Assembly: GCA_947085635.1 (NCBI GenBank)
Contig: CAMTXC010000006.1
Coordinates: forward strand, 11,564 to 75,563
DNA from: an uncultured Actinomycetes bacterium
GTDB lineage: Bacteria; Actinomycetota; Thermoleophilia; RBG-16-64-13
DNA: 64,000 nt
Reading direction: 5' to 3'
In this document: positions 1-64,000 of the stretch, piece by piece
Numbering within the stretch: the stretch's first letter is position 1
Layout of the letters: every line of letters starts with the position of its first letter
Position numbers and translations under genes: made by a program
The notes under the pieces: generated by a model
Database searches by the model: none
What the model was told of the DNA's origin: nothing
The model's input: only the letters and a program-made list of their open reading frames with translations

Positions 1-1
1 G

Positions 2-340
2 GTGGGATACCGCATGCTGCCTCTGCTCACCTACGAGTACGGGCTCATCAAGGCGGCGCACCGAGTGCGTGGTGTTCGGGAAGGCGGCGGACCGGTGGCG
101 GCGGCGCGGCGCACGTGGCGCTATGCCATCCCCCTGCTGGCCGGGGCGGTGCGTCGGGCGGGGCGGGTGGCGATCGCCATGGACGCGCGCGCGTTCGGCG
201 CCGGCCCGCGCACCTACCGTAGACGGTCGCGGGTGGTGGCCGCCGACTGGGTGTTCCTGGTGCTGGGCGTCGCCGTGCCCGCCGGGCTGATCCTGGTGCT
301 GCGGCTGGCCGGGGTGACCCGGTTCGGCATCGGGGTGTAG
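2..340 (+). CDS. ECF transporter T component (EcfT/CbiQ family), 3' fragment; gene begins left of the window
   Basis: Reading frame is open to the window edge. C-terminal AMDARAFG-type motif and terminal TM helix are typical of CbiQ/EcfT. Confidence 0.55.
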   Translation: MGYRMLPLLTYEYGLIKAAHRVRGVREGGGPVAAARRTWRYAIPLLAGAVRRAGRVAIAMDARAFGAGPRTYRRRSRVVAADWVFLVLGVAVPAGLILVLRLAGVTRFGIGV

Positions 341-368
341 GCGCGGCTCCGGCGCGGCGGCGCCCCGG

Positions 369-2312
369 CTACACAGTCTTCAAGGAACGCTCGAGCCGGC
401 GTACCACTTCGCGGTCCGCCGGTCGCCCTCCATAGCGGGCGTCGAGGTAGACGACGGTGATCTCCTCGATCGAGCGGGCGCCGGAGGGAACGGCCTCGGC
501 GGCCCGTGCCGCGAAGTCCAGCGGCCCCTCCGCGGGCTCCCGTTCGAGGCCCCGCCGGCGCAGCCGTCGCAGGAGTCTACTGTAGAGTGCCGCCTCCTCT
601 CCTTCCCTCGAACCCCGGGGCCACAGGAGGGCGGCGGTCAGAAGGGCGGCGACGAGCAGCAGGAGGACGGCCGCGTCGCCGAGGCCGTCCACGTCGAGAC
701 GCATCTTGAGTGGAGTCGCAAGCGCCGCGGCCACCGAAGCGAAGAGCGCGGTCTGCATGTCGAGGTCGTAGCCGAGGACGAGGGCCTGCCAGCGCAACCG
801 CACCCAGTCCAGAAGCATGAAGGCGTTCGAAGGGGTCTCGACGACCCCCGGGGCCGCCGGGCCTTGGCCCGGCGGCGTCGGATCAACGCGGAGCCAGCCC
901 TTCCCGGGTATGTATGCCTCCACCCAGGTGTGGGCGGAGAGCTGCCGCACCAGGTAGTAGTCGCCCGTGGAGTTGTAGTCGCCCCCGAGGTATCCCGCTA
1001 CCAGCCGCGCCGGGACACCTTCCACGCGGAGCATCAGCGCCATCGTCGAGGCAAAGTACTCGCAATACCCCACCTTCTGCTCCAGGAACAGCTTCAGAGG
1101 GTGTCCCTCTCCCTCGGGGCTGCGCAGCGCATAGGTGTAGTCGCCTTGGGCGAAGTGCTCGAGCAGTAATTGGGTGATGCGATATGGGTCGCGCTCGTCG
1201 CCCACCGCGTCACGGGCGGTCTGGGCCACGATGGGGGGGAGTCCGGAGGGAATCGTGAGGTTGGCGGCCAGGGTCACCGAGCCGGGTTCCACGGCGAAGT
1301 ACGGCGACGGGTCCGATGACACTCGGTAGAGCAGGCGGCGGGTGACGGCGCGTGTCGCCTGTACCGCTCCGTCGCGCACGAGTTCCGGCCCCGAGATGCC
1401 GTCGTCGGCGAGCGCGATCCGGTCGAGGCCGAACAGCGTCTTCTGCCCGTGGGGCTCGAGGTAGATGAGCTGCTCGATGAGGGAGACGGCCCCGGTCGAG
1501 GAGAGCCCCCGCGGGAGGGTCTCCTCCGGGAGCGGCTCGCGCCGTGTCCAGGTAAAGCCGTCGGCGTTCTCCAGCACCAACCCGCGCCAATACGGCGCGG
1601 GGAGCAGTGGGCCATCATATGCGGGGAGCTCGGCCCGGAACGCGATCGCGGGGCTCTGCGCGATCCGACTCACGGAACCGAGGCTCACGCTGTCGGAGAA
1701 CCCGGTCACCTCGGCCGCCATGCTCACTGCCCCACGCCACAGTGGGGCCTGCGTGCGGGGGAGCGCGAGGAAGAAGAGCAGCACGAAGGGCAGGCTCCCC
1801 ACCATGAGCCCGAGCCCGACGCTCCCCACCCTCTTGAGCGTGGCACGCGGGACGAGACGACGACCGAGCGTCGTGCCGAACGGCAGCCAGAGTAGGGTCA
1901 GCGTGCACAGCACCAGGTATCCCATGAACAGCGGCCCGAAGGTGGCGCTCACCGAGATCATGGCCGAGCCGATGAGCAGCACGAGGCTGAGCAGCATCAC
2001 CTGGAGCATGTCACGGGCGGTCTTGGGAGCGAGGAGCTTGGCTCCCATCAGCACCACCGATCCGGAGAGGAGTCTGCCGATCGCGCCCCCGGCGCTGGGC
2101 ATCCCCAAGGCCACGAGGAGTCCGACCAGCACGAGCAGGTTGATCAGCCAACTGGAGAGCGGGTGGCGCTCGGTGAGATCCCACCAGAGTCCTACTCCCA
2201 CCAGTGTCGCCAGCACCAGGGCGTAGACGGGCGACACGTAGAGAAGTACGGGCACCACGCCGAGGGCGGCCATCGCATACGTCAGGAAGATGCTGAGGCG
2301 GTCGGCGCGCAT
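369..2312 (-). CDS. Transglutaminase-like multi-pass membrane protein
   Basis: The long ORF 369..2657 has an Arg-rich N-terminus that overlaps the upstream gene. The internal ATG at 2312 (MRADRLSIFLTY...) lies 8 nt after the DUF58 stop. N-terminal TM bundle plus a TGase core (GYCEYFASTMALMLR, HTWVEAY). Confidence 0.8.
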   Translation of the reverse strand: MRADRLSIFLTYAMAALGVVPVLLYVSPVYALVLATLVGVGLWWDLTERHPLSSWLINLLVLVGLLVALGMPSAGGAIGRLLSGSVVLMGAKLLAPKTARDMLQVMLLSLVLLIGSAMISVSATFGPLFMGYLVLCTLTLLWLPFGTTLGRRLVPRATLKRVGSVGLGLMVGSLPFVLLFFLALPRTQAPLWRGAVSMAAEVTGFSDSVSLGSVSRIAQSPAIAFRAELPAYDGPLLPAPYWRGLVLENADGFTWTRREPLPEETLPRGLSSTGAVSLIEQLIYLEPHGQKTLFGLDRIALADDGISGPELVRDGAVQATRAVTRRLLYRVSSDPSPYFAVEPGSVTLAANLTIPSGLPPIVAQTARDAVGDERDPYRITQLLLEHFAQGDYTYALRSPEGEGHPLKLFLEQKVGYCEYFASTMALMLRVEGVPARLVAGYLGGDYNSTGDYYLVRQLSAHTWVEAYIPGKGWLRVDPTPPGQGPAAPGVVETPSNAFMLLDWVRLRWQALVLGYDLDMQTALFASVAAALATPLKMRLDVDGLGDAAVLLLLVAALLTAALLWPRGSREGEEAALYSRLLRRLRRRGLEREPAEGPLDFAARAAEAVPSGARSIEEITVVYLDARYGGRPADREVVRRLERSLKTV

Positions 2313-2320
2313 GCGGCTCG

Positions 2321-3217
2321 TCAGTTCTCGAAGAGCGCCAGAGCGCTTAGCTGGCGCTGCCTGTGCTTGATGCCGGACCCGGGCTCGATGGTCTGCCCGG
2401 GGAGACTGAGACCCACCCGCCGGCCGTAACGGTGGGCTTCGAGCACGAGTCCGGTCAGTTGGCTCAGGCGGTGCTCGATCGTCGGCCCAGGGACGCTGTC
2501 GAGCGAGAGGAGGAGCGGGGGAGCGCTCTCCTCCTCGAACTCGTTCACCACCAGGCCGCCTAGGCGGGCCCAGGCCTTCCAGTTGATGCGGGTGCGCGAG
2601 TCGCCGTCGGCGTAGGGACGGGTACCCCTGAAGTCGCCCCCCACGCCGAGCCGCCAAGAGTCCACCCCCGCCTCAGCGCCCATGTGCGAGTAGAAGTCGG
2701 TGCGATCGGGCACCAGCGGCGCGGGGTACACCACCACGTCGCACGCGAGAGGGAGGGTGCCCCCCCGGTGGAAGAAGGCGAAAGGGAACGACGAGGTGAT
2801 GACGACGTCACCCAGCGGGTGGATGCCGCGGCGCTCGAAGCGGAAGGGGAGGAACCCCTCGGCCTGGTCGCGGGCGGGCACCTCAGGTATGAGGAGCTCT
2901 TCGCCGCCCGCGGCGATGTTGAGGAGGAACGAGGGCAGGTGTCTCCTGGTGTTCGTCACGGTGAGCGTGAGGGCGAGTTGCTGTCCGGCGAACCACTCAC
3001 GGGGGAGAGTCACCCCGAGTTCGAGCCCGCGAAGGGCAAGGTAGGCGATCATCCCCGAGAGCGACATGAGCGCCAGGAGGCCCGCTGTGATCAGGTAGAG
3101 GAGGTTGTTCGCCGAGTTCACGGCGGCGACGCCCACTATCAGGGTCAGGCCGATGTACAGCCACCCCGAGCGGGTGATCCTCACCCGTATGCGCTTGAAG
3201 CGGATCGGTCGTTGCAT
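2321..3217 (-). CDS. DUF58 domain protein (MoxR-associated)
   Basis: Two N-terminal TM helices and a DUF58-like core. Sits between the MoxR and transglutaminase genes, which is the classic operon order. Confidence 0.8.
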   Translation of the reverse strand: MQRPIRFKRIRVRITRSGWLYIGLTLIVGVAAVNSANNLLYLITAGLLALMSLSGMIAYLALRGLELGVTLPREWFAGQQLALTLTVTNTRRHLPSFLLNIAAGGEELLIPEVPARDQAEGFLPFRFERRGIHPLGDVVITSSFPFAFFHRGGTLPLACDVVVYPAPLVPDRTDFYSHMGAEAGVDSWRLGVGGDFRGTRPYADGDSRTRINWKAWARLGGLVVNEFEEESAPPLLLSLDSVPGPTIEHRLSQLTGLVLEAHRYGRRVGLSLPGQTIEPGSGIKHRQRQLSALALFEN

Positions 3218-3245
3218 GATCGGGGTGCCGGCGGCCGGTCCCCGG

Positions 3246-4163
3246 TCAGGGGATCGGCACCGTCTTGATGAGCTCCTCTACCACCTGCTCGCGTCTCACG
3301 TTCGCGAACTCGCCTCGAGTCACCAGGCGGTGGCGCATGACCGCCGGGGCGATTGCCTGTACGTCCTCAGGGATGCAGTAGTCGCGGCCGGCGAGCAACG
3401 CCCAGGCCTTCGCGGCCAGCACCGTGGCTTCGGCCCCGCGCGGGGAGACTCCCATCACCAGCTTCTCCGAGCGGCGGGTGGCCCACACGATGTCCAGCAC
3501 GTACTCGAGCAGGGCGTCGGAGGTCTTGATGAGCCGCACCCGCTCCTGGGCGTCCTGCAGTTCTTGCAGCGAGATGGCGGGCATGAGTGACTGTATGCGC
3601 CTGCGGCTGTCCAACCTGGTGAGCAGTTCCTTCTCGACGCCCCTGGCCGGATAGTCCATGCGGAGCGACATGAAGAACCGGTCGAGCTGCGATTCCGGCA
3701 GAGGGAACGTGCCGTACTGCTCGATGGGGTTCTGGGTCGCCACCACGAGGAAGGGCTCCTTCAGGCGGTACGTGGTGCCCTCCACCGACACCTGCCCCTC
3801 GCCCATGGCTTCCAGCAGGGCGCTCTGCGTCCTGGGGGTGGCTCGGTTCACCTCGTCCGCCAAGACCACCTGCCGGAAGATGGGGCCGGGACGGAACGTG
3901 AAGGTCTGCTCCCGGGTGTCGAAGACCGACGTGCCGGTGATGTCGGCCGGGAGGAGGTCGCTGGTGAACTGGATCCGGCCGAAGTGTAACCCCAGCACGC
4001 GCGCCAAGGTGAGCGCGAGCGTGGTCTTGCCGATGCCCGGGATGTCTTCGAGAAGGAGGTGCCCTTTGGCGAGCACGGTGGTCACCGCCAGGCGGATCAC
4101 CTGCTCCTTTCCGAGCACGACGCGGCCCACGGCTTCGAGGACGCGCTCAAGAGGCTTGTTCAT
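3246..4163 (-). CDS. moxR: MoxR-family AAA+ ATPase
   Basis: Walker A (GIPGIGKT), Walker B (LADEVNRA), and length and motifs typical of MoxR. Confidence 0.9.
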   Translation of the reverse strand: MNKPLERVLEAVGRVVLGKEQVIRLAVTTVLAKGHLLLEDIPGIGKTTLALTLARVLGLHFGRIQFTSDLLPADITGTSVFDTREQTFTFRPGPIFRQVVLADEVNRATPRTQSALLEAMGEGQVSVEGTTYRLKEPFLVVATQNPIEQYGTFPLPESQLDRFFMSLRMDYPARGVEKELLTRLDSRRRIQSLMPAISLQELQDAQERVRLIKTSDALLEYVLDIVWATRRSEKLVMGVSPRGAEATVLAAKAWALLAGRDYCIPEDVQAIAPAVMRHRLVTRGEFANVRREQVVEELIKTVPIP

Positions 4164-4317
4164 ACGGGACTACTCCGCTGCTCGGGGAGTTGGCTGTGCA
4201 TCTTCTTATCGACATGATGTTCCCCGCTCTTAACGGCGATACACTGCGGGGTGCAGGTCGCGACGGGCGTCCGCGACGTTTTCACGGCGGTTTCACGACG
4301 GGGGCGAGATCCAGTCG

Positions 4318-6903
4318 GTGATAGGGAGGGATGGCGTGGAGGACTTCGAGAAGCTCGGTGTGTTCTACCTGGGGCGTGAGTACGATCTTGCGAAAGGCGA
4401 GGTGCAGGACGACCTCTTGCTGTACGACTCCAAGGACCTTGTGACTCACGGAGTCTGCGTGGGCATGACGGGCAGCGGCAAGACCGGCCTCTGCATCAGC
4501 CTGCTCGAAGAGGCCGCCATCGACGGCATACCCGCGATCATCATCGATCCGAAGGGCGATCTACCCAATCTCCTACTGACGTTCCCCGACCTGCAGGCAT
4601 CGGACTTCCGACCCTGGGTGAACGAGGACGACGCCGCCCGCAAGGACCTCACGCCCGACGAGTTCGCCCAGAAGCAGGCTGATCTCTGGACGAAGGGACT
4701 GGCCGACTGGGGTCAGGACGGCGCCCGCATCCGCCGCCTGCGCGAAGCGGCGGAGTTCAGCGTGTACACGCCGGGCAGCAATGCGGGCCTCCCTATCTCG
4801 GTGCTGAAGTCGTTTTCAGCTCCGGGTCCGGCGATCCTCGAAGACGAAGAGTTGCTGCGCGACCGCGTCAGCACGGCGTCCACGAGCCTGCTCGCCCTCC
4901 TCGGCGTTGACGCCGACCCCATCCAGAGCCGCGAACACATCCTGCTCTCCACACTCTTCAGCCAGGCGTGGACCGCAGGTCGCGACCTCGATCTGGGCTC
5001 GTTGATCCACCAGATCCAGAAGCCGCCCTTGACCAAGGTGGGGGTGCTCGACATCGACAACTTCTATCCGCCGAAAGAGCGGAACGAGTTGGCCATGCGG
5101 CTCAACAACCTGCTCGCGGCTCCGGGCTTCCAGGCCTGGCTCGAGGGAGACGCGCTCGACGTGGGCAGGCTGCTGCACACCGCTGAAGGGAAGCCGCGCG
5201 TCTCGATCATCTCCATAGCCCACCTCTCCGATACGGAGCGTATGTTCTTTGTGTCGCTTCTGCTGAACGAGATCCTCGGATGGGTCCGGTCGCAACCGGG
5301 CACGAGCAGTCTCCGGGCGCTCATCTACATGGACGAGATCTTCGGCTACTTCCCGCCGGTGGCGAACCCCCCCTCGAAGAAGCCGCTCCTCACGTTGCTC
5401 AAGCAGGCGCGGGCGTTCGGCGTGGGCGTGGTGCTCGCCACGCAGAACCCGGTGGATCTGGACTACAAAGGTCTCGCCAACACCGGCACGTGGTTCATCG
5501 GTCGCCTCCAGACCGAGCGCGACAAGGCCCGGGTGCTGGAGGGCCTCGAAGGGGCGGCCGCCGGCGCCGGTGGCTTCGACAAGGGTGCCATGGAGCAGAC
5601 CCTTGCCGGCTTGGGCAACCGGGTGTTCCTCATGTACAACGTGCACGAAGACGGGCCTGTGACCTTCCACACACGCTGGGCGATGTCGTACCTGAGGGGA
5701 CCGCTGACGCGCACCCAGATCAAGACGCTCGTCGATCCGATGAGAGACGCCCATGCGGCGGCCTCCGCCGCGACCGCGCAGCCCGCCGCGACCGCGCAGC
5801 CGGTCGCCGTCTCCCAGCCCGCGCCGGCGCCCGTCGCTCAACCCGAGGGGGCCGCGATTGCCGCGGCGCCCCAGCCGGCGCCGACCCCCCTGCCCGCGAC
5901 CCCAGCCTCCGCGGCGGCGGCAGGCTCGGCGGGGCCGGACCCGGCGGCGACAGGCTCGGCGGCGAGACCGCTCCTGCCTCCCGACATCACCGAATTGTTC
6001 GTGCCGGCCCGGGGGGGCGGCGGCGACCTTGTGTACAGGCCGGCGCTTCTCGGGGCCGCCGCCGTGCACTTCGTGGACGACAAGATCGAAGGCGCGTACG
6101 ACAAACCCGTGTCGGTCTTCCTTCCGGTGCGCGACGCGGTCGGGTCGATGGACTGGGCTGCCGCGGAAGTCCTCTCGATCCCGGTGGACGATCTGGAGCG
6201 CGAGCCCGACCCCGCGGCTTTCTTCGCCCCACTGCCCTCTTCGGCGGGCCAAGCCGACAGCTACAAGTCGTGGGGCAAGGAGTTCCACACGTGGCTCTAC
6301 CGGAACGAGGTGCTTGAGCTGCGGAAGAGCGGCGACCTCAAACTCCTCTCCCGGCCCGGGGAGAGCGAGGGCGACTTCCGGGTACGCCTGCAGCAGGCGG
6401 CCAGGGAACGGCGCGACGAGCTCACCGGGGAACTGCGCGGGAGGTACGGCGCGAAACTGACCAGGATCGACGAGAGCATCCGCAAAGCGGAACAGACGGT
6501 CAGTCGCGAGCAGGAGCAGGCTAAAGGCGCCAAACTGCAGACCGTGGTCTCGCTCGGCGCGACCCTGCTCAGCGCGTTCACGGGACGCAAGGCACTGAGC
6601 GCCGGCACACTCGGTCGAGCCACCACGGCTGCCCGTGGAGTCGGACGCAGCCTCGATCAATCCGGCGACGTGAGCCGCGCCCAGGAGACCGTAGAGGCGA
6701 AAGTCCAGGAGAAGCTTGCGCTGAACGCCGCCTTCGAGGAGGAGGTGGCCGCTCTCGAGGCCAGGATGGACAGCATCCACGAGGAACTCGAGACGTTCGC
6801 GGTCAAGCCCCGCAAGAGCGACATCGACGTGAAGCTCGTCGCTCTGGCTTGGATGCCCTATCGGCGCTCGACCGTGGGCGAGTTCACGCCGGCGTGGGAG
6901 TAG
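4318..6903 (+). CDS. Large P-loop NTPase, HerA/FtsK/VirB4-like, with Pro/Ala-rich linker and C-terminal coiled coil
   Basis: Walker A (GMTGSGKTG), Walker B (LIYMDEIFGYFPP), ATQNPVDLDYK motif. The likely true start is GTG 4336, 5 nt after a GGGAGGG Shine-Dalgarno site. Confidence 0.7.
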   Translation: MIGRDGVEDFEKLGVFYLGREYDLAKGEVQDDLLLYDSKDLVTHGVCVGMTGSGKTGLCISLLEEAAIDGIPAIIIDPKGDLPNLLLTFPDLQASDFRPWVNEDDAARKDLTPDEFAQKQADLWTKGLADWGQDGARIRRLREAAEFSVYTPGSNAGLPISVLKSFSAPGPAILEDEELLRDRVSTASTSLLALLGVDADPIQSREHILLSTLFSQAWTAGRDLDLGSLIHQIQKPPLTKVGVLDIDNFYPPKERNELAMRLNNLLAAPGFQAWLEGDALDVGRLLHTAEGKPRVSIISIAHLSDTERMFFVSLLLNEILGWVRSQPGTSSLRALIYMDEIFGYFPPVANPPSKKPLLTLLKQARAFGVGVVLATQNPVDLDYKGLANTGTWFIGRLQTERDKARVLEGLEGAAAGAGGFDKGAMEQTLAGLGNRVFLMYNVHEDGPVTFHTRWAMSYLRGPLTRTQIKTLVDPMRDAHAAASAATAQPAATAQPVAVSQPAPAPVAQPEGAAIAAAPQPAPTPLPATPASAAAAGSAGPDPAATGSAARPLLPPDITELFVPARGGGGDLVYRPALLGAAAVHFVDDKIEGAYDKPVSVFLPVRDAVGSMDWAAAEVLSIPVDDLEREPDPAAFFAPLPSSAGQADSYKSWGKEFHTWLYRNEVLELRKSGDLKLLSRPGESEGDFRVRLQQAARERRDELTGELRGRYGAKLTRIDESIRKAEQTVSREQEQAKGAKLQTVVSLGATLLSAFTGRKALSAGTLGRATTAARGVGRSLDQSGDVSRAQETVEAKVQEKLALNAAFEEEVAALEARMDSIHEELETFAVKPRKSDIDVKLVALAWMPYRRSTVGEFTPAWE

Positions 6904-6906
6904 TCA

Positions 6907-6923
6907 GCTCCGGGCACCGGAGC
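6907..6923. terminator. Hairpin between convergent genes (GCTCCGG-gca-CCGGAGC)
   Basis: Perfect 7-bp stem read directly from the sequence. It sits between the stops at 6903 (+) and 6926 (-). Confidence 0.5.
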
Positions 6924-6925
6924 GA

Positions 6926-8746
6926 TCAGCGGTAGAACCGGATCTCAGAGAGCTGCACCTGGAAGCGATCGCTCTCCCCGGCGGCGAGGCGCGTGATCCA
7001 GATGCGCCCGGAGGAGACGGGCTGGGCGAAAGCGAGCGTCTGACGCTGGAGGCCGTCGAGCGTACCCATCGGCGTGACGGCGCCGTCGCCCGCGACCGCC
7101 TGCACCTCGGCCAACCATCCCGTGCTGTGAGAGAGTACTTCCATCACCGTCGCCGGAGCGTCGAGGACGAAGGTGATCCCGACTCCGGTCTTGGGGAGTC
7201 CGCCGAAGTCCGGGTTGCGGTAGAGCTCGGTGGACCACCCCGTCGTGTCGTTGTCGTCGATCAACTGCTCCAGTAGCTCGGGCCGCTCGGTGTCGTCGCC
7301 CTCCGGGTCGTAGTCATCGACCGTATCGACCTTCACTGGAATCGGTTCCCGAGTCACGGTGAGCTGGATCACGCCTCCGCCTCCACGCTCTCCGGCCGCG
7401 GGCTCCTGTGCGAGTATGGTGCCCGGCTCGTCGTCGAGCGAGAGCACCTGTTCCACCACTTCCACCTTCAGCCCGATGCTCTCCGCCGTCGCGTTGGCCT
7501 TGTCGAGCGAGCCGCCCACGAGATCGGGCGCGACGGGTCCCCGAGCGAGAAGGAGCCACGCTCCTACCAGGCCGACCACGAGAAGACCAACGATCGCCAT
7601 GGTACGTCTTGACAAGCCGTTCCGCCGGCGATTGCGACGCTCGCGCATGACCTCGGCGCGCCGTCGCGTTGAAGACTCCGATCTCGACACGGTGGGCGCG
7701 ATATCGATGAAGGCCACGGACTCCGGCGGTGGCGGCGCCTGGGTCCCGGGGGGCGGTACCCACGCACCACTCTCGCTTCCGGGTTCCTTCGCGCTGCGCT
7801 GTATCCTGCGCAGACCACCGATGAGGCCACCCGCCGCTTTCGCCTGACGGAACACGTCGAGCCCCACCAGCGCCCCCACCAGCTCGTCCGCCGATTGGAA
7901 CCGGTTCTCGGGCAGCTTCTCGAGACAGCGCAGGATCACCCGCTCTACGCCGGGCGACAAGTTCGGGGCCAGTTCGCTCGGAGGCTGTGGTTGCGCCCGC
8001 ACGTGTTGGCGGCCGACTTCCGCAAGCGATTGACCTTGGAAGGGGGGCCCTCCTGTCACCATCTCGTAGAACACGATGCCGAGCGAGTAGATGTCGCTCC
8101 GCCGGTCGACCGGCCGGCCCTGCACCTGCTCCGGCGACATGTAGCGGCTACTCCCGACGATCGACCCCTCCCGAGTGACCCTCGTCCACTCTTCTCCGGT
8201 CGCGATGCCGAAGTCGGTGAGCTTGGCCCTTCCCTCGGCGTCGAGGAGGATGTTCTGCGGCTTCACGTCGCGGTGGACGATGCCGTTCAGGTGGGCGTGC
8301 GCGAGGCCGGAGGCTATCTGGCCGGCGATCTGCCCGGCATCTCGTCCCTCCAAGGGGCCGGTATTCTTGATCAGATCGCGCAGAGACCGTCCCTCGACGT
8401 ACTCGAAGACAAGATAGTCCTCGGTCTCCGACGTGCCTCGATCGATCAGTGTGACGAGGTTCGGGTGGGAGAGTCGTGCGATCGCCCGGCCCTCTCTGTC
8501 GAAGCGGGCACGGGTGTGCTCGTCTTCGCTCATGGGAGGCTCGAGACGCTTGATCGCCACGTGCCGGTGCAGGCGGGGGTCCCACGCCCTGTATACGGCG
8601 CACGTGCCACCGCGACCGAGCACCGGTCCCAGCACGTAGCGACCCACGTAGAGCTCTACCCCTGCGGAAGATCCTGCCGAAGGATTCGCGGAAGGCGAGT
8701 CGCCGCGAGATCGGTCCGTTAGTCCTGGTGGTCGGGGGTCAGGCAT
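6926..8746 (-). CDS. Ser/Thr protein kinase with TM helix, one PASTA domain and a C-terminal galactose-binding/discoidin-like domain
   Basis: Hanks kinase motifs (GRGGTCAVY, VAIK, HRDVKPQNILL, DFG, SPEQ). Start placed at ATG 8746 (MPDPRPPG) instead of the longer ORF start. Confidence 0.85.
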   Translation of the reverse strand: MPDPRPPGLTDRSRGDSPSANPSAGSSAGVELYVGRYVLGPVLGRGGTCAVYRAWDPRLHRHVAIKRLEPPMSEDEHTRARFDREGRAIARLSHPNLVTLIDRGTSETEDYLVFEYVEGRSLRDLIKNTGPLEGRDAGQIAGQIASGLAHAHLNGIVHRDVKPQNILLDAEGRAKLTDFGIATGEEWTRVTREGSIVGSSRYMSPEQVQGRPVDRRSDIYSLGIVFYEMVTGGPPFQGQSLAEVGRQHVRAQPQPPSELAPNLSPGVERVILRCLEKLPENRFQSADELVGALVGLDVFRQAKAAGGLIGGLRRIQRSAKEPGSESGAWVPPPGTQAPPPPESVAFIDIAPTVSRSESSTRRRAEVMRERRNRRRNGLSRRTMAIVGLLVVGLVGAWLLLARGPVAPDLVGGSLDKANATAESIGLKVEVVEQVLSLDDEPGTILAQEPAAGERGGGGVIQLTVTREPIPVKVDTVDDYDPEGDDTERPELLEQLIDDNDTTGWSTELYRNPDFGGLPKTGVGITFVLDAPATVMEVLSHSTGWLAEVQAVAGDGAVTPMGTLDGLQRQTLAFAQPVSSGRIWITRLAAGESDRFQVQLSEIRFYR

Positions 8747-8846
8747 GGCCTCTATCTGAGGATGAGGGTTTGGCCGTGGATGCTCGCGTCTCTTGTTCGC
8801 CGCAGCGCAGACGGTTCCTGCCCTAGAGGGCGGTGGGGAGGGGACT

Positions 8847-10013
8847 TCATCGTCCCGACATCGGCCGTAGACCTGCGGCGATAGCCAGCACTTCGGCCTC
8901 CTCGAGCCCGATGGCAGACACCGCATAAGTCGTTCCCGAAGCGGTCCACACCAACACAACCGAGTGGCCGGAGACTCCCAGGTTCCCGGGTCTGCCGTTC
9001 ACATCGACGGTGGTGGCTTGGTCGAGACCGGGATCGAACCAGTCTCCCTGCATGAGCGAGAAGCTCACCTCGGGGCGCGTAGGATTCACGTAGACCATCT
9101 CGAAGCCCTGGCCGCCGGCCGGGCTCGCTCGGTGGGCAGGGTTGTCGCCGCCGACGACGGGGGCGAGGCCGTCGGGGATCACCGTGGGGTAGAGCACAGG
9201 GAACGTGTAGGTGGAGGCGAGCACCTGGAAAACAGGCGGGGGGGAAGCGCCCGGCGCCTCGCCGTTCGTGCCGGGTTCGGCCGCACCCGAGGACGGTCCG
9301 TTGATCACCGCCACGATCGAGGATCCAGGCGCCATTCGCGCTCCCGCCCGAGGAGATTGCTTGAACACCAGGCCCGGGAGCACTTCGTCGGTGACCTCAC
9401 CCAGGAAGCGGATCGCAAGGTCGGCGGCGGCGGCGGCGGACTCGGCCTCTGCCCTCGTCATGCCGGAGACGTCGGGCACCGTGCTTGTTGCCGCCGCCGC
9501 CACCCACACGTGCACCGAGCCTCCGGAGGGCAGTTCGCTGTCTACCGGGGGCTCCTGGCGGGTCACCGACCCCGGCGTGCCCGCGGAGTCGGGGTCGGAG
9601 CGCACCGCGCCCAGGCGGAGTCCCGCCGACTGGAGAGCGGCCCGCGCCTCCTCGGGCGTCAGCCCCAGGACGCTGGGCACGAGCACGGTCGGGAGAGGCC
9701 CCGCCAGTGCGACGCGGATGACGGTTCCCCGTCGCACCACGGTGCCTGGGCTGGGCTCCTGGCTCACGACGACGATCTCAGGGTCGTCGGCGCCATCGGC
9801 TGCCACCAGCCCGAGACCCGCGGCCTCGGCCTGAGCGGCCGCCTCGGCCCGCGTCGATCCAAGAAGAGATGGCGTGGTCACCTCCCTGGAGCCTGCGGTG
9901 AGCACGAGGAAGACGCCGCCCGCGATTACCAACACCACGGCGATGGCCGCGAACACGAGATAGCCGCTCAGCGGGGGGCGGCGAGGGAGGTCTAGTTCGT
10001 CGGATCCGGGCAC
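8847..10013 (-). CDS. Membrane-anchored protein with three PASTA-like repeats and an uncharacterised C-terminal domain
   Basis: Only the C-terminal 388 codons of the 872-aa ORF look like coding sequence. GTG 10013 is preceded by GGGGAGAG. One TM helix is followed by three repeats of about 65 aa. Confidence 0.6.
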   Translation of the reverse strand: MPGSDELDLPRRPPLSGYLVFAAIAVVLVIAGGVFLVLTAGSREVTTPSLLGSTRAEAAAQAEAAGLGLVAADGADDPEIVVVSQEPSPGTVVRRGTVIRVALAGPLPTVLVPSVLGLTPEEARAALQSAGLRLGAVRSDPDSAGTPGSVTRQEPPVDSELPSGGSVHVWVAAAATSTVPDVSGMTRAEAESAAAAADLAIRFLGEVTDEVLPGLVFKQSPRAGARMAPGSSIVAVINGPSSGAAEPGTNGEAPGASPPPVFQVLASTYTFPVLYPTVIPDGLAPVVGGDNPAHRASPAGGQGFEMVYVNPTRPEVSFSLMQGDWFDPGLDQATTVDVNGRPGNLGVSGHSVVLVWTASGTTYAVSAIGLEEAEVLAIAAGLRPMSGR

Positions 10014-10190
10014 GATCTCTCCCCGGGATGCGTCATGACGTTGGGCTCTCAGCGGCCCAGGGTAGCACACGGTCGGGCCGTGTTGGTCTTCCTCTCGGGG
10101 CGGATAGGCACTATTATTGGCTTGTTCTGTCGCATCGTGTTGGCCGCATCGTGCTCGGCGACCTTGGAGTCGTCGGGCCAGGGGAAGGAC

Positions 10191-10391
10191 ATGATCTACT
10201 ACGTCATTCCACCTGAACTCGCAGAGAGCTACTTCGAAGAGTTCAGGAAGAGATTCGAGAACGTCGAGGGCGTCGAGGTCATCCTCGACCGGCGCACGAG
10301 TGAACGTCGCACAGATCAAGACCACGGCGGCCAACGGGTTCTTCGCGATCGTCGGCGCCGCCGCGCGCCGGGCACCTTCCCGCCTGTCTGA
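10191..10391 (+). CDS. Small hypothetical protein with basic C-terminus
   Basis: ATG 10191 is preceded by GGGGAAGGA. High GC3 in frame. No family recognised. Confidence 0.4.
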   Translation: MIYYVIPPELAESYFEEFRKRFENVEGVEVILDRRTSERRTDQDHGGQRVLRDRRRRRAPGTFPPV

Positions 10392-10406
10392 GCCCGCGAC
10401 AGGGCC

Positions 10407-11198
10407 GTGGCCGCGGGCGGGCTGTGGCCGCAGGCGGGAGCGGTCGTGAGTCGCCCTGCGTCTCCGAGTCGTCCTGTGCTCCTGCTCGACCTTCACAATC
10501 ACACGCATCACTCCCACGACGGCGCTCTCTCGCCCCTTGATCTGCTGGTAACTGCCGTGGGGCGCGGCATAGCGTGTATAGGAGTCACCGACCACGGCAC
10601 GGTACGGGGCGGGTTGGAGTGTGCGGAGCTCGCCGCCCGGGACTCCTCCCTGCCTCGCGTGATCTGCGGGCAGGAGATCTTCACCGAAGAGGGTGAGATC
10701 ATCGGCCTCTACCTCTCCCGAGACATCCCGTCTGGATCGAGTCTGGAGGAGAGCGTGAGCGCCATACGGGAGCAAGGGGGCATCGTGTATCTGCCCCACC
10801 CGTTCGACTCGGTGCGGCGGGCGACCATCCGACCTGAGTCGCGCGAACAGGCGGCGCTTCTCGCCGACGTGATCGAGGTCGCCAACGGCAGGAGCCTGCG
10901 GGCCGATTTCGACGCGAAGGCCGTCCAACTGGCCGCGCGCACGGGCCGCGCCTGGGGAGCCGGCAGCGACGCGCACTATCGGGGAGAAGTGGGACGGGTG
11001 GTCATCGAGGTCGACCGGATGCCCCGTCGAGACGACATCGTAGAGGTACTTCTCCACGGTCGACCGGTGTATGACCGCACCATCCGCGCCGAGCTTCTCA
11101 CGCGTTACTTCCTGGCGCGGTTGACGGTGGACAAGCTGAGAGTCGCTCTCCGAAGACGGGTCGACCCCGCCGACTCGCGCGCGGACCACCTCCGCTGA
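10407..11198 (+). CDS. PHP-family metal-dependent phosphoesterase
   Basis: DLHNHTHHSHDG motif, VTDHG, GSDAH. Confidence 0.75.
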   Translation: MAAGGLWPQAGAVVSRPASPSRPVLLLDLHNHTHHSHDGALSPLDLLVTAVGRGIACIGVTDHGTVRGGLECAELAARDSSLPRVICGQEIFTEEGEIIGLYLSRDIPSGSSLEESVSAIREQGGIVYLPHPFDSVRRATIRPESREQAALLADVIEVANGRSLRADFDAKAVQLAARTGRAWGAGSDAHYRGEVGRVVIEVDRMPRRDDIVEVLLHGRPVYDRTIRAELLTRYFLARLTVDKLRVALRRRVDPADSRADHLR

Positions 11199-11201
11199 AC
11201 C

Positions 11202-11243
11202 GCGCCCGCAGCGCGTCCGCACCCGCCCGCAGCGCGTCCGCAC
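11202..11243. repeat. Tandem duplication, 21-bp unit x2 (gcccgcagcgcgtccgcac core)
   Basis: Read directly from the sequence. Intergenic, immediately after the PHP gene stop. Confidence 0.9.
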
Positions 11244-11300
11244 CGGTTGGAACGAGTCCGCCGCGGGTAGTGTGCTCTTGCCACCTTTCGGGCGAGGGTG

Positions 11301-11358
11301 GTCGCTGCCGAAGTGTCGGTGCAGGGGAGGTCGCTGCCGAAGTGTCGGTGCAGGGGAG
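11301..11358. repeat. Tandem duplication, 29-bp unit x2 plus a partial third copy; each copy carries a GGGGAG Shine-Dalgarno-like element
   Basis: gtcgctgccgaagtgtcggtgcaggggag occurs twice. The third copy is interrupted by the amrS ATG at 11365. Confidence 0.9.
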
Positions 11359-11364
11359 GTCGCG

Positions 11365-12423
11365 ATGACCGAATGCGACGGGAGTTCCGTCCGCGCGGTG
11401 CTGTGGGAGCCGTGGCGGGGGAGTACGTCCGTACACTGCTCCCTCTGCGCCCACCACTGTCGCATAGAGCCGGGCGCCCGAGGACTCTGTGAGGTCCGCG
11501 AGAACCGCGACGGCGAGCTTCACGCGCTCACGTTCGGGTGTGCGATCTCCGCGGCCGTGGACCCGATCGAGAAGAAGCCGCTCTTCCACTTCCTGCCGGC
11601 GAGTACGTCGTTCTCCATCGCCACCGTCGGGTGCAACTTCACGTGTTCGTTCTGCCAGAACTCCGACATCAGCCAGATGCCGCGGGGCGGAGGGCGTATC
11701 AGTGGGAGCCGGTTCCCTCCGGACGAGGTGGTCGAGCAGGCCCTCGAGACCGGCTGCTCCTCGATCTCCTACACGTACACCGAGCCCACGGTCTATCTCG
11801 AGTATGCTCTGGCGTGTGCGGCACCGGCGGTGGATGCCGGGCTCAAGAACGTCTTCGTCACGAACGGCTACATGACGCCCGAGGCGCTCGACCTCATCGG
11901 CCCGTATCTGCATGCGGCCAACGTCGATCTGAAGTCGTTCGACGACGACTTCTACCGAACGTACGTGGGGGCGCGGCTCTCCCCCGTGCTGCGTTCGATC
12001 CGACAGCTTGTGGACATGGGGGTGTGGGTGGAGGTGACCACACTGGTGATCCCGGGTTTGAACGACGGCGAAGACGAGTTGCGCTCTCTTGCCGCATTCC
12101 TCGCCGACCTCGATCCGCACATACCGTGGCATGTCTCCCGCTTCCATCCCTCGTTCCTTCTGCTCGATCGACCTGCTACTCCCGTGGCGACCATCGAGAG
12201 GGCGCTCGCGATCGGGCGGCAAGAGGGTCTGCACTATGTGTATGCCGGCAATGTCCCGGGAGGCCGGTCCGAGTCGACATCGTGCCCGGAGTGTGGCGTG
12301 GTGGTCGTTGAGCGCGCCGGGTTCCGCACCGGTAGGGTGCGGCTCGTGGGCGACTCGTGCGGCGGTTGCGGGGCCCGCATCGCCGGCGTCTTCACGAGGA
12401 CTGAGCACAGGGGGCGCGCGTGA
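11365..12423 (+). CDS. amrS: AmmeMemoRadiSam system radical SAM enzyme
   Basis: CNFTCSFCQN radical-SAM motif and an N-terminal CSLCAHHC cluster. Adjacent to the AMMECR1/Memo-type gene. Confidence 0.9.
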   Translation: MTECDGSSVRAVLWEPWRGSTSVHCSLCAHHCRIEPGARGLCEVRENRDGELHALTFGCAISAAVDPIEKKPLFHFLPASTSFSIATVGCNFTCSFCQNSDISQMPRGGGRISGSRFPPDEVVEQALETGCSSISYTYTEPTVYLEYALACAAPAVDAGLKNVFVTNGYMTPEALDLIGPYLHAANVDLKSFDDDFYRTYVGARLSPVLRSIRQLVDMGVWVEVTTLVIPGLNDGEDELRSLAAFLADLDPHIPWHVSRFHPSFLLLDRPATPVATIERALAIGRQEGLHYVYAGNVPGGRSESTSCPECGVVVVERAGFRTGRVRLVGDSCGGCGARIAGVFTRTEHRGRA

Positions 12424-13859
12424 GCCTCGTCGGCTGTTTCGTGACTCCCCATCCGCCCTTGCTCATCCCCGAGGTGGCCAGCGGGAAGATCGCCGAAGTT
12501 AGAGCGACCGCCGATGCCATGCGTCTGTTGGCGGCAAGGACGGCGTCGCTCGAGCCGGACGTGGTCGTGATCATGTCTCCGCACGCGCCTCTCGACCGGT
12601 CCTTCATGGGCCTGAGCGCCGTCGACGAACACGCGGGCACGTTCCGATCCTTCGGGGCGCCGGACGTCGGTTTCAAGGCAAGCGGCGGGCTCGAGCTTGC
12701 AGGGTCGATCCGGCAGGCCGCCGAGTCGGCCGGGGTCCCGGTTCGCGCGTTCGCGACCGGGCGGCGTGTAGAGCTGGACCACGGCGTGTTGGTGCCACTT
12801 GTGCTGCTCTTCTCGGGTGCGTCCGAGAACCCGAAGCTCGTGGTGCTCAGCTTCAGCTACCTCGAGCCGGAAGCGCACGTGGCGTTCGGGCGCGCGGTCG
12901 CTTTGGCGATCGACGACAGCGATGCGCGAGTGCTCTTCGTGGCAAGCGGCGACCTGAGTCACCGTCTCATCCCCGGCGCCCCGGCCGGGTTCAGCCCCCA
13001 CGGCGCGGAGTTCGACCGCTCTGTGGTCGATGCCGTCGGTTCGGCGGATCTCGGAGCCCTCCTCGCCCTGCCGCGGGACGTGGTGCGGGAGGCCGGCGAG
13101 TGCGGTCTGCGCTCGCTGTTCACCATGTTCGGCGTGCTGGAGGGCCGACGGTTCGATCCCGAGGTGCTGTCGTACGAGGGCCCCTTCGGCGTGGGATACC
13201 TGGTGGCCGACATGCGGCTCCGCGGCGACGACGTGGCCCCCTCCGGCGAAGCGCACGCCGGAAGCGCCTCCGCCGCCGAGAGCGGCGTGCAGAGTGGCGG
13301 CTTGAACAGCGCCGAGAGCGGGGCGGAGAGTGGCGCCGCCGAACATCCGCTGGTGGCTCTGGCGCGTCGAGTGGTGGAGGGTCACGTGCGCGGCGAGGGC
13401 TACGTGGAGCCCTCCTTGCCGCCCGCGGACTCCGGGGAGCGGGCAGGGGTGTTCGTCTCCCTGCACCGGCCGGATGGGAGCTTACGCGGCTGTGTCGGCA
13501 CGGTCGCGCCCACACAACCGTCGCTTGCTGAGGAGGTGGCGCTCAATGCGGTGAGCGCGGCGACGCGCGATCCGCGGTTCCCGCCGCTCGCCTCGGAGGA
13601 GTTGCCGGGCCTCCGCGTGGCGGTGGACGTCCTCAGCGAGCCCGAAGAGGTCGCCGGTTTGGGGGACCTCGACCCCGCCCACTATGGGTTGATCGTGAGG
13701 ACCGACGACGGGCGGCAGGCCCTCCTGCTGCCCGACCTCCCGGGCGTGGACACCGCGGAGCAGCAATTGCGCGTCACGTGTCGCAAAGGTCGCATCGATC
13801 AGAAGGCCGATCGATATCGTCTTTTCCGGTTCCGGGTGACCAGGTACGGCACCCATTGA
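12420..13859 (+). CDS. Fusion of AmrB-type (Memo/class III extradiol dioxygenase-like) and AmrA (AMMECR1) domains
   Basis: The N-terminal 270 aa are LigB/Memo-like. A Gly/Ser/Ala-rich linker follows. The C-terminus has AMMECR1 motifs (GVFVSLH, LRGCVG, DPRFPP). GTGA overlap with amrS. Confidence 0.85.
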   Translation: MSLVGCFVTPHPPLLIPEVASGKIAEVRATADAMRLLAARTASLEPDVVVIMSPHAPLDRSFMGLSAVDEHAGTFRSFGAPDVGFKASGGLELAGSIRQAAESAGVPVRAFATGRRVELDHGVLVPLVLLFSGASENPKLVVLSFSYLEPEAHVAFGRAVALAIDDSDARVLFVASGDLSHRLIPGAPAGFSPHGAEFDRSVVDAVGSADLGALLALPRDVVREAGECGLRSLFTMFGVLEGRRFDPEVLSYEGPFGVGYLVADMRLRGDDVAPSGEAHAGSASAAESGVQSGGLNSAESGAESGAAEHPLVALARRVVEGHVRGEGYVEPSLPPADSGERAGVFVSLHRPDGSLRGCVGTVAPTQPSLAEEVALNAVSAATRDPRFPPLASEELPGLRVAVDVLSEPEEVAGLGDLDPAHYGLIVRTDDGRQALLLPDLPGVDTAEQQLRVTCRKGRIDQKADRYRLFRFRVTRYGTH

Positions 13860-13918
13860 ACCTGCCCCTCGCGCCCCGGAAGGGTCGTGTATCATGTGGT
13901 GGAGGGGAGGTAACCGGC

Positions 13919-14332
13919 ATGGGGTACGGATCGCACAACACCCGCTTTCGCTTGGACGACCTGCGCTACCTCTCGCGCGGCGAGGGTCCCGCGTGGAAGC
14001 GCTTCACGGGTCGGGTCATCGATCTGCGTCACATCGGTTGGGATGTGGCGGTCAAGGCCATGGAACGCGCCGCCGGCCACCGTCGTGGAGCCCGTCCGAA
14101 CTCCCAGTTGCGTGCCTCCACGCGCGACCTGCTCGTGAGTAAGGGCCGCGCCGTTCGTCAGGAAGTTGAGGCTTTGGCCGACGCCGTCATGCAGGCCGGC
14201 CACTACTCCGCGAGGGACGAAGCGACCAGGGCCGTCAAAGCCGTGATGGAAGTGGTGCGCGAACGCGTCCCCCCCGAGTTGTTCTCGAAGCTGAGCGAGC
14301 ACCTTCCCGGCGGCAGGGGCGATACCGCCTGA
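13919..14332 (+). CDS. Hypothetical protein, DUF2267-like C-terminus
   Basis: ATG 13919 follows GGAGGGGAGG. The family assignment is from memory only. Confidence 0.45.
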   Translation: MGYGSHNTRFRLDDLRYLSRGEGPAWKRFTGRVIDLRHIGWDVAVKAMERAAGHRRGARPNSQLRASTRDLLVSKGRAVRQEVEALADAVMQAGHYSARDEATRAVKAVMEVVRERVPPELFSKLSEHLPGGRGDTA

Positions 14333-14380
14333 GTCTCCCTTCGTGGGGCACCGCGCTTCCGGGTCTTCCGGGTCGGTCTT

Positions 14381-14436
14381 CCTGCGTCGATAGTCCTGCG
14401 TCGATAGTCCTGCGCCGATAGTCCTGCGCCGATCGT
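14381..14436. repeat. 14-bp tandem repeat x4 (cctgcg[t/c]cgat[a/c]gt); an adjacent 9-bp x2 repeat lies at 14356-14373
   Basis: Read directly from the sequence. Lies in a convergent intergenic region, and the last copy touches the rtcB stop codon. Confidence 0.9.
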
Positions 14437-15908
14437 CAGCCTTTGACCACGCCCAGCGGCCGTAATCGCGCCACCCGCGGCGATACGCCGGCCCGGTCCA
14501 TGATCCCCACCACGTCGTGGATGTCCTTGTACGCCTCCGGCATCTCCTCCATGAGGGTCTTTCGTCCCTGAGCCCGGACCACGACGCCGGCAGCGGCCAG
14601 CTCCCGGTCGATGGCACGTCCTTTCGCCCGTTTCAGAGCCTGCGTACGACTCAACGCCCTCCCGGCCCCGTGACACGTCGATCCGAAGGTCTGCCGCATG
14701 GCTTCCTCTGTTCCGCGGCAGACGTAGGAGGCGGTGCCCATGTCGCCTGGTATCAGCACGGGTTGCCCCACGGCCCGATAGGCCGAAGGGACCTCGGGGT
14801 GGCCGGGGCCGAACGCCCGCGTCGCGCCCTTGCGGTGCACGCAGAGCTCCAGGCGTCGCCCGCCGGATGCATGTGTTTCGATCTTGGCGATGTTGTGGGC
14901 CACGTCGTAGATCAGGCGCAGGCCGAGAGAGCGCGGCGAGAGGCCGAGGGCTCTCTGTATGGACTCTCCCGTGAGGTGCATGATCATCTGACGGTTCGCC
15001 CACGCGTAGTTGGCCGCGCAGGCCATGGCGCCGAGGTATCGCCGCCCCTCGGGTGAGTCCACCGGCGCGCACGCCAGCTGGCGGTCGGGCAGCTCGATGC
15101 CGTAGCGGGCCGAGGCAGCTCCCATGACCGCGAGGTAGTCGTCGCACACCTGGTAGCCGAACCCCCGGGAGCCGCAGTGAATCATCACGGTCACCTGACC
15201 CTCGCGCAGGCCGTACGCGGTCGCCGCCTCCTGGTCGAACACCTCCTCGACCACCTGGATCTCGAGGAAGTGGTTGCCCGATCCGAGGGTGCCCACCTGA
15301 TCCAGGCCGCGCGCGTATGCGCGCTCGCTCACCGCGTCGGGGTCGGCTCCGGGGAGGGCTCCGCCGGCCTCGGTGTGCTCGAGGTCGACCTGTTCACCGA
15401 AGCCCCGCTCAACGGCCCACGCCGCACCCCGCACCATCAGTCGAGCGAGTGCCGGGCCGGTGAGCCGCTCGATGGCGCCGTGTGAGCCGACGCCCGAGGG
15501 CACGTCGCTGAAGAGCCGGTCCACCAGTCGGCCGGTCTTTCCGGTGACGTCGGCCGCATCCAGGTCGGTGGCCAGCAGGCGGACACCGCAGTTGATGTCG
15601 TAGCCCACGCCACCGGGGGAGACCACCCCGTCTTCCACCCGGAAGGCGCCGACGCCGCCTATGGGGAAGCCGTAGCCGAAGTGCATGTCGGGCATCGCCA
15701 GCGAGTAGCCTTCGATGCCCGGCAGATGGGCCACGTTGCGCACCTGGTCGAGGCTGGGGTCGGAGTCGAGCCGGTCGACCGAGGCCTCGTCGGCGTAGAC
15801 GCGGCCGGGCACGCGCATGCCGCCCGTGGCGGCGATCTCCCAGACGTTCTGCGAGATGCGTGTGAGACGCGCGGGTTCGCGGTCGGGTGGACGCGCCACG
15901 TCGATCAC
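14436..15908 (-). CDS. rtcB: RNA-splicing ligase RtcB
   Basis: Motifs: PDMHFGYGFPIGGV, GYDINCG, GSGNHF, SRGFG, HNIA, HGAGR. Confidence 0.95.
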   Translation of the reverse strand: MIDVARPPDREPARLTRISQNVWEIAATGGMRVPGRVYADEASVDRLDSDPSLDQVRNVAHLPGIEGYSLAMPDMHFGYGFPIGGVGAFRVEDGVVSPGGVGYDINCGVRLLATDLDAADVTGKTGRLVDRLFSDVPSGVGSHGAIERLTGPALARLMVRGAAWAVERGFGEQVDLEHTEAGGALPGADPDAVSERAYARGLDQVGTLGSGNHFLEIQVVEEVFDQEAATAYGLREGQVTVMIHCGSRGFGYQVCDDYLAVMGAASARYGIELPDRQLACAPVDSPEGRRYLGAMACAANYAWANRQMIMHLTGESIQRALGLSPRSLGLRLIYDVAHNIAKIETHASGGRRLELCVHRKGATRAFGPGHPEVPSAYRAVGQPVLIPGDMGTASYVCRGTEEAMRQTFGSTCHGAGRALSRTQALKRAKGRAIDRELAAAGVVVRAQGRKTLMEEMPEAYKDIHDVVGIMDRAGVSPRVARLRPLGVVKG

Positions 15909-16390
15909 ACGTCCAGTAGGACGGACGCCTTGAAGGCGCCGGAGGCCTCACGGGTCACGTCTAACAGGTGGTACGTCACGGCCTTGACCTCTGCCCGCGT
16001 CTCGTGGCGGGTGGTGTCGAGCCTCTCGCCGCGCATCCGTGCCTGGAACCGCACGTCGCCGGAGTCGGGCTCCGTGGATGGGTCGAGTCGTTGCACCTGG
16101 GCCGCGACTCCCACAAAACCCTCCGTCGCGAACAGGAAGAGCGCTTCGGCGAGCAACGTGCGCAGCGCCTCGGCTGCGGACGCGCCCGAAGCGCGCAGCG
16201 TTACCTCTCGACGTTCCTCGACCCGTTCCAGGGAGACCATGCTGTCGTACAGGGCGAAGAGGGCGTTCTCCACCAAGGCCGGGAGGTCAACTCCTCGCAC
16301 CTCAAGCCAGAGGTCGGCCGGGTGGTCGAGTTCCCGGTAGGCCTGTGTTCGCGATTCCGAATCGAAGCGGCGCGGTTCGCTCGTGCTCAA
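15905..16390 (-). CDS. Archease (RtcB activator)
   Basis: DHPADLWLEV and KAVTYH motifs. TTG start overlaps the lon stop, and its own stop overlaps the rtcB GTG. Confidence 0.9.
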   Translation of the reverse strand: MSTSEPRRFDSESRTQAYRELDHPADLWLEVRGVDLPALVENALFALYDSMVSLERVEERREVTLRASGASAAEALRTLLAEALFLFATEGFVGVAAQVQRLDPSTEPDSGDVRFQARMRGERLDTTRHETRAEVKAVTYHLLDVTREASGAFKASVLLDV

Positions 16391-19020
16391 CCTACCTTCC
16401 TGCGGCTCCGGGTGACGGCGGGCTTCGACCCCTTGGCCGCGGTAGCGGGGTTCGACCCCTTCGACGAGGCGGCGCCCTTCGACGAGGCGGCGCCCTTCGA
16501 CGAGGCGGCGCCCTTCGACGAGGCGGCGCCCTTCGACGAGGCGGCGCCCTTCGCTCCGTTACCCGGCCCGATGCCGCCGGCCGGCTTCTCCAGGGCCTCC
16601 GCGAGCACCTCAGACACGTGGTTCACGTAGACGAACTCCATGTCCTTGACCACGTCGTCCTTGATCTCCTCGACGTCGGCCTTGTTGCGGTCGGGCAGGA
16701 AGACCTTCTTGATGCCGGCCTGGCGCGCCGCGATTACCTTCTCCTTGATGCCGCCCACAGGAAGCACCTGCCCCGTGAGGGTCACCTCACCGGTCATGGC
16801 GACGTCGGCGTCGACCGGGCGACCGGTGATCAGGCTGGCGAGAGCCGTGGCCATGGCGACTCCGGCCGAGGGGCCGTCTTTGGGAGTCGCACCGGCGGGC
16901 ACGTGCACGTGCAGGTCGTTCTTCTGGAAAAAGTCGGTGTCTATCCCCATGGTCGGAGCGATACTGCGGATGTGGGTGAGGGCGGCCTGGGCCGATTCCT
17001 TCATCACGTCGCCAAGTTGCCCCGTGAGGGTGAGCTTGCCCGTGCCGTGCATGGCCCTCGCCTCGATAAAGAGGATGTCGCCGCCGGCGGGGGTCCAGGC
17101 CAGCCCCGTCGAGACACCGGGATCGCTCGTGCGCCTCTTCGACTCGCGGAACAACTTCTGATTGCCAAGGAGCTGCCGCACCTCATCGACCCCGACGGTC
17201 ATGTTGTCGCGGGTCTCCTCGGCCACCATGCGCGCGAACTTGCGCGCCACCTTGCCGATCTCGCGCTCCAGGTTCCGTACGCCGGCCTCCCGCGTGTACC
17301 CCTGGATGATCGCGCTGAGGGCCTCGTCGGTGTACTCGAGCTGGTCGGGCTTCAACCCGTGCCGCTCCAGCTGGCGAGGGATGAGGTACTGCCGCGCGAT
17401 GTGGAGCTTCTCTTCCTCCGTGTAGCCCGACATGGTGATGATCTCCATGCGGTCGCGCAGAGGCCCCGGGATGGTGTCGAGCATGTTCGCCGTCGTGATG
17501 AACATCACCCGCGAGAGGTCGTAGGGGAGGTCAAGATAGTGATCGCGGAAGGTGTCGTGCTGCTCGGGGTCCAGTACCTCCAGCATCGCGCTGGAGGGGT
17601 CGCCGCGCCAGTCGGCCCCCATCTTGTCGATCTCGTCGATCATGAACACCGGGTTGTTGCTCTCCGCGTCGCGCAGGGCGCGGATGATGGTGCCCGGCAT
17701 CGCACCTACGTAGGTGCGGCGATGGCCGCGGATCTCGGATTCGTCGCGCACGCCTCCCACGCTGATGCGGATGAACTTGCGACCCAAGGCCCGCGCGATG
17801 CTCTGCCCCAGGCTCGTCTTGCCCACGCCGGGAGGCCCGGCGAAGCAGAGGATCGGGGCGCTGGGCTGCTCCTTCAGCTTCTGCACCGCAAGGAACTCGA
17901 GGATGCGGTCTTTGACGTCTTCGAGGTCGTAGTGGTCCTCGTCGAGCACTTCACGGGCGTGGGCGATGTCAAGGTTGTCGTCGGTCAAGACGTTCCACGG
18001 AAGCGACAGGATCCAGTCGAGGTAGGTGCGGATCACTCCATACTCCGCGGCGGCGGAAGGCAGCTTCGCGAGGCGGTCGAGTTCTCGCCGTGCCTGCTTG
18101 TCCGCGTTCTCGGGCAACTCGGCCTCGTCGATGCTTTTACGCAGTTCGTTCACCTCGGCCATGGTTTCGTCAGATTCGCCGAGCTCCTCCTGGATCGCCT
18201 TCAGCTGCTGGCGCAGGTAGTACTCGCGCTGCGTCTTCTCCATCTCCGAGGTGACCTGGTCCTGGATCTTGGTGCCGAGCTCCAGTACCTCGAGCTCGGC
18301 GCTCATGATCTCGGTCAGACGGCGGAGCCGTTTGGCTACTTCCACCTGCTCGAGGAGCTCCTGTTTGTCCTCGGTCTTGAGCCGCATCGTCGAGGCCATG
18401 AAGTAGCCGAGGGCGGCTGGGTCTTCGATATTGACGGCCGCCATCTCGAGTTCTTCCGGCAGGTAGGGCACCATCTGCACGATCTTCGTATACACCGACA
18501 CGAGGTTCCGCTGGAGCGCGTCCAGTTCTTTCGACTCCTCCAAGACATCCGGAAGATCTACCACGTTCGCCACCAGGTACGGCTCGAGGGCGGTGTAGTC
18601 CTCGATCTTGATGCGGCGCACTCCCTGGACGATGATGCGCAACGTGCCGTCCGGCGCCTTGATCATCTTCTGCACGATAGCGAGCGTGCCCACCGAGTAG
18701 ACGTCGTCGGGCATCGGGTGCTCGACGTCCTCGTCGCGCACGGCGACGAGGCCGACCAGCTTGTCCTTGACCAGCACGTCGTCGATGAGGCGCACCGAGC
18801 GCGGTTGTCCCACCGCGAGCGGCATCATGGTGTCGGGGAACACCACGGTCTCCTTGAGGGGCAGGATCGGGATGGCCAAGGGAGTCTGCGTGGCCTCGGG
18901 TGTGCCGGGCTGCGGCCGCCGGACGGCGGCCTCCTCGGTCTGCTCGACCGTCTCCGTTTCGCTCACTGTGCTTGGGGTGGCCGTCGGATCCATCTCGTTT
19001 CTCCGATCGTCGGAGCTCAT
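16387..19020 (-). CDS. lon: ATP-dependent Lon protease (LonA) with a repetitive basic C-terminal tail
   Basis: Walker A (GPPGVGKT), catalytic PKDGPSAG, N-terminal LON domain. Confidence 0.95.
16457..16546. repeat. 18-bp in-frame tandem repeat x5 encoding (GAASSK)5 in the Lon C-terminal tail
   Basis: cccttcgacgaggcggcg repeated five times exactly. Confidence 0.95.
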
Positions 19021-19547
19021 TCGTCGGCCCCCTCTAGCTCGGTAGACCGGTCGATACGGGGGCGTGCGCCCCCGTGTGCGGCGTCGGCATCGGCGTCGGC
19101 ATCCTTGTTGACGATGGGGATACGCTTGCCGCCCCCTCGCTCCGCCACCGGAAGGGAGATCTCGAGGAACCCGTGATGGTAGTGGGCCGTGGCCCGCGCG
19201 GGATCGACCTCCACCGGCAGCAACACGCGGCGCTCGAACGGACCGTACGCGATCTCCATCTGCTGGTACACCTTGTCCCGGTGTCCGTAGTCGACGCGGT
19301 GCCCCCGTATTCGCAGCACCCGCTCCTCCACCTCGAGGTCGACCGAGGCGGGGTCGACGCCACCGAGTTCGAGGCGCGCGATCATGGCGCCCTCCGACTT
19401 GCAGTAGTACACGTCTACGTTCGGCCTGAACGCGCTCTGCCCGCGTCCGACGATGCGGTTCGCCCCCATGAGTTCCAAGAACATCCGATCCACCTCGTGC
19501 TGGAGTCGACGGAAGCTCGGCGGCTCGTTCTTGTCGCGTGGGTTCAC
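19017..19547 (-). CDS. Hsp20/alpha-crystallin small heat-shock protein
   Basis: ACD core (VDVYY...LELGGV...GFLEISLP). GTG start. ATGA overlap with lon. Confidence 0.9.
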   Translation of the reverse strand: MNPRDKNEPPSFRRLQHEVDRMFLELMGANRIVGRGQSAFRPNVDVYYCKSEGAMIARLELGGVDPASVDLEVEERVLRIRGHRVDYGHRDKVYQQMEIAYGPFERRVLLPVEVDPARATAHYHHGFLEISLPVAERGGGKRIPIVNKDADADADAAHGGARPRIDRSTELEGADE

Positions 19548-19780
19548 GTACGGTTCTCCCTCGATGCGCTTGGTGTGTGGATGTCGATGCGCTTGGCGTG
19601 CAGACGGTCCACGACCGGTCTATTACGGTATTGCCTCAGGGCGCGGAGAGCAAACCGCGTACGGCGTGTTTCGCGACTTCCCCTGGACCTCATGCGGGGC
19701 GCTTCGGGCGTCGTTCCGCGCGACACCCCGCGCGGCCTTCTGTTTGTGGCGGTCGAGCTCGGGGGACTGTGAGGTGGATC

Positions 19781-20926
19781 ATGCGATGGTCCTATCGGAT
19801 ATTCCGCGTCTTCGACATCGACGTGCGGGTGCATGCCACGTTCTTCTTCATCGTGGCCTACTTCGCGTACGCGTGGGGCGCCGCTCGCGAACCGGGAGGG
19901 CTCTACGGAGCCCTCTACGGAGTCGTGCTGGTGCTGCTGCTGTTCGGCCTGGTGGTCATGCACGAGCTCACCCATTCTCTTGTGGCCCGGTCGTTCGGGG
20001 TGGGGGTGCGCGATATAACGCTGCTGCCCATCGGCGGAATGGCCGCGATGGACGAGATGCCCAAGGAGCCGCGCGAGGAACTCCTCGTGGCCGTGGCCGG
20101 GCCGATGTCGAACGTGGTCGTGGGGGTGATCATGGCGGCGCTCGCGCCCCTGCTGATCGACACTTCGCTGTTCGGCGACTTCGGCAGGTTGTCCGACGCC
20201 CTCTTGGCGCCCGGTCTCCAGGGCGCCTACCTCTACCTTCTCTTCGTGAACTTCATGTTGGCCGTCTTCAACCTGCTTCCCGCGTTCCCCATGGACGGGG
20301 GGCGCGTGTTCCGCTCCGTTCTCGCCATGCGCATGGGCCGGGCCAGGGCGACCCGCGTCGCGGTGGGTGTGGGTCAGGTGCTTGCGGTCCTGCTGGGGCT
20401 GCTTGGAGCGTTCGGCGGCGGCATCCTGATGGTGATCGTGGCGGTGTTCATCTTCTTCGGCGCGCAGGCGGAGGGCAGGGGGGACGAGATGAAGGGTGTT
20501 CTGGAGGATCTCCGGGTCGCCCAAGCCGTGAACGTAGAGGTCGAGACCGCACGGCCCGAGCAGAGCATCGGCGAACTGGCGGCCCGCCTCTTCCACACCT
20601 ACCAGGCCGACTTCCCCGTGGTGTCTCACGACGGCTCCGTGCTCGGTGTGGTCACCCGCGACAGACTCATCTCCCTCCTCGGGCAGCATGGGCCCGAGTT
20701 CCCGGTCTCCGAGGCGATGCGCGTCGACGTACCTACAGGCAGCCTCACCGACTCGGTGTACGATGTGTTCCAGCGCATGCAGAGTTCGGGTTCCAGGGTG
20801 ATGCCCATCGTCGAGCAGGGCCGCTTTGTCGGCATGGTCTCGTTGGAGGATATCGGGGAGGCGTTCGCCCTTCTCTCGGCGACCGGACCGGAGTTCGCCG
20901 AGAGAGTGCCCCGGGAGCCCAGGTGA
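19781..20926 (+). CDS. M50 site-2 protease family membrane metalloprotease with C-terminal CBS pair
   Basis: HELTHS zinc motif and NLLPAFPMDGG. ATG 19781 follows GAGGTGG. Confidence 0.85.
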   Translation: MRWSYRIFRVFDIDVRVHATFFFIVAYFAYAWGAAREPGGLYGALYGVVLVLLLFGLVVMHELTHSLVARSFGVGVRDITLLPIGGMAAMDEMPKEPREELLVAVAGPMSNVVVGVIMAALAPLLIDTSLFGDFGRLSDALLAPGLQGAYLYLLFVNFMLAVFNLLPAFPMDGGRVFRSVLAMRMGRARATRVAVGVGQVLAVLLGLLGAFGGGILMVIVAVFIFFGAQAEGRGDEMKGVLEDLRVAQAVNVEVETARPEQSIGELAARLFHTYQADFPVVSHDGSVLGVVTRDRLISLLGQHGPEFPVSEAMRVDVPTGSLTDSVYDVFQRMQSSGSRVMPIVEQGRFVGMVSLEDIGEAFALLSATGPEFAERVPREPR

Positions 20927-21063
20927 ACACCCCCAAGCGGGTTTGTCTTGGCGTCTCCCGGGTACGAACAGCCCGGTCGGCGGCCCGGCGATGCGGTCGT
21001 CATCACTCGATCTGATAGGAGGCGGAAATAGGGTCTGAATCGGATCAGACGACGCGCTGGGCT

Positions 21064-21747
21064 TTGGTGGTAGACCTCGATGTCTGCACGGGCTGTCAGG
21101 CCTGCATGGTGGCCTGCCTTGCCGAGAACAATGTGGGGATCGTGGGCGAGGAAGAGGCGGCCATGGGCCGCGCCCAGCATTGGATCCGTATCGAGCGCTA
21201 CTGGGACGAAGGCGAGTATCCCGAGGCCCGTGCTCAGTTCGTCCCGGTGATGTGTCAGCAATGCGGCAACGCCCCCTGTGAACCGGTGTGCCCGGTCTTT
21301 GCTTCGGTGCACTCCGAGGACGGCCTGAACAGCCAGGTGTACAACCGTTGTATCGGCACCCGTTATTGCGCTCACAACTGCCCCTACAAGGCGAGGGTCT
21401 TCAACTTCTTCGCTCCCCAGTTCCCCTCTCCGCTCGAACAGCAACTGAACCCCGACGTCACGGTGCGCAGCGTGGGCATCATGGAGAAGTGCACGTTCTG
21501 CGTGCAACGGATCAGGCGGGTGCGCGAACAGGCGAGGGTCGAGGACCGGCCCATCGCCGACGGCGAGATCATGCCGGCGTGCGTGCAAACCTGTCCGCCT
21601 GGAGCACTGGTGTTCGGGGATGCCGGAGACCCCGATTCACAAGTGTCGCGCCTGATGGCGAGTCGTCGAGGCATCCGCCTGCTCGAGGCGTTCAACACCG
21701 AGCCGTCGGTGGTCTACCTGAAGCGAGAGGGCGGCTTGGATGTCTGA
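21064..21747 (+). CDS. 4Fe-4S cluster subunit of a molybdopterin-oxidoreductase/ACIII-like complex (ActB2/PsrB-like)
   Basis: Four Cys cluster motifs (CTGCQACMVAC, CQQCGNAPCEPVCP, CIGTRYCAHNCP, CTFC...CVQTCP). The true start is uncertain; see the ATA-start finding. Confidence 0.85.
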   Translation: MVVDLDVCTGCQACMVACLAENNVGIVGEEEAAMGRAQHWIRIERYWDEGEYPEARAQFVPVMCQQCGNAPCEPVCPVFASVHSEDGLNSQVYNRCIGTRYCAHNCPYKARVFNFFAPQFPSPLEQQLNPDVTVRSVGIMEKCTFCVQRIRRVREQARVEDRPIADGEIMPACVQTCPPGALVFGDAGDPDSQVSRLMASRRGIRLLEAFNTEPSVVYLKREGGLDV

Positions 21748-23314
21748 ACGGGGTGGACCGGGGGTGAAGGGAAAGGGCGACGGACCCGAGTCGACGGGAA
21801 CCGGCTCGACCCCGGAAAAGGCCGCGCTGGCCTTCGAGGCGGCCGGGGTCAAGACCATGCCGGCCCTCACCGAGGACGACCTGCGCGCTCTCGATCGAGA
21901 TCTCGACGCACGCGTCTTCGGCGCCATGCAGAGCATCAGCATCCGCTACCTGCTGCTCGTGGGGTTCTTGGGGTCGGTGGTGGCCTTCGGCGCGTTCGCT
22001 TTCGGTTGGCAGATCTACAAGGGCATCGGGGTCGCGGGCATCAACCGCCCGGTCTTCTGGGGCTTCTACATCGCGAGTTTCGTGTTCTGGATCGGCATCA
22101 GCCACGCGGGCACGCTCGTGTCGGCCATCCTGCGGGTGCTGAAGGTCGAATGGCGCATGCCGCTCACCAGGGCGGCGGAGGCCATGACGCTCTTCGCTCT
22201 CATGATCGGCGGGCTGTTCCCGATCATCCACCTGGGTCGGAACTGGCGTTTCTACTGGATGATCCCCGTGCCGAACGAGCGCGGCCTCTGGCCGAACTTC
22301 CGGTCGGCGTTGATGTGGGACCTGCTCGCGATCCTCACCTACATCACGGCGAGTTCCCTCTTCCTCCTGCTCCCGCTGATACCCGATCTGGCCACAGCGC
22401 GCGATCGCACGCGGGGCCTTCGACGCCGCATCTACGGCCTCCTGTCGTTCGGCTGGCGTGGCACGCAACAACAGTGGCATCGTCTGCACGTGGCGATGCG
22501 GGTGTTCACCATCGTGGTCATACCGATCGCAGTGAGCGTGCACACCATCGTCTCGTGGGATTTCGGCATGACGCTTGTGGAGGGGTGGCGCAGCACGGTG
22601 TTCGGCCCCTACTTCGTCATCGGCGCCATCTATTCGGGGATGGCCGCCCTTGTGACCGTGCTGGTGCTCGTGCGCCGTTCGCTCCAACTCGAAGACTACG
22701 TGACGCTGCGGCACTTCGACCGCTTGGGGAAGGTGCTGCTCGCGGTGTCGGTGATCTGGTTCTACATGTTCTGGGCGGGGTTCCTCACCGACTGGTACGG
22801 CGGGAGCACCGTGGCGAAGTTGATCCAGCACGAACACCTGGTGGGCCATTCCGCCGTGCTCTTCTGGACGATGATGGTGGTTAACGTGCTCGTCCCCTTC
22901 CTCTTTCTGTGGTTCCGCAGGGTGCGCACATCGATGACCGCCATGCTGGTCATCAGCCTACTGGTGAACGTGGGCATGTGGATCGAGCGCTTCCTCATCG
23001 TCACGTCACCCGGGATCAACTCGCTCTCGTACAATTGGGGTTCTTACACTCCCCAATGGCCCGAGATCGCCATAGCCACGGCGACCTTCGCCGCCTTCGC
23101 GCTGCTCTACGTCTTGTTCTCGAAGGCGCTGCCGCTGATCTCCCTCTGGGAGGTCAAGGAGGGCTGGCGGGTCGACCGGTGGCGTCGTGAAGGCCTCGTC
23201 GAAGCCGAGAGCGACGTACCGTCCCTCACAACGGGCGCGACGGCGGTGACGGGCGCGACTGCGACTGCGACGACCGCGGCCGCGACTGCCGGCAGCCGAG
23301 GAGGCGCAACGTGA
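21740..23314 (+). CDS. NrfD/PsrC-family quinone-interacting membrane subunit (ActC-like)
   Basis: About 10 TM helices, NrfD-like motifs, start overlaps the upstream stop. Confidence 0.85.
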   Translation: MSERGGPGVKGKGDGPESTGTGSTPEKAALAFEAAGVKTMPALTEDDLRALDRDLDARVFGAMQSISIRYLLLVGFLGSVVAFGAFAFGWQIYKGIGVAGINRPVFWGFYIASFVFWIGISHAGTLVSAILRVLKVEWRMPLTRAAEAMTLFALMIGGLFPIIHLGRNWRFYWMIPVPNERGLWPNFRSALMWDLLAILTYITASSLFLLLPLIPDLATARDRTRGLRRRIYGLLSFGWRGTQQQWHRLHVAMRVFTIVVIPIAVSVHTIVSWDFGMTLVEGWRSTVFGPYFVIGAIYSGMAALVTVLVLVRRSLQLEDYVTLRHFDRLGKVLLAVSVIWFYMFWAGFLTDWYGGSTVAKLIQHEHLVGHSAVLFWTMMVVNVLVPFLFLWFRRVRTSMTAMLVISLLVNVGMWIERFLIVTSPGINSLSYNWGSYTPQWPEIAIATATFAAFALLYVLFSKALPLISLWEVKEGWRVDRWRREGLVEAESDVPSLTTGATAVTGATATATTAAATAGSRGGAT

Positions 23315-23832
23315 GAGGGAACGGGTTCGTCTCTGCGCGGGTCGATGGGGAGCGCGGCGTGGCCTCCGCGCTGAAGGCCCTGCGCGAAGCGGGAGTACCG
23401 CGCGAACGCATCGAGGTGCTCTCCGACCTGCCCCTGCCCGAGAGCGTGCTCGGCGGCCGGATGCGCGCCACGAAGGTGCCGTGGTGGACCGCCACAGGCC
23501 TCGTCATCGGCCTGCTCACGGGTGTGTTCTTCTCGATTGGCACCCTGTTCCTGTACCCCCTGCTCGTGGGCGGCGAGGCTTCGCGCGTCGCGCCGCCGAA
23601 CTTCATCATCATCTACGAGCTCACCATGCTCGGCATCGTCGTGGCCACCGCGCTCGGGTTCTTCCTCGAGACGCGCGGGCGGGGCCCGCGCCGGCCTTAC
23701 TTCGAGGGAGTGAGCGTGGGCGAGATCTTCGTGGTGGTTGATATGCCGCCCGACCTCGTCCCCTCACGCGTGCGGTCGGTTCTCGAGTCGCATGGCGCGG
23801 AACCCCTGCCCGACCAGAGTGAGACTACATGA
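23311..23832 (+). CDS. DUF3341/ActD-like membrane subunit
   Basis: Soluble N-terminal domain followed by two TM helices. GTGA overlap upstream and ATGA overlap downstream. Family assignment by resemblance and gene context. Confidence 0.6.
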   Translation: MRGNGFVSARVDGERGVASALKALREAGVPRERIEVLSDLPLPESVLGGRMRATKVPWWTATGLVIGLLTGVFFSIGTLFLYPLLVGGEASRVAPPNFIIIYELTMLGIVVATALGFFLETRGRGPRRPYFEGVSVGEIFVVVDMPPDLVPSRVRSVLESHGAEPLPDQSETT

Positions 23833-25607
23833 GCGACGAGACCACGCGCACCGAGACATCTGCGGCACCCGATGCCGGAGTGCATGAGGCGGGTGTGTCC
23901 CACGCGCCGCCCGACGCCGGCGTGCCCGAGCGCGCGGGTGTGCCGGGCCAGGAAGCCGGCGCCGCCTCGCGGCGGCAGCGCCGCATCCTGATCGGTCTGC
24001 TCGCTGTCGTCGTCTTAGCGGTGCTGGTCGTGCTGGTGGCCCAGCTGTTCACCGGGTGCTGGGTCGACGTGGGGAACGAGATGGGCCGGCAACCGAATGT
24101 CGGCTATGTGGAACCTCCGCGCGGGTCGGCTCCCGACGAAGCTGTGCCCTTCCAGGGGCCCGACGTCATGCCCGGCCTCGGGTCTCCCGCCAACCCAGTC
24201 ACGCGCACCGCTGAGTCGGTCGAGCGCGGCGGCCGCAGCTACGGCACCTTCTGTCTGCCGTGCCACGGCGAGGTCGCCCCGGGCGGGCAGCCGGGCATGG
24301 TGGGCATGCTCTTCGCCCCGCCTGTGCCGAACCTCGCCGATCGCATCGACTCGCTGATCGACGGCGACGTGTTCCTCGCGGTGACCAAGGGCTTCGGGCG
24401 CATGCCCGCGCTCGCATCAAGGTTGTCGGTGGAGGAGCGCTGGCACCTGGTCAACTACCTGGGTGCTCAGGGTGACGGCGGGCCCGCGCCCGCCGGGGAC
24501 TCCGCCATCCTCCGCGGCGCCCACCTGTTCGGCGTGCAGTGTGCGTCGTGTCACGGGCCCTCCGGTCAGGGGGCCTTGGGCTCGTCTCTCCACCCGTCGA
24601 GTCTGATGGCCGAGGCCTCGCTCGACGAGATCAAGTCTCTACTCCGGGCGGGTCGCCCCGGTCTCGGCATGCCCTCGTTCGGAGGCCGCCTTTCCGAGCA
24701 AGACCTCGACGACCTGGCTGTGTTGTTGAAGCAACTCCAAGCGCAGGGGCCGTCGGCGCTCGAGGATCCCACCAGTCGGCTTCGGGAGACCACGACCACA
24801 GTCCCGGACACCACCGTCACCACGGGTACCGGAAGGACCGGCACCACACTCCCCGCGACCACCACTACCACGGTCCCGGGCACTACCACGACCACCTCGG
24901 GCGGCGGGGTGGCGGCGAGGGCGCTGGGGCAGAAGGTCTACACCGCCAACTGCCTAGGCTGCCACGGGGTCGACGGGTCGGGTGGTCTTGGCCCACGTTT
25001 GAAGCCGAGCCCATTCGTCGCCGGCTCCAGTGACGACGTGGTACGTGGGGTCATCGAGAACGGTGTGGCGGGAACGGCGATGCCCAATTGGGGCGGGCGC
25101 CTGTCGGCCGACGAGATCTCCGCGCTGGTCGACCTCCTGCGCATCTGGCAGGAGCCTTCGCCGTCGGGGGCCACCGCCACAGGCGGGCCCCCCGAGACCG
25201 TCCCCTTCTCGCACAAGGCGCACGTGGCAAAGGGCGTCACCTGTCTATTCTGCCACAGCTCGGCTGCGCGTGGCCCGGCCGCCGACCTGCCGGCCCTCGA
25301 GTTGTGTGTGGGGTGCCATCGATGGATATCCACACAGACGCCCGACACCCAGGCGGTGCTCGACGCCTTCGACGAAGGCAGGGTCGTGTCGTGGGCGCGG
25401 GTCTACAACCTGCCCGATTTCGTGTTCTTCAGCCATCAGCCTCACGTGGTCGTGGCCAAGGTCGACTGTGCCACGTGCCATGGCGACGTGGGTTCCATGA
25501 CGCTCGCTAAGCGGGCCGTGCGCCACACCATGGGCTTCTGTCTCGGGTGTCACAAGCAGCAGGCCGACAATCAGCGGCTGATCGACTGCCAGATCTGCCA
25601 CAAGTAG
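23829..25607 (+). CDS. Membrane-anchored octaheme cytochrome c: three class-I-like domains plus a pentaheme ActA-like module
   Basis: Eight CxxCH motifs: CLPCH, CASCH, CLGCH, CLFCH, CVGCH, CATCH, CLGCH, CQICH. N-terminal TM helix and a Thr-rich linker. Confidence 0.85.
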   Translation: MSDETTRTETSAAPDAGVHEAGVSHAPPDAGVPERAGVPGQEAGAASRRQRRILIGLLAVVVLAVLVVLVAQLFTGCWVDVGNEMGRQPNVGYVEPPRGSAPDEAVPFQGPDVMPGLGSPANPVTRTAESVERGGRSYGTFCLPCHGEVAPGGQPGMVGMLFAPPVPNLADRIDSLIDGDVFLAVTKGFGRMPALASRLSVEERWHLVNYLGAQGDGGPAPAGDSAILRGAHLFGVQCASCHGPSGQGALGSSLHPSSLMAEASLDEIKSLLRAGRPGLGMPSFGGRLSEQDLDDLAVLLKQLQAQGPSALEDPTSRLRETTTTVPDTTVTTGTGRTGTTLPATTTTTVPGTTTTTSGGGVAARALGQKVYTANCLGCHGVDGSGGLGPRLKPSPFVAGSSDDVVRGVIENGVAGTAMPNWGGRLSADEISALVDLLRIWQEPSPSGATATGGPPETVPFSHKAHVAKGVTCLFCHSSAARGPAADLPALELCVGCHRWISTQTPDTQAVLDAFDEGRVVSWARVYNLPDFVFFSHQPHVVVAKVDCATCHGDVGSMTLAKRAVRHTMGFCLGCHKQQADNQRLIDCQICHK

Positions 25608-25629
25608 GCGAAGAGACGAGGGAGACGGC

Positions 25630-27891
25630 GTGTTCACGGAGATGAGCAGAAGGGATTTTTTCAAGAAGGCGGGCGTGCTCTCCGCTGCCCTGGCCCTGAG
25701 CGGCTGCGGGGGCGACCGCGCCGAAGAGAGGTTGGTGCCGTTCCTTCGGTCTCCGGAGGAAGAGCTGGCCGGCGTCTTCACGCACTACGCCAGCCTGTGT
25801 CGGCAGTGCCCCGCGGGGTGCGGCATCCTGGTGACCACCATGGGAGGCCGCGCCCACAAGCTCGAAGGCAACCCCCGTCACCCGCTGAACCAAGGAAAGC
25901 TCTGTGCGCGCGGGCAGGCCGGGCTGCAGGCCCTCTACAATCCCGATCGCCTTGTCGGTCCACAGGGGCGCGCGGGCTCAGCCGACGGGTTCCAGTCGAT
26001 CACCTGGGACGCCGGGCTCGGGCGCCTGACCAAGGCGCTGAAGGCGGCGGCGTCCCGTCCGGGGTCCGGGGCGGTACGGGCGTACGGTGGCCGGCTTCCC
26101 GACCACACGTACGGTGTGGCGGCGCGTCTTCTTGCCGGGCTCGAGGGCGGCGCCCCGGATACCGATCCTGCGGAGAGCGGCACCCGGCCGCTGGTGTGGG
26201 ATCTACACCGGGCGCTCGACGGAGTGGGACTTCTCGACTCCATCACCCGCGAGATGTACGGCTCGCAGGCCGAGGGTCTGCCGTTCTTCGATCTCGCCTC
26301 CGCCGAGGTCGCGATCTCGTTCTCGGCCGACCTCTTCGGCACGTGGCTCTCTCCGGTGTACTACGGCAGGGCGTATGGCGAGATGCGGCGTGGCCGCGGA
26401 GTTACCCGCGGGTACCTTGCGCAGGTGGAGCCACGACTCTCGGCCACAGGTGTCAGCGCTGACGAATGGTTGGCGGTCGCGGCCGGGCGCGAGGCGTATG
26501 TGGCGCTCTGCCTGGGACGGGTGATCCTCGACGAAGGGCTCGCGGCCGGCCCGCGGCCCGCGGGTGTGGATGCGGTGTTCCAGGGTGTGGACGCTCGTGG
26601 CCTCGCCGCCGGCCTCGGGCTCTCCTTCGAGAGGCTTGTGCGTCTCGCCCGTATCTTCGGGAGCTCGCGGGCTCCTCTGGCGATCCCCGGCGGCGGCCTC
26701 GGGGCGGCCCGGAACGGCGCCGACGCCGTGCGCACCGTCATGGCGCTCAACCTACTGGTGGGGGCGCACGAGAGCACCCTCGGCGCGTCGTCGGCCAAGC
26801 CCGCCGACACGATCCTCGCTACCGAGACGGTCTCTTCGTTCGCCGAGGTGCGCCGGGCGATCGAGGACATGCGGTCGGGCTCTGTCGACGTGTTCCTGGT
26901 TCTCGACGGAGATCCCGTGCACGACCTCCCCTCTTCGCTGGGGTTCTCGGAGGCAGCCGCCAACGTGGGTCTGATCGTTGACTTCTCGCCGTTTCCCACC
27001 GACACCGGCGAGGCACTGGCGCATCTCCGTCTCCCCGCACCCACGTACCTCGAGACCTGGGGTTACCACGTGCCTCAGCCCGGGGCTGGGTTGGCCATCG
27101 TGGGCGCCCAACAGCCGGTGGTGCGGCAACTGCACGACACCCGCTCACCCGTGGACGTGCTCCTCGCGGCCGCCAAGGGCGTGGGCGGCCGTGTCGCCGA
27201 GGCGCTCCCGTGGGAGAACGAGGTGGCGTGCCTGAAGGACGTCGTGGACGGCCTACGCGAACGGACCGACGCCTCCATAACCTCTGGGGACCCCGAAGTC
27301 TTCTGGGTGCGCTGGCAACAGTACGGCGGTTGGTGGGCCACGCAGCCCGACGCGGACCCTCCGACCCCGCGGGCGGTGAGGCCGGGATTGGCCACGTCCG
27401 CGGCCGCGAACGTGGCGGACCCCGTCGAGGACGGGAGTGCGTTTCTGTTGCGGCCGTACGTGTCGCTCACGCTCGGTGACGGTCGTCACGCGAACCAACC
27501 TTGGCTGCATGAGACGCCCGACCCCATGACCTCGGTGATGTGGGACACCTGGGTCGAGATCGCTCCTTCCTCGGCCGCGCGACTGGGTGTCTCTACAGGC
27601 GACATGGTCAAGGTGACATCGTCGGTGGGGTCGGTCGAGGCGCCCGTCTACGTGTACCGGGGCATCGGCCCCGATGTCGTCGCGATGCCCCTGGGCGGGG
27701 GTCACCGTGCATACGGCCGCTACGCGGCGGGGCGCGGGGCGAGCGTGGGCGATCTCATCGAGCCGGTGGCCGGCGCCGAAGGTGAGCTGGCTTGGGGCGC
27801 GACTCGCGTGACCCTCGAGCCTACCGGTGAGTCGAAAGCCCTGGCTACTCTCGAAGGCTCCGAGTCGACGGTGGTTCCGGAAGGCCTGTAA
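25630..27891 (+). CDS. Tat-exported molybdopterin-oxidoreductase family subunit (ActB1/PsrA-like)
   Basis: SRRDFFKKAG twin-arginine signal. N-terminal CRQCPAGC...C FeS motif. GTG start lies 5 nt after GAGGGAG. Confidence 0.85.
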   Translation: MFTEMSRRDFFKKAGVLSAALALSGCGGDRAEERLVPFLRSPEEELAGVFTHYASLCRQCPAGCGILVTTMGGRAHKLEGNPRHPLNQGKLCARGQAGLQALYNPDRLVGPQGRAGSADGFQSITWDAGLGRLTKALKAAASRPGSGAVRAYGGRLPDHTYGVAARLLAGLEGGAPDTDPAESGTRPLVWDLHRALDGVGLLDSITREMYGSQAEGLPFFDLASAEVAISFSADLFGTWLSPVYYGRAYGEMRRGRGVTRGYLAQVEPRLSATGVSADEWLAVAAGREAYVALCLGRVILDEGLAAGPRPAGVDAVFQGVDARGLAAGLGLSFERLVRLARIFGSSRAPLAIPGGGLGAARNGADAVRTVMALNLLVGAHESTLGASSAKPADTILATETVSSFAEVRRAIEDMRSGSVDVFLVLDGDPVHDLPSSLGFSEAAANVGLIVDFSPFPTDTGEALAHLRLPAPTYLETWGYHVPQPGAGLAIVGAQQPVVRQLHDTRSPVDVLLAAAKGVGGRVAEALPWENEVACLKDVVDGLRERTDASITSGDPEVFWVRWQQYGGWWATQPDADPPTPRAVRPGLATSAAANVADPVEDGSAFLLRPYVSLTLGDGRHANQPWLHETPDPMTSVMWDTWVEIAPSSAARLGVSTGDMVKVTSSVGSVEAPVYVYRGIGPDVVAMPLGGGHRAYGRYAAGRGASVGDLIEPVAGAEGELAWGATRVTLEPTGESKALATLEGSESTVVPEGL

Positions 27892-27938
27892 CAGGCGGGC
27901 TTGTTATGCGGCGAACCGTCTCGGCGAACCGTTCTTGG

Positions 27939-27970
27939 GGCGGGCGCGCCCGGGTTCGGTCGCGCCCGCC
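27939..27970. terminator. 10-bp perfect GC hairpin between convergent genes
   Basis: GGCGGGCGCG, 12-nt loop, CGCGCCCGCC. No obvious T-tract. Confidence 0.45.
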
Positions 27971-27999
27971 GCCACAAAGGCATCTGCCCCTATCTGCCC

Positions 28000-30891
28000 C
28001 TACTGTGAGCCGGTGCCGCCCTCGAGGGCGCTGAGCACGCGGCCCAGCTCCTCGATCATCCTGCCATACTCGGCCCAGTCTCCGCCGCGTTGCGCGGCGA
28101 GGGCGGCCTCGTAATACTGCTGCGCGAGCGCCGCGAGCTGAGCCGGGTCGGTGGGCAAGGCCGCCCCCGGGTCGGGCGCTGTGCCGGGAAGGGTCGTGGT
28201 CGTCGTACCGGTCGCCGGAGGCGTGGTGATGGTCGTCGTTCCGCCGGGTACCGTGGTCGTGGTGCCCGCTGTGGTGGTCGTGGCGCCGGTGCCCCCGAAG
28301 AGCTCGGCGAGGCCGTCGGCCAGAGTCTCGCTCATCACCGTGCGGTTCTCGTAGCTCACAATCACCCGGGTGAGTTCGGGGATGGGGTTAGTGCCGGAGG
28401 CCTGCAGGTACAGCGGTTCCACGTAGAGCAGTGAGTCCTCTACCGGCACGACGAGCAGGTTGCCCCTGATCACCTGGCTGCCCGCTTGATCCCACAGGGT
28501 GAGTTGCTCCGAGATGCGCGGGTCGTTCGAGATGCGCTTCTCGATCTGGGCCGGTCCGAAGAAGATCCTGTCCTTCGGGAACTCGAACACCACGAGCTCT
28601 CCGTATGCATCGCCGTCCATGCGGGCCGCCACCCAGGAGATCATGTTCTCCTTGCCTGCCGGCGTGAACGGTTGGAGAAGGAGGAACTCCTCCTTCTGCT
28701 CGCCGGGGAGCGCCATGATCACGTAGTACGGCACCATGGTGATCTGCTCGCCGGCGTAAAGCTCGGTGGGTACCACCCGCACGTCTTCCTTGTTGTAGAA
28801 CACCTGCGGGTCCTGCATGTGGTAGACGCCCAGCACCGCGGTCTGGATGGTGAAGAGGTCCTCCGGATAGCGCAGGTGCCTTCGCAGATCGTCGGGCATC
28901 TGGTCGCCGGGGGTGAAGAGGCCGGGGTAGACCCGACCGAGCGTCTTGGCGATCGCGTCGTCGGGGTCTATTTGGTAGAAGGTCACCGTGCCGTCGTAGG
29001 CGTCCACGACCACCTTCACGGAGTTCCGCAGGTAGTTCAGCGCGCCGTGGGGCTGGGAGTAGGGGAAGCGGTCGGTCGACGTATATGCATCCCAGATCCA
29101 TACCAGAGTGCCATCGTCTCTGATCACAAGGTAGGGGTCGCGGTCGTACCCGAGGAACGGCGCGATCGCGCGCACACGCTCGGCGATGGTGCGCTTGAAC
29201 ATGATCCTTGAGTCCGGGGTGAACTGCCCGCTGAGCAGGAATTTCGGCGTGCCCATGCGGATGCTGAAAGCCGCACGACGCCAGAATGTGCCCACGCCGA
29301 CGCCGCCCTTGCCGTCGTACACCGTGAACACGTTCTCGTTGCCGCGCCCGTAGTCGAATTCCTTGGCCGTCGTCCCTACGAGTACGTACTCGTTGCCGGC
29401 CTCGCCGTAGTAGATGCCCGGTCGGGTGATAGTGAGGTCCGGGTAGCGGCTTTGGGGCGGTATGTCCTGCACGAAGAAGTCGGGCAGTCCCTCGGGCGTC
29501 GCTCCGTTCACGCGGCTCACCACCGCGCCGTAACCGTGGGTGTAGGTGAGATGCTCGTTCACCCATGTGCGCGCTCGAGCGTCAAGCTTCCCCACCTCGA
29601 ACTCGCGGGCCGCGAGCGTGACCTGCCGATAGACGCCGTCCACCTCGTATCTGTCGATGTCGACATCGCGAAAGCCGTAGTAGGGGCGCAGCTCCTGGAG
29701 CTGCTTGTAGGCGTCGAGGAGCGGCCGCGGATCCCAGAGGCGGATGTTGTCGATGGTGTTGGAGTTGCGCTCGATGTCTTCCATCGTCAACTGTTGTTGG
29801 GCCGGGAAGGGCAGGGTCTCTACGCCTTCCAAGTCGAACGCCCATCGCGTCGCCTTGATGTTCTCCTCGATGTACGGGGTCTCGGCTTCGAGCTCGTTCG
29901 GAGAGACGCGCCACTGTTGGATCACCGAAGGGAGGATCTGTCCCGCGAGCAACCACACGACCGCCAGGAGGCCGACTGCCACGATGGGGAGTCTCCAGCC
30001 TCGGTAGTGGATGTTCACGAGGAGGATCGCGGCGGCGATCAATGAGACGATCGTCAGTATCCTCAGAACGGGCAACTCTGCGATCACATCGGTATAGGTG
30101 GCCCCGAACACCACGCCGCGAGGCGAGAGCACCAGTCCCCAGGCGGATAGGGCATAGTCGGCAGCCTTGAGTAGCAGGGCGATCGCCGCAAGCGAAGACA
30201 GGTGGCCCTTGACGTGCGGCGCGAGGCTGAATCCTCTCTTCTCGTCGGCCACGACGGCCCGATCGAACACGTAGACGCCTATGGTCCCGGCCAGCGTCAA
30301 GAAGAGAGCGAAACTCAGGAAGGCCAGCGTGCGCTCCAGTAGGGGCAACGTGAACACGAAGAACGAGGCGTCCTTGCCGAACACGGGATCGGTGAAGTCG
30401 AAAGGCGTCCGGTTGAGGAACATGAGGGTCTCTTGCCACAGGCCACCCGCTCCCACGGCGAAGAAGAAGCCGAGCGCGAGGGAGGCCGCAAGGATCACCT
30501 TCGTCACGGAGCGGTCCCGCGTGGGGATGAGCTCGAGCACGTCGTCGCGTCCCTGCACGCCGGCAAGGCGGATACGCGGAGATAGGCGGCGGGCCAAGTA
30601 GAGGTTCGAGAAGAAGATCGCCACGAACGTCACCCACCCTACGGCTCCCAGCGCGAGACGAGCCCAGATGCGGGTGAGGAACACACCCTCGAACGCGACC
30701 TCGCGGTACCAGAGCAGCTCAGTGTAGATGGTCACCGCGAGGATCACGAGTAGCAGGAAGGCCGGCACGGCGAAGGCCAGCACCTTAGGCAGCCGACCTT
30801 TCAATCCGCGGCGGCCTGTCTTCTTGGCGTCTCCCTGTGCTCCGCTCCCCCCCGAGCCCTGGCCCCTTTCGGTGAACCAGCGTATCGCCAT
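28000..30891 (-). CDS. UPF0182 family large membrane protein
   Basis: About 960 aa. Seven N-terminal TM helices and a large extracytoplasmic domain. YTELLWYREV-type N-terminus recalls UPF0182. Confidence 0.8.
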   Translation of the reverse strand: MAIRWFTERGQGSGGSGAQGDAKKTGRRGLKGRLPKVLAFAVPAFLLLVILAVTIYTELLWYREVAFEGVFLTRIWARLALGAVGWVTFVAIFFSNLYLARRLSPRIRLAGVQGRDDVLELIPTRDRSVTKVILAASLALGFFFAVGAGGLWQETLMFLNRTPFDFTDPVFGKDASFFVFTLPLLERTLAFLSFALFLTLAGTIGVYVFDRAVVADEKRGFSLAPHVKGHLSSLAAIALLLKAADYALSAWGLVLSPRGVVFGATYTDVIAELPVLRILTIVSLIAAAILLVNIHYRGWRLPIVAVGLLAVVWLLAGQILPSVIQQWRVSPNELEAETPYIEENIKATRWAFDLEGVETLPFPAQQQLTMEDIERNSNTIDNIRLWDPRPLLDAYKQLQELRPYYGFRDVDIDRYEVDGVYRQVTLAAREFEVGKLDARARTWVNEHLTYTHGYGAVVSRVNGATPEGLPDFFVQDIPPQSRYPDLTITRPGIYYGEAGNEYVLVGTTAKEFDYGRGNENVFTVYDGKGGVGVGTFWRRAAFSIRMGTPKFLLSGQFTPDSRIMFKRTIAERVRAIAPFLGYDRDPYLVIRDDGTLVWIWDAYTSTDRFPYSQPHGALNYLRNSVKVVVDAYDGTVTFYQIDPDDAIAKTLGRVYPGLFTPGDQMPDDLRRHLRYPEDLFTIQTAVLGVYHMQDPQVFYNKEDVRVVPTELYAGEQITMVPYYVIMALPGEQKEEFLLLQPFTPAGKENMISWVAARMDGDAYGELVVFEFPKDRIFFGPAQIEKRISNDPRISEQLTLWDQAGSQVIRGNLLVVPVEDSLLYVEPLYLQASGTNPIPELTRVIVSYENRTVMSETLADGLAELFGGTGATTTTAGTTTTVPGGTTTITTPPATGTTTTTLPGTAPDPGAALPTDPAQLAALAQQYYEAALAAQRGGDWAEYGRMIEELGRVLSALEGGTGSQ

Positions 30892-30990
30892 GGTCAGCGC
30901 CTCGAAGCCGTTCCTGGGGAGTTTGGGCCCGTTCGACGGCCCTTCGTCGAATCCACCTGTTGGGCCTATGATGGCCTCCTTGAATCGTAC

Positions 30991-31014
30991 GGGTGTCCCG
31001 CGCGCGGGACACCC
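30991..31014. repeat. Perfect 24-bp palindrome gggtgtcccgcgcgcgggacaccc
   Basis: Self-complementary over all 24 nt. Lies about 100 nt upstream of the UPF0182 start. Confidence 0.9.
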
Positions 31015-31221
31015 GGCGCGGGCTGCTATCCGCCGCCCATTCTATCTTATTCGAGGTCGCATCGTGGTAGGTCGCTTTTCGAGACCGAGGTCGCGGACCT
31101 CGCGCTTTCGCAGCGCCCTTCGCCACGAGCGAGGGCGGCCCCGGGGGGCCGCCCTCCAAGATTCTCTACGTGCGCGCTCTACGCGCGTGGCCGAGCCGTC
31201 CGCGCGTGGGGATGGGCCGTC

Positions 31222-31356
31222 TCAGACCGCGTAGGCCCACATCGCGAGCACGAGCAGCACGACCGCGACCACGGTGACGCTTAACATCACGAAACCGAAG
31301 GACCTCGGCACGGCAGTCTCGACCGCAACAACGGGAATGTGCCTTTGCGCTTTCAT
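31222..31356 (-). CDS. Candidate 44-aa hydrophobic small protein (MKAQRHIPVVAVETAVPRSFGFVMLSVTVVAVVLLVLAMWAYAV)
   Basis: Below the ORF-track size cutoff. The ATG lies 4 nt after an AGGGGGGG Shine-Dalgarno site. One predicted TM helix. A 10-bp hairpin (31131-31156) lies downstream. Confidence 0.3.
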   Translation of the reverse strand: MKAQRHIPVVAVETAVPRSFGFVMLSVTVVAVVLLVLAMWAYAV

Positions 31357-31574
31357 AGTCCCCCCTATCGGTACCCGCACTGACTTCCGGGCCCCTCGCC
31401 ACGTGATGGCGTACTCCGGATGCCGTGTCTATCGGTCGAGAGCGAGCCGACCTTGAGTGCGATCCACGCAGCGCTCTTGTCGCGATGCCCGCTGGTATAC
31501 TTCTGTGGACGATCGGTGTCGCCTGCCCCCACGCGTCGCCAGCGTGGGTCGCCACCCGAGGAGGAAGCCGACCC

Positions 31575-32264
31575 GTGACCACCCAGGCCATCGAGGAGTA
31601 CCTCGAGTCCATCTACAAGCTCAATCTCCGCGGAGGCAGGGTGATCGCCGCGAGACTGGCCGAAGACCTCGGTGTGTCGGCTCCCACAGTCACCGAGATG
31701 TTGCGCCGCCTGCGCAAAGCCGAACTCGTGATCACCGTTGCGGATAAAGAGATCGTGCTCACCGACTCAGGGCGAGCGGCGGCTGAGGTGCTCATCAGGC
31801 GTCACCGTCTCTCCGAACGGCTGCTCACCGACATCCTGGGCATGCCGTGGTCTCAAGCGCATGAGGAAGCGTGCAAGTTCGAGCACGTGATCTCACCCGC
31901 GGTCGAGGCGCGGCTGGCGAAGGTGCTCGACTACCCTTCGACGTGTCCTCACGGAAACCCCATCCCCGGCATGGGCACCGAAGGAGACGACCTCGTGCGT
32001 CTCAGCGACACCCCCGTGGGCTCTCGGGCCGTGCTCAGGTGTGTCGAGGCCGAAGACGAGGAGCTCCTCACGTATGTGGAGGGGCTGGGGTTGGTGCCGG
32101 GGGCCGAGATCGACGTGCTGGGCTATGCTCCGCTCGAGGGCCCGGTGGAGACCCTGGTGGGGGGAGTCCGCGTCTCGGTGGGGTTGGCGGCCGCGGAGCG
32201 TCTTCTCGTGAGGGTCGCCGACTCCGAGGAGAGGAGCCGGGGGGACGGGCGCACCAAGAGATAG
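31575..32264 (+). CDS. DtxR/IdeR/MntR-family metal-dependent repressor with C-terminal FeoA/SH3-like domain
   Basis: EEYLESIYKL, HTH region, metal-site residues (HEEACKFEH). GTG 31575 follows GAGGAGGAAG. Confidence 0.85.
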   Translation: MTTQAIEEYLESIYKLNLRGGRVIAARLAEDLGVSAPTVTEMLRRLRKAELVITVADKEIVLTDSGRAAAEVLIRRHRLSERLLTDILGMPWSQAHEEACKFEHVISPAVEARLAKVLDYPSTCPHGNPIPGMGTEGDDLVRLSDTPVGSRAVLRCVEAEDEELLTYVEGLGLVPGAEIDVLGYAPLEGPVETLVGGVRVSVGLAAAERLLVRVADSEERSRGDGRTKR

Positions 32265-32303
32265 ACTCGCGGTGCGCGGGCGCTCGTCAAGCGGGCTCGC
32301 TCG

Positions 32304-32615
32304 TCAAGCGGGTTCTATTTCGTGCCGCGCTACCGGCCCCGTCTTCACGAACCGTTGGAGTACGTCGATCAGCTCGGCGACTGCCGCGTCCGCGTTCTCG
32401 CCCTCCGTGATGGCGTCCCTCACGCACCCTTGGACGTGATCCTCCAGCACGATCAGCCCGACCCCCTGCAGCGCGGCCATGACGGAGGAGACCTGAGTGA
32501 GTACATCGACGCAGTACTTCTCTTCGTCGATCATCCTCTGGAGCCCGCGCACCTGGCCTTCGATCCGCCGCAGGCGTGCCAGCAGCTTAGGCTTGTCGTC
32601 AATGTAGGATGCCAT
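32304..32615 (-). CDS. csoR: CsoR-family metal-sensing transcriptional repressor
   Basis: RLRRIEGQVRGLQRMIDE..YCVDVLTQ...H..GC signature. ATG at 32615. Confidence 0.85.
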   Translation of the reverse strand: MASYIDDKPKLLARLRRIEGQVRGLQRMIDEEKYCVDVLTQVSSVMAALQGVGLIVLEDHVQGCVRDAITEGENADAAVAELIDVLQRFVKTGPVARHEIEPA

Positions 32616-32688
32616 GTTCCGCTCGCCTCCCGCACATGTATCGAGCCGGCCGGAGCAAGCCCGATCCGGTCCCGGTCGCCGCCGCCGC

Positions 32689-32717
32689 ATAGGGATAGGG
32701 GGTATCGGGTACTATAC
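32689..32717. promoter_or_regulatory. Candidate CsoR operator (ATA-GGGGG-TAT core) in the divergent csoR/copZ promoter region
   Basis: A G5 tract flanked by inverted ATA/TAT (32695-32705) resembles known CsoR operator architecture. Confidence 0.4.
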
Positions 32718-32790
32718 AGCATCCAGTTCCGCGAAGTAAGCGCGGCACCGGTAGTTGTCGATTCCCGACGTTGCGAAGCGAGGTTCACCC

Positions 32791-33000
32791 ATGATCGCGA
32801 AGACCTACTCCGTCCCCGACGTCAGCTGCGAGCACTGCAAACGCGCCATCGAGGGAGCGCTCGGCCCGATGAAGGGCGTCTCACGAGTGCTCGTGGACAT
32901 CGATCGGAAGTCGGTGGACGTCGACTTCGACGAGTCCGTCACGCCGGAGGCTGAGGTGCTCGCGCGACTCGATGAGGAGGGCTACCCCGTCGCCGGTTGA
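32791..33000 (+). CDS. copZ: Heavy-metal-associated (HMA) copper chaperone CopZ-like
   Basis: 69 aa with CEHC metal-binding motif in a ferredoxin-like HMA layout. Divergent from csoR. Confidence 0.8.
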   Translation: MIAKTYSVPDVSCEHCKRAIEGALGPMKGVSRVLVDIDRKSVDVDFDESVTPEAEVLARLDEEGYPVAG

Positions 33001-33061
33001 GTCCGCGGCCCCGTGACGGCGGCCCCGTGACGGCTCGTTGCCGGCTGAGGTCCGCGGAGGG

Positions 33062-33859
33062 CTACCCGGATGCGGCGGTCTCTCCGCGGTAGGCTCGCAC
33101 GAAACACCACAGCACGAGGACGACGGTGGATCCCACCGCGAACGCCGTGATGAGTTCGATGTCCTGGGGGTTGGGTACGCGTGGGTGGTTACCGAACCCG
33201 TAGTCGGCGAGGTCGTTGATGCCGTACCACACGGCCACGAGCAGCGCGTGGTGGAGCCGTGGGCGAAGGAGGGGCACCAACAGGAGCCCTTCGAGCACCA
33301 TGCCGAAGTGGTTCGCGCTGAGGACGACGGCTTCGATCGAGTAGCGTCCACCCGAGAGCGCGTTGGTGAACCACACCCAATCGGTCCACAGCCCGTACTT
33401 GACGCACCCGGTGACGGCCAACAACCCGAGGAACTCCCAGCGTTTGCCGTAGTGGAAGGCGAGTAGGGCGAACGCCCAGAGGGTGGCGGAGAGCGGGCTG
33501 TCGGGCACGAACGGCCAAAGGTAGAGCGGTGCGGCCAAGATGTCCGAGCCATACCAGTAGATGTAGCCTGAGACCGCACTGAGCAGGTTGATCGCGACGA
33601 GCGTCCACACGATCCACGGTGTTCCCACCACTCGGTACGAGAGTCTCCGCCACAGGCTCGCGGCCCCCGCCCGGGGCGCGCCTGTCGGATCGGGCGACGG
33701 GCCGGCAGTGGGGGCGGGTTCCCGGGGGACGGATGGCGTCGGCTCGGTGGTCACGTCGGCAGTATACCGAACCGCATTCGCGAACCACGAGTCGCCCTGC
33801 TTCGGGACGCTGCGCCCGGCGTCGGAAGCCGCGTTACGGTCACCGAGCGTTACGGTCAC
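33062..33859 (-). CDS. DUF1405 family membrane protein
   Basis: YIYWYG...PFVPDSP motifs. The Pro-rich N-terminal 76 aa may not be translated; the alternative start is GTG 33631. Confidence 0.7.
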   Translation of the reverse strand: MTVTLGDRNAASDAGRSVPKQGDSWFANAVRYTADVTTEPTPSVPREPAPTAGPSPDPTGAPRAGAASLWRRLSYRVVGTPWIVWTLVAINLLSAVSGYIYWYGSDILAAPLYLWPFVPDSPLSATLWAFALLAFHYGKRWEFLGLLAVTGCVKYGLWTDWVWFTNALSGGRYSIEAVVLSANHFGMVLEGLLLVPLLRPRLHHALLVAVWYGINDLADYGFGNHPRVPNPQDIELITAFAVGSTVVLVLWCFVRAYRGETAASG

Positions 33860-34101
33860 CGGAAACGCGGGTACAGAGAGTGCGTCCCATCAGGGAACAC
33901 CCTCTCGCACGCCGGGGAATCCTTGTCGGTGGTTGGTCCGCCTGCTAATATACCCCTCTGGGTATATGGCGGACCGGAAGCTCCATACGCGGGCGAGGTT
34001 CGAGAGTCGGGTACTGGGTCGCCTCTGGTCACCTTCGCATCGCGGTGTACAGCAGGGGAGGGGTCGGCCGGACGCAACGAGAGAAGGAGAGGTCGAGAGA
34101 C

Positions 34102-34428
34102 ATGGGTAGTGGTATCGTCGAGGATCTGAACGCCGAATCGTTCGACACCGTCGTACTGGCAGCGGACGGCTCGGTGATCGTGGATTTCTGGGCTCCGTGG
34201 TGCGGGCCGTGCAAGATGGTCGGGCCGGTGCTCGAGAAACTCGCCGCCGACCACGAAGGCAAGGCGAAAGTCGTCAAGGTGAATGTTGACGAGAACCAGG
34301 AGCTCGCCGCCAAGTTCGGCATAATGAGCATCCCGACCGTGATCCTGTTCGAGGGCGGGAAGGTCAAACAGCAACTCATCGGCGCGCGCAGTCAGAAGGA
34401 CTACGAGCGCGAGTTCGGCCTCGCCTGA
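34102..34428 (+). CDS. trxA: Thioredoxin
   Basis: WAPWCGPCK active site, 108 aa. ATG follows GAAGGAGAGG. Confidence 0.9.
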   Translation: MGSGIVEDLNAESFDTVVLAADGSVIVDFWAPWCGPCKMVGPVLEKLAADHEGKAKVVKVNVDENQELAAKFGIMSIPTVILFEGGKVKQQLIGARSQKDYEREFGLA

Positions 34429-34454
34429 GAGGTCCGAGGAGGTCAATAGATTAG

Positions 34455-34781
34455 ATGAATACCGTCAAGACGGGTGAGATGATCGTCGTGGGCTCGCGCA
34501 TGTTCGACGCGTGCCGCGGAGGTGGTTGAGCGCCTCCTCTGTCTCTGGAAGAGACGGTCGGCTACATCAATCGCTACCTGCAGCAAGACTACGGTGACCA
34601 CGTCAACGTGGGCTACATCGACGTCGATAGTCCAGCCATGAAGGAGTATCCTGCCTTAGCGGAGGCGGTGGAGCTCGGTCGCGGCGTCCCGCTCGTCCTG
34701 GTGGGCGACACGGTGAAATCTCCGGCGGCTCTGTCGTTCGCGTGGATCGTCAACGAGTTCAAGGCTCTGGGGGTACTGTAG
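34455..34781 (+). CDS. Candidate selenoprotein: 108-codon thioredoxin-fold-like ORF with in-frame TGA at 34527-34529 (..FDACRGGG-U-APPLSLEET..)
   Basis: Absent from the ORF track. One frame stays open from ATG 34455 to TAG 34781 except for a single TGA. High GC3 on both sides of the TGA. A hairpin starts 9 nt after it. Confidence 0.5.
34539..34557 (+). other. SECIS-like hairpin (CUGUCUC-UGGAA-GAGACGG)
   Basis: 7-bp stem including one G-U pair. Starts 9 nt downstream of UGA 34527-34529. Confidence 0.4.
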
Positions 34782-34783
34782 AC

Positions 34784-35002
34784 ATGGCTTCGTATGACCT
34801 CAAGTGCTCCGGGTGCGGGCGGCAGTTCGAAGTGTTCGTGCAGGGCTTCCTGAAAGACCAGCACCGTGCGTGCCCGGACTGCGGCAGCTCGGAAGTCGAG
34901 CAGCTGTTCACCGGGTTCATGATGGGTTCCATGGGGGCCCGCGACTCGGTCGCGTGCGCCTCGGCGCCGCCCTCCGGCTGTTCGCATGCCGGCTTCGGCT
35001 GA
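34784..35002 (+). CDS. FmdB-family zinc-ribbon protein
   Basis: MASYDLKCSGCG..FEV....CPDCGS pattern. Confidence 0.7.
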   Translation: MASYDLKCSGCGRQFEVFVQGFLKDQHRACPDCGSSEVEQLFTGFMMGSMGARDSVACASAPPSGCSHAGFG

Positions 35003-35124
35003 GCGCACTGAATGATGGGGGCCCGTGGGGCCCCCGACTGTTCTTACTCGGCCCACACCGGGCCATGGCGGACGTTGCGGAGGTGGCTGAGGTGAGTGGT
35101 GCGATCGGAGAAACGGCGGAGCGA

Positions 35125-35637
35125 ATGACCCGCAGGTGGGTCGCGTTCCTTGTCATCTCGTCCGTGGTGCTGGTGTTCGCTCTGTGCGCGGCCGCGCCGG
35201 CATCCGCCGCGAGTCTGACTCCGGATCAGGAGGCGCTCGCGTCTGACCTCGACGGCAGGCTCATCTCTCCTTGTTGTTGGACTCAGACGATCGCCGTGCA
35301 CGATAGCCAGATAGCCGAGGAGCTGAGGGCGCAGGTGCGCCTGCTCGTGGCTCAAGGCCTGACCGAGGACGACATTCTCGACGCGCTCGTCGCGCAGTAC
35401 GGCGAGGAGATCCTCGCGGCTCCCCGGGCGGCCGGGTTCAACCTGCTCGCCTACGCCCTCCCGGCTCTCATCATCATTCTGGGGGTCGTGGGCATCGCCC
35501 TGCTCGCCTTGAGGTGGCGTGACGGTGGCGCCGAGGTCGCGCCCGCGGCGGCCGCAGTGGGCGACCGGGGCGTATCCGCAGAGCGGGATCCCCTCCGCTC
35601 CCGCCTCGACGAGGAGCTTTCCCGCTTCGATTCCTGA
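35125..35637 (+). CDS. CcmH/NrfF-like cytochrome c maturation protein, variant with vicinal Cys pair
   Basis: Signal peptide, LISPCCWTQTIAVHDSQIAEELR in place of the LRCxxC motif, C-terminal TM helix. Alternative start at ATG 35065. Confidence 0.6.
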   Translation: MTRRWVAFLVISSVVLVFALCAAAPASAASLTPDQEALASDLDGRLISPCCWTQTIAVHDSQIAEELRAQVRLLVAQGLTEDDILDALVAQYGEEILAAPRAAGFNLLAYALPALIIILGVVGIALLALRWRDGGAEVAPAAAAVGDRGVSAERDPLRSRLDEELSRFDS

Positions 35638-36010
35638 GTCGTAGGCAGCCCGTCTCTCGTGCGGAGTACAGCCGTGTCGTCGATCTGAGACCGTTCGGCG
35701 ACCATGGCGACCGTTGGGCGGTCAAAGCGACCGTTCGCCTGGGGCCCACCCTACGCTCGTCGACCAGCCCTATCTCGTGAGGCCTGCGGGCCCTACAATC
35801 CTCCAAGGCTAGGCGCGGGGGGCGTTGCCGGCCAATCTCCATTATCTTCACGGTTGTGTACTCCCGCGCTTGCTTCGGTTCGGAGTCGGGCAAAGAGAGA
35901 GGTCGCGCCTTGGGAATCACCCGCTTAGAGTTCTTCAAATCACTGTACGGCAGTGCCGCGGGGTGGTCTGTGGTCGCCTTCGTACGGGCCATGTTCAGGG
36001 GGGGAGCGTC

Positions 36011-37117
36011 GTGACGGACATCCTTGCCGCACGCGGCCTCACCCGTCGCGATTTCCTCAAAGTCTGCGGCGGCTTGGCGGCGGCCATGGGATTGGGCCAG
36101 GCGGCCGTTCCCGGCATCGCCAAGGCCTTGGAGGCGGCGGCGAAGAGGCCGCCCGTCATCTGGCTCGACTTCCAGGAGTGCCTGGGTTGCACTGAATCCC
36201 TCTCGAAGAGCCGCTATCCCGATTTCCTGAACATCGTCCTCGACATGATCAGCCTCGAGTACCATGAGGCTCTCATGGCCGGCGCCGGACATCAGGCGGA
36301 GGCGAAGCTCAAGCAGTCGATGGCCGACAACAAGGGCGCCTACGTGCTGGTGGTCGAGGGTTCGGTTGCCACCAAGATCCCGAGCGCCATGACCATCGCC
36401 GGTCGTACTTCGGTTGACATCGCGCGAGAAGCTCTTACCGATGCCGCACTCGTGATCGCCGTGGGCAACTGCGCCTCGTTCGGCAACGTGCAGGCCGCCC
36501 ACCCCAACCCCACCGGGGCTATGGGGATGCTGGCCTTCATGGAGCAGGAGGGCATCGACACGGGCAAGCTGGTGCAGTTGCCCACCTGCCCGGTCAACCC
36601 TATCCACGTCACCAGCACCGTGAGCTACTTCCTCACCTACGGGAAGCTGCCCGAGGTCGACCAGTACCGTCGACCCAAGATCTTTTTCGGGCGCAAGGTG
36701 CATGACGAATGTCCTCGCCGCGCGCATTTTGACGAGGGGCGGTTCGTGGAGGTCTTGGGCAGCCCCGAGGAGTTCGAACGCTATTGCCTTTACAAGATGG
36801 GGTGTCGCGGCCCGCACGCGTACGCGGACTGCGCGACAGTCCTCTGGAACAACAAAGCCAACTGGTGCATCGGTACCGGTTCATGCATTGGCTGCAGTGA
36901 GAAAGACTTCTGGGACGAACTAACGGACTTCTACGCCCCCATGCCCGGGGTGGCTGTGCCGGGCTTCGGCGGGATCCGTGTAGGCGCCGACAGCGTGGGC
37001 ATCGGGTTGGCGGCCGCAACCGGCGGCGCCATCGTCGCCCATCTGGCCGTCAGCGCGGTGAAAGGCCGTATCGGCAGGAACTCCGACGGCACGGTCGCGG
37101 AAGAGAAGGAGGAGTAG
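36011..37117 (+). CDS. [NiFe]-hydrogenase small subunit, Tat-exported, with C-terminal TM anchor
   Basis: TRRDFLK Tat motif, CLGCTES proximal cluster motif, further Cys clusters, hydrophobic C-terminus. Confidence 0.9.
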   Translation: MTDILAARGLTRRDFLKVCGGLAAAMGLGQAAVPGIAKALEAAAKRPPVIWLDFQECLGCTESLSKSRYPDFLNIVLDMISLEYHEALMAGAGHQAEAKLKQSMADNKGAYVLVVEGSVATKIPSAMTIAGRTSVDIAREALTDAALVIAVGNCASFGNVQAAHPNPTGAMGMLAFMEQEGIDTGKLVQLPTCPVNPIHVTSTVSYFLTYGKLPEVDQYRRPKIFFGRKVHDECPRRAHFDEGRFVEVLGSPEEFERYCLYKMGCRGPHAYADCATVLWNNKANWCIGTGSCIGCSEKDFWDELTDFYAPMPGVAVPGFGGIRVGADSVGIGLAAATGGAIVAHLAVSAVKGRIGRNSDGTVAEEKEE

Positions 37118-38755
37118 ATGGCCAAGGTCGTCATCGATCCGGTCACACGTATAGAGGGTCACCTTCGCGTCGAGGTGGAGGTGGAGAACGGCAAGGTCGT
37201 CGATGCGTGGGCTTCGAGCACCATGTTCCGCGGCCTCGAGATGATCGTGGAGAACCGGCCCTGGATGGACGCGTGGCACTACACGCACAGGGTATGCGGC
37301 GTGTGCCCCACCCCGCACGGTCACAACTCCGCCATGTCGCTCGAGAACGCGGCGGGTGTCTCTCCACCGCCGAACGGGCGTCTCATGCGCAACCTGCTGG
37401 AGTGCGCCCAGCTCCTGCACGACCACGTGCTGTGGTTCTACATCTTGAACGGGCTCGACTACGTGAACGTGGTGAGCGCGCTCTCGGCCAAGGCGTCCTC
37501 GCCTCAACTGCAGGCTGTGCAGACACGGCTCAAGGCCTTCGTCGACTCAGGGCAGCTCGGCTTCCTCGAGAGCGGCTACTGGGATCATCCGGCCTACGCC
37601 CTCGACCCTGAACTCAACCTGCAACTTGCCGCCCACTACCTCGAGTCGATCAAGGTGCAGGCGGTCGCCTCGGAGGCCTCGGCCCTGTTCGGCGGCAAGT
37701 TCCCGTACCATATGTCCACTCCGCCGGGCGGGTTCTCCTCGGTGCCGCACCAGGACCAGATCGACCGCTTCGAAGCCAAGGTGCGTGAGGTCAAGGCTTG
37801 GATCGACGGCACCCTGGTGCCCGATCTCCTGGCGATCGCCCCCTTCTATCTCGACCAGGCCGGCATCGGTCAAGGTCATGGCAACTACTTCAGCTGGGGC
37901 GTCATCGACGAGGACCTCGAGGGTGGCGACCCCTACAAGCGGCTCTTCCCGCGGGGGGGCATCTTCGGAGCCTTCGACGGCAACCTCACCGTGCAGCAGG
38001 TGGACCACGAGGCCGACGTGCGCGAGTGGGTCACGAGCTCCTGGAACACCCAGTACGAAGGAGCCCTGCATCCCTGGGAGGGCATCACCGGCCCGGACTT
38101 CACCGGGAAAGAGGGCATCGGCGAGATCGACCGTGAGGGTCGCTACGCCTGGGAGAAGAGCGCGCACCTGAAGGGCGGCCCCGTGGAAGTGGGCCCGCTC
38201 GCCCAGATGCTCATGGCCTATCTCGGCGGACCGGCCGATCATCCCGCCAAGAAGCTCATCGACAACACGCTGGCCGCCGTCGGCCAGGCCGGCAACCCGG
38301 CGGTGCTCCTCTCGAACCTCGGCCGCATCGCGGCGCGGGTTCTCAAGGTGAAGATCATCGGCGACAAGACCCTGGACTACATCGCGCAGTTGCGGGCCAA
38401 CATGGCTGCAGGCGACATGAACTTCTACACGCCTGTGCCCAAGAACCCCACCGGCCGTGGCTTCAGTGGTTGGGACGCCCCGCGCGGCTCGCTGTCCCAC
38501 TGGGCCACCCTGGAGGACGGCCTGGTGAAGCATTACCAGATCATCACGCCGTCGGGCTGGAACTTTGCGCCGCGGGCCGGTGACGGTCGCGTGCGAGGCC
38601 CGGTGGAACAAGCACTCGTGGGCACGCCGGTCGCAGACCCGGAGCGCCCCTTGGAGGTGTTACGGACCTTACACTCCTTCGACCCCTGAATGGCCTGCTC
38701 GGTTCACGTGATTGAACCGAAGAGCAACAAGATCCTCAAGTTCCGCGTCAAGTAG
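37118..38755 (+). CDS. [NiFeSe]-hydrogenase large subunit with selenocysteine at TGA 38687-38689
   Basis: N-terminal RVCGVCPTPHG. The ORF track stops at ..HSFDP, but the same frame continues as U-MACSVH-VIEPKSNKILKFRVK, which gives DPUxxCxxH plus a cleavable tail. Confidence 0.85.
38699..38720 (+). other. SECIS-like hairpin (UCGGUUCA-CGUGAU-UGAACCGA)
   Basis: Perfect 8-bp stem starting 9 nt after UGA 38687-38689. Confidence 0.5.
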
Positions 38756-38765
38756 GCCGGTGATC

Positions 38766-39362
38766 ATGGCGAAGCTGCAGCTCATACGGAAGCACGACAT
38801 CATCGAGCGGTTCATGCACTGGGTACACCTGGTGAACATGATCCTGCTCGTGTTGTCGGGCCTGCAGATCCACTTCCCGGCGTTCAACATCTTCGGCAGC
38901 ATGAGCACGGCTCGATTCGTGCATTTCGTCGACATGTACGTGTTCTTCTTCGTCGGCGTGTTTCACGTGTACCAGTTCTTCGCAACAGGCAAGTGGAACG
39001 TGGCCGGGCCAACGCCGCGCAACATGGCCGGCACCGGAGCGGTCATCAAGTACTATCTGTTCATGGCCGACACGAAGCCGGAATACGGCAAGTACAACCC
39101 CTTGCAGATCATCACCTACTTCCTGCTGTTCGGCATCTCCGCCGTCATGGCGGTCGTGGGCTTCGCGCTCTACTGGCCGGTGCAGCTGGCGGTGGTGGTG
39201 AACGCCTTCGGAGGCATCATGACCCTGCGACAGGTGCACTACATCCTGGCGTGGGTGTTCATCGCGTTCAGCATCGTACATGTCTATCTGATCCTGACCC
39301 AGCCGCTCAAGTACACCAGGGCAATGGTCACGGGGCACTACTGGAAGCGTGCCGGCGGGTAG
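38766..39362 (+). CDS. Ni/Fe-hydrogenase b-type cytochrome subunit (HyaC-like)
   Basis: Four TM helices with conserved His residues (HWVH, HFVD, H..). Immediately downstream of the large subunit. Confidence 0.85.
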   Translation: MAKLQLIRKHDIIERFMHWVHLVNMILLVLSGLQIHFPAFNIFGSMSTARFVHFVDMYVFFFVGVFHVYQFFATGKWNVAGPTPRNMAGTGAVIKYYLFMADTKPEYGKYNPLQIITYFLLFGISAVMAVVGFALYWPVQLAVVVNAFGGIMTLRQVHYILAWVFIAFSIVHVYLILTQPLKYTRAMVTGHYWKRAGG

Positions 39363-39383
39363 CTCTTCTGCATAGTCCGCAGC

Positions 39384-39416
39384 GCACCGGCGGCGCCCCT
39401 CGGCGCCGGCCGGTGC
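39384..39416 (+). terminator. GC-rich hairpin (7+7 bp with one bulge) after the hydrogenase operon
   Basis: GCACCGGCGGCGCC-cctc-GGCGCCGGCCGGTGC. No clear U-tract. Confidence 0.45.
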
Positions 39417-39557
39417 GGTCGGCCCTCGAGACGCCGTCACCCCCCAGGCGGCGTCTCGCCCTTTCCGGTTCGGAGCCCTCCGTGCATGGGGGCAGGGTCG
39501 TTTCCGGGACACCCTTCAACGGGTACATTCACATGAACACCGCCCTTGGAGGAATCC

Positions 39558-40499
39558 GTGCCTGCAGACCTACAGAGATCCGTTCACTACGACGTAGTCG
39601 TGGTCGGCGCCGGGCCGGCCGGCATCACGGCCGCCATCAACATCGCCAACCGCAAGCGCACGGTGCTGGTGCTCGACTCCCAGTCCCCGTTCTCGAAGGC
39701 GGGCAAAGCGCCCGCCGTGCCCAACTACCCGGGGTTCGCCTACGCCACCGGTGAGCAGCTCGGCGAGGCGTTCCTCCAGCACCTCGACCGCTTCGAGGTG
39801 CCCATCGTGCGCGAGAAGGCCTCGAAGATCATGGCCGACGACGACGGGTTCCTCGTGTTTACCGACCGTGAGATGTACCGGGTGAAGGCGGTGATCCTCG
39901 CCACCGGGGTGCATCGGTTGACCGATCTCGAGGGCGAGGATGCCCTGGTCGGGCGGGGGGTGAGCTACTGCGCCAACTGCGACGGCCGTCTGTTCGGCGG
40001 GCGGGAGGTGGTCTACATCGCCTACAGCCCGGATGGGGAGGAGGAAGCCTCCGTCCTCTCCGAGGAACTCGGCGTCTCCGTGACCTACCTGCCGCTGTAC
40101 GCCGAGGAGCCGAACCTGCCCGAGAGCGTGAAGGTGTTGCCGCGGGAGCGCCCCGACCGGCTGTACTCCCGCGACGGCAAGGTGGCGGTCGAGTTGAAGA
40201 GCGGCCCCCTCGTGGTCGACGGGGTGTTCGTGCACAAGCCGAGCGTCGCTCCCGGCGATCTGGTCGAAGGCATCCAGGTGGAAGATGGGCACGTGGTGGT
40301 CGACCGGCGTATGGCGGCCGGAGTGCCCGGCGTGTTCGCGGCGGGGGACGCGACGGGCGAGCCGTACCAGATCGCGAAGGCCGTGGGCGAAGGCCAGGTG
40401 GCGGCCCTGCATGCTCTACGGTACCTGCGCGAGCGTGCACGTCCACCCACCCCGGAGGAGCCGCCGGCGCTTGCGGCGGCCGACTGCGTACCGCGATAG
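39558..40499 (+). CDS. Thioredoxin-reductase-like flavoprotein lacking canonical NADPH-binding motifs
   Basis: GAGPAG FAD motif, CANCDG redox motif, GDATG. AYSPDG replaces GGGNSA. GTG 39558 follows GGAGGA. Confidence 0.8.
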   Translation: MPADLQRSVHYDVVVVGAGPAGITAAINIANRKRTVLVLDSQSPFSKAGKAPAVPNYPGFAYATGEQLGEAFLQHLDRFEVPIVREKASKIMADDDGFLVFTDREMYRVKAVILATGVHRLTDLEGEDALVGRGVSYCANCDGRLFGGREVVYIAYSPDGEEEASVLSEELGVSVTYLPLYAEEPNLPESVKVLPRERPDRLYSRDGKVAVELKSGPLVVDGVFVHKPSVAPGDLVEGIQVEDGHVVVDRRMAAGVPGVFAAGDATGEPYQIAKAVGEGQVAALHALRYLRERARPPTPEEPPALAAADCVPR

Positions 40500-40608
40500 A
40501 TCTTGAACGGCGTGCAGGTAGCGGACGAAGCCGGCGAGGGACCCCTTACAGAGGATCGCCTACTCCGCCTCGTGCTCGGCACGGCCGCATCGTGCGCGCA
40601 GCAGCGCC

Positions 40609-41007
40609 CTAGCGCTCTATGGCTCCCCTCCACGCCTGGATGCCCTGGGCCATGTCGAACACGTCTTTGTAGCCCGCCGCGCTGAGCATCGCCGCCGCCT
40701 CGGCGCTTCGGCTCGCTGTGAGACAGTAGACGATGATCGGGCGGTCGCCGGGCACCTCGGCCATGCGCGACTTGAGTTGTTGCACGGGTATGAGGACTGC
40801 GCCGGGGATGTGGCCCGCGTCGAACTCGCTTTGGGTTCGAACGTCGAGCAGGAAGACCTGTTCTCCCGAGTCGAGTCGCTCCCTCACCGTCTCCGGGCTG
40901 ATCGAGGTGTATGTGCCCGCGCACCCCGAGAGTACTGCGATCGCTCCCACTATCGCCGCCGCCGCGAGTGCCGCGAGGGCGCGGCGTGCGGTGTCTTGGC
41001 GACTCAT
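40609..41007 (-). CDS. Rhodanese-domain sulfurtransferase, lipoprotein
   Basis: LSGC lipobox. Active-site loop CLTASRS. Confidence 0.8.
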   Translation of the reverse strand: MSRQDTARRALAALAAAAIVGAIAVLSGCAGTYTSISPETVRERLDSGEQVFLLDVRTQSEFDAGHIPGAVLIPVQQLKSRMAEVPGDRPIIVYCLTASRSAEAAAMLSAAGYKDVFDMAQGIQAWRGAIER

Positions 41008-41339
41008 CGCTTCACGTCGAAGGGCCAGCGGCTGATACCGCCCTCCATGTTGTACACGTTCTCGTACCCGAGTTCCACCAGGAGTCGCGCCCCACGCTTG
41101 CTTCGGGCGGCGCTCAGGCAGTAGAGGATGATGTCGCCGCCGGTCTTCAGTTCTTGGTGTCTGCGGGGCAGGTCGTTCAGAGGCATCAACTTGGCCTTGG
41201 GGATATGACCCTGCGAGAACTCACCGGGGGAGCGGACGTCGATCAGTTGCACCCGGTCTCCTGCACTCAAGCGCGCCTTGACATCGGCCGGAGAAAGGTT
41301 GGTGTATCCCTGCGGTTCGCGATTGAACAACTTGAACAT
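41004..41339 (-). CDS. Single-domain rhodanese sulfurtransferase
   Basis: Active-site loop CLSAARS. ATG 41339 follows AAGAGGAG. Its stop overlaps the downstream start. Confidence 0.8.
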   Translation of the reverse strand: MFKLFNREPQGYTNLSPADVKARLSAGDRVQLIDVRSPGEFSQGHIPKAKLMPLNDLPRRHQELKTGGDIILYCLSAARSKRGARLLVELGYENVYNMEGGISRWPFDVKR

Positions 41340-41383
41340 TGATCCAACTCCTCTTTGCGATGTGCCCCTCCGGGCGATACCGG

Positions 41384-41578
41384 TCAGGACTCCTTCATGG
41401 AAACGGCTTCGTACGGGCACTCCTCGACGCAATCGCCGCATCCCATGCAGTCCGACGGCTTGACGATCGCCTCCTCGTGGGGACCCATCTTGACGATCGC
41501 CTTGGTGCGGCAGGCCTTGCGTGCCGGGCACGGATAACAGGCCTCGCAGCGCGCGTAGTCGATTTGGGCGAGTCTCAC
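41384..41578 (-). CDS. Small 4Fe-4S ferredoxin-like protein
   Basis: CEACYPC...C and CMGCGDCVEECP motifs. GTG 41578 lies 8 nt after GGAG. Confidence 0.6.
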   Translation of the reverse strand: MRLAQIDYARCEACYPCPARKACRTKAIVKMGPHEEAIVKPSDCMGCGDCVEECPYEAVSMKES

Positions 41579-41744
41579 CTGCCCCACTCCTCGGTCAGAT
41601 ACCCATGGGGGTATGCGATGCATCATGGTAGACGACGCGGCCGGGCTTTTCAAGGAACGAGGAGTGGAATGCGGGAGGAACCTGCTCGCGGCGGACGCGA
41701 TCTACTCAGCGTGGAGCACTTGGAGCGGCGCACTGGGTTCTCGT

Positions 41745-41761
41745 CACTACATCGTGTAGTA
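41745..41761. promoter_or_regulatory. Operator-like inverted repeat CACTAC-N5-GTAGTA
   Basis: One mismatch to the TACTAC-N5-GTAGTA motif seen at three other promoters. Lies 67 nt upstream of the TPR gene. Confidence 0.45.
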
Positions 41762-41827
41762 TCCCGTTTCGACGTTCTCCAGTGACGGGCACAGCGGAAT
41801 ATCGGACGGTCGAAAGGAAGCGCACGG

Positions 41828-42514
41828 ATGAATAGGAACTACCTTGTCGCCATCATCGTGGCGGCCGTCGTCGTGGTCGGCCTCATCGTGGTGGTACCCA
41901 ACCTCGATGGCGGGAACACCGGCGGAACCAGCGGAACCACTCTTGGATCCGCGCCGCCCATCCCTGAGGACGCCACCATGCCCGAAGGTCATCCCGACTT
42001 GGGGGAAGGCTCAGATGCGACCGGGACGGAAGCCTCCCTCGAGGCCCTCGTGGCCGAAGCCGAGGCCGCATATGAGGCCGACAAGACCGACCTGGTAGCA
42101 GTCCTGGCGCTCGGAGACGCGTATCTTCAGGCGAACCGAGTCGACGATGCTACCCGCGTGCTGAACGAAGCATTGGCAATCGATGCAGGGAACGCCGAAG
42201 CCAAGGCCGGTCTGGCCATGGTCGACTTCGTGAACGGCGATACCGCGGCCGCGCAGAGCAAGCTCGAAGCCGTCATCGCTGAGTCCCCCGACTCGCAGAG
42301 GGCCTTGTACGATCTCGCCGTGGTCTACTTCTCGACGGATCAGCGCGACAAGGCGAAGGACACCTGGGCGAAGGTGGTCGAGGTCAACCCGCTCAGCGAG
42401 CTGGGCGAGATGGCCAAGCAGTTCATCGATCTCATGGGTCAAACGGAGACCTCGGGCGGCAGCCCGCACGGCGCCGATGGGTCAACGGGGACCACGGCTA
42501 CCACGAGCCAGTGA
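41828..42514 (+). CDS. Membrane-anchored TPR-repeat protein (CcmI/NrfG-like TPR module?)
   Basis: N-terminal TM helix, acidic linker, three or four TPR-like repeats. Confidence 0.65.
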   Translation: MNRNYLVAIIVAAVVVVGLIVVVPNLDGGNTGGTSGTTLGSAPPIPEDATMPEGHPDLGEGSDATGTEASLEALVAEAEAAYEADKTDLVAVLALGDAYLQANRVDDATRVLNEALAIDAGNAEAKAGLAMVDFVNGDTAAAQSKLEAVIAESPDSQRALYDLAVVYFSTDQRDKAKDTWAKVVEVNPLSELGEMAKQFIDLMGQTETSGGSPHGADGSTGTTATTSQ

Positions 42515-42589
42515 TCGGGTTCGACCAGCCGGCCCTCGTGGGCCTCACCGGCCTCGTAGGCCTCGCGTGCCTCACCGGGAGAGTCACGC

Positions 42590-43477
42590 TTGTATCCTGA
42601 GCTCTTCAGCATAGGCCCGGTAACCATCCACTCCTTCGGGGTGATGATGTCGCTGGCCTTCCTGGTCTCGGGGGCGGTGGCCGCGTGGCAGCTCAAGCGT
42701 CGGGGGATAGACCCGGAGCTCGCGTACTCGCTGCTCATCGCCGCCATCGTCGGCGGCGTGTTGGGCGCCAAGGTGCACTATCTGCTCGTGCACCCCGATC
42801 AGTTCCGCGAAGCGGCGTTCAGCGGCTCGGGCTTGATCTGGTACGGCGGACTGTTCGGAGGCGTGATCGCCTGCACGGTGGTCGCCGCGCTGTCGAAGCC
42901 GCGCACGGCGCTCGTAGCCGACGCGATTGCTCCGGCCCTCGCGGCCGGCTATGCCGTCGGCCGGGTGGGGTGCCTGTTGAACGGCGACGACTACGGTGTC
43001 CCCACAAGCCTGCCCTGGGCGATGTCGTTCCCCCAGGGCTCTCCGCCGACGGATCTTCTGGTGCATCCCACCCAGATATACGAGAGCCTCATGTCGCTCG
43101 TCATCCTGGGTGTTCTGCTGTGGGTGCTCGCCCCTCGCCTCAAGCGGGCCGGCGCCTTGTTCTGGTCGTATGTGGGCTTGGCCGGCGTCGAGCGGTTCAT
43201 CGTGGAGTTCGTGCGCACGAACGACGACGTCCTCTTGGGCCTCACGCAGGCCCAGGTGATCAGCGTGGTCCTCATGGTGGCCGGCGTCGCCGGCGTGTGG
43301 TGGCTCGAGTCGCGCCCCGCCGGTCTTGCGGCCGCCGGCGGTGGCTCCGCGGGAGGTCACCCAGGGGCCCAGCGGGTGCGGTCCTCCTCCTCGCCGCGAG
43401 TCTCTACCGGCGGCTCGAAGGCGGGCGGCTCGAAGGCGGACGGCTCGAAGGGTCAAAGAAAGCACACGCGGGCGTGA
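42590..43477 (+). CDS. lgt: Prolipoprotein diacylglyceryl transferase
   Basis: HSFGVMM, GGLFGG, GRVGCLLNGDDYG and HPTQIYES motifs. TTG start. The C-terminal tail contains a 15-bp x3 repeat (GGSKA). Confidence 0.9.
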   Translation: MYPELFSIGPVTIHSFGVMMSLAFLVSGAVAAWQLKRRGIDPELAYSLLIAAIVGGVLGAKVHYLLVHPDQFREAAFSGSGLIWYGGLFGGVIACTVVAALSKPRTALVADAIAPALAAGYAVGRVGCLLNGDDYGVPTSLPWAMSFPQGSPPTDLLVHPTQIYESLMSLVILGVLLWVLAPRLKRAGALFWSYVGLAGVERFIVEFVRTNDDVLLGLTQAQVISVVLMVAGVAGVWWLESRPAGLAAAGGGSAGGHPGAQRVRSSSSPRVSTGGSKAGGSKADGSKGQRKHTRA

Positions 43478-43547
43478 GGGTTGGCCCCTCCGCAGACTCA
43501 CCGACTTGCGCATAAAATAGGAGAAACCGACTTCAGGAGTGGTCTCG

Positions 43548-44693
43548 ATGGTCTTCGGCATGATTTCACGGATCCGGCTACGCGCCGTCCTCTACATCGC
43601 GGTGCTCGTGACGACCTCGCTGATCCTGGCCGCATTCGTCGCAGCCCAGCCGGTCGCAGCCGAGGAGCACACGACCACGTCGACCACGTCCGGCACGACC
43701 GACGAAACGACCTCGGTCACGACGGGCGGTACGACCAGCGAGACGACCACAGCCGTGGTCGCTCGACCCGGCGTCACCCCTGCCCCAGAGGGCTACGAAC
43801 CGGTGAACCCCGGCTTGGTGGCCGCGCAGATGGGGGTGCAGATCTGGCCGGAGTACGACACCAAGGACGTGCTGGTGCTTCTCGACGTCACCCTGCCGGC
43901 TACCACCGTGTTCCCCTACTCCTTCAGCTTCTACGTGCCGAAGGGGGCGAGGCTCGCCGGCTTGGCGGAGATCACCGAGGCCGGCGGCTTCGACTACACG
44001 CTCGGCGTCCCCGTCCAGGTCCCCGGCGAGGTGATGGACCTCGTCACCGTCACGGTGCCCAAGCGCCCGGTGCTTCGACTTGAGTACTACTACGATCCAG
44101 GCGTCGGCGTTCCGGGTCAGAAGTCGTTCCCGATCCTCTTCCAGGCTCCCGCCGACGTGGGTTCACTGTCCTTCGGCGTGCAGCAACCATCGGACGCTAC
44201 GGGTTTCTCGACTGAACCGGCCTTGCCCCAGACGTCCACCGACTCTGAAGGCTTCACCTACTTCTTCACGAACTTCTCCGCCATCAAGGCGGGCGAGATG
44301 GTCGAGGTGCAGGTTTCATACACCAAGACCAGTGCCGATCCATCGTTCTCTTCCGGTTCGACCGGCGGCGATCCGGTACAGGCGACGAACAGCAACCTAC
44401 TGTTGCTGATGCTTGCTGCCATCGTTCTCGTTATCGGGGGGATGGTCGCGTATCGTCTGTTGGGCCGCCGTGAGCCTGCGCCCGCCGGCAGGGGCGCCGC
44501 TTCGCGGGCGGGTGGAAGTGCGGCCGGTCGGCCGGGTTCGCGATCCGATAGTCGATCGAAATCGCGCGCCTCCGGCGGTCAGGGCTCGAGTGAGGACGCG
44601 GGCGGGCCCGCACGGTTCTGCACGCAATGCGGAGGCCGCCTGCAGAAGAAAGATCGTTTCTGTCCGGCCTGCGGGCACCCGCGGGAATCTTGA
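43548..44693 (+). CDS. Secreted-domain / single-TM / cytoplasmic zinc-ribbon protein, paralog 1
   Basis: Signal peptide, Thr-rich linker, IWPEYD...YYYD...SY.K domain, TM helix, C-terminal FCTQCG..RFCPACG. Confidence 0.7.
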   Translation: MVFGMISRIRLRAVLYIAVLVTTSLILAAFVAAQPVAAEEHTTTSTTSGTTDETTSVTTGGTTSETTTAVVARPGVTPAPEGYEPVNPGLVAAQMGVQIWPEYDTKDVLVLLDVTLPATTVFPYSFSFYVPKGARLAGLAEITEAGGFDYTLGVPVQVPGEVMDLVTVTVPKRPVLRLEYYYDPGVGVPGQKSFPILFQAPADVGSLSFGVQQPSDATGFSTEPALPQTSTDSEGFTYFFTNFSAIKAGEMVEVQVSYTKTSADPSFSSGSTGGDPVQATNSNLLLLMLAAIVLVIGGMVAYRLLGRREPAPAGRGAASRAGGSAAGRPGSRSDSRSKSRASGGQGSSEDAGGPARFCTQCGGRLQKKDRFCPACGHPRES

Positions 44694-44760
44694 TGGAGAA
44701 TCTTGATGGTCTGAAGGCTCCGGCCGGTCAAGACGGACGCCCGGTTGAGATCCCCGCGTC

Positions 44761-44800
44761 TACTATGAGACGTAGTTGATTCCTACTACACTGCGTAGTA
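44761..44800. promoter_or_regulatory. Two adjacent operator-like repeats: TACTAT-N5-GTAGTT and TACTAC-N5-GTAGTA
   Basis: Positions 44761-44777 and 44784-44800, about 100 nt upstream of paralog 2. Confidence 0.5.
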
Positions 44801-44900
44801 TGATGCCGCAGAAGTAAGCGCCGGCGTTCACAAGCTTGGTGGTTGGCGGATCCATATGCCGGCGTACGGACCGTATACCAGCGGCACGAGGGGATCTAGC

Positions 44901-45857
44901 ATGAGTAGTTCTGGCGGAAGACGGTATGTGAGGGCGGCGCTTGTGGTACTGACCTCCTTGGCGTTGGTGCTCCTGCTCAGTCCGGCAGCGTTGGCCGCCG
45001 GGATGTCGGCTTCATCGATGAAGGTATCGATTTGGCCCGAGTATGACGACCCCCGCGTGTTGGTGATATACCAGGCGGAACTCGATGAATCGGTGCAGCT
45101 TCCCGTGGACGTGACGTTCAATGTGCCGAAGGGAGCCGAAGTCGCGATGGCGTGCGAGGTCGACCCATCGGACGGACATTCCTGCAAGCCTTTCGAACTC
45201 GTCGACCAAGGCGACTATCAGAGCCTCACCTACAAGGTGGAGACCCAGCGGAAGGTCTTCTTCGAGTACTACTACGATGCCTTCCCGGTCGGGCAGACGC
45301 TGCGCGAGTTCGATGTGCCTCTTCGCCTCACCTTTCCGGTGACCGAGCTGACCGTCGAGGTGCAGGAACCCGCACGATCGAGCGGGTTCGTTCTGAACCC
45401 CGACTTCCCCCGGCAGACGCAGGATTCCAAGGGGATCACGTACCATCTCCAGACAATCGCGTCTCCCGCTCTTGATGAGCCTGTGACGGTTGGTATCTCG
45501 TACAGCAAGCAGGACTCCGATCCGTCGGTGGCGCCTTCGTCTGATGGTTCCGCACCGACCCCGGCCGCCGCCGGTGGAAGCGTTGGTTTTTCCAACGGTA
45601 AGACCTTCGCCTTCCTCGTGGTGATCGTGGGTATCGGCGCGCTCGGCCTGGGGGGCTACAGTGTGCTCCGGCCCCGCCCAGCGGTGGCCCGGAGCCGAGC
45701 TGCGACCCCGAATAGGAGAACCTCGAGGCCGGTGCGCGAGGTCCAAGGCGGCGACGTCAGGTCGGCTCGTGGGCAAGGCAAGTTCTGCACTCATTGCGGC
45801 GAGAAGATAGGTGGGCGCGACCGCTTCTGCCCCGACTGTGGCAACGAGCAAGGCTGA
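44901..45857 (+). CDS. Secreted-domain / single-TM / cytoplasmic zinc-ribbon protein, paralog 2
   Basis: Same architecture and shared motifs (IWPEYDD, FEYYYD, ISYSK, FCTHCG..RFCPDCG). ATG 44901 follows GAGGGGA. The ORF-track start is 44856. Confidence 0.7.
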   Translation: MSSSGGRRYVRAALVVLTSLALVLLLSPAALAAGMSASSMKVSIWPEYDDPRVLVIYQAELDESVQLPVDVTFNVPKGAEVAMACEVDPSDGHSCKPFELVDQGDYQSLTYKVETQRKVFFEYYYDAFPVGQTLREFDVPLRLTFPVTELTVEVQEPARSSGFVLNPDFPRQTQDSKGITYHLQTIASPALDEPVTVGISYSKQDSDPSVAPSSDGSAPTPAAAGGSVGFSNGKTFAFLVVIVGIGALGLGGYSVLRPRPAVARSRAATPNRRTSRPVREVQGGDVRSARGQGKFCTHCGEKIGGRDRFCPDCGNEQG

Positions 45858-45893
45858 TCAGGTGCGTGCACGCGACCTCGACGGGCTGCCGGC

Positions 45894-46478
45894 ATGAAGA
45901 TGCGCCCCCTGATTACCGCTTTAGTGCTTGCCGTGGTGGGCGCTTTGGCCGTGTGGTCCTTCTGGGCCAACGTGCTGGACCCGCACCCCGCGGGTGCCCC
46001 GAGCGCTGCGGCGCCTAGCTCCGCGCCCCCGAGCTCGGCGCCCCCCGCGGAGAGCTCGCCGCTGCCGCCGGCGCTCGCCGGCCTGCTTCTCGTAGCCGAG
46101 TTGAGCGGAGAGCAGGGCCTCGCCTCCGTTGAGCAGCTTCACGGCAAGGCGCTCGGCAAGGGCTTGGACGCGGCGTGGGTGGGTGAGTACGAGAGCCAAC
46201 AAGGTCGTGCCACCCTGTGGGTGAGTAGGTCTGTGCGTGAGATAGACGCAGAGGACCTGCTGGTACGCATGACCGATCGAATCATGGAGGGAGGCTCACC
46301 TTTTTCCCAGCCGGTGCCGATTGAAATGCAGGGCGTGCCGGCATACCGGCTGGAAGGTATGGGCCAGGTGCACTACTACTTTCGGTCGGACGGCTACGTC
46401 TATTGGCTGGGAATCGACGCCCCGTTGGCCGAGGGCGGCCTCGGCGAGTTGGTCGCCGCTGCCAAGGCGGTGAAGTGA
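45894..46478 (+). CDS. Hypothetical membrane-anchored/secreted protein
   Basis: N-terminal TM or signal sequence, Pro/Ser/Ala linker, globular domain. No family recognised. Confidence 0.55.
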   Translation: MKMRPLITALVLAVVGALAVWSFWANVLDPHPAGAPSAAAPSSAPPSSAPPAESSPLPPALAGLLLVAELSGEQGLASVEQLHGKALGKGLDAAWVGEYESQQGRATLWVSRSVREIDAEDLLVRMTDRIMEGGSPFSQPVPIEMQGVPAYRLEGMGQVHYYFRSDGYVYWLGIDAPLAEGGLGELVAAAKAVK

Positions 46479-46543
46479 GATATGGACGGCGTGAAACGTA
46501 AACTGCGAGATGCGGTGGTCGTCGAGCGAAGGAGCGGGTCGCG

Positions 46544-47005
46544 GTGACGGAATCGAATGCGGCGCCCGTGGCGGTGGGCGGTTCGAGGCGCAGGTGGAAG
46601 ATGATCGCGGGCGCGGTCGTGCTCGCGCTTGCCGCGGGCTGGTTGTTGCTCTACGTGACGGTGGGAGGCGACTTCTACATGACCGTGGGCGAACTCGAGG
46701 AAGCCGGCGACGCCGCCAACGTGCGAGTGGGCGGGCAGGTTGTGCCGGATAGCGTCACCCAAATGGGAGATACGGCTACCTTCACGATACGGGATGATTC
46801 GGGCGCTGCTCTCGACGTGATCTACACCGGAGCCTTCCCCGAGCGTTTGCGGTCGTACGAATACGTCGTGGCCACGGGTTCTGTGCAGCCCGGCGGTCCC
46901 TTCGAGGCTGTGGAGGTTCTGGTAAAATGCCCCGACAAGCTCTTTGCTGAGAAACTCACCAATGGCGTCCTCGGTGGAGTGGGTCTCGAAAGGGTCCTCT
47001 ATTGA
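46544..47005 (+). CDS. ccmE: CcmE heme chaperone paralog 1 (Cys variant, KCPDKLF)
   Basis: N-terminal TM helix, OB-fold-like core (VRVGGQV...). Cys sits at the position of the heme-binding His. Confidence 0.75.
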   Translation: MTESNAAPVAVGGSRRRWKMIAGAVVLALAAGWLLLYVTVGGDFYMTVGELEEAGDAANVRVGGQVVPDSVTQMGDTATFTIRDDSGAALDVIYTGAFPERLRSYEYVVATGSVQPGGPFEAVEVLVKCPDKLFAEKLTNGVLGGVGLERVLY

Positions 47006-47081
47006 GCACTCCATCTCTCATTCCCGCTGTGCCTCACGAGATCACCGGCCGGTCGTTGTCGTTCCCGGAAGGGGTAGTCGC

Positions 47082-47504
47082 ATGGAGTCAAAGAAGCTGA
47101 AGTTTCTGGTGGGCGGTGTTGTGATCATAGGAGCGATCGCTACGCTGGCCTTCTTCGCGGTCCGCGAGAACATGGTGTACTACTACACGGTCACGGAGAT
47201 GCTCGACAAGGGCCGGTCGGCGAACGTGCGCGTGGCGGGCGACTTGGTCAGCGGAACCCTTGTCAAGGGCGGAGTGGGCGAGCCCATCGAGTTCGAGATC
47301 TACGACAAGGAAGCCACGGAGAACACGCTGTTCATCAAGTACACGGGCGCTGTGCCCGACACGTTCGTGGACGATCCGAACCAGCCGGTGGAGGTCGTCG
47401 TAGAAGGGGACTATCTTTCGGACGGTACCTTCGCTGCAGACTTCCTCATGGCGAAGTGCCCGAGCAAGTACGAGAGTGCGGAGAGCGCGGCCGCGGGGAA
47501 GTAA
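47082..47504 (+). CDS. ccmE: CcmE heme chaperone paralog 2 (CxxxY variant, KCPSKY)
   Basis: N-terminal TM helix, VRVAGDLV core, C-P-S-K-Y motif. Confidence 0.8.
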   Translation: MESKKLKFLVGGVVIIGAIATLAFFAVRENMVYYYTVTEMLDKGRSANVRVAGDLVSGTLVKGGVGEPIEFEIYDKEATENTLFIKYTGAVPDTFVDDPNQPVEVVVEGDYLSDGTFAADFLMAKCPSKYESAESAAAGK

Positions 47505-47629
47505 CCGGTCGGACGGGTGCGCCTCGACCATGGGGGCGCATCGTATTCTCGGGACGATGGACAAGTGGAGTCGCTGGCTGACGCCGTCGTACGTCGACGG
47601 CACATGAAAGGCACGGAGGATCAACCTAT

Positions 47630-49633
47630 ATGAATCAGATCGGCTATTCGGCGCTGTTGCTGGCGGTTCTCACCTCGGCCTTCGGGTTGATCGCGCCGCT
47701 GGTCGCGGTGCGCACCGGGAGTCGGGGTTGGTTGAAGAGCGCCGAAAGGAGCGTGTACGGACTGTGCGCGGTCTCGTTGGTCGCGTCGGCCGCGCTCGTA
47801 TACGCGCTCATGACGCGTGACTACACGAACGAGTACGTCTATAACTACACGTCGAACGAGCTCTCGTGGTTCTACACCCTCTCGGCCTTCTGGGCCGGGA
47901 ACTCCGGTTCGATGCTGCTGTGGCTGGTGATTCTCGCCGTCTTCGCGGCTGTGGTCGTATGGCAGAACCAGGCCAAGAACAGGGAGATCCTGCCGTACGT
48001 GATCTCGATCCTGATGTCCATCGCACTCTTCTTCTCCCTCATGATGACGGCTTCCCGGGGGTCGAACCCCTTCGCGATGGTGCCTGCGGGCGTCTTCCCG
48101 GCCAACGGTTCGGGCCTGAACCCCATGCTGGAGAACCCGGGTATGGTGGCGCACCCCATCACCCTCTTCCTGGGCTATGTGGGCTTCGCGGTTCCATACG
48201 CCTTCGCGATGGCCGCTCTTATTACAAGGAGGCTCGGCGACTTCTGGATCCGCTCTACGCGACGCTGGACCGTCTTCGCCTGGATATTCCTTACGATCGG
48301 CAACATCGTGGGCGCGTGGTGGGCTTACGTGACGCTCGGCTGGGGCGGATACTGGGCGTGGGATCCCGTGGAGAACGCCTCCTTCATGCCGTGGGTCACC
48401 GGCACAGCCTTCCTTCACTCTGTGATGATCCAGGAGAAGAAGGACATGCTGAAGGTGTGGAACATCGTGCTCATAGTGCTCACCTTCTCGCTGACCATCT
48501 TCGGCACGTTCCTCGTCAGGTCAGGCGTCGTAAGCTCGGTTCACAGCTTCGGCCAGAGCAGCCTGGGTTTCTTCTTCCTGGGCTTCCTGGGGCTGATTCT
48601 CGTGTTCTCGCTGAACCTGCTGTTTAGCCGCCTCGACATGCTCAAATCTCGCAACGAGTTGGATAGTTTCGTGTCGCGTGAATCGAGCTTCCTGCTCAAC
48701 AACCTGCTCCTAGTGGGCATAGCGATGACCGTGCTTTGGGGCGTGCTCTTCCCGATCATCAGCGAAGCCGTCACCGGCAACAAGGTGACGGTGGGCCCTC
48801 CGTTCTTCGATCAGGTGATCGCGCCCATCGGCTTGGTTCTCATGTTCGTTACCGGCATATGCCCCCTGATCGCCTGGCGCCGCGCAACCTTGGCCAACCT
48901 CCGCAAGAACCTCATGGTCCCCGGTGTCACGGCGATCGTGGTCCTGGTGGCCCTCATCGCGACAGGGATGCGCCACACGTACGCGATCATCAGCTTCACT
49001 CTCTGCGCCTTCGTGGTTACCACCGTGCTCATGGAGTTCGCCCGCGGTGCGTGGGTGCGGCGGGAGATGTCGGGGGAGAACCTCGCCAAGGCGCTCGTGT
49101 CGCTCACGTGGCGCAACAAACGGCGTTACGGCGGCTACATCGTGCACATCGGGGTCATCTTGTTTCTTTTCGGAGTCACCGGCTCGTATGCGTTCAAACA
49201 GCAGGAATCGCGCACGATCACCAAGGGTGAGTCCATCTCGGTGGGAGGGTACGAGGTTACTTACGATAGCTTCGACTCGTACGACACCACCGAGAAGCGT
49301 GTGGGTACCGTCACGTTCACGGTGGCCGAGAACGGGCGGTTCCTTGGGACAGTGGCTCCGCGCAAGGAGTATTACTTCGCGAAGGATCAGCCGTGGACGC
49401 GGATCGACCGCAACGTCACTCTGACGCGCGACGTGTACGTGTCCCTACTCGACTACTCGGCCGAGACCGGCGAGGCCAACGTCGAGGTTCGCATCAATCC
49501 TCTGGTGAGCTGGTTGTGGATCGGGGGGATCGTGATGGTGCTTGGCGGTATTGTCGCCATTTGGCCTGACAAGCGCGACGCCCAACGTCTGGCGGCTCGC
49601 TATGAAAGACAAGTGAGGCTCCATGAGATCTAA
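47630..49633 (+). CDS. ccmF: Cytochrome c-type biogenesis protein CcmF (heme lyase)
   Basis: WGGYWAWDPVEN WWD motif and about 15 TM helices. Confidence 0.9.
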   Translation: MNQIGYSALLLAVLTSAFGLIAPLVAVRTGSRGWLKSAERSVYGLCAVSLVASAALVYALMTRDYTNEYVYNYTSNELSWFYTLSAFWAGNSGSMLLWLVILAVFAAVVVWQNQAKNREILPYVISILMSIALFFSLMMTASRGSNPFAMVPAGVFPANGSGLNPMLENPGMVAHPITLFLGYVGFAVPYAFAMAALITRRLGDFWIRSTRRWTVFAWIFLTIGNIVGAWWAYVTLGWGGYWAWDPVENASFMPWVTGTAFLHSVMIQEKKDMLKVWNIVLIVLTFSLTIFGTFLVRSGVVSSVHSFGQSSLGFFFLGFLGLILVFSLNLLFSRLDMLKSRNELDSFVSRESSFLLNNLLLVGIAMTVLWGVLFPIISEAVTGNKVTVGPPFFDQVIAPIGLVLMFVTGICPLIAWRRATLANLRKNLMVPGVTAIVVLVALIATGMRHTYAIISFTLCAFVVTTVLMEFARGAWVRREMSGENLAKALVSLTWRNKRRYGGYIVHIGVILFLFGVTGSYAFKQQESRTITKGESISVGGYEVTYDSFDSYDTTEKRVGTVTFTVAENGRFLGTVAPRKEYYFAKDQPWTRIDRNVTLTRDVYVSLLDYSAETGEANVEVRINPLVSWLWIGGIVMVLGGIVAIWPDKRDAQRLAARYERQVRLHEI

Positions 49634-50192
49634 CATGCATGCCGGGCGCCGAATGGTTCGCGCCACAGCCAAGGTGGCTACTGCCAAGGTAGCCGCACGG
49701 CCGGCGTTCGCCCGGCTCACAGCGCTGCTGGGGGCCGTAGTCATCGCCGTCGCCGCGTTACTGTTCATCGCAGCGCCCGCCTTTGCAGTACCGCCGGTAT
49801 CGAGTGTGGCCGACCAGCTCATCTGCCAGTGTGGGTGCGCCGCGGTGCTCACTGATTGCCCACACCAGGAGTGCGGCTGGGGTATCCCGGCCAAGCAGTA
49901 CATCGGCCAGCAGCTGGAGGCCGGCCGGTCGCCGGAGGCCCTCGTGCAATACTACGTGGAGGAATACGGCGAACAGGTGCTCGCCGCTCCCACGAAGCGG
50001 GGCTTCAACATGGTGGCGTGGGTGGCACCCTTCGCCGCGCTCATCATCGGAGCCGTGGCCGTGTACTTCCTAATCGGTATGTGGGCGCGGCGTAACGGCT
50101 CAGATGTGGAGGAGGTGCCGTTTCGTGAGGTCGGCCTCGCTCCTGAAGATCTGGAACGCAGGCTCGATAATGAGCTGCGGGAGTTCGATTGA
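49623..50192 (+). CDS. ccmH: CcmH/NrfF-like protein, Cys-rich variant
   Basis: Signal peptide, LICQCGCAAVLTDCPHQEC, C-terminal TM helix. Overlaps the end of ccmF. Confidence 0.65.
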   Translation: MRSNMHAGRRMVRATAKVATAKVAARPAFARLTALLGAVVIAVAALLFIAAPAFAVPPVSSVADQLICQCGCAAVLTDCPHQECGWGIPAKQYIGQQLEAGRSPEALVQYYVEEYGEQVLAAPTKRGFNMVAWVAPFAALIIGAVAVYFLIGMWARRNGSDVEEVPFREVGLAPEDLERRLDNELREFD

Positions 50193-50253
50193 GCGGCGGC
50201 CTGTGTGTCCGGTGCGTTAGGCGGGTCGCGTCGATTGTCGGCAGCGCGAAGGA

Positions 50254-50874
50254 GTGATGCTGAAGGTGTTCGAGATGCTGATTCAGGTGATACTGGCTTT
50301 GTCGGTCGTGGCCTTCATCGGCTACCCGCTCCTCAGGGCCGCGCAGACGGGCGAGGCCGAAGCACAGCCACTCTCCGAGGAGTTGGAGGACCTTCTCAGC
50401 AAGAAGGAGTCCACGTACTCCGCTTTGAAGGAACTCGAGTTCGATTTCAAGATGGGCAAGCTGTCCGAGAAAGACTACGTGGAGATCGACGCGCGCTATC
50501 GCGATGATGCCCTGGAGATACTCGGGGCGATTGAGGAGGCGGAGAAGGGATCACCCTCAGATGGTTCTGGCGCCCCTCGCCGCACCAAGAAAGCCCGACC
50601 ACAGGTGGAAAGCCGCCCACCGACGATCGCGAGGCCGAAGCCCGCGAAGGCGACCACCATCGGAAAGACGGCAGCGACTGTCACCTGCGCCGACTGCGGT
50701 CGCGAGAACCCGCCGGGTTCCCGCTTCTGCGCCTCGTGTGGTGTGGATCTCGAGGAGGCTTCGGCGAATGCAGACGCGGGCGGCTCCGACGAGCTCGTCT
50801 GCGACGAGTGCGGGCGTGACGTGGCAGCCGATCACCGGTTCTGCGCCGGCTGTGGCGCGGAGGTGGAGGCCTGA
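50254..50874 (+). CDS. CcmI-like N-terminal TM segment fused to a coiled-coil region and a double zinc ribbon
   Basis: ILALSVVAFIGYPLLR resembles the CcmI N-terminus. The C-terminus has CADCG..RFCASCG and CDECG..RFCAGCG. Confidence 0.6.
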   Translation: MMLKVFEMLIQVILALSVVAFIGYPLLRAAQTGEAEAQPLSEELEDLLSKKESTYSALKELEFDFKMGKLSEKDYVEIDARYRDDALEILGAIEEAEKGSPSDGSGAPRRTKKARPQVESRPPTIARPKPAKATTIGKTAATVTCADCGRENPPGSRFCASCGVDLEEASANADAGGSDELVCDECGRDVAADHRFCAGCGAEVEA

Positions 50875-50942
50875 GATCACCGGTCGTCGAGGAGACGGGT
50901 GGGGACCGGGCCATCCTGGGCGGCACGTCCGGGGGCCGGGAC

Positions 50943-51662
50943 TTGGCCATTCGCGTGAAGGGTCTGTGGAAGTACTTCGATCACTTCCCGGCGATCCGCG
51001 GGCTCGACGTGGAGTTGGAGCTCGGGCGGTTCCTCACGGTGTTCGGACCCAACGGGGCCGGCAAGACCACCCTCATCAAGGTGCTCTCCACCCAGATCGG
51101 GCCGTCGCAGGGCCAGGTCGAGGTGGGGGGGTGCGTGCTTCCCGGTCAGGCGGACCGCCTGCGCCGGCGTGTGGGAGTGATCTCGCACAACACCTACCTC
51201 TACCCGAACTTGACGGCGCGGGAGAACCTGACGTTCTTCGGGCGCATGTACCGGGTGCCCGATCTCGAGGAACGCATCAAGATGCTCCTGGAAGAGGTCG
51301 GCCTGAGCGGCCGCCGCGACGACCTCGTGCGCACCTACTCGAGGGGCATGCAACAGCGGCTCTCCATCGCGAGGGCGCTTCTGCACGACCCCGATATCAT
51401 GTTCCTCGATGAGCCCTACACGGGGCTCGACCAGCATGCCTCGAGGATGTTGCGCGACGTTCTGAAGACGCTCCATACCGGCGAACGCACACTCGTGATG
51501 ACTACCCACAACATCGAGCAGGGTCTCGAGATGTGCGACGAGGTGGCCATCCAGGTGCGGGGGCGCCTTGTCTTCAGAGAGAACGTGGCCGCCATCGACA
51601 GGGCGGCCTTCGAACAGACCTATTTCGATCACGTGGGCAAGGACTTCCGTTGGGATTCCTGA
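50943..51662 (+). CDS. ccmA: Heme exporter ABC ATPase CcmA
   Basis: Walker A (GPNGAGKT), signature YSRGMQQR, Walker B (MFLDEP). Start is uncertain (TTG 50943 or GTG 50955). Confidence 0.85.
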   Translation: MAIRVKGLWKYFDHFPAIRGLDVELELGRFLTVFGPNGAGKTTLIKVLSTQIGPSQGQVEVGGCVLPGQADRLRRRVGVISHNTYLYPNLTARENLTFFGRMYRVPDLEERIKMLLEEVGLSGRRDDLVRTYSRGMQQRLSIARALLHDPDIMFLDEPYTGLDQHASRMLRDVLKTLHTGERTLVMTTHNIEQGLEMCDEVAIQVRGRLVFRENVAAIDRAAFEQTYFDHVGKDFRWDS

Positions 51663-52327
51663 GCCAAGCCTGGATCATCGCCCGCAAGGACATCATCGGG
51701 GAGCTCCGCACTCGGGAGACGATCCTCTCCATGCTGCTCTTCGGCTTCCTGGTGATCCTGATCTTCAACTTCGGCATCGAGCCGGGGCTGCGGGAAGAGA
51801 ACCTCGTGAAACCCGGTGTGCTCTGGGCGGCGTTCACCTTTGCCGGCATCCTCGGCCTCAACCGAAGCTTCATAGCCGAGAAAGAGAACGACTGCCTGCA
51901 GGGCCTGCTGCTCTGCCCGGTGGACCGCTCAGTCATCTACCTCGGCAAGTTCTTCGGGAACTTCATCTTCACCCTGAGCATGGGCCTGGTGGTGTTCCTG
52001 TTTTTCTCGGTGCTTTACAACGTGAACCTGGCGCAGGTGGCACTGCCTCTAGGCGCCATCCTCGTGCTCGCGACCATCGGCTTCGCCGCGGTCGGCACGC
52101 TATTCGCGGCGGTATCGGTGGGCCTGAAGACGCGCGACGTGATCCTCTCGATCCTCCTCTTCCCGGTGATGGTGCCCGTGGTGCTCGCCGCCGCGAAGTC
52201 GTCGGGGCGGGTGCTCGACGGCGTTCCGCTGGCCGGCGCCGGTCTGTGGCTCGCCTTGCTGGTGGTCTATGATGTGATATTCCTGACGGTGTCCATCATG
52301 CTGTTCGACTATGCGGTGGAAGAATGA
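51650..52327 (+). CDS. ccmB: Heme exporter membrane protein CcmB
   Basis: Six TM helices with CcmB-like motifs (FNFG, LLCPV). TTG start overlaps the end of ccmA. Confidence 0.8.
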   Translation: MGFLSQAWIIARKDIIGELRTRETILSMLLFGFLVILIFNFGIEPGLREENLVKPGVLWAAFTFAGILGLNRSFIAEKENDCLQGLLLCPVDRSVIYLGKFFGNFIFTLSMGLVVFLFFSVLYNVNLAQVALPLGAILVLATIGFAAVGTLFAAVSVGLKTRDVILSILLFPVMVPVVLAAAKSSGRVLDGVPLAGAGLWLALLVVYDVIFLTVSIMLFDYAVEE

Positions 52328-53124
52328 TGACGACCGTGTCTGGAGGGATTACCGTGGAGCACGACACGCAGGCGGCCGTCGCGGGTGGAGGATCCTCCGG
52401 CGGCGGTGTGACCACTGCAACGACCCCCCCTCTGCCTGACTCGGGGCGCACCCTCTGGTTCGACATCCTGGGCGTGGCGGCCATTGTCTCGGTGCTCGTG
52501 GCGCTCTACGGCGCCATCGTCTGGGCCCCTACCGAGGCGGTCATGGGCCACGTGCAGCGCATCTTCTACTTCCACATGCCGAGCGCCTGGGTGGCGTTGG
52601 GGCCCGCGTTCACCATCGTCTTCATCTGCAGCATCGTGTACCTCGTGAAGAAAGACCTGCGCTACGACCGGATAGCGGGGGCTTCCGCGGAGCTGGGAGT
52701 GCTCTTCACCACGATCACTCTTCTCACCGGACCCCTGTGGGCCAAGCCCATTTGGGGCGCCTACTGGACCTGGGATCCGCGTCTCACCACCACGCTGGTC
52801 CTGTGGTTCATCTACGTGGCCTACCTCATGCTCCGGTCCTCTATCACCGAGGGACACAGGCGCGCCCGACTCTCGGCTGTGTTCGGCATCGTCGGGTGGA
52901 TCGACGTGCCGATCGTCTTCATGTCGATCCGGTGGTGGCGAACGATCCACCCCACCTTGGTCACCGGGGAAGGCATGAACCTCGACAGCTCGATGCAGGC
53001 CGTGCTCCTATTCTCCCTAGGCGCCATCACTCTCCTGTATGTGTTCCTTCTCGTCGTGCGGGTCCGTCAGCTTGACATGGGCTCGCGCATCGATCGTCTT
53101 CGTCAACAATTCCACCTGCGCTAG
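52324..53124 (+). CDS. ccmC: Heme exporter protein CcmC
   Basis: WGAYWTWDPRL WWD motif. ATGA overlap with ccmB. Confidence 0.9.
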   Translation: MMTTVSGGITVEHDTQAAVAGGGSSGGGVTTATTPPLPDSGRTLWFDILGVAAIVSVLVALYGAIVWAPTEAVMGHVQRIFYFHMPSAWVALGPAFTIVFICSIVYLVKKDLRYDRIAGASAELGVLFTTITLLTGPLWAKPIWGAYWTWDPRLTTTLVLWFIYVAYLMLRSSITEGHRRARLSAVFGIVGWIDVPIVFMSIRWWRTIHPTLVTGEGMNLDSSMQAVLLFSLGAITLLYVFLLVVRVRQLDMGSRIDRLRQQFHLR

Positions 53125-53135
53125 GAGTCTTCTGC

Positions 53136-53279
53136 ATGAGTGAGCTAGGTTTCCTGTTCGCCGGTTACGCCGTGGTGTGGGTCGCTCTCGGAGGGTACAT
53201 GCTCGCTGTCGGCCGTCGCCAGTCCACGCTGCGGCGTGAGATCGCCCGGCTCGAACAGGAGTTCAACAGCGGGGAGTGA
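53136..53279 (+). CDS. ccmD: CcmD-family small membrane protein (47 aa)
   Basis: Below the ORF-track cutoff. TAGGAG Shine-Dalgarno site, a single TM helix (FAGYAVVWVALGGYML), then a basic and coiled tail. Confidence 0.65.
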   Translation: MSELGFLFAGYAVVWVALGGYMLAVGRRQSTLRREIARLEQEFNSGE

Positions 53280-53348
53280 GCCGGTACGAACCGTCGGTCC
53301 TGTCTTCTCCCCGGACGATCGCGAGGCCGCGGGGCTCTTGCTGTGCCC

Positions 53349-53365
53349 TACTACGACTGGTAGTA
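53349..53365. promoter_or_regulatory. Operator-like inverted repeat TACTAC-N5-GTAGTA (putative autoregulatory site)
   Basis: Perfect 6-5-6 inverted repeat 33 nt upstream of the BlaI-like gene. Confidence 0.55.
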
Positions 53366-53397
53366 TTCGAGCACATCGGGGAGGAAGGTGGTTGCCC

Positions 53398-53835
53398 ATG
53401 GACGGAGCGGTGAATCTCAACACGGGTCAAGAAGGTCTGCGTCAGGTACTCGGCGAGCTCGAGGCCGAGATCATGGAGCGCATGTGGGATCGCGGCTCTT
53501 CGTCGGTGCGCGATATCTACGAATGTCTCGCCGAGAGGCGTGAGATCGCATACACCACGGTCATGACGGTGATGGGCAGGCTGGCCGACAAGGGCCTGCT
53601 CAGCCGCAGGCAGCAGGGCCGGGCCTATCTGTACAGCCCATCGGAGACGCGTGGTTCGTTCTGCGCCGGAGTCGTGCGGAGTGTGGTGGAGGGTCTCTTC
53701 GGGGGCGCGAACCGCCCCGTGCTCGCCCACTTCGTGGAGCAGCTGTCGGAGGAGGACGGAGCCGATCTCGACATGCTTGCCGCCATCATCGATGAGAAGC
53801 GCCGGGAGCGGCGATCATCGACACCTTTGGCCTGA
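53398..53835 (+). CDS. BlaI/MecI/CopY-family winged-helix transcriptional repressor
   Basis: E.EIM..W, Y.TV.T...RL..KG motifs. ATG follows GGGGAGGAAGG. Confidence 0.85.
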   Translation: MDGAVNLNTGQEGLRQVLGELEAEIMERMWDRGSSSVRDIYECLAERREIAYTTVMTVMGRLADKGLLSRRQQGRAYLYSPSETRGSFCAGVVRSVVEGLFGGANRPVLAHFVEQLSEEDGADLDMLAAIIDEKRRERRSSTPLA

Positions 53836-53870
53836 CAGTCACCTACGCGCTCATCCTGGCCGGGCCTTGG

Positions 53871-54896
53871 TTGGTCCGCCGCTTTCTCGAGGGACGCGCG
53901 CGGCCGCGCACGCTGGCCTACACCTACCTCGCCACTCTTCTCGCCGCCGCGGGCGCTACGCTCGCCCTGCTCGTATCCCTCTTGCTGCGCTATCTGCCGC
54001 ACGGCCTGCTCACTCGGGCGGGACTGGCGTGCGACATGGAAGTAGCCTGTGCGTCGCCCCTACCGCCCTGGGCGGGCTCCACATTCTCCTTCCTCATCGG
54101 CGGAGTGATCGTGGGGCTTGTGCTGTTCGCCGGGGTCGCGATATATGGGCAGACTAGTTGCTCCACGCGTAGACGACTCGACGTGGTGAGTTCGGCGATG
54201 GAGTTCCCCTGTGCGGTCCCGTCGGGCCTGCGCGGGCGGGTGTACCTCGTCGACGACCCCGCGCCCGTCTCCTACACCATCGGCTTCTGGCGTCCTCAAG
54301 TCATCGTATCTTCGGGTCTCCTTGCCACCCTCGACGAGGACGAGCTCCGTGCGGCCCTCGCGCACGAGGAGGGCCACGTGGTCGCGGGTGACAACCTCAT
54401 GGTGCTCGTGGCGCGCACGCTTGCCCTGACCTTCGCTCTGGTGCCCGGCGTCGGCATGGCCTACGCCCGGTTGCGCAAGGCGCAGGAGCGGGCGGCCGAC
54501 GAGTTCGCCCGCGATCGCACCGGCGACGGCCTTCTGGTGGCCGCCAGTCTCACGAAGTTCGCACGTTCACTGCTCGCGCCGGCGCCTTCCCGGCGGGTCG
54601 AGATCGCGACCACGTCTTTCGCCGAAGAGGGAGATGTGAGCGAACGTGTCCGCGGCCTCCTCTCCAACAGCCGTGTCGCCACCTCGAAGCGCCGACTGGC
54701 AGCGGTAGCCCTCGCTTTCGTGGTGCTCGTGGCCACGTTCTCCGGCAGCGCCCTGGCGTTCACCGGCGTCACGTTGGCCTCTCGGTCCGACTGCTCGACG
54801 TGTCATGAGCTGCGGGTGGTGTCGGCCGGCGCTGCCACGATGCACGAGAACCCGAGCCTGCACGCGGAGTGCGTGGATACCTTCGTTCAGCACTGA
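53871..54896 (+). CDS. BlaR1-like M56/M48 zinc metalloprotease sensor with C-terminal CxxCH motif
   Basis: HEEGH motif, multiple TM helices, final TM helix followed by SDCSTCHE. Start is uncertain because the upstream in-frame sequence looks like another TM helix but has no canonical start codon. Confidence 0.75.
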   Translation: MVRRFLEGRARPRTLAYTYLATLLAAAGATLALLVSLLLRYLPHGLLTRAGLACDMEVACASPLPPWAGSTFSFLIGGVIVGLVLFAGVAIYGQTSCSTRRRLDVVSSAMEFPCAVPSGLRGRVYLVDDPAPVSYTIGFWRPQVIVSSGLLATLDEDELRAALAHEEGHVVAGDNLMVLVARTLALTFALVPGVGMAYARLRKAQERAADEFARDRTGDGLLVAASLTKFARSLLAPAPSRRVEIATTSFAEEGDVSERVRGLLSNSRVATSKRRLAAVALAFVVLVATFSGSALAFTGVTLASRSDCSTCHELRVVSAGAATMHENPSLHAECVDTFVQH

Positions 54897-54981
54897 TCGC
54901 GTAGCCCGGCGCCCCGCCCCGCCGCCTCCCTTCGCCCCGCAGGAAAATAACACCCGTCTCGGTCGCGGGGCCTTGTTCACC

Positions 54982-54998
54982 TACTACGCTCTGTAGTA
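54982..54998. promoter_or_regulatory. Operator-like inverted repeat TACTAC-N5-GTAGTA
   Basis: Perfect repeat 44 nt upstream of the DUF2318 gene. Confidence 0.55.
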
Positions 54999-55041
54999 CT
55001 ATGGCTGCAGCCGATACACCCTGTGAGAGGGAGATGGAGAC

Positions 55042-55674
55042 GTGTCGAAGAAACAGACGGCCCGGAAGGGCGATCTGAAGGCAAAGCGGGAGCGTTTCGA
55101 AGAGGCCGGGAAGTTCCCCGTGGGGAAGCTGATCGCGGTGAGTGTCATCGTGCTCGGGCTCGCGTTCGGCGGCTTCGCGGCGTACCAGTACTTCGTGGCA
55201 CCGCAGGCGGTGGGCGGCGCGACCGTGGACTCCGGCGTCTCGTATCCGGCGGGTCAGGTGCCCATGGTGCCGCTCGACGCGCAGCAGACCGCCGAAGGCC
55301 TTTCCTTCCCGGTGCAGGGTCTGAAGGACAACCTCATCGTGGGGCTCACGTACGAGCGCTCGCAACCCATGCCGGCCGGATACCAAGCCGCGACGGGTGG
55401 AAGCAGCCTGCCGCTTCTCAGCTACATCTCCCCGAAGGGGAACCTGGTGGTGGCGACTTCGTTCTGCGAACCGTGCCGCGGTGACAGCTTCCACATCGAC
55501 GGCAACGCCTTGGTGTGCGACGTCTGTTTCACTCGTTGGGACCTCGACACGCTTGAAGGCCTGTCGGGCGGGTGCATGGCGTATCCTCCTGAAGAAGTGG
55601 CCGCGGAACTAGTAGGCGACACCGTGTTCATCCCCAAAGCCGATCTCGAGGCGTGGGTGCCGAGGGCATTCTAG
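55042..55674 (+). CDS. DUF2318-like membrane-anchored Cys4 protein (FetA/Cj1660-like)
   Basis: N-terminal TM helix. C-terminal CEPC...CDVC...GGC pattern. Confidence 0.65.
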   Translation: MSKKQTARKGDLKAKRERFEEAGKFPVGKLIAVSVIVLGLAFGGFAAYQYFVAPQAVGGATVDSGVSYPAGQVPMVPLDAQQTAEGLSFPVQGLKDNLIVGLTYERSQPMPAGYQAATGGSSLPLLSYISPKGNLVVATSFCEPCRGDSFHIDGNALVCDVCFTRWDLDTLEGLSGGCMAYPPEEVAAELVGDTVFIPKADLEAWVPRAF

Positions 55675-55733
55675 GTGCTGGTCTTTCAAGAGTCGCGGGG
55701 TAGGCTGGGCCGCCTCAGAGTACGACGGCGGCC

Positions 55734-56891
55734 GTGAGGCTCTCCTCGATAGCGTTCCGCAACGTGCGGCGCCACCTCTGGCGGAGTGCGCTGGTGTTCG
55801 TGGTCATCGCCGCGTCGGTGGCGGTGGTCACCAGTCTCTACCTTGTGACCCGCAGCGCCGAGCGCGACCTGGAGAACAAGGTCGATGAGTACGGCGCCAA
55901 CATCGTCGTCGTGCCTCGCAGCGAGGAGTTGCCACTGTCGTACGGGGGCGTGCAGGTGGGCGGGCTCACCTACGACGTAGAGCCTCTGCACATGGACGAC
56001 ATCGCGGTCATCAGGGGCATCGAGGAAGGCGAGAACATCAATCTCGTGGCTCCGAAGCTCGTGGATTCGGCCGAGGTCGGGGGCGTGCGGGTGTTGACTG
56101 TGGGAGTCGACTGGGCCTCCGAGCTCAGTCTGAAGAGGTGGTGGACCGTCGTGGGGACGTCACCATCCGGCGCCGGTGACGTGCTTTTGGGCGACCGGGC
56201 GGCGCGGCACCTTGGCCTGGGTCCAGGCGATCCCGTCGAGTTGCGCGGGGAGCAGCTCACGGTCGTGGCCGTGTTGGAGCCCACCGGCACCCAGGAGGAC
56301 GACCTGCTCTTTCTCGACCTCGGCGTGGCTCAGCGTCTGTGGGATCGCCCCGACGAGGTGAGTTTCTTCGAGGTGGCCGCGTGGTGCGCGACCTGCCCGA
56401 TCGAAGTCATCAACGCTCAGATCTCGGCCGAGATGCCCTATGCCCGGGTGTCCGCCATCCTGAAGGCGGCGGAATCGCGAAGGATCCTCATCGGCCAGTT
56501 CCGTCTGTTCACGTTGGTACTCTCCGTGCTCATGGTCCTGGTGGGGTGCCTGATAGTTCTCGTATCGACCCTCTCGTCCGTACGGGCTCGTCGCGGCGAG
56601 ATCGGCATCTTCCGGTCGGTGGGTTACCGGCGGCAGCACATCTTCAAGATCATCCTGCTCGAGAACCTCGCGTTGGCCCTGTTTGGGGGGGTGGCGGGTC
56701 TGCTCGTGGCCGCGGTGGTGCACGCGCCCATGGCCCGGGCGGTCGCCCAGGTGCGCGACACGATGCCCCTTTCCCCCACCGACCTGGCCCTCGCTCTGCT
56801 CGCTTCTTTGCTCGTGGTGCTGGTGGCGAGCCTTTATCCGGCGGGTCGGGCCGCGGCTCTCAGCCCGACACTGGCCATGAAGAGGGTGTGA
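55734..56891 (+). CDS. FtsX/MacB-type ABC transporter permease 1
   Basis: TM1, large periplasmic domain, then three TM helices with the FtsX motif. Confidence 0.8.
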   Translation: MRLSSIAFRNVRRHLWRSALVFVVIAASVAVVTSLYLVTRSAERDLENKVDEYGANIVVVPRSEELPLSYGGVQVGGLTYDVEPLHMDDIAVIRGIEEGENINLVAPKLVDSAEVGGVRVLTVGVDWASELSLKRWWTVVGTSPSGAGDVLLGDRAARHLGLGPGDPVELRGEQLTVVAVLEPTGTQEDDLLFLDLGVAQRLWDRPDEVSFFEVAAWCATCPIEVINAQISAEMPYARVSAILKAAESRRILIGQFRLFTLVLSVLMVLVGCLIVLVSTLSSVRARRGEIGIFRSVGYRRQHIFKIILLENLALALFGGVAGLLVAAVVHAPMARAVAQVRDTMPLSPTDLALALLASLLVVLVASLYPAGRAAALSPTLAMKRV

Positions 56892-56895
56892 CGTC

Positions 56896-58053
56896 GTGGA
56901 GCTTCGGCACATCGCCCTCGGCAATCTTCGACGCCGGAAAGGCAAGGCGGCCCTCATCACCTTCGGACTCGCGGTGGCGGTGGCGGCTTTCGTGCTCGTG
57001 CTCTCGCTGATACTCTCTCTGCGCGCCACGATGGACGACAGGCTCTCTCGCTACGGCTCGAACCTCCTTGTGACTCCGCCGCGCACCGATCTCGACCTCT
57101 CCTACGGCGGCGTGAGTGTGTCTGGCGCAGGCAGCGGCGAGGTGCTCTATCTTGACGAGGTCGATCTGGCGGCCATCCAGGCACTCGGCGAAGCTGGGCG
57201 ATCGGCGGCCGTCATCCCTGTGAGGCTCGAACCCTTGAGTCTCGAGGGCCGGCCGGTCCTTGCCATGGGCACCGACCTCGCCGAGAGCGCGAAAGTGAAG
57301 CTCTGGTGGAGGGTCGAGGGTAGCCTTCCGGACTCCCCCGACGAGATCCTGCTCGGCCTCAATGTGAGGAACGAGTTCGGGTTGGACCGTGGCGACACGG
57401 TCGAGATGGGGGGGCGGCCGTTTACCGTGTCCGGTGTGTTGTGGGAGACGGGCGACGAAGAGGACAACCTGGTCATTGTGGGGCGGGAGGCCCTGACTTC
57501 ACTCACCGGCGAAGGCGGTCGCATCAACCTCATCGAAGTGACGGCGGCCTCCACCTCCGATGTCGAAGCGCTTGTCGCGGACATTGAGCGGGCGCTTCCC
57601 GATGCGGACGTCACCTCGGTCAAGCAGAGTATCGAGTTCAACAATCAGGCCGACTCCTCGTTGGCGCGCTTCGGCCTGGCGGTGATGCTTCTCATCGTGG
57701 TGATCTCAGGTCTTGTGGTCACGATCACCATGTTGACCGCGGTGCAGGAACGTCAGAAGGAGATCGGCATCTTCCGGGCGGTGGGTTTCAAGCAGCGCCA
57801 CATCGCCACGCTCATCGTCCTGGAATCGGCCATGCTGAGTTCTTCCGCGGCTGTGATCGGAGTCGTGGGGGGTCTGGGCGCCGCTTCGCTGGCGCCCCGC
57901 CTGGTGCGCGAGTCGGAGTTGGGTTTCCACTTCGATCCGCTCCTCATCGCGGCGGGTGTGGCGGTAGCGTTCCTCGTGGGGTTGTCGGCCGCGGTCTACC
58001 CGGCGTGGCGGGCCGCGCAGATGGATCCGGCGACGGCTTTGAAGTACGTGTGA
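56896..58053 (+). CDS. FtsX/MacB-type ABC transporter permease 2
   Basis: Same architecture as permease 1. KEIGIFRAVGF motif. Confidence 0.8.
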   Translation: MELRHIALGNLRRRKGKAALITFGLAVAVAAFVLVLSLILSLRATMDDRLSRYGSNLLVTPPRTDLDLSYGGVSVSGAGSGEVLYLDEVDLAAIQALGEAGRSAAVIPVRLEPLSLEGRPVLAMGTDLAESAKVKLWWRVEGSLPDSPDEILLGLNVRNEFGLDRGDTVEMGGRPFTVSGVLWETGDEEDNLVIVGREALTSLTGEGGRINLIEVTAASTSDVEALVADIERALPDADVTSVKQSIEFNNQADSSLARFGLAVMLLIVVISGLVVTITMLTAVQERQKEIGIFRAVGFKQRHIATLIVLESAMLSSSAAVIGVVGGLGAASLAPRLVRESELGFHFDPLLIAAGVAVAFLVGLSAAVYPAWRAAQMDPATALKYV

Positions 58054-58124
58054 TGAAGACGGCCGCGCGCACCCCGGGGTGACGCGCGGCTCCGAATGGA
58101 GACGAGAGCGACGGGAGTGGGAAC

Positions 58125-58823
58125 ATGGCCCTCATAGAAGTCGACGGCGTTCGGAAGGAGTACGGCGACGCCGAGTGCCGGGTGGTCGCCCTGCACGAGG
58201 TGTCTCTAGAGGTGGAGGCCGGCGAGTACGCGGCTATCATGGGCCCTTCGGGCTCGGGCAAGACCACGCTGCTCTCCATACTCGGCGCGATGAACCCACC
58301 CACGTCGGGCTCGCTGCGCATCGACGGCATCGACGTCTACGACCTCTCCCAGGAGCGCCAGGCCGACCTACGCCGGGAGTACATCGGCTTCGTCTTCCAG
58401 CAGCTCGAGCTTGTGCCCTACCTCAGCGCACTGGAGAACGTCATGCTGCCCCTCGCCATCTTGAAAGAGCGTGGGAAGAGACAGCGTGCTCTCGAAGCGC
58501 TCGCGCGGGTAGGTATCGACGAGCAGAAGGGGCGACGTCTTCCTTCAGAGCTCTCCGGAGGCGAGCAGGGGAGAGTGGCGATTGCCCGGGCCGTCGTGAA
58601 CGACCCACCCATCATCCTCGCGGACGAACCGGTGGGCAGTCTGGACACATCGACGGGGCGGCAGATCCTCGATCAGCTGCGGGCCCTGGCGGACGGCGGC
58701 CACGCGGTCGTCATGGTCACGCACAATCCGGACTCCACGGCTGATGTCGATCGGGTCATCCAGATCCTCGACGGGAGCGTATCTTGCGACGACGGTCCCA
58801 AGATCTGCGTGATCCCGAGCTGA
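58125..58823 (+). CDS. ABC transporter ATP-binding protein (MacB/LolD-type)
   Basis: [29 protein letters not shown]. Confidence 0.9.
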
Positions 58824-58940
58824 TGTCGGTGCGGGGGAGGTGCGGCGGCGGCGCGGTGGCCATATACCACTGGGGGTATCGGGAAAGGTTTGCTAGAATC
58901 CGTGAGACGACGCTGCTATCCGACTTGACCGAGAAGTCGG

Positions 58941-59045
58941 TGAGAGGAAGGCCGATGAGAGGAAGGCCGATGAGAGGAAGGCCGATGAGAGGAAGGCCGA
59001 TGAGAGGAAGGCCGATGAGAGGAAGGCCGATGAGAAGAAGGCCGA
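58941..59045. repeat. 15-bp tandem repeat x7 (tgagaggaaggccga); each copy carries AGGAAGG followed by ATG
   Basis: Six perfect copies and one variant, read directly from the sequence. In frame it encodes (MRGRP)n. Confidence 0.95.
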
Positions 59046-59587
59046 TGAGAAGACCGACCTCGCGCGTGGCCCTGGTGGCCGCGTTCGCTCTGCTGCTGGG
59101 ACTCATAGGGGTCCTCGGGTGCGGTGGGCAGGCGGTCACGAGTGGATCAGGCGTGGCCGCGGCGCCCGACTCGACCGATTCCCGCAAGCCGGCCCCCGCC
59201 TTCAGCGGCGTTACGATGGACGGCGCCGAGGTGTCTCTGGCCACGTTCGAAGGAAAGCCGCTCGCGCTCATCTTCTGGGCCACCTGGTGACCTTCTTGCA
59301 GGGCGGAGACGCCCGAACTCGATAGGTTCTATCGAGAGAACAAAGACGACATCGGGTTCCTCGTTATCGCGATCCAGGACGCTGAAGCCGATGTGCGGGC
59401 CTTCATGCAACAGGGCGGATACGACCTCCCCGTGCTCCTCGACCCGCCGGGCGCTATCGCCAACGCCTACCGGGTATCGGCGGTGCCTACGGCCGTCTTC
59501 ATCGATCCGGAGGGTAATATCGCGAGCATCAAGGTGGGTCAGACCACGGCCGCTCAACTCGAGGAGATCACCTCGGCGTTGCGATGA
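59045..59587 (+). CDS. TlpA/ResA-like thiol:disulfide oxidoreductase lipoprotein with selenocysteine (FWATW-U-PS-C) at TGA 59288-59290
   Basis: The ORF track splits it into 58784..59290 and 59393..59587, which are in the same frame. LGC lipobox. Any repeat ATG from 58955 to 59045 could be the start. Confidence 0.8.
59293..59317 (+). other. SECIS-like hairpin (upper stem GGGCG-GAGA-CGCCC at 59301-59314)
   Basis: The upper stem starts 10 nt after the UGA. A lower 3-bp stem forms across a 5-nt internal loop. Confidence 0.4.
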
Positions 59588-60306
59588 GCATCGAGCAGCT
59601 GAACCTGGCAGCCTTCGGACTAGCTCTGGTGGCCGGCGCCGCCAGCTTCCTCAGCCCGTGCGTTCTGCCCCTTCTGCCCGGCTATCTCTCGTTCGTGTCG
59701 GGGGTGTCGCTGGATCGCCTGCACGTGGACACCCGGCGCGTCTTCTTCGCCACCCTGGCCTTCGTGGCGGGGTTCTCGCTCGTGTTCACTCTCGCGGGAG
59801 CGGGCGCGGGGTTCGTGGGCGACATCCTGCTGGCGCACAGACGGACGCTGCAGATCGCATCCGGTGTGATGCTGGTGCTGCTGGGGGTGCTGGTCTCTGG
59901 CCTGCTCCCCCTGAGCGCGTTCCAGCGCGAGCGCCGGTTGTTGCCCTACCGAGTGCCCGGAGGATTGGTGGGGGCGGGGTTGGCGGGCGTGGCCTTCTCT
60001 ATCGGGTGGACGCCATGCGTCGGGCCCATCCTTGCCTCGATCCTGACTCTGGCCGCTTCAGGCCGGAGCCCCCTCGGCGGCGCAGCGCTGCTCGCGACCT
60101 ACTCGCTGGGGCTCGCCGTGCCGTTCGTGTTCTCCGGGCTGTTCTTCGCCCGAGCCATGGGCGCCTTCTCCTGGGTCAAACGTCACTTCGGCGTGATCAA
60201 GATGGCCTCGGGCGTCCTGCTCGTGGCCTACGGTCTGCTCATGATCGGCGGTCAGTTCACCTGGCTCACCGCACGGCTCGCGGGCTACCAGCTGTTCGAG
60301 TTCTAG
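59584..60306 (+). CDS. ccdA: CcdA/DsbD-family cytochrome c biogenesis thiol-reductant transporter
   Basis: FLSPCVLPLLPGY and TPCVGPIL motifs. ATGA overlap with the TlpA-like gene. Confidence 0.9.
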   Translation: MSIEQLNLAAFGLALVAGAASFLSPCVLPLLPGYLSFVSGVSLDRLHVDTRRVFFATLAFVAGFSLVFTLAGAGAGFVGDILLAHRRTLQIASGVMLVLLGVLVSGLLPLSAFQRERRLLPYRVPGGLVGAGLAGVAFSIGWTPCVGPILASILTLAASGRSPLGGAALLATYSLGLAVPFVFSGLFFARAMGAFSWVKRHFGVIKMASGVLLVAYGLLMIGGQFTWLTARLAGYQLFEF

Positions 60307-60439
60307 GCGGTTCGCTCGGTTAGAGGGCGCGCGAGGCCGGCGCGCGTGGCCTGCCGGCGCGGCCGGCGCGCGCCGGGGCGTTTACCGGCGGCGGAGGGGG
60401 CGGTATACTCGCTGACACGTCGTGAGGAGGTGGTCTTCG

Positions 60440-60565
60440 ATGGCCGAGTGTGTGAACTGCCGCCGGCAGGTGGACGATGACGCCGAGGCCTGTCCGCATT
60501 GCGGTCAGAACCTCAGCGAGCCCATGGTGCAGCAAAAACCGCACTGCGGGACACCGCACGCATAG
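60440..60565 (+). CDS. Candidate 41-aa zinc-ribbon protein (MAECVNCRRQV...CPHCGQ)
   Basis: GAGGAGG lies 9 nt upstream of the ATG. CxxC...CxxC pattern. A terminator-like hairpin with a T-tract follows. Confidence 0.45.
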   Translation: MAECVNCRRQVDDDAEACPHCGQNLSEPMVQQKPHCGTPHA

Positions 60566-60592
60566 AGTCCCACCGGTAGGTACTGGGCGCAT

Positions 60593-60624
60593 GAGGGGGG
60601 CGGGCGCCGGCCGGCCCTCTTTTG
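60593..60624 (+). terminator. GC-rich hairpin followed by TCTTTTG
   Basis: GAGGG...CCCTC stem flanking a GC-rich interior, then a T-tract. Confidence 0.5.
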
Positions 60625-60676
60625 CTGCGAGGCGCGCGAACTACGCGCGCAAAGTGCGGCGCGCGCGAATCGAGAT

Positions 60677-60706
60677 CACGCACGGTGCGCGCACGCACGG
60701 TGCGCG
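60677..60706. repeat. 15-bp tandem duplication x2 (cacgcacggtgcgcg)
   Basis: Read directly from the sequence, upstream of fdhD. Confidence 0.9.
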
Positions 60707-60741
60707 GAGCATCTGACCTGAGCGGACAAGGTGGCGAGCAC

Positions 60742-61671
60742 GTGACGACTGACCGACCCATGAAGGAGAATGCACCGTCCGCGGCGCGCAGCGCGAGAGA
60801 GACCCGCTTCGGCGCGTCGATTGCCGCCGTGAACCAGGAACCGGTCCGGGCTGATCCCGTGAGCACTGATGCCTTGCGGACAGACCCCGTGGAGGCGGTG
60901 AGCGCCCACGTGTGGGAAGACGGGTCGTGGAGCGAAACACCGGTCGAGGTGCCGCGGGAAGAGCCCATGACCATCACCTTGAACGGGCGCGAGTTCATTA
61001 CCATGCTCGCCACTCCCGGCGACGCTCCCGCATTGGCGGTGGGGTTCCTCTTCAGCGAGGGCATCATCGACCGGGCCGACCAGGTCGAGTCCCTGGAGGA
61101 GACACCGCAGGGCGTGAGCGTGCAGGCCCGCGGCGTGGATCTCGGCGCTCGTCTGTTCGAGCAACGGGTGCTCACGTCGGGTTGCGGCCGAGCCTTCACC
61201 TTCGGGAACGTTCTCGATGCCTTCGCCGCCGGATCTCGGCGCCCTCCCGAGCCGCAGCCCTGGGTTCGTGCTTCCGTCCTGCGTCAGGCAGTGGGCGAGG
61301 TCTATCGGGGAGGCGATCTGTACCGCAGGACGCGGGGCACCCATGCCGCGGCGCTTGTCGACACCACCGGCTCCCTGGTCGCCATGACGGAAGACATCGG
61401 GCGGCACAACGCGGTCGACAAAGCGATCGGTCGTCGTCTCTTGACGGGCGCGTCGTTCGAAGGCCTGTTCATGGTGGTCACCGGGCGCATCTCCTCCGAG
61501 ATGGTGAGTAAGATCGCGAAGACGCCGATCCCGTTGGTGGTCTCGAAGAGCGCTCCCACCGGTCTGGCCCTCGAGCACGCGGAGCGCGTCTCTCTGTGCG
61601 TGGTGGGACGGGCGCGTGGGCGCACGCTGACCGTTTTCACGTTCCCCGAGTGGGTAGATCTGGAGGGGTAG
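60742..61671 (+). CDS. fdhD: Formate dehydrogenase accessory sulfurtransferase FdhD
   Basis: SGCG, GTHAAAL, DIGRHNAVDK and VSKSAPT motifs. Start is GTG 60742 or ATG 60760. Confidence 0.85.
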   Translation: MTTDRPMKENAPSAARSARETRFGASIAAVNQEPVRADPVSTDALRTDPVEAVSAHVWEDGSWSETPVEVPREEPMTITLNGREFITMLATPGDAPALAVGFLFSEGIIDRADQVESLEETPQGVSVQARGVDLGARLFEQRVLTSGCGRAFTFGNVLDAFAAGSRRPPEPQPWVRASVLRQAVGEVYRGGDLYRRTRGTHAAALVDTTGSLVAMTEDIGRHNAVDKAIGRRLLTGASFEGLFMVVTGRISSEMVSKIAKTPIPLVVSKSAPTGLALEHAERVSLCVVGRARGRTLTVFTFPEWVDLEG

Positions 61672-61675
61672 GGCC

Positions 61676-62809
61676 GTGCGGGTACTCGTCGTCGACGTGG
61701 GCATGGGCACCTCCGATATCCTGCTGCACGACGATTCGCGCCGGGGCGAGAACCAGACCCACCTTGTAGTGCCTTCTGCGACCCGCGTGGTGGCGGCGGA
61801 GATCCGCGCCGCGACGCGGCGCGGCCTACCTGTGGTCCTGCGTGGTCGGCTCATGGGCGGCGGGCCGTCGACGTCGGCCATGGACGCGCACATAGCCGAA
61901 GGCCTCGCCTTCTATGCCGAGCCCGACGCCGCCCGCACCTTCAGCGACGATCTGAGCGAGGTCGCGTCCATGGGTGTGTCCCTCGTGGGGGAAGACGAGG
62001 CGGAGTCCCTTGCCGCCGGCGGGGCCGCGGTGGTGCGCTCGGGTGATGTCCGGCTGGACGATCTCACGCGTGCTCTGGCCCTCTTGGGCGAGACGGAGCC
62101 GCTCGACGGGCTGGGTGTCGCGGTGCAGGACCACGGAGAGGCTCCCGCCGGCGTGAGCGACCGCGTGTTCCGCTTCGAGAGGCTCGTGGAGAGCCTGGAG
62201 AGCTCACGGAGGCTCACCGATCTGTTCTACGTCCTCGGATCGATCCCGGCACATTTCACCCGTCTGGAGGCGGCCGGTCGTTGCATGGCGGCAGGCCTCG
62301 GGGAGTCTCCCGCGCTCGGGCTCGGCGACACCGTCCCCGTGGTGGTTGGCGACACCGTCCCCGTGGTGGTTGGCGACACCGTCCCCGTGGTGGTTGGCGA
62401 CACCGGTCCGGCGGCGCTGTTGGGCGCCGCCCTCTCCCGTGGGGCGCCGTGCGTGGTCATCAACTACGGCAACGGTCACACGCTCATGGCCGTGGTGCGC
62501 GACGGCGAGATCGATGGTCTGTTCGAGCACCACACCGGGAGACTGGATCGGACCTCGATGGCCGCCTACGTAACGGAGTTCCTCGCCGGACGGTTGGAGT
62601 CGGCCCAGGTGCTCGCCGACGGAGGCCACGGCGTGCTGCCCGTGTCCGCGGCGGTGGAACCAGGCTCGCTCGACGTGCTGGTGACAGGGCCGAACCGGGC
62701 GAGATTCGCCGGTGTGACGGAGCGGGAGGTCGAGACTTCGATCCACGGCTCCATGATGATCACGGGCTGCTACGGTCTGCTTGAGGGGTTCCGAGCCCGG
62801 GTGCCTTGA
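61676..62809 (+). CDS. DUF1786-like (ASKHA-fold-like) protein
   Basis: VVDVGMGTSDILL N-terminus. Family recalled from memory. Contains an in-frame 24-bp x3 repeat. Confidence 0.5.
   Translation: MRVLVVDVGMGTSDILLHDDSRRGENQTHLVVPSATRVVAAEIRAATRRGLPVVLRGRLMGGGPSTSAMDAHIAEGLAFYAEPDAARTFSDDLSEVASMGVSLVGEDEAESLAAGGAAVVRSGDVRLDDLTRALALLGETEPLDGLGVAVQDHGEAPAGVSDRVFRFERLVESLESSRRLTDLFYVLGSIPAHFTRLEAAGRCMAAGLGESPALGLGDTVPVVVGDTVPVVVGDTVPVVVGDTGPAALLGAALSRGAPCVVINYGNGHTLMAVVRDGEIDGLFEHHTGRLDRTSMAAYVTEFLAGRLESAQVLADGGHGVLPVSAAVEPGSLDVLVTGPNRARFAGVTEREVETSIHGSMMITGCYGLLEGFRARVP
62324..62404. repeat. 24-bp in-frame tandem repeat x3.4 encoding (GDTVPVVV)3
   Basis: ggcgacaccgtccccgtggtggtt repeated exactly three times, plus a partial copy. 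Confidence 0.95.
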
Positions 62810-62894
62810 GCCCGGGCGGTCGTCGGCGCGCGTTGCGAGCGGTTCGGTTGTCGAACCGGTTCGGTCGTCAAAGCGCCTCGGCCGTCGCTATCGA

Positions 62895-64000
62895 TCACCC
62901 TACGGCGATCACTCGGTTCTTCCCTGTGCGCTTGGCCTGATACATGCGGCGGTCCGCTGCGTCGATGAGCTCGGCGGCGGATTCGCCATCGACGGGGAAC
63001 GTGGCGATGCCCAGGCTCACCGTCACGGGCGCGCCCCATTCTCGGGGCCGCTCCTCCTCGATCCAACAGCGCAGTTTCTCGGCTGCGGTCTCTGCCTGCT
63101 CTTGTGTCGTGTCCGACATGATTATGGCGAACTCCTCGCCCCCGTACCTGGCAACCGTGTCCGCCCGGCGGGTGTTCGTGAGTAAGGCTCGGCCCAGCCA
63201 GCGCAACACCTTGTCACCCGACGGGTGGCCGTAGAGGTCGTTGTGGTGCTTGAAGTCGTCGACATCGAGAAGGATCAGCGAGACTTCTCTGGCGTACCGC
63301 TCTGCGCGGTCGAGTTCCTCGACCAAGGATTCCTGGAAGTACGAGTGGTTGTAGAGGCCCGTGAGGCCGTCGCGTATGGCCGTCTGCTCGACGGTGGCGT
63401 ACAGCCGGGCATTCTTCACCGCGATGGCCGTGGATTCGGCGAGAGCGGCGATGAACTGCACGTCTGCGGGGGAGTATGTGTTCGGATTGAGACTCTCCAG
63501 GTTGATCATGCCTCCCACGCGGCCGTCCACCAGGATCGGCACGCAGAGCATCGCCCGGACCTCGGGGCGCTCGCCGAGTGAGTCGTACTCGTCATGCACA
63601 TCGTTCGTCACCACCGCCTTACCGCTGCGGAGTGCGCGACTGTGAGGGCCGGAGGACCCGAGCCACATCTTCGCCCGGAGGCGGATCATGGTGGCCTCGT
63701 CGTAGTTGAGGAACACTGAGATGTCCTCGTCGGCCTCGATCGCCCGCAAGGCGACGTAGCCGGAATCCGATTGGGTCACGCTCTTGGCGGTCTCCAGCAG
63801 GTTCCGGGCGATGGTATTCAGGTCGAAGGTGGAACTCACGGTCTTGGTGAACGTGTTGAGAGCGGCGAGCTCGGCCGTCGCCCGGCTCAGGTCGGCGTTG
63901 GTCTGCTCGTAGGCGCCGGCGGCGCGCACGGTTGTGGCCAGCTCGGAGGCGATCGTCTCGAGCAGGGCCAGCTTCGAGCTGTTGAAAGTGCGTCCCGGGC
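62895..64000 (-). CDS. GAF-domain diguanylate cyclase (GGDEF), 5' end beyond the window
   Basis: GGEEF active site and RxxD-like I-site region, with a GAF domain upstream. The frame stays open to position 64000. Confidence 0.85.
   Translation of the reverse strand, partial: PGRTFNSSKLALLETIASELATTVRAAGAYEQTNADLSRATAELAALNTFTKTVSSTFDLNTIARNLLETAKSVTQSDSGYVALRAIEADEDISVFLNYDEATMIRLRAKMWLGSSGPHSRALRSGKAVVTNDVHDEYDSLGERPEVRAMLCVPILVDGRVGGMINLESLNPNTYSPADVQFIAALAESTAIAVKNARLYATVEQTAIRDGLTGLYNHSYFQESLVEELDRAERYAREVSLILLDVDDFKHHNDLYGHPSGDKVLRWLGRALLTNTRRADTVARYGGEEFAIIMSDTTQEQAETAAEKLRCWIEEERPREWGAPVTVSLGIATFPVDGESAAELIDAADRRMYQAKRTGKNRVIAVG

What the first reader, a model, noticed from the sequence alone, without database searches (positions are those of the whole stretch)
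21017..27891. Rearranged alternative-complex-III-like cluster with split ActB and an octaheme ActE/ActA fusion
The five translationally coupled genes encode an FeS subunit, an NrfD-type membrane subunit, a DUF3341/ActD-like protein, a 592-aa cytochrome with eight CxxCH motifs, and a Tat-signal molybdopterin-family subunit. The cytochrome has a TM anchor, three class-I-like domains and a C-terminal pentaheme module that resembles ActA. Canonical ACIII is ActA, a fused B1-B2 ActB, then C, D, E and F. Here B2 and B1 are separate and lie at opposite ends, the monoheme and pentaheme cytochromes are fused, and a second NrfD (ActF) is absent. The Mo-family subunit keeps an N-terminal CxxCxxxC...C FeS motif, so it could be a catalytic Mo enzyme, unlike the cofactor-less ActB1.
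Basis: partly seen in the sequence, partly recalled or inferred. Interest (0 to 1): 0.6.

Follow-up and report, generated by a model that had tools for sequence, protein, structure and literature searches.

The report
Rotated, fused alternative complex III operon
These five genes encode an ordinary respiratory enzyme, alternative complex III, in an uncultured actinobacterium; its genes are in rotated order and its cytochromes are fused into one protein, and its molybdoenzyme-like subunit is most likely a molybdenum-free scaffold.

Summary
Window 21017-27891 (+) holds five tightly packed genes, and each maps onto a subunit of alternative complex III (ACIII):
- An FeS protein, which is ActB2.
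- A 10-helix NrfD protein, which is ActC (342 bits to solved ActC).
- ActD, with its conserved membrane Glu.
- A 592-aa, eight-haem cytochrome made of a TM anchor, an ActE domain, two extra class-I domains and an ActA pentahaem domain.
- A Tat-exported molybdoenzyme-like protein, which is ActB1.

In the ACIII clusters I collected from many phyla, ActB is split in about half and ActF is often missing. The CX2CX3CX27C cluster motif in ActB1 was present in nearly all of the 80 closest relatives I recovered. The split ActB and the motif are already published.

What is lineage-specific is the rotation of the operon (A-B1 moved behind E) and the fusion of ActE, two cytochrome domains and ActA. I found these only in a few Thermoleophilia. 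Their subunits are closest to those of Anaerolineales.

The Mo-ligand cysteine of ArrA/PsrA aligns to a conserved alanine, and the subunit nests inside the ActB1 clade. A catalytic molybdenum site is therefore unlikely, though not excluded.

The scan reported the same architecture earlier in another actinobacterial genome (e1-709543).

The parts
21017..21022 (+). AGGAGG ribosome-binding site ahead of the ActB2 gene
   Evidence: Read directly from the sequence. An in-frame ATA follows at 21028.
21028..21747 (+). ActB2, the FeS subunit. The first canonical start is TTG 21064, but the true start is probably upstream.
   Evidence: It scores 269 bits to R. marinus ActB residues 795-1024 and 246 bits to R. 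castenholzii ActB 680-919, against 95 for ArrB and 91 for PsrB. The motif RCIGTRYCAHNCPYK has three Cys, like the [3Fe-4S] site of ActB. Three further four-Cys motifs are present. Homology to ActB (R-W-A) extends upstream of the TTG.
21740..23314 (+). ActC, the quinol-binding NrfD-type membrane subunit with about 10 TM helices
   Evidence: It scores 342, 337, 314 and 313 bits to the ActC chains of four solved ACIIIs, and only 22-39 bits to ActF. Ten hydrophobic segments are seen. The S-V-H motif aligned with Ser244/His246 of R. castenholzii ActC is kept (PMC7439408).
23311..23832 (+). ActD, a two-TM subunit with cytoplasmic ends
   Evidence: Pfam PF11821 gives 70.6 bits. Glu103 in the second TM segment is conserved in at least 85% of 39 ActD homologues. 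This corresponds to the conserved Glu122 of R. marinus ActD (PMC5928083). It is the only ActD in the assembly.
23829..25607 (+). Octahaem fusion cytochrome: TM anchor, ActE domain, two class-I domains, ActA pentahaem domain
   Evidence: There are eight CxxCH motifs. The top PDB hits are ActA chains (87-100 bits, residues 456-578), followed by R. marinus ActE (46.9 bits, residues 96-224).
23973..24077 (+). N-terminal signal-anchor helix of the cytochrome (residues 49-83)
   Evidence: Hydropathy scan.
24174..24482 (+). D1, the ActE-like monohaem domain (residues 116-218, haem motif at C142)
   Evidence: It scores 51-60 bits to the ActE genes of Anaerolineales clusters and 40-51 bits to those of Gammaproteobacteria and Acidobacteria. 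PDB ActE hits support this.
24483..25169 (+). D2 and D3, two extra class-I cytochrome c domains joined by a Thr/Pro-rich linker (residues 313-360)
   Evidence: D2 and D3 match each other's counterparts in relatives at 43-52 bits but match ActE at only 15-22 bits. The nearest PDB hits are actinobacterial QcrC, CcoP and c6 at 20-33 bits.
25170..25604 (+). A5, the ActA-type pentahaem domain without its own TM helix (residues 448-592)
   Evidence: It scores 103-150 bits to stand-alone ActA genes at the head of canonical clusters and 87-100 bits to solved ActA.
25630..27891 (+). ActB1, a Tat-exported molybdoenzyme-fold subunit that is probably a lipoprotein
   Evidence: phmmer aligns residues 31-703 to R. 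castenholzii ActB 8-601. NCBIfam gives QrcB 210 bits against PhsA 118 and ArrA 110. In the tree it lies inside the ACIII B1 clade. The AF2 model has pLDDT 86 and its fold matches ArrA (TM 0.77) and ActB (TM 0.73).
25798..25905 (+). FS0 [4Fe-4S] motif C57-x2-C60-x3-C64-x27-C92 in ActB1
   Evidence: All four Cys are invariant in 115 of 115 close homologues. They are present in 78 of the 83 related ACIII B1 sequences compared.
26212..26214 (+). Ala195 codon, the position aligned with the Mo-ligand cysteine of ArrA
   Evidence: The profile alignment places ArrA Cys (chain index 153) on this column. It is Ala in 102 of 115 homologues. The ArrA and PsrA ligand positions were checked.
27941..27971 (.). 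GC-rich hairpin between the convergent ActB1 and UPF0182 genes, a possible terminator
   Evidence: Read from the sequence. The consensus terminator scan did not call it because it has no T tract.

Best explanation
The locus encodes an alternative complex III (ACIII), a menaquinol:cytochrome c oxidoreductase of the split-ActB, ActF-less subtype.

Inferred mechanism, by homology to solved ACIIIs:
1. Menaquinol is oxidised at the outer-face site of ActC.
2. Electrons pass to the three-Cys ([3Fe-4S]) cluster of ActB2.
3. They then run through the five haems of the ActA domain to the ActE-type haem.
4. From there they reach the two extra membrane-tethered class-I haem domains, which hand them to a terminal acceptor.
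5. ActC together with ActD (Glu103) couples this to proton movement.

ActB1 carries the Tat signal, and probably a lipid anchor, that takes the signal-less ActB2 across the membrane. It keeps one [4Fe-4S] cluster (FS0) but most likely has no molybdenum.

Inferred history: the cluster shares ancestry with Anaerolineales-type ACIII. Its order is a rotation of A-B1-B2-C-D-E-(c) to B2-C-D-E-c-c-A-B1, followed by fusion of E, the two c domains and A into one gene.

The subunit identities, domain map, motif states and gene order are shown here. The electron path, the proton coupling, the acceptor and the absence of Mo are inferred.
For: Each subunit finds its ACIII counterpart as best solved relative:
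- ActC: 342 bits.
- ActB2: 269 bits, with the RCIGTRYC.xNCPYK three-Cys motif.
- ActA: 87-100 bits; ActE: 47 bits.
- ActB1: full-length alignment to R. castenholzii ActB.
- ActD: PF11821 with its conserved TM Glu.

The Qrc equivalog models are all far below cut-off, with QrcD at 25 against 570.

Eighty related loci show the canonical order A-B(1,2)-C-D-E-(F). Only the Thermoleophilia loci (window, L002, L003, L005) show B2-C-D-fusion-B1.

All five subunits are most similar to Anaerolineales. The B1 tree places the Thermoleophilia clade (100) as sister (98) to Anaerolineales, inside ACIII.

The hydrogenase 8 kb downstream has its own cytochrome b, so H2 feeds the quinone pool directly.

Relatives carrying the same operon (G001, G012, G036) have caa3-type oxidases, in which CuA subunit II carries one CxxCH. 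Family members without ActD have none.
Against: No haem-copper oxidase, cytochrome b or convincing bd oxidase was found in this 75%-complete assembly, so the acceptor here is unknown.

The genome is rich in giant multihaem cytochromes, which leaves room for a non-oxygen role or even reverse operation.

NCBIfam's best-named hits are Qrc subunits.

No biochemical data exist for any FS0-bearing ACIII that I could find, so 'Mo-free' is an extrapolation from FS0-less enzymes.
Confidence: 0.8

Rival explanations
1. ActB1 is a working Mo/W-bisPGD enzyme acting on an unknown periplasmic substrate. The FeS wire FS1-FS4-FS0 would feed its active site, making the complex a quinol:substrate oxidoreductase with an added cytochrome branch.
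For: - The FS0 cysteines are invariant in 115 of 115 homologues, and Arg94 after the fourth Cys is nearly invariant.
- The family profile scores ArrA highest in the PDB (226 bits against 193-214 for ActB).
- The model superposes on ArrA as well as on ActB (TM 0.77 against 0.73).
- Arsenite oxidase binds Mo with an Ala at the ligand position (my knowledge, not tested here).
- The ACIII literature calls the three [4Fe-4S] clusters a dead end of unknown purpose (PMC7439408).
Against: - The ligand Cys of ArrA/PsrA aligns with a conserved Ala, and the neighbouring residues are not conserved as Ser, Asp or Cys.
- The middle of the protein (residues about 315-379) does not align with ArrA.
- The subunit lies inside the ActB1 clade, which includes a solved cofactor-free ActB.
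- Most invariant motifs outside FS0 (EGNPxHP, Y[ND]PDR, LE[SA]WG, AN.[PA]W[LA]QE) are shared with cofactor-free ActB1.
- Scores are the reverse of those for the genome's true Psr-like enzymes.
Confidence: 0.08
2. The complex runs in the Qrc direction. It would take electrons from periplasmic or extracellular cytochromes and reduce menaquinone, serving anaerobic metabolism.
For: - The best NCBIfam names are QrcC (248 bits), QrcB (210) and QrcA (67).
- The assembly shows no oxygen reductase.
- It encodes many large multihaem cytochromes.
Against: - All Qrc scores are below the equivalog cut-offs, and QrcD scores only 25 bits against 342 for ActC.
- ActD is present here; it is absent from the four listed Qrc subunits and described as exclusive to ACIII (PMC8076601, PMC5928083).
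- The hydrogenase has its own cytochrome b.
- Close relatives with the same operon carry caa3 oxidases.
- The added domains are class-I cytochromes, like those that serve oxidases.
Confidence: 0.07
3. In this particular genome the ACIII is the quinol dehydrogenase for an extracellular or metal-reducing multihaem cytochrome chain, not for an oxidase.
For: - Haem-copper oxidase, cytochrome b and bd oxidase are all missing from a 75%-complete assembly.
- The genome has 33-, 15- and 12-haem proteins.
- ACIII-like clusters have been linked to iron metabolism in other phyla (PMC9386147, PMC4643136).
Against: - The assembly is incomplete.
- The multihaem genes are not near the ACIII operon.
- An NrfH/CymA-like seven-haem protein that could serve that role exists elsewhere.
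- This is a variant of the main explanation (same enzyme, different acceptor), not a true rival.
Confidence: 0.25

Closest known systems
Alternative complex III, ActABCDEF, of Rhodothermus marinus (6F0K), Roseiflexus castenholzii (6LOD), Chloroflexus aurantiacus (8K9E) and Flavobacterium johnsoniae (6BTM)
   Same: ActA, B1, B2, C, D and E are all recognisable, with ACIII chains as the best or near-best solved relatives. ActC has 10 TM helices, ActB2 has the three-Cys cluster motif, and ActD has its TM glutamate.
   Different: - ActB is two genes.
- There is no ActF.
- The gene order is rotated.
- ActE, two extra haem domains and ActA form one polypeptide with a single N-terminal anchor.
- B1 keeps the FS0 cysteines that the solved enzymes lack.
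Split-ActB ACIII clusters of Anaerolineales and other Chloroflexota MAGs (for example L004, L025-L027)
   Same: They are the closest homologues of all five proteins (B2 67-69%, ActC 49-53%, B1 43-46%, ActA domain 43-47% identity). B1 and B2 are separate, FS0 is present, there is no ActF, and extra class-I cytochromes follow ActE. They also share an insertion around the former Mo-ligand site.
   Different: They keep the canonical order A-B1-B2-C-D-E-c, with separate ActA, ActE and di- or trihaem genes.
actAB1B2CDEF of neutrophilic iron oxidisers (Ferriphaselus and relatives; PMC4643136)
   Same: actB is split, and actB1 carries the same CX2CX3CX27C [4Fe-4S] motif.
   Different: The order is canonical, ActF is present and the cytochromes are separate. 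These are Proteobacteria.
QrcABCD menaquinone reductase of Desulfovibrio
   Same: The Mo-like, FeS and NrfD subunits are separate, and there is a multihaem cytochrome. It gives the best NCBIfam names for three subunits.
   Different: All scores are below the cut-offs. Qrc has no ActD or ActE, its cytochrome has six haems, QrcB is described as cofactor-free (PMC13059093), and it works in the opposite direction.
Actinobacterial cytochrome bcc QcrC (dihaem c subunit of the bcc-aa3 supercomplex)
   Same: Membrane-tethered tandem class-I haem domains replace a soluble cytochrome c in a cell without a periplasm. There is weak similarity: NF050122 gives 49.7 bits, and PDB QcrC chains give 24-30 bits on D2.
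   Different: It belongs to an unrelated complex, the similarity is domain-level only, and the analogy of function is an inference.

Membership tests
Alternative complex III (ACIII) | ActC-type NrfD subunit with 10 TM helices and the outer-face quinol site | tested here: met
   It scores 313-342 bits to four solved ActC chains and at most 39 bits to ActF. Ten hydrophobic segments are seen. The S-V-H motif is conserved in the alignment.
Alternative complex III (ACIII) | ActD subunit (PF11821), described as exclusive to ACIII, with a conserved Glu in the second TM helix | tested here: met
   PF11821 gives 70.6 bits against a cut-off of 25.7. Glu103 is conserved in at least 85% of 39 homologues. 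phmmer found no PDB hit.
Alternative complex III (ACIII) | ActB2 FeS module with one three-Cys ([3Fe-4S]) motif and three four-Cys ([4Fe-4S]) motifs | tested here: met
   It scores 269 bits to the R. marinus ActB B2 domain, and the motif RCIGTRYCAHNCPYK aligns with RCIGTRYCSNNCPYK. The other three Cys groups can be read. Cluster types are inferred from the motifs.
Alternative complex III (ACIII) | ActB1 molybdoenzyme-fold module with a Tat signal and no Mo ligand | tested here: met
   The Tat motif SRRDFF is present. The protein aligns full-length to ActB. The ligand position is Ala195. It lies inside the ACIII B1 clade. Actual metal content could not be tested.
Alternative complex III (ACIII) | ActA pentahaem and ActE monohaem cytochromes | tested here: met
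   Both are present as domains of one protein. ActA scores 87-100 bits and ActE 27-47 bits in the PDB. Against stand-alone genes of canonical clusters they score 103-150 and 40-60 bits.
Alternative complex III (ACIII) | Second NrfD-type subunit, ActF | tested here: not met
   There is none in the cluster. The only other NrfD genes in the assembly belong to two Psr-like operons. ActF is also missing from many related clusters and is reported as variable (PMC3543383), so I do not treat it as disqualifying.
Alternative complex III (ACIII) | Gene order actA-B-C-D-E-F | tested here: not met
   The order here is B2-C-D-(E-c-c-A)-B1. All 80 non-Thermoleophilia loci begin A-B.
Alternative complex III (ACIII) | Menaquinol:cytochrome c/HiPIP oxidoreductase activity | not testable with these tools
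   This needs biochemistry.
QrcABCD menaquinone reductase | Scores above the NCBIfam equivalog cut-offs for QrcA, B, C and D | tested here: not met
   QrcA 67 against 180, QrcB 210 against 440, QrcC 248 against 400, QrcD 25.5 against 570.
Catalytic Mo/W-bisPGD CISM enzymes (Psr/Phs, Arr, Ttr) | FS0 [4Fe-4S] motif at the N-terminus | tested here: met
   C57, C60, C64 and C92 are invariant in 115 of 115 homologues.
Catalytic Mo/W-bisPGD CISM enzymes (Psr/Phs, Arr, Ttr) | Cys, Sec, Ser or Asp side chain ligating Mo at the conserved position | tested here: not met
   The ArrA ligand Cys aligns with Ala195, which is Ala in 102 of 115 homologues. The PsrA Cys173 and ArrA Cys positions were verified against the genome's own Psr-like enzyme. 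The alignment could be off by one or two residues, but no neighbouring residue is conserved as a ligand type.
Catalytic Mo/W-bisPGD CISM enzymes (Psr/Phs, Arr, Ttr) | Placement inside a characterised reductase clade | tested here: not met
   It separates with 100% support from the two Psr-like enzymes of the same genome. The PhsA (118) and ArrA (110) models are far below their cut-offs.
Catalytic Mo/W-bisPGD CISM enzymes (Psr/Phs, Arr, Ttr) | Bound Mo/W-bisPGD cofactor | not testable with these tools
   The fold alone does not discriminate: ArrA TM 0.77, ActB TM 0.73. All five genomes checked have MoaC, so gene co-occurrence does not discriminate either.

The most novel reading that the evidence does not exclude
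The strictly conserved FS0 cluster in ActB1, here and in most of the ACIII clusters I recovered, may be a working fifth FeS centre. It would give the puzzling 'dead-end' [4Fe-4S] wire of ACIII a destination. B1 would then be a second electron entry or exit site, or even a cofactor-bearing catalytic site, that the four solved FS0-less ACIIIs have lost.
Probability: 0.15. Interest if true: 0.7.

Novelty: new variant of a known kind. Interest (0 to 1): 0.3.

Why it matters
The main value is in annotation. Pipelines label these genes 'molybdopterin-dependent oxidoreductase', 'nitrate reductase' or 'c-type cytochrome' (names), which could be misread as a novel reductase. The locus is an ACIII.

The rotated order and the single-chain ActE-c-c-ActA cytochrome show two things:
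- ActA's own membrane helix is dispensable.
- A cell that probably lacks a periplasm tethers the whole haem chain to the membrane, much as actinobacterial QcrC does.

The fusion also gives a natural construct for studying how electrons leave ACIII.

The wider observation is that most ACIII B1 subunits recovered here keep a strictly conserved [4Fe-4S] site, whereas all solved ACIIIs lack it. This bears on the open question of what the 'dead-end' FeS chain in ACIII is for. The motif itself is already published.

Tried and rejected
1. I considered Qrc membership and rejected it. All four equivalog scores are below cut-off, and ActD and ActC are unambiguous.

2. I considered a Psr/Arr/Ttr-type reductase and rejected it on the score pattern, the tree and the ligand column.

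3. Fold search could not separate ArrA from ActB.

4. I looked for genomes with an FS0-type ACIII but no molybdenum-cofactor synthesis. All five checked have MoaC, so the test was uninformative.

5. The promoter and terminator consensus scan gave nothing above chance.

6. phmmer of ActD against the PDB found nothing, so ActD identity rests on Pfam and the conserved Glu.

8. Venceslau 2010 (PMC2906268) is not held, so I could not check whether QrcB has the FS0 cysteines.

9. The ActD-cytochrome fusion in L005/P0025 was not pursued, because that contig has several broken genes.

10. The FS0 frequency is biased. One of the two search patterns contained the fourth Cys, and only the 80 hits closest to the query were kept.
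Full report
**What is there**

Window 21017-27891 carries five plus-strand genes. Three junctions overlap, by 8, 4 and 4 nt. The last gene follows a 22-nt spacer that holds a GAGGGAG ribosome-binding site.

Pfam calls the five products as follows:
- A 4Fe-4S dicluster protein.
- An NrfD protein.
- An ActD (PF11821) protein.
- A cytochrome with three class-I stretches plus c7/c3-type multihaem matches.
- A Tat-signal molybdopterin-family protein with an Fe4S4 domain.

The cytochrome has eight CxxCH motifs and one N-terminal membrane anchor. Its stated start, 21017, is the AGGAGG ribosome-binding site.

**Identity of each subunit**

Comparison with solved structures is unambiguous.

- The NrfD protein scores 313-342 bits to the ActC chains of four ACIII structures and at most 39 bits to ActF. 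It has about ten hydrophobic segments.
- The FeS protein scores 269 bits to the B2 domain of R. marinus ActB (residues 795-1024), against 95 for ArrB and 91 for PsrB. It shares the three-Cys motif RCIGTRYC.xNCPYK.
- The cytochrome's best four PDB hits are ActA chains (87-100 bits, residues 456-578). The fifth is R. marinus ActE (46.9 bits, residues 96-224).
- The Mo-family protein aligns over residues 31-703 with R. castenholzii ActB residues 8-601, the B1 domain.
- ActD has Glu103 in its second TM segment, conserved in at least 85% of 39 homologues. This matches the conserved Glu122 described for R. marinus (PMC5928083).

NCBIfam's best names are Qrc subunits, but every one is far below its cut-off. 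QrcD reaches only 25 bits.

**Domain map of the fusion**

I split the cytochrome into four parts and compared them with cytochrome genes of related clusters.

- D1 (residues 116-218) is specifically ActE-like. It scores 51-60 bits to the ActE genes of Anaerolineales and 40-51 bits to those of Proteobacteria and Acidobacteria.
- D2 and D3 match ActE only weakly (15-22 bits). They resemble each other and generic class-I domains.
- The C-terminal 145 residues match stand-alone ActA at 103-150 bits.

The protein is therefore anchor, ActE, two extra c domains, then ActA without ActA's own helix. A Thr/Pro-rich linker (residues 313-360) lies between D2 and D3.

**How unusual is the layout?**

Homologues of the fused cytochrome come only from Thermoleophilia-labelled MAGs. 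Three further contigs (L002, L003, L005) share the order FeS-ActC-ActD-cytochrome-B1 and the same flanking genes.

In a sample of 81 genomes of the class, ActD and the fused cytochrome occur in the same three genomes only, all in one family.

The B1 subunit has more than a thousand homologue clusters. A scan of species-representative genomes returned 80 loci from Chloroflexota, Acidobacteriota, Gemmatimonadota, Proteobacteria, Nitrospirota, Methylomirabilota and others. A gene-order script showed the following:
- They are ordinary ACIII clusters that begin ActA-ActB.
- ActB is fused in roughly half and split into B1 plus B2 in the other half.
- ActF is missing in many, including Anaerolineales and Acidobacteria.

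Split ActB and variable ActF are also in the literature (PMC9386147 citing Refojo 2010; PMC4643136; PMC3543383).

The Thermoleophilia order is a rotation of the Anaerolineales order. A-B1-B2-C-D-E-c becomes B2-C-D-E-c-c-A-B1, with the adjacent E, c and A genes then fused. Some Anaerolineales clusters (L027, L031) have exactly ActE followed by a dihaem gene.

All five subunits are most similar to Anaerolineales. The B1 tree places the Thermoleophilia clade (support 100) as sister (98) to Anaerolineales, inside the ACIII radiation and well away from the genome's own Psr-like enzymes. Given the patchy distribution in the class, acquisition of the whole cluster from a Chloroflexota-like source is plausible but not proven.

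**The molybdoenzyme question**

The FS0 motif C57-x2-C60-x3-C64-x27-C92 is real and invariant in 115 of 115 close homologues. It is not a peculiarity of this locus. It is present in 78 of the 83 related ACIII B1 sequences I compared, fused or split. That sample is biased towards similarity to the query. Kato et al. reported the same CX2CX3CX27C motif in actB1 of iron oxidisers (PMC4643136). The solved ACIIIs and a Dehalococcoidia group lack it.

For the Mo ligand, I first verified the positions in known enzymes. PsrA Cys173 and the ArrA Cys (chain index 153) both align with a Cys of the genome's own Psr-like enzyme. A profile of 45 family members aligned to ArrA then puts that Cys on Ala195. 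This column is Ala in 102 of 115 sequences, and its neighbours are not conserved as Ser, Asp or Cys.

The central part of the protein does not align with ArrA. Most invariant motifs outside FS0 are shared with the cofactor-free solved ActB1 proteins.

Score patterns are reciprocal. This subunit gives QrcB 210 against PhsA 118. The genome's two Psr-like enzymes give PhsA 199-219 against QrcB 133.

Other evidence points less clearly:
- The family profile scores ArrA highest in the PDB (226 bits).
- The AF2 model (pLDDT 86) superposes on ArrA (TM 0.77) as well as on ActB (TM 0.73).
- Arsenite oxidase is a precedent for Mo binding without a protein ligand (my knowledge).

I therefore rate a catalytic Mo site as unlikely (about 0.08) and not excluded.

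B1 has an obvious non-catalytic role. It carries the Tat signal, here with a lipobox-like LSGC, while B2 has no signal. B1 is therefore needed to export and hold B2. This is an inference.

**Physiological setting**

The [NiFeSe] hydrogenase 8 kb downstream has its own cytochrome b. Hydrogen therefore reduces the quinone pool directly, and a Qrc-like reverse function is not needed.

In this 75%-complete assembly I found no haem-copper oxidase, no cytochrome b of bc type and no convincing bd oxidase. I did find:
- Two PsrABC-like operons.
- An NrfH-like seven-haem protein.
- Very large multihaem cytochromes, with up to 33 CxxCH motifs.

Relatives with the same operon (G001, G012, G036) do have oxidases. 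These include caa3-type enzymes whose CuA subunit II carries one CxxCH, plus cytochrome b and bd. Three family members without ActD have neither oxidase nor cytochrome b. These genomes are few and related, so this is a hint only.

The enzyme is thus most likely a menaquinol:cytochrome c oxidoreductase. In relatives it would feed a caa3 oxidase. In this genome the acceptor is open.

**Comparison and novelty**

The locus meets the ACIII criteria I could test, namely ActC, ActD, B2, B1, ActA and ActE. It fails on ActF and on gene order, and neither is universal. It is not Qrc and not a Psr/Arr/Ttr reductase.

The rotation plus the E-c-c-A fusion is a lineage-specific variant of a known complex. 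An earlier report of this scan described the same architecture in another actinobacterial genome (e1-709543), and my independent tests agree with it.

**Limits**

No metal or activity data exist. The FS0 frequency estimate is biased by the search patterns and by ranking on similarity to the query.

Noticed in passing
window 21019-21066: Homology of the FeS subunit to ActB (R-W-A before VVDLD) extends upstream of the first canonical start, TTG 21064. No ATG, GTG or TTG lies between the stop at 21016-21018 and that TTG. An ATA at 21028 sits 5 nt after a perfect AGGAGG, so a non-canonical start is likely.
   Followed up: partly
G000 contig C25 (L018, L019), also C4:9481-14568 and C9:54431-55372: The genome encodes very large multihaem cytochromes: 1349 aa with 33 CxxCH, 1695 aa with 15, 462 aa with 15, three with 12, and one with 10. 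Most are clustered on C25. One resembles DmsE/GSU2203 decahaem proteins. This suggests extracellular electron transfer in an actinobacterium.
   Followed up: partly
G000 C28:25742-30179 and C34:20219-24595 (L017, L016): There are two PsrABC-like operons, each with a Mo subunit bearing a Cys ligand, an FeS subunit and an eight-helix-size NrfD. The best NCBIfam name is thiosulfate reductase PhsA, but the scores are far below cut-off, so the substrates are unknown.
   Followed up: partly
G000 whole assembly: I found no haem-copper oxidase, no bc-type cytochrome b and no convincing bd oxidase in 75% of the genome. The three closest ACIII-bearing relatives have all three. Either this lineage has lost aerobic respiration while keeping ACIII, or the genes are unassembled.
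   Followed up: partly
window 24765-24908 (cytochrome residues 313-360): A Thr/Pro/Gly-rich low-complexity linker (TTTTVPDTTVTTGTGRTGTTLPATTTTTVPGTTTTTSGGG) lies between two haem domains. ActC also ends in a Thr/Ala-rich tail (about residues 490-524). Such linkers are candidates for O-glycosylation in actinobacteria.
   Followed up: no
tree of ActB1: The only solved ActB1 included (R. castenholzii, no FS0) sits on a branch of 3.0 changes per site, against a median of 0.34 for FS0-bearing B1 sequences. This may mean constraint relaxed after loss of the cluster, but the row was reconstructed from an alignment and long branches are unreliable.
   Followed up: no
L005:7968-9983 (protein P0025, 671 aa): In one Thermoleophilia contig, ActD appears fused in frame to the octahaem cytochrome. 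The contig has several split genes (NrfD, Lon, M50), so this may be an assembly or frameshift artefact.
   Followed up: no
L004:16759-22208 and L026 (Anaerolineales): Anaerolineales ACIII clusters are directly adjacent to a second Mo-subunit/FeS/NrfD (Psr-like) operon and to extra multi-domain class-I cytochromes. This suggests a respiratory island.
   Followed up: no
window 27941-27971: A GC-rich perfect hairpin (GGCGGGCGCG ... CGCGCCCGCC) without a T tract lies between the convergent ActB1 and UPF0182 genes. It may be a bidirectional terminator of the high-GC type, which the consensus scan misses.
   Followed up: no

What the first reader, a model, noticed from the sequence alone, without database searches (positions are those of the whole stretch)
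34455..34781. Unannotated ORF downstream of trxA with an in-frame UGA: candidate new thioredoxin-fold selenoprotein
The ORF track shows nothing on the plus strand between trxA (ends 34428) and the FmdB gene (34784). One frame runs from ATG 34455 to TAG 34781 and is interrupted only by TGA 34527-34529. It translates as MNTVKTGEMIVVGSRMFDACRGGG-U-APPLSLEETVGYINRYLQQDYGDHVNVGYIDVDSPAMKEYPALAEAVELGRGVPLVLVGDTVKSPAALSFAWIVNEFKALGVL. GC3 is high on both sides of the TGA. A 7-bp hairpin (34539-34557) starts 9 nt after the UGA, the same spacing as at the hydrogenase UGA in this window. The layout is a beta-strand, a C-x4-U redox-like motif, a helix, then YIDVD, which is thioredoxin-fold-like. It loosely recalls YuzD/DUF1462-type disulfide oxidoreductases, but I do not recognise C-x4-U as a described selenoprotein family.
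Basis: partly seen in the sequence, partly recalled or inferred. Interest (0 to 1): 0.8.

Follow-up and report, generated by a model that had tools for sequence, protein, structure and literature searches.

The report
New YuzD-like selenoprotein beside thioredoxin
A small gene that annotation pipelines cut in half at an in-frame UGA most likely encodes a 108-residue selenocysteine protein of a previously uncatalogued family, sitting in the thioredoxin operon of uncultured Thermoleophilia bacteria.

Summary
ORF 34455-34781 (+) has one in-frame TGA, at 34527-34529.

- **Conservation of the TGA.** It sits at the same codon in 13 other Thermoleophilia-type loci (61-98% identity) and in three distant homologues. 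Public databases hold only C-terminal fragments.
- **Coding signal.** Both sides of the TGA evolve as one reading frame, with pN/pS 0.35 on each side and above 1.4 in the other frames.
- **SECIS.** An 8-bp hairpin with a GGA loop (34539-34557) starts 9 nt after the UGA and meets the published bacterial SECIS criteria. It shows synonymous-site freezing and compensatory changes.
- **Cys homologues.** Distant full-length homologues carry Cys at the U column (C-x4-C-G-P).
- **Sec use by the organism.** The window's [NiFeSe] hydrogenase has the canonical DP-U-xxC UGA.
- **Family.** Profile comparisons and a confident model place the protein in the YuzD/DUF1462 thioredoxin-fold superfamily. U25 aligns with the second Cys of YuzD's CxxC. 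The protein itself hits no Pfam or NCBIfam model, and no C-x4-U or YuzD family appears in a 2026 catalogue of 119 prokaryotic selenoprotein families.
- **Context.** The order trxA, this gene, fmdB is invariant.

The most likely function is a thioredoxin-recycled Cys20/Sec25 oxidoreductase. This is inferred, not shown. A metal or selenium chaperone role is the main rival. Sec machinery genes were not seen in the window.

The parts
34103..34428 (+). trxA: canonical thioredoxin (WCGPC), stop TGA, 26 nt upstream of the selenoprotein gene
   Evidence: PF00085 at 2.4e-30. It lies immediately upstream of the homologue wherever that flank could be examined: tblastn detected it in 10 of 15 loci, and called thioredoxin genes sit upstream in L001-L009.
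34438..34442 (+). GGAGG Shine-Dalgarno-like motif, 12 nt before ATG 34455
   Evidence: Read directly from the sequence. Its function is inferred.
34455..34781 (+). Selenoprotein gene: 108 codons plus TAG, YuzD/DUF1462-related thioredoxin fold with a C20-x4-U25 motif
   Evidence: conserved TGA; pN/pS 0.35 on both sides; model pLDDT 83.6, beta-alpha-beta-alpha-beta-beta-alpha; homology to DUF1462-type proteins.
34512..34514 (+). TGC, Cys20, the invariant partner cysteine
   Evidence: Invariant in all 27 aligned superfamily members.
34527..34529 (+). TGA, proposed Sec25 codon
   Evidence: TGA in 14/14 Thermoleophilia-type sequences and in L024, L025 and L033. Aligned with Cys in the Cys-type homologues.
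34539..34557 (+). Bacterial SECIS-type hairpin: 5' arm 34539-34546 (CUGUCUCU), loop 34547-34549 (GGA), 3' arm 34550-34557 (AGAGACGG)
   Evidence: fold. Leu/Ser/Leu codons +4 to +6 are frozen as CTG TCT CTG in 14/14; 96.9% of cells paired and 3 pairs with compensatory changes, versus 36-66% and 0 in slid controls; pS 0.32 here versus 0.63 in the rest of the gene. Criteria taken from PMC13188914.
34689..34691 (+). CCG, Pro79, the invariant proline just before beta3, at the position of the thioredoxin-fold cis-proline
   Evidence: Invariant in alignment A6. Beta3 spans residues 80-83 in the model. The cis conformation is inferred.
34784..35002 (+). fmdB-family zinc-ribbon gene (CxxC...CxxC), starting 2 nt after the selenoprotein's stop
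   Evidence: PF09723 at 2.3e-11. Present right after the homologue in all 15 loci checked, from a 1-nt overlap to a gap of a few nt where the boundary could be read.
37118..38755 (+). [NiFeSe] hydrogenase large subunit with Sec codon TGA 38687-38689 (HSFDP-U-MACSVH). It serves as evidence that this organism decodes UGA as Sec.
   Evidence: The TGA is conserved in 9 related loci. A hairpin lies 9 nt after the UGA.
39537..40499 (+). Thioredoxin-reductase-like flavoprotein (CANC motif)
   Evidence: Translation. It lies downstream in 8 of 15 related loci, and directly after fmdB where the hydrogenase is absent (L004, L019).

Best explanation
ORF 34455-34781 is one gene for a 108-residue cytoplasmic selenoprotein. 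The ribosome reads UGA-25 as selenocysteine. SelB with Sec-tRNA(Sec) would be recruited by an 8-bp, GGA-loop SECIS hairpin that starts 9 nt downstream and is itself coding sequence (L-S-L-E-E-T). The protein has a minimal thioredoxin fold of the YuzD/DUF1462 superfamily. Cys20 and Sec25 lie in the loop after beta1, where YuzD has CxxC, and face the invariant Pro79.

It is co-transcribed with trxA upstream and is probably translationally coupled to an FmdB-type zinc-ribbon gene downstream. I propose it works as a selenol/thiol oxidoreductase. Sec25 attacks an oxidised substrate, a Cys20-Sec25 selenenylsulfide forms, and TrxA (with the TrxB-like reductase nearby) recycles it.

Shown: the gene, the conserved UGA, the hairpin, the homology and the synteny. 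Inferred: Sec insertion itself, the redox cycle, the partners and the substrate (unknown). My confidence that this is a genuine Sec-decoded gene is about 0.9. My confidence in the Trx-coupled oxidoreductase role is about 0.5.
For: - **Only fragments in databases.** All 17 database homologues are C-terminal fragments of 59-81 aa.
- **In-frame TGA with conserved flanks.** DAC[RH]xGG-TGA-[AG]P.LSLEET in 3 metagenomic lineages and 12 GTDB species representatives. The same holds in distant L024, L025 and L033.
- **One reading frame.** pN/pS is 0.349 upstream and 0.347 downstream of the TGA, versus 1.45 and 1.74 in the other frames.
- **SECIS.** The 3-nt loop GGA, 8-bp stem and 17 nt between UGA and loop all lie within the published model, and the fold energy of the 45-nt segment from the UGA (-14.8 kcal/mol) passes its limit. 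Codons are frozen. Pairing is 96.9% with 3 compensatory pairs.
- **Cys at the U column.** Seen in P0029 and P0038-P0040; the U column is an invariant Cys in A6 (U entered as C in the Sec-form rows).
- **TGA is otherwise a stop here.** It ends both trxA and fmdB.
- **Sec use by the organism.** Conserved DP-U-xxC in the neighbouring hydrogenase.
- **Fold and family.** AF2 model pLDDT 83.6 with thioredoxin topology. The best TM-score, 0.57, is to 1xg8, a DUF1462 protein. hhalign to DUF1462-matching proteins gives 97.9% probability, E 5.4e-13. The broad profile hits 1xg8 first at E 2.2e-4, with U aligned to the second Cys of CASC.
- **Synteny.** The order trxA, gene, fmdB holds in every locus where the flanks could be read; the trxB-like gene is nearby in 8 of 15.
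Against: - No selA, selB, selD or tRNA-Sec lies in the 64-kb window or in the fetched loci. Sec decoding rests on the hydrogenase analogy.
- There is no protein-level evidence.
- The Sec loop (residues 22-26) is modelled with pLDDT below 50, and the N-terminal 28 residues had no alignment depth.
- Foldseek E-values are weak (0.013 or higher).
- A C-x4-U spacing is atypical for thioredoxin-fold redox centres (CxxC, CxxU, UxxC). It equals the Cys13-x4-Cys18 spacing of the metalloid-binding loop of ArsD.
- Gene neighbourhoods of distant relatives differ (riboflavin, cobalamin, radical SAM), so the trx linkage is clade-specific.
- The single-sequence hairpin z-score is only -1.76.
Confidence: 0.6

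Rival explanations
1. It is the same Sec-containing protein, but the Cys20-x4-Sec25 loop is a ligand site rather than a redox couple. It would act as a soft-metal, metalloid or selenium carrier (ArsD-like or CopZ-like chaperone, or a selenium-delivery protein), handing its cargo to a partner such as the FmdB zinc-ribbon protein, with thioredoxin keeping it reduced.
For: - The C-x4-C/U-G spacing and its position in the loop after beta1 match ArsD's Cys13-x4-Cys18-Gly. hhalign aligns the two motifs in register.
- Sister proteins in Syntrophomonadaceae carry 4-5 Cys in this loop. They give weak hits to the ArsD-related VcpD model (E 4e-4) and to a metallothionein model.
- csoR and copZ lie just upstream in most loci, and Se_S_carrier plus DsrE-like genes lie nearby in L001 and L004.
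- The loop is glycine-rich and flexible (GGG-U).
Against: - The ArsD match is not significant (probability 6%). ArsD does not appear in the PDB profile or fold searches.
- Only two ligand residues exist per monomer, versus three in ArsD.
- No arsA or other metal-pump partner is nearby.
- The invariantly adjacent upstream gene is trxA, and the invariant proline before beta3 is the hallmark of redox-active thioredoxin folds.
Confidence: 0.25
2. UGA-25 is a real stop. The region would encode a 24-residue peptide, and a separate downstream protein would start at an internal codon, as the public gene calls assume.
For: Gene callers produce 57-81 aa products. TGA is the normal stop of trxA and fmdB in this genome.
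Against: - The called starts differ between homologues and fall inside helix 1 or strand 2.
- In the window the first in-frame start after the TGA is GTG 34608, which would delete helix 1.
- Codons +1 to +10 are under the strongest purifying selection in the ORF frame (pN/pS 0.118).
- Full-length Cys homologues are continuous across this point.
- The N-terminal 24 codons show the same pN/pS as the rest.
Confidence: 0.04
3. UGA-25 is read through, but by a near-cognate or suppressor tRNA (Trp, Cys or Arg), or it is a pseudogene or assembly error rather than a Sec codon.
For: Sec machinery was not observed directly. One ENA record translates the homologous TGA as Trp (P0027).
Against: - The TGA is identical in 17 independent assemblies from different studies, which excludes an error or a pseudogene.
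- The ENA Trp is a translation-table artefact, because the DNA reads TGA.
- A conserved SECIS-type hairpin with covariation has no role in simple read-through.
- The homologous residue is Cys, the usual Sec counterpart.
- A second canonical Sec site lies in the same locus.
Confidence: 0.03

Closest known systems
YuzD / DUF1462 (PF07315), e.g. S. aureus SA0798, PDB 1xg8 (annotated 'putative disulfide oxidoreductase YuzD')
   Same: Both are roughly 100-110 aa single-domain thioredoxin folds, with the reactive pair in the loop after beta1, a conserved Y-[VI]-D-[VI] strand 2 and a proline before beta3. The homology evidence is as follows. hhalign to DUF1462-matching relatives gives 97.9% probability. 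1xg8 is the top PDB hit of the superfamily profile (E 2.2e-4). It also gives the best TM-score (0.57). Fourteen of 27 aligned relatives hit PF07315.
   Different: The window protein itself does not reach the Pfam model (no hit at E <= 1). Its motif is C-x4-U rather than C-x2-C. Sec replaces the second Cys. Its genomic context is a trxA/fmdB operon in Thermoleophilia rather than Bacillota.
Known thioredoxin-fold bacterial selenoproteins (Sec-Trx, Sec-Grx, SaoT, HUIPC-motif and VPGUxxT-family proteins, Thioredoxin-like Sec.1/Sec.2) listed in PMC13188914
   Same: These are also small thioredoxin-fold proteins with Sec at the redox-motif position, decoded through an intragenic bacterial SECIS, and routinely truncated in annotation.
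   Different: Their motifs are UxxC, CxxU, CxU or UxC. None has C-x4-U and none belongs to DUF1462. No NCBIfam selenoprotein model matches this protein.
ArsD arsenic metallochaperone
   Same: It has a thioredoxin-like fold. Its Cys13-x4-Cys18-Gly lies in the loop after beta1 with the same spacing as C20-x4-U25-Ala, and an in-register alignment is obtained.
   Different: The similarity is not statistically supported (probability 6%). ArsD uses three cysteines including a vicinal pair and works with ArsA, and neither is present here.
Cys-type homologues in Bacillota MAGs (P0029, P0038-P0040; 'hypothetical protein')
   Same: They share the same N-terminal architecture, F-G-[ST]-R-x3-C-x2-G-G-C-G-P...EE, at 29-33% identity over 92% of the length.
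   Different: They have Cys instead of Sec and a 20-residue basic C-terminal tail. They sit in a different neighbourhood, with cobalamin biosynthesis genes and an AIRS-like protein.

Membership tests
Bacterial selenoprotein gene (Sec-UGA plus bSECIS) | In-frame UGA conserved at the same codon among orthologues, with conserved sequence on both sides | tested here: met
   14/14 Thermoleophilia-type sequences and 3 distant lineages. pN/pS is 0.35 on both sides.
Bacterial selenoprotein gene (Sec-UGA plus bSECIS) | [quoted passage not shown] | tested here: met
   Loop GGA, 8 bp, 17 nt spacing, -14.8 kcal/mol for the 45-nt segment. Conservation and covariation are. bSECISearch itself was not available.
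Bacterial selenoprotein gene (Sec-UGA plus bSECIS) | Homologues with Cys at the Sec position | tested here: met
   P0029, P0036 and P0038-P0040, plus the 4-Cys group. The column is an invariant Cys in A6, with U entered as C in the Sec-form rows.
Bacterial selenoprotein gene (Sec-UGA plus bSECIS) | Genome encodes selA, selB, selC (tRNA-Sec) and selD | not testable with these tools
The indirect evidence is the conserved DP-U-xxC UGA in the adjacent [NiFeSe] hydrogenase.
Bacterial selenoprotein gene (Sec-UGA plus bSECIS) | Selenium demonstrably incorporated into the protein | not testable with these tools
   This needs 75Se labelling or mass spectrometry.
DUF1462 / YuzD (PF07315) | Score at or above the Pfam gathering threshold (25 bits) | tested here: not met
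   The window protein gives no hit at E <= 1. Relative P0035 (L024, same GSR...C-x4-U motif) scores 34.9 bits. Fourteen of 27 superfamily members hit at E <= 0.01.
DUF1462 / YuzD (PF07315) | Demonstrable homology to family members (profile-profile or solved structure) | tested here: met
   hhalign 97.9%, E 5.4e-13. 1xg8 is the top PDB hit at E 2.2e-4.
DUF1462 / YuzD (PF07315) | Thioredoxin-like fold resembling 1xg8 | tested here: inconclusive
   The model has pLDDT 83.6 with beta-alpha-beta-alpha-beta-beta-alpha topology. 1xg8 gives the best TM-score (0.57, rmsd 3.9) but its Foldseek E-value is 0.15, and all hits have E >= 0.013.
DUF1462 / YuzD (PF07315) | CxxC motif after strand 1 | tested here: not met
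   The motif is C-R-G-G-G-U (C-x4-U). The alignment to 1xg8 needs a 2-residue gap inside the motif.
Thioredoxin proper (PF00085) | Pfam match and WCGPC active site | tested here: not met
   No Pfam hit, and the motif is absent.
ArsD metallochaperone | Sequence or profile similarity to ArsD, and the Cys12-Cys13-Cys18 triad | tested here: not met
   hhalign probability is 6% for A6 and 0.4% for A3. Only two reactive residues are present. The ArsD query sequence was checked against an annotated arsD at 99.2% identity.
Any curated NCBIfam selenoprotein family | HMM hit | tested here: not met
   Zero families at E <= 1 with U replaced by C. Relatives give only sub-threshold hits.

The most novel reading that the evidence does not exclude
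The Cys-x4-Sec loop may not be a disulfide-type redox centre. It could be a selenolate-based ligand site. In that case this would be the first Sec-dependent metallochaperone or selenium carrier of the YuzD/ArsD-like fold, acting with the co-translated FmdB zinc-ribbon protein. It could deliver a metal or selenium to partners such as the neighbouring [NiFeSe] hydrogenase or the copper system. Repeated, independent Sec acquisition at different Cys positions of this superfamily would then mark a conserved metal-handling function for the uncharacterised DUF1462 family.
Probability: 0.2. Interest if true: 0.75.

Novelty: new variant of a known kind. Interest (0 to 1): 0.55.

Why it matters
- It adds a selenoprotein family that current pipelines systematically truncate. 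Every database entry found is a fragment. NCBIfam, Pfam and the 2026 catalogue of 119 families all lack it.
- It extends Sec usage to a DUF family (YuzD/DUF1462) with no known function, and to uncultured Thermoleophilia.
- Sec is fixed in the whole Thermoleophilia clade. No Cys orthologue was found among close relatives. The motif spacing C-x4-U is unusual, so the site is probably functionally critical.
- The invariant order trxA, gene, fmdB gives a concrete, testable biochemical hypothesis for both the YuzD-like family and the FmdB zinc-ribbon family. FmdB is itself listed as a selenoprotein family elsewhere.
- Practically, the frozen UCUCU-GGA-AGAGA hairpin and the G-G-U-[AG]-P motif are good seeds for re-annotation.

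Tried and rejected
- **Family searches.** Pfam, NCBIfam and PDB sequence searches with the single protein or the clade profile A3 gave no meaningful hits.
- **Rfam.** Nothing at gathering threshold for the whole window, and only a chance snoRNA hit at E 7.6 around the site. Bacterial SECIS elements are not captured there.
- **tRNA scan.** ARAGORN found no tRNA or tRNA-Sec in the window or in 21 loci.
- **Window survey.** Pfam annotation of about 40 window ORFs found no selA, selB or selD.
- **Structure prediction.** The single-sequence model with X was poor (pLDDT 56.6), and its fold search was weak. I replaced it with an alignment-based model.
- **ArsD homology.** Tested and not supported.
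- **Literature.** A search for 'YuzD' returned only unrelated text matches. Searches for DUF1462, PF07315 or UCP010603, and for ArsD with selenoprotein, found no prior description.
- **Hydrogenase accessory role.** Rejected as a dedicated function, because trxA, the gene and fmdB persist in loci without an adjacent hydrogenase (L004, L019-L021).
- **Stop-codon reassignment.** Rejected, because TGA terminates trxA and fmdB.

Full report
**1. The observation**

The sequence is as described.
- ATG 34455 follows an in-frame TAG, and the frame runs to TAG 34779-34781.
- The only interruption is TGA 34527-34529. The translation is MNTVKTGEMIVVGSRMFDACRGGG-U-APPLSLEETVGYINRYLQQDYGDHVNVGYIDVDSPAMKEYPALAEAVELGRGVPLVLVGDTVKSPAALSFAWIVNEFKALGVL.
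- A GGAGG motif lies 12 nt upstream.
- trxA (PF00085, 2.4e-30) ends 26 nt upstream. An FmdB-type zinc-ribbon gene (PF09723) starts 2 nt downstream.
- GC by codon position is coding-like on both sides of the TGA: GC3 is 0.79 and 0.77. It is not coding-like in the other frames.
- The hairpin at 34539-34557 has 8 bp with a GGA triloop and starts 9 nt after the UGA.
- The [NiFeSe] hydrogenase UGA at 38687 is followed by an 8-bp hairpin at the same offset.

**2. Is it one translated gene?**

A search of 5.8 billion proteins returned 17 homologues. All are C-terminal fragments of 59-81 aa with heterogeneous start positions. That pattern is expected if gene callers stop at a conserved UGA.

I read the DNA upstream of these fragments in three metagenomic lineages, and in 12 GTDB species representatives. 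All of the latter are uncultured Thermoleophilia, Gaiellales or 'Actinomycetota' MAGs; the closest is JAHJSA010000068.1 at 98%.
- Every one has TGA at the same codon.
- The conserved flanks are G-S-[RH]-x2-D-A-C-[RH]-x-G-G-TGA-[AG]-P-x-L-S-L-E-E-T.

Across 12 of these sequences:

| Region | pN/pS |
|---|---|
| 17 codons before the TGA, ORF frame | 0.349 |
| 83 codons after the TGA, ORF frame | 0.347 |
| Upstream part, other two frames | 1.45 and 1.74 |

TGA is otherwise a normal stop here; it ends both trxA and fmdB. Pseudogene, assembly error, two-ORF and codon-reassignment readings are therefore very unlikely.

**3. SECIS**

The hairpin meets the published bacterial SECIS constraints (PMC13188914, read):

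| Criterion | Published range | Observed |
|---|---|---|
| Apical loop | 3-9 nt, G in first two positions | GGA |
| Upper stem | 4-16 bp | 8 bp |
| UGA-to-loop spacing | 16-37 nt | 17 nt |
| MFE | <= -7.5 kcal/mol | -14.8 kcal/mol (45 nt) |

Alone it is only mildly unusual (z = -1.76). The comparative signal is strong.
- The Leu-Ser-Leu codons forming the 5' arm are CTG TCT CTG in 14 of 14 sequences. Other Leu and Ser codons in the gene use up to six synonymous forms.
- Synonymous divergence is 0.32 in codons +1 to +10, versus 0.63 in the rest of the gene.
- Thr +9 is only ACG or ACA, which keeps a U-G or U-A pair.
- I added two distant Sec-containing homologues: L024 (AUCUCC-GGA-GGAGAU) and L025 (AAUCUC-AGGAA-GAGAUU). 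With them, 96.9% of cells pair and three pairs show changes on both sides. When the 3' arm is slid, pairing falls to 36-66% with no compensatory changes.
- A fourth lineage, L033, has GGUCUCU-GGA-AGAGAUC.

**4. Cys homologues and family**

An exhaustive HMMER scan of 1.84 billion representatives found only 21 hits.
- Among them are full-length proteins with Cys at the U position: P0029 (LCFSGG-C-GPG) and P0036.
- N-terminally truncated ones proved to carry TGA as well: L024 (KCFSGG-TGA-AP), L025 (SCSKGG-TGA-GP) and L033 (SCSSG-TGA-VP).

A profile search then recovered 204 proteins. Many are labelled 'disulfide oxidoreductase YuzD' by JGI. In a 27-sequence alignment, C20, the U25 column (entered as C in the Sec-form rows), G47, Y54 and P79 are invariant.

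Placement of the window protein:
- It hits no Pfam or NCBIfam model itself.
- P0035 (the L024 protein) scores 34.9 bits on PF07315/DUF1462, above the 25-bit threshold.
- Fourteen of the 27 aligned proteins hit DUF1462.
- hhalign between the Thermoleophilia clade and the DUF1462-matching group gives 97.9% probability, E 5.4e-13.
- The superfamily profile's top PDB hit is 1xg8 (S. aureus SA0798, a YuzD homologue) at E 2.2e-4. U aligns to the second Cys of its CASC motif.

An AlphaFold2 model was built with X at residue 25, using an alignment that is deep only for residues 29-108.
- It has pLDDT 83.6 and the topology beta-alpha-beta-alpha-beta-beta-alpha.
- The Sec loop has low confidence.
- All Foldseek PDB hits are thioredoxin folds. 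The best TM-score is 0.57, to 1xg8, but E-values are weak.

The protein is therefore a divergent, Sec-containing relative of the YuzD/DUF1462 family. It is not a member by the Pfam threshold, and its motif is C-x4-U rather than CxxC.

**5. Context and mechanism**

tblastn with the window's neighbours against 15 related loci shows the following.
- fmdB follows the gene directly in all 15 loci, from a 1-nt overlap to a gap of a few nt.
- trxA lies immediately upstream wherever that flank could be read. tblastn detects it in 10 of the 15 loci, and gene calls show it in L001-L009.
- DtxR, CsoR, CopZ and DUF1405 genes usually lie upstream.
- A [NiFeSe] hydrogenase lies downstream in 9 loci, and a TrxB-like reductase in 8.
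- Where the hydrogenase is absent (L004, L019), the reductase follows fmdB directly.

The hydrogenase's DP-U-xxC UGA is conserved in all nine loci that hold its large subunit. This indicates that these organisms decode Sec. No selA, selB, selD or tRNA-Sec is in the window or the loci.

My best reading is a small cytoplasmic selenol/thiol oxidoreductase. Its Cys20-Sec25 selenenylsulfide would be recycled by the co-transcribed thioredoxin system, and the FmdB zinc-ribbon protein may be a partner. The gene, UGA, hairpin, homology and synteny are shown. Sec insertion, the redox cycle and the partners are inferred. The substrate is unknown.

**6. Main rival**

The C-x4-U-[AG] spacing in the loop after beta1 equals ArsD's Cys13-x4-Cys18-Gly. 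Sister proteins carry 4-5 Cys there and brush the ArsD-related VcpD and metallothionein models. A metal, metalloid or selenium carrier role is therefore plausible.

However, ArsD similarity is not significant: hhalign probability is 6% with an in-register alignment and 0.4% for the clade profile. I had first checked the ArsD query against an annotated arsD gene. I give this rival about 0.25.

**7. Novelty**

- The 2026 catalogue of 119 prokaryotic selenoprotein families and subfamilies lists no C-x4-U motif and no YuzD or DUF1462 entry.
- The deep-Sep, BSepDB and Haft papers do not mention it.
- Full-text searches for DUF1462, PF07315 or UCP010603 with selenoproteins found nothing.
- NCBI records for the homologues are truncated 'hypothetical proteins'.

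It is a previously uncatalogued selenoprotein family of a familiar kind: a thioredoxin-fold protein decoded through a bacterial SECIS. It has an unusual motif, and Sec is fixed throughout the clade. I rate the interest as moderate (0.55). New selenoprotein families are still found regularly, so a specialist would find it solid and useful rather than startling.

Noticed in passing
L026:3097-3396, L027, L028:3938-4237, L029, L032:~78-335: A second, independent Sec subfamily exists in the same superfamily. Syntrophomonadaceae-type YuzD-like proteins with a 4-Cys loop (GGCSCCSGGC...CG) have forms with TGA at a different Cys column...TGG-TGA-SCTSDC...SCGTT. One is in an NCBI Syntrophomonas sp. MAG (GCA_028709585.1), whose annotation also lists a Cys-type homologue (P0079, same locus-tag prefix). 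All sit next to a PPIase gene and the riboflavin operon. Their downstream RNA fold does not obviously fit the G-in-loop SECIS model.
   Followed up: partly
L033:~1150-1547: A homologue from a 62% GC organism has C-x3-U (FGSRFQESCSSG-TGA-VPSRSLEEIT). It keeps the same UCUCU-GGA-AGAGA hairpin core, shifted by one nucleotide.
   Followed up: partly
L025:94-432 (protein P0027): The ENA protein record shows Trp where the DNA has TGA. The gene was apparently called with a TGA=Trp translation table, so a Sec codon is masked as W in the database.
   Followed up: yes
window 37118-38755: The [NiFeSe] hydrogenase large subunit reads HSFDP-TGA(38687-38689)-MACSVH and continues for 21 more codons. An 8-bp hairpin with loop CGUGAU starts 9 nt after the UGA. 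The TGA is conserved in 9 related loci, while public gene calls stop at 523 aa.
   Followed up: partly
window 39537-40499: This is a thioredoxin-reductase-like flavoprotein with a CANC motif, ending at TAG. In L004-L006 the homologue is 580 aa with an extra C-terminal Thioredoxin_3 domain.
   Followed up: no
L001:1089-1725, L004:1670-2312: Se_S_carrier (PF11823) and DsrE-like genes lie between the UPF0182 and DtxR genes in some related loci. The window has only a gap of about 380 nt at that position.
   Followed up: no
window 21722-27888 and 60595-61668: An NrfD-type membrane subunit, a multihaem cytochrome c (594 aa) and a molybdopterin oxidoreductase (769 aa) form a cluster. An FdhD/NarQ gene lies far downstream. 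I did not check them for Sec codons.
   Followed up: no
window 35066-35637, 41786-53121, 59518-60303: The window holds cytochrome c maturation system I genes: two CcmH, a TPR CcmH/CycH-like protein, CcmE, CcmF and a CcmC-like protein. It also holds Lgt and a DsbD-type transmembrane reductant transporter. The thioredoxin/selenoprotein operon is therefore embedded in a thiol-redox and haem-handling region.
   Followed up: no
L030:5084-6387: The closest Cys-type homologue (P0040, Bacillota MAG GCA_023381695.1) follows a 266-aa protein with a weak AIRS (PurM/SelD/HypE-type) domain hit and a cobalamin biosynthesis cluster.
   Followed up: no
window 40500-41380: This stretch of about 880 nt after the TrxB-like gene has no coding-like ORF in the GC3 screen.
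   Followed up: no

Follow-up and report, generated by a model that had tools for sequence, protein, structure and literature searches.

Three in-frame UGA codons as very probable selenocysteine codons in redox genes of an uncultured Thermoleophilia bacterium

Introduction

In the standard bacterial route to selenocysteine (Sec), by which the genes described here would be decoded, a SECIS hairpin in the coding sequence just 3' of the UGA would bring SelB, loaded with Sec-tRNA(Sec), to a ribosome that has paused there. Elements of the E. coli fdhF type have their hairpin in coding sequence after the Sec UGA and a small loop with G followed by G or U. The bacterial SECIS (bSECIS) consensus (Zhang and Gladyshev 2005, as summarised in PMC13188914) gives an apical loop of 3-9 nt, an upper stem of 4-16 bp, a G at loop position 1 or 2, usually followed by G or U, a distance of 16-37 nt from the UGA to the apical loop, and a free energy of -7.5 kcal/mol or lower. 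The elements analysed here resemble the fdhF type, and those of an AhpD-like and a CopZ-N gene of the same genome carry GGUC-type loops; they differ from the usual bacterial SECIS in that the loop at one site is GGA and in that the conserved hairpin of a TlpA-like gene lies 34-35 nt away.

Each of the three proteins concerned can be compared with a known system. Group 1 [NiFeSe] hydrogenases (HysA, Desulfovibrio/Desulfomicrobium type) share with our large subunit the PF00374 fold, an N-terminal RxCGxC and a C-terminal DP-U-xx-C-xx-H, with Sec as a Ni ligand, an adjoining small subunit and a cytochrome b. A 2026 review describes [NiFeSe] hydrogenases as confined to sulfate reducers and methanogens, whereas the host here belongs to the Thermoleophilia (Actinomycetota). 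UxxC redoxin selenoproteins (TlpA/ResA/DsbE relatives) likewise have an AhpC-TSA/Redoxin domain in which Sec takes the first position of the CxxC motif, Cys-containing counterparts in related lineages, and an adjoining CcdA gene; unlike them, the TlpA-like gene here has a putative two-hairpin SECIS, encodes a lipoprotein and has a 15-nt repeat upstream. For the third, a small protein, the nearest comparison is with DUF1462 (YuzD) and ArsD, with which it has a thioredoxin-like fold in common (predicted in the case of the small protein).

Results

The window analysed is a stretch of 64,000 nucleotides from an uncultured Thermoleophilia bacterium (genome GC content 66%), and all coordinates given in it are on the + strand. 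An initial annotation had proposed that the UGAs at 34527, 38687 and 59288 (sites 1, 2 and 3) are Sec recoding sites in redox genes, with hairpins 9, 9 and 10 nt after them; the three TGAs are in frame, and the positions and sequences of TGAs and hairpins were exactly as it gave. The products would be a small thioredoxin-fold GGU protein, the large subunit of a [NiFeSe] hydrogenase and a TlpA/ResA-like periplasmic UxxC oxidoreductase, and in homologues of all three the Sec position is taken by Cys, in agreement with the Cys-type placement that had been suggested. The TGAs and the protein sequence flanking them on either side are kept across dozens of genomes, at identities as low as 34%. We conclude that the three UGAs are very probably selenocysteine codons, as first proposed.

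That the TGAs might instead be ordinary stops or pseudogene lesions, followed by incidental GC-rich structure or terminators, would fit the behaviour of standard gene callers, which terminate genes there, the lack of Sec machinery in this assembly, and the lesion-like TGAs found elsewhere in the MAG (see below). However, this is contradicted by the two-sided protein conservation in dozens of genomes; truncation would strip the hydrogenase of its Ni ligands and remove most of the other two proteins, the homologues have Cys at these positions, and the hairpins show covariation or retain rare codons, so that we regard this explanation as extremely improbable.

The small selenoprotein gene (34455..34781, translated from the ATG at 34455) encodes 108 residues with Sec25 in the motif GSR...GGU-x-P-x-LSLEE. 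It lies directly 3' of a thioredoxin gene, trxA (34045..34428; PF00085, E = 4e-30), and this gene order recurs in relatives. Its Sec codon (34527..34529) is in frame with the ATG and kept in all homologues, with a single TGA at the aligned position in 37 of 37 genomes of the class and a TGA in all 30 aligned loci; a DNA-pattern search of GTDB species representatives found TGA in 66 of 70 matches, including Bacillota and Armatimonadota MAGs. Starting 9 nt past the TGA, CUGUCUCU-GGA-AGAGACGG forms an 8-bp stem (34539..34557; 34539-34546 with 34550-34557, loop GGA at 34547-34549), or alternatively 7 bp with the loop UGGAA. The GGA loop begins 17 nt past the UGA, and the free energy of the hairpin is -8.8 kcal/mol. 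All 240 pair cells were paired across 30 genomes, two pairs having changed on both sides, and in 66 further genomes pair 2 appeared as UA, GC, AU, UG, CG and GU. One of the codons in the hairpin, TCT, is rare (5.6% of Ser codons).

The small protein had no match in Pfam or NCBIfam, while its AlphaFold2 model (pLDDT 86.8) had thioredoxins as top fold matches. Remote homologues carry GGCGP or GCCGP; these Cys homologues match DUF1462 and ArsD weakly and have Cys at the place of Sec. Against the DUF1462 profile PF07315 the small protein itself gave no match at E <= 0.01, and among its remote Cys homologues only one (P0056) passed, at 32.9 bits against a gathering score of 25. In contrast to DUF1462 and ArsD, the small protein always has Sec in Thermoleophilia, and conservation does not extend to the neighbouring Cys. 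The small protein is thus at most a distant relative of the DUF1462 (YuzD) family.

At site 2, the hydrogenase large subunit (37118..38755; PF00374, E = 1e-143) has 545 residues, and its translation shows both RVCGVCPTPH and DPUMACSVH. The in-frame Sec codon (38687..38689; Sec524) falls in DP-U-MA-C-SV-H, at the first Cys of the DPCxxCxxH of homologues. A single TGA was present in 32 of the 32 homologues found in the class, and the DPUxxCxxH motif in 29 hydrogenase loci. The small subunit gene is listed at 35825..37117 (PF01058 and PF14720 matches); its true start is probably downstream of 35825, and in relatives the small subunit is called at 367-368 residues with a TAT signal. The large subunit scored under the NCBIfam equivalog cut-offs (NF033181 and NF045518; 471 bits against 600, and 330 against 780), and it falls in a divergent clade and is not an equivalog of the named enzymes.

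The hairpin at this site (38699..38720) also starts 9 nt past the TGA, UCGGUUCA-CGUGAU-UGAACCGA forming 8 bp (38699-38706 with 38713-38720, loop CGUGAU at 38707-38712), with the loop beginning 17 nt past the UGA and a free energy of -10.0 kcal/mol. Its core of six base pairs and loop, GGUUCA-CGUGAU-UGAACC, was the same in all 29 of the 29 loci, whose proteins are 51-100% identical, and 25 of them keep the flanking C-G pair; among these 29 loci the core never varies and so showed no covariation. Within the hairpin lie two rare codons, GTT (4.9% of Val) and ATT (4.2% of Ile), and non-preferred codons are maintained in the hairpins of all three sites.

To place these hairpins against chance we scored, for each site, contiguous hairpins starting 8-13 nt downstream of 717 true TGA stops, 13,039 out-of-frame TGAs inside genes and 3,654 random codons of the same genome. 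Hairpins equal to those of sites 1 and 2 occurred at 0.5-1.5% of background positions (0.8-1.6% of random TGAs), which puts both far beyond chance, whereas one equal to the hairpin first described at site 3 (hairpin 1) occurred at 12-13% of background TGAs, so that this hairpin, taken alone, is not beyond chance. The G residues that the initial annotation had pointed to in the loops are present, but about 80% of chance hairpins have them too, making them uninformative here. It was the position-specific test alone that separated sites 1 and 2 from the background; whole-region folding energy was not significant (z = -0.7 at site 1 and -0.5 at site 2). The full published bSECIS model passes 5.7-7.8% of random TGAs. 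No Rfam family matched the SECIS hairpins.

At all three sites a stem-loop lies in the coding region immediately 3' of the Sec UGA. Site 3 has a second hairpin (hairpin 2), which had been overlooked and is much better conserved than hairpin 1. All four hairpins have loop and stem sizes within the bSECIS ranges and free energies below the bSECIS limit. The loop G is followed by G or U at site 1 (GG), site 2 (GU) and in hairpin 2 (GGU or GU), and the spacing from the UGA is within 16-37 nt at 17, 17 and 35 nt, respectively; hairpin 1 has G then A, the weaker form of the loop rule, and at 15 nt falls outside the spacing range. The geometry thought to be common to all sites is accordingly shared by sites 1 and 2 (8 bp, loop at 17 nt), and its sameness is not established for site 3, where the SECIS is probably hairpin 2.

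The gene at site 3 (59045..59587) encodes a TlpA/ResA-like thiol:disulfide oxidoreductase lipoprotein with AhpC-TSA and Redoxin domains (E ~5e-24, Pfam matches exceeding the cut-off), a lipobox (LGVLGC) in its translation, and the active site W-U-PS-C aligned to W-C-GP-C of Cys forms. Its Sec codon (59288..59290) is in frame, at the place where relatives have the first Cys of CxxC; we found about 24 Sec forms, with Sec in one family (f1) and Cys in other families. The start of a CcdA/DsbD-type membrane thiol transporter gene (59584..60306; PF02683, E = 8e-18) overlaps its stop. Upstream of the TlpA-like gene lie 7.3 copies of a 15-nt repeat.

Hairpin 1 (59301..59314), GGGCG-GAGA-CGCCC, has 5 bp, starts 10 nt past the TGA and has a free energy of -9.3 kcal/mol. 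Across 20 Sec-form orthologues 74% of its pair cells were paired and three pairs had changed on both sides; its register shifts among orthologues, and its loop is usually GAGA, GAAG or GAGG. Hairpin 2 (59318..59336, at +27), CUCGAUAG-GUU-CUAUCGAG, has 8 bp (or 7 bp with the loop GGUUC), a loop beginning 34-35 nt past the UGA and a free energy of -8.4 kcal/mol. All 20 of the 20 Sec forms retain it; its six central base pairs do not vary, and the outer pairs show three single-base differences. Three of four further Sec paralogues or orthologues also have it, the one without it being a distant family-f4 form (L214); it was absent in nine of ten Cys forms. It is built of the rare codons AGG (8%), CGA (9%), TAT (17%) and GAT (24%). 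In our implementation of the published bSECIS constraints it is the one hairpin at site 3 that satisfies them.

Hairpin 2 is likely the SelB-binding element of site 3, an assignment we make solely because of its conservation and its fit to the bSECIS model. It is possible, though we doubt it, that the 5-bp GAGA hairpin 1 binds SelB instead, giving one geometry at all sites, with hairpin 2 an accessory such as a pause site or stabiliser: hairpin 1 sits where the SECIS lies at the other seven Sec sites of the genome (loop at 15 against 17-20 nt), three of its pairs show the two-sided changes noted above, and the sole hairpin of the distant f4 Sec form (GGUC loop, 20 nt from the UGA) roughly coincides in place with hairpin 1, a positional homology in favour of the latter. 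Yet its incomplete pairing and shifting register, loops mostly without the G-then-G/U of the other sites, a spacing shorter than that of the published model and the frequency of equal hairpins at random TGAs all speak against it, and it offers no reason why hairpin 2 should be nearly invariant in Sec forms alone. With hairpin 2 as the preferred SelB binder, site 3 may have a two-hairpin SECIS, in which a GGUUC hairpin 35 nt from the UGA binds SelB and a covarying 14-nt 'clamp' hairpin lies between. Folding of hairpin 1 would leave 13 nt of single strand between the UGA and hairpin 2, and may thereby restore the usual 9-13 nt single-stranded spacer of the lineage. In the literature we consulted, we found no description of such a layout, with the element at 34-35 nt behind a covarying hairpin.

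Elsewhere in the genome we found five more Sec genes with loops at 17-20 nt, encoding an AhpD/CMD protein (CxxU), a thioredoxin-like protein (UVLC), a CopZ-N-terminal 2Fe-2S protein (GGGUC), a DsbA-like protein (UPFC) and a hypothetical protein (contig C10). The SECIS of this lineage would have a 5-8 bp stem and a loop that holds G then G or U and begins 17-20 nt past the UGA. This loop-start pattern is matched by seven of the eight Sec sites of the genome, including sites 1 and 2, with the TlpA-like gene as the exception; two of the eight (AhpD-like and thioredoxin-like) fail a simple contiguous-stem filter. Public gene calls are cut short, to 523 residues for the hydrogenase large subunit and to fragments of 59-81 residues for the small protein. 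Because gene callers end Sec genes early, the selenoproteome is under-reported, as had been suggested.

TGA is also the commonest true stop (719 of 1,206 confident ORFs, 60%). Other in-frame TGAs of the MAG look like lesions, e.g., those in cydB and in an IS110 transposase gene.

A search for the Sec-decoding genes, selB among them, found no selA, selB, selD or tRNA-Sec in the window's own assembly, which is 75% complete, but all of selA, selB, selC and selD in two genomes of the same genus (G002 and G005). In the genus selA and selB are adjacent, a tRNA-Sec (anticodon UCA) lies on the same contig, and selD itself contains a TGA. The 20-kb regions that hold the Sec genes in G005 had no match anywhere in the MAG; since the MAG is incomplete and these neighbourhoods are wholly missing, the absence is uninformative and does not count against the trait.

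Reading of the UGAs as another amino acid (Trp or Gly under a reassigned code, Cys through a tRNA resembling tRNA-Sec) has in its favour that some public calls of the small protein print W at the Sec position (P0022, P0039, P0057 and P0108) and that the decoding machinery is not inspectable in this assembly. We nevertheless consider it very improbable: a gene call under table 4 would give this W, 60% of confident ORFs end in TGA, in-frame TGAs are limited to a few Cys-equivalent sites, each followed by a hairpin, and the congeners have tRNA-Sec (UCA), selA, selB and selD.

Discussion

By these comparisons the source organism appears to encode at least seven or eight selenoproteins. We infer SelB binding, selenium incorporation and the split of roles between the two site 3 hairpins. 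Overall, the finding is known biology in a new lineage together with one undescribed selenoprotein family. More tentatively, the locus may hold two undescribed things jointly, a two-hairpin SECIS in the TlpA/ResA-like genes of this Thermoleophilia family and a small GGU protein that founds a new selenoprotein family. If this is true, the GGU family would be one absent from Pfam and NCBIfam and always Sec-containing in Thermoleophilia and some Bacillota. As part of the same tentative reading, the genomic linkage of the small GGU protein to thioredoxin, CcmH, Sec-TlpA and CcdA suggests that these proteins may form a thiol relay, based on selenium, that serves cytochrome c maturation.

In-frame TGA codons and the genetic code

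The source genome is a 2.09-Mb MAG of 35 contigs (66% GC, 74.8% complete), of which the window covers C6:11564-75563. Its close relatives carry the label Thermoleophilia, Gaiellales or Actinomycetota. Translation confirmed that the three TGA codons proposed in the initial annotation are in frame: the TGA at 34527 (site 1) lies within a 108-aa ORF (34455-34781; ...GSRMFDACRGGG-U-APPLSLEETVGYINRYL...), that at 38687 (site 2) within the C-terminal nickel-binding motif DP-U-MA-C-SV-H of a 545-aa hydrogenase large subunit (PF00374, E = 1e-143), and that at 59288 (site 3) within a TlpA/ResA-like lipoprotein (FWATW-U-PS-C; AhpC-TSA and Redoxin domains, ~5e-24). The hairpins described at all three sites were recovered exactly, in both sequence and position. 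Among 1,218 confident ORFs called from codon-position GC content, TGA served as the stop in 719 of the 1,206 that bear one; the code is therefore standard, and this use of TGA as a true stop ruled out a global reassignment. Most ORF pairs joined by a TGA were neighboring genes in the same frame, e.g., upp/dCMP deaminase, ATP synthase b/delta, and GlcD/GlcF. Comparison with homologous sequences instead points to selenocysteine (Sec) incorporation at sites 1-3. Contigs C1, C15 and C32 of this assembly have 52-56% GC versus 65-68% in all others, and may represent bin contamination.

Hairpins relative to chance and to the published SECIS model

Three control sets were searched for a contiguous hairpin starting 8-13 nt downstream: genuine TGA stops, intragenic TGAs in other frames, and random codons. 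Hairpins equal to those of sites 1 and 2 were rare (0.5-1.5% of control positions), whereas the 5-bp hairpin first noted at site 3 (GGGCG-GAGA-CGCCC, 59301-59314; hairpin 1) had its equal at 12-13% of them, so that chance contexts match this third hairpin commonly. The published bSECIS constraints (loop of 3-9 nt, stem of 4-16 bp, G among the first two loop nucleotides, spacing of 16-37 nt, and energy ≤ -7.5 kcal/mol; PMC13188914) passed 5.7-7.8% of random TGAs in our own implementation, and 0.8-1.6% when the loop was also required to start 16-20 nt after the UGA. Sites 1 and 2 passed this narrow test; hairpin 1 of site 3, with its loop at 15 nt, did not. The single geometry initially ascribed to the three sites thus held for sites 1 and 2 but was not established for site 3. 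The three hairpins are alike in overall geometry, with hardly any shared sequence and with loops of unequal length. Since a covariance model would only re-find each family's own orthologs, we instead applied the published constraints in a descriptor scan whose background rate was measured. No Rfam family reached its gathering threshold over the whole window, nor was there one at E ≤ 10 around each site, and against the high GC content of this genome the whole-region folding z-scores of sites 1 and 2 did not stand out from shuffled sequence.

A family of small GGU selenoproteins

Homologs of the small protein at site 1 were present in 37 of 151 genomes of the class, each with exactly one TGA, and in all 30 loci examined, down to 34% identity, this TGA was at the aligned position. 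Across 30 genomes the 8-bp stem was paired in every one of its 240 pair cells, with the two basal pairs changing from CG to UA and from GC to UA. A DNA pattern of the TGA plus hairpin matched 70 stretches among 185,579 species representatives, 66 of which encode family members, including MAGs labelled Bacillota and one labelled Armatimonadetes; pair 2 occurred in these 66 as UA, GC, AU, UG, CG, and GU.

Pfam and NCBIfam hold no model for this protein. AlphaFold2, run on 28 sequences, predicted a beta-alpha-beta-alpha-beta-beta-alpha layout (pLDDT 86.8), for which the top structural matches were all thioredoxins, albeit weak (E ~1e-2, TM ~0.48). Invariant residues were G13, S14, D18, G24, U25, P27, S30, L31, E32, E33, Y54, D56, P66, and P79; the Cys that precedes Sec by five positions in this genome's copy is not conserved. 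A profile search of 1.84 billion proteins found remote full-length homologs in which a Cys stands in place of Sec (GGCGP, GCCGP); these resemble DUF1462 (YuzD) and ArsD in weak matches, while a back-translated protein-pattern scan of the species representatives found no Cys form with the exact motif, i.e., with the Sec position encoded as a Cys codon. Public gene calls give the small protein as fragments of 59-81 aa. Four full-length public entries (P0022, P0039, P0057, and P0108) have W at the Sec position, which suggests a table-4 (TGA=Trp) gene call of their contigs.

The gene order in relatives is thioredoxin, small Sec protein, zinc-ribbon protein and/or CcmH, Sec-TlpA, and CcdA; in this genus its two halves stand 24 kb apart, with hydrogenase and ccm genes between them. 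This neighborhood suggests that the small protein may take part in a thiol/selenol relay serving cytochrome c maturation. At three related loci (L023, L025, and L028) genes for Se_S_carrier (PF11823) and DsrE-like proteins lie a few kb upstream of the thioredoxin/small-selenoprotein pair.

A [NiFeSe] hydrogenase

All 32 homologs of the hydrogenase large subunit carried one TGA. The core of the site 2 hairpin, GGUUCA-CGUGAU-UGAACC, was identical in 29 of 29 loci with proteins down to 51% identity, and the C-G pair flanking it was broken in four of the 29. The hairpin keeps codons that are rare in this genome (GTT, 4.9% of Val; ATT, 4.2% of Ile). Public gene calls put the large subunit at 523 aa, and as a call that ends at the UGA it loses its nickel ligands on paper. 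A 2026 review described [NiFeSe] hydrogenases as exclusive to sulfate reducers and methanogens; contrary to that review, these enzymes are now placed outside both groups.

Two hairpins in the TlpA-like gene

The closest homologs of the TlpA-like protein (42-76% identity, in the lineage we call family f1) are Sec forms, with Cys at the same position in other families and in a few f1 copies. RNAalifold predicted two hairpins after the TGA, each independently: hairpin 1, and a second, CUCGAUAG-GUU-CUAUCGAG, at 59318-59336 (hairpin 2). All 20 Sec forms compared have hairpin 2, as do three of four additional Sec paralogs or orthologs, whereas nine of ten Cys forms lack it; its codons AGG, CGA, TAT, and GAT are rare. 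The tenth Cys form, a paralog in a relative (L080, G031:C20:28641-29048), has both hairpins and adjoins a Sec-form copy, and looks like a recent Sec-to-Cys conversion with a fossil SECIS.

The initial annotation took hairpin 1 for the binding element of site 3. The one Sec form lacking hairpin 2, a distant copy from family f4 (L214), fits that reading: its only hairpin, of the classic GGUC-loop type, lies 20 nt from the UGA, about where hairpin 1 would be. In the 20 Sec-form orthologs, however, hairpin 1 was only 74% paired, albeit with three pairs changed on both sides, as against 98.8% for the almost invariant hairpin 2, and its GAGA loop and 15-nt spacing fall just outside the published model, whereas the loop (GGUUC or GUU) and 34-35 nt spacing of hairpin 2 fall within it; we consider hairpin 1 the less likely binding element. 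Hairpin 1 (14 nt) and a 3-nt linker amount to exactly 17 nt; their removal would bring the start of the hairpin 2 loop to 18 nt after the UGA, within the 17-20 nt window of the lineage; on these grounds we propose, with a modest leaning in its favor, that hairpin 2 is the element that binds SelB. Hairpin 1 would then fold out of the path, and the single-stranded stretch from the UGA to hairpin 2 would be 13 nt long. Such a layout, predicted from sequence conservation and model fit, differs from the textbook bacterial Sec system.

The TlpA-like gene is immediately preceded by 7.3 copies of a 15-nt unit (TGAGAGGAAGGCCGA; 58941-59050). Since every copy includes a GGAAGG resembling a Shine-Dalgarno sequence as well as an ATG in frame, the TlpA-like N-terminus could be read as repeated MRGRP.

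Other selenoprotein genes and the Sec machinery

Every TGA in the genome was scanned for two-sided coding potential and a SECIS-type hairpin, with Pfam/NCBIfam matches, conservation in congeners, or both as support. Five further Sec genes were found: an AhpD/CMD-domain protein (C30:6203, C-AP-U), a thioredoxin-like protein (C30:6682, S-U-VL-C), a CopZ-N-terminal 2Fe-2S protein (C16, minus strand, 28803, ending GGG-U-C), a DsbA-like protein (C2, minus strand, U-PF-C; TGA kept in five of five relatives), and a hypothetical membrane-anchored protein (C10, minus strand, LLFE-U-TTPPG; TGA kept in two congeners). Their loops (GGUC, CGUGAGC, GGUCG, CGGGUAU, and CGGGU) start 17-20 nt after the UGA, and the geometry seen in the initial annotation proved common to seven of the eight Sec sites of the genome. 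SelD is itself a selenoprotein in five of five congeners, and with it the full selenoproteome probably comes to about nine genes, a lower bound as the genome is incomplete. The suspicion that standard gene calling under-reports this selenoproteome was borne out, none of its eight or nine genes being visible to such calling, though its size is moderate.

On contig C30 (5106-6900) the AhpD/CMD and thioredoxin-like UVLC genes follow an ArsR-type regulator, which has a TGA ~20 codons before its apparent end. With no intervening stop, the CopZ-N-terminal gene continues in frame into one for a metallophosphoesterase; that of congeners ends ~25 codons past Sec. Formate dehydrogenase has no Sec form in this genome, all FdhA-like matches being without internal stops; an FdhD/NarQ gene lies at 60622-61671, just after CcdA. 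A TGA in cydB (cytochrome bd subunit II; C19, minus strand, 21758), which PF02322 spans (E = 2e-99), is not at a Cys-type position and has no SECIS-like hairpin after it; it is probably a TGG-to-TGA lesion or base-call error. A further in-frame TGA interrupts the DEDD domain of an IS110-family transposase (C12, 51708) whose C-terminus is garbled; this copy has probably decayed.

Searches with ARAGORN, Rfam RF01852, and the TIGRFAM selA/selB/selD models found no selA, selB, selD, or tRNA-Sec in this 74.8%-complete assembly. The Sec-decoding genes, selB included, are nevertheless present in the genus: in two same-genus genomes (G002 and G005) selA lies next to selB, a tRNA-Sec (anticodon UCA) is on the same contig, and a selD elsewhere carries its own TGA. 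The 20-kb regions of G005 around selA/selB and around selD had no nucleotide match of ≥300 bp anywhere in this assembly; as whole neighborhoods are missing, the absence reflects incompleteness and does not count against Sec decoding.

Implications

The system as a whole works like the textbook bacterial Sec system; what departs from it is the host lineage, the hydrogenase host, the small family, and the two-hairpin layout. Our literature search found no paper on Thermoleophilia selenoproteins; about eight or nine selenoprotein genes are now added for this class. Two features stand out: a selenoprotein family catalogued only as C-terminal fragments, outside the curated libraries, and a putative two-hairpin SECIS in a TlpA-like gene. 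Gene callers routinely shorten selenoprotein genes, and the lineage-specific SECIS rule, a loop starting 17-20 nt after the UGA, is usable for re-annotating these genomes.
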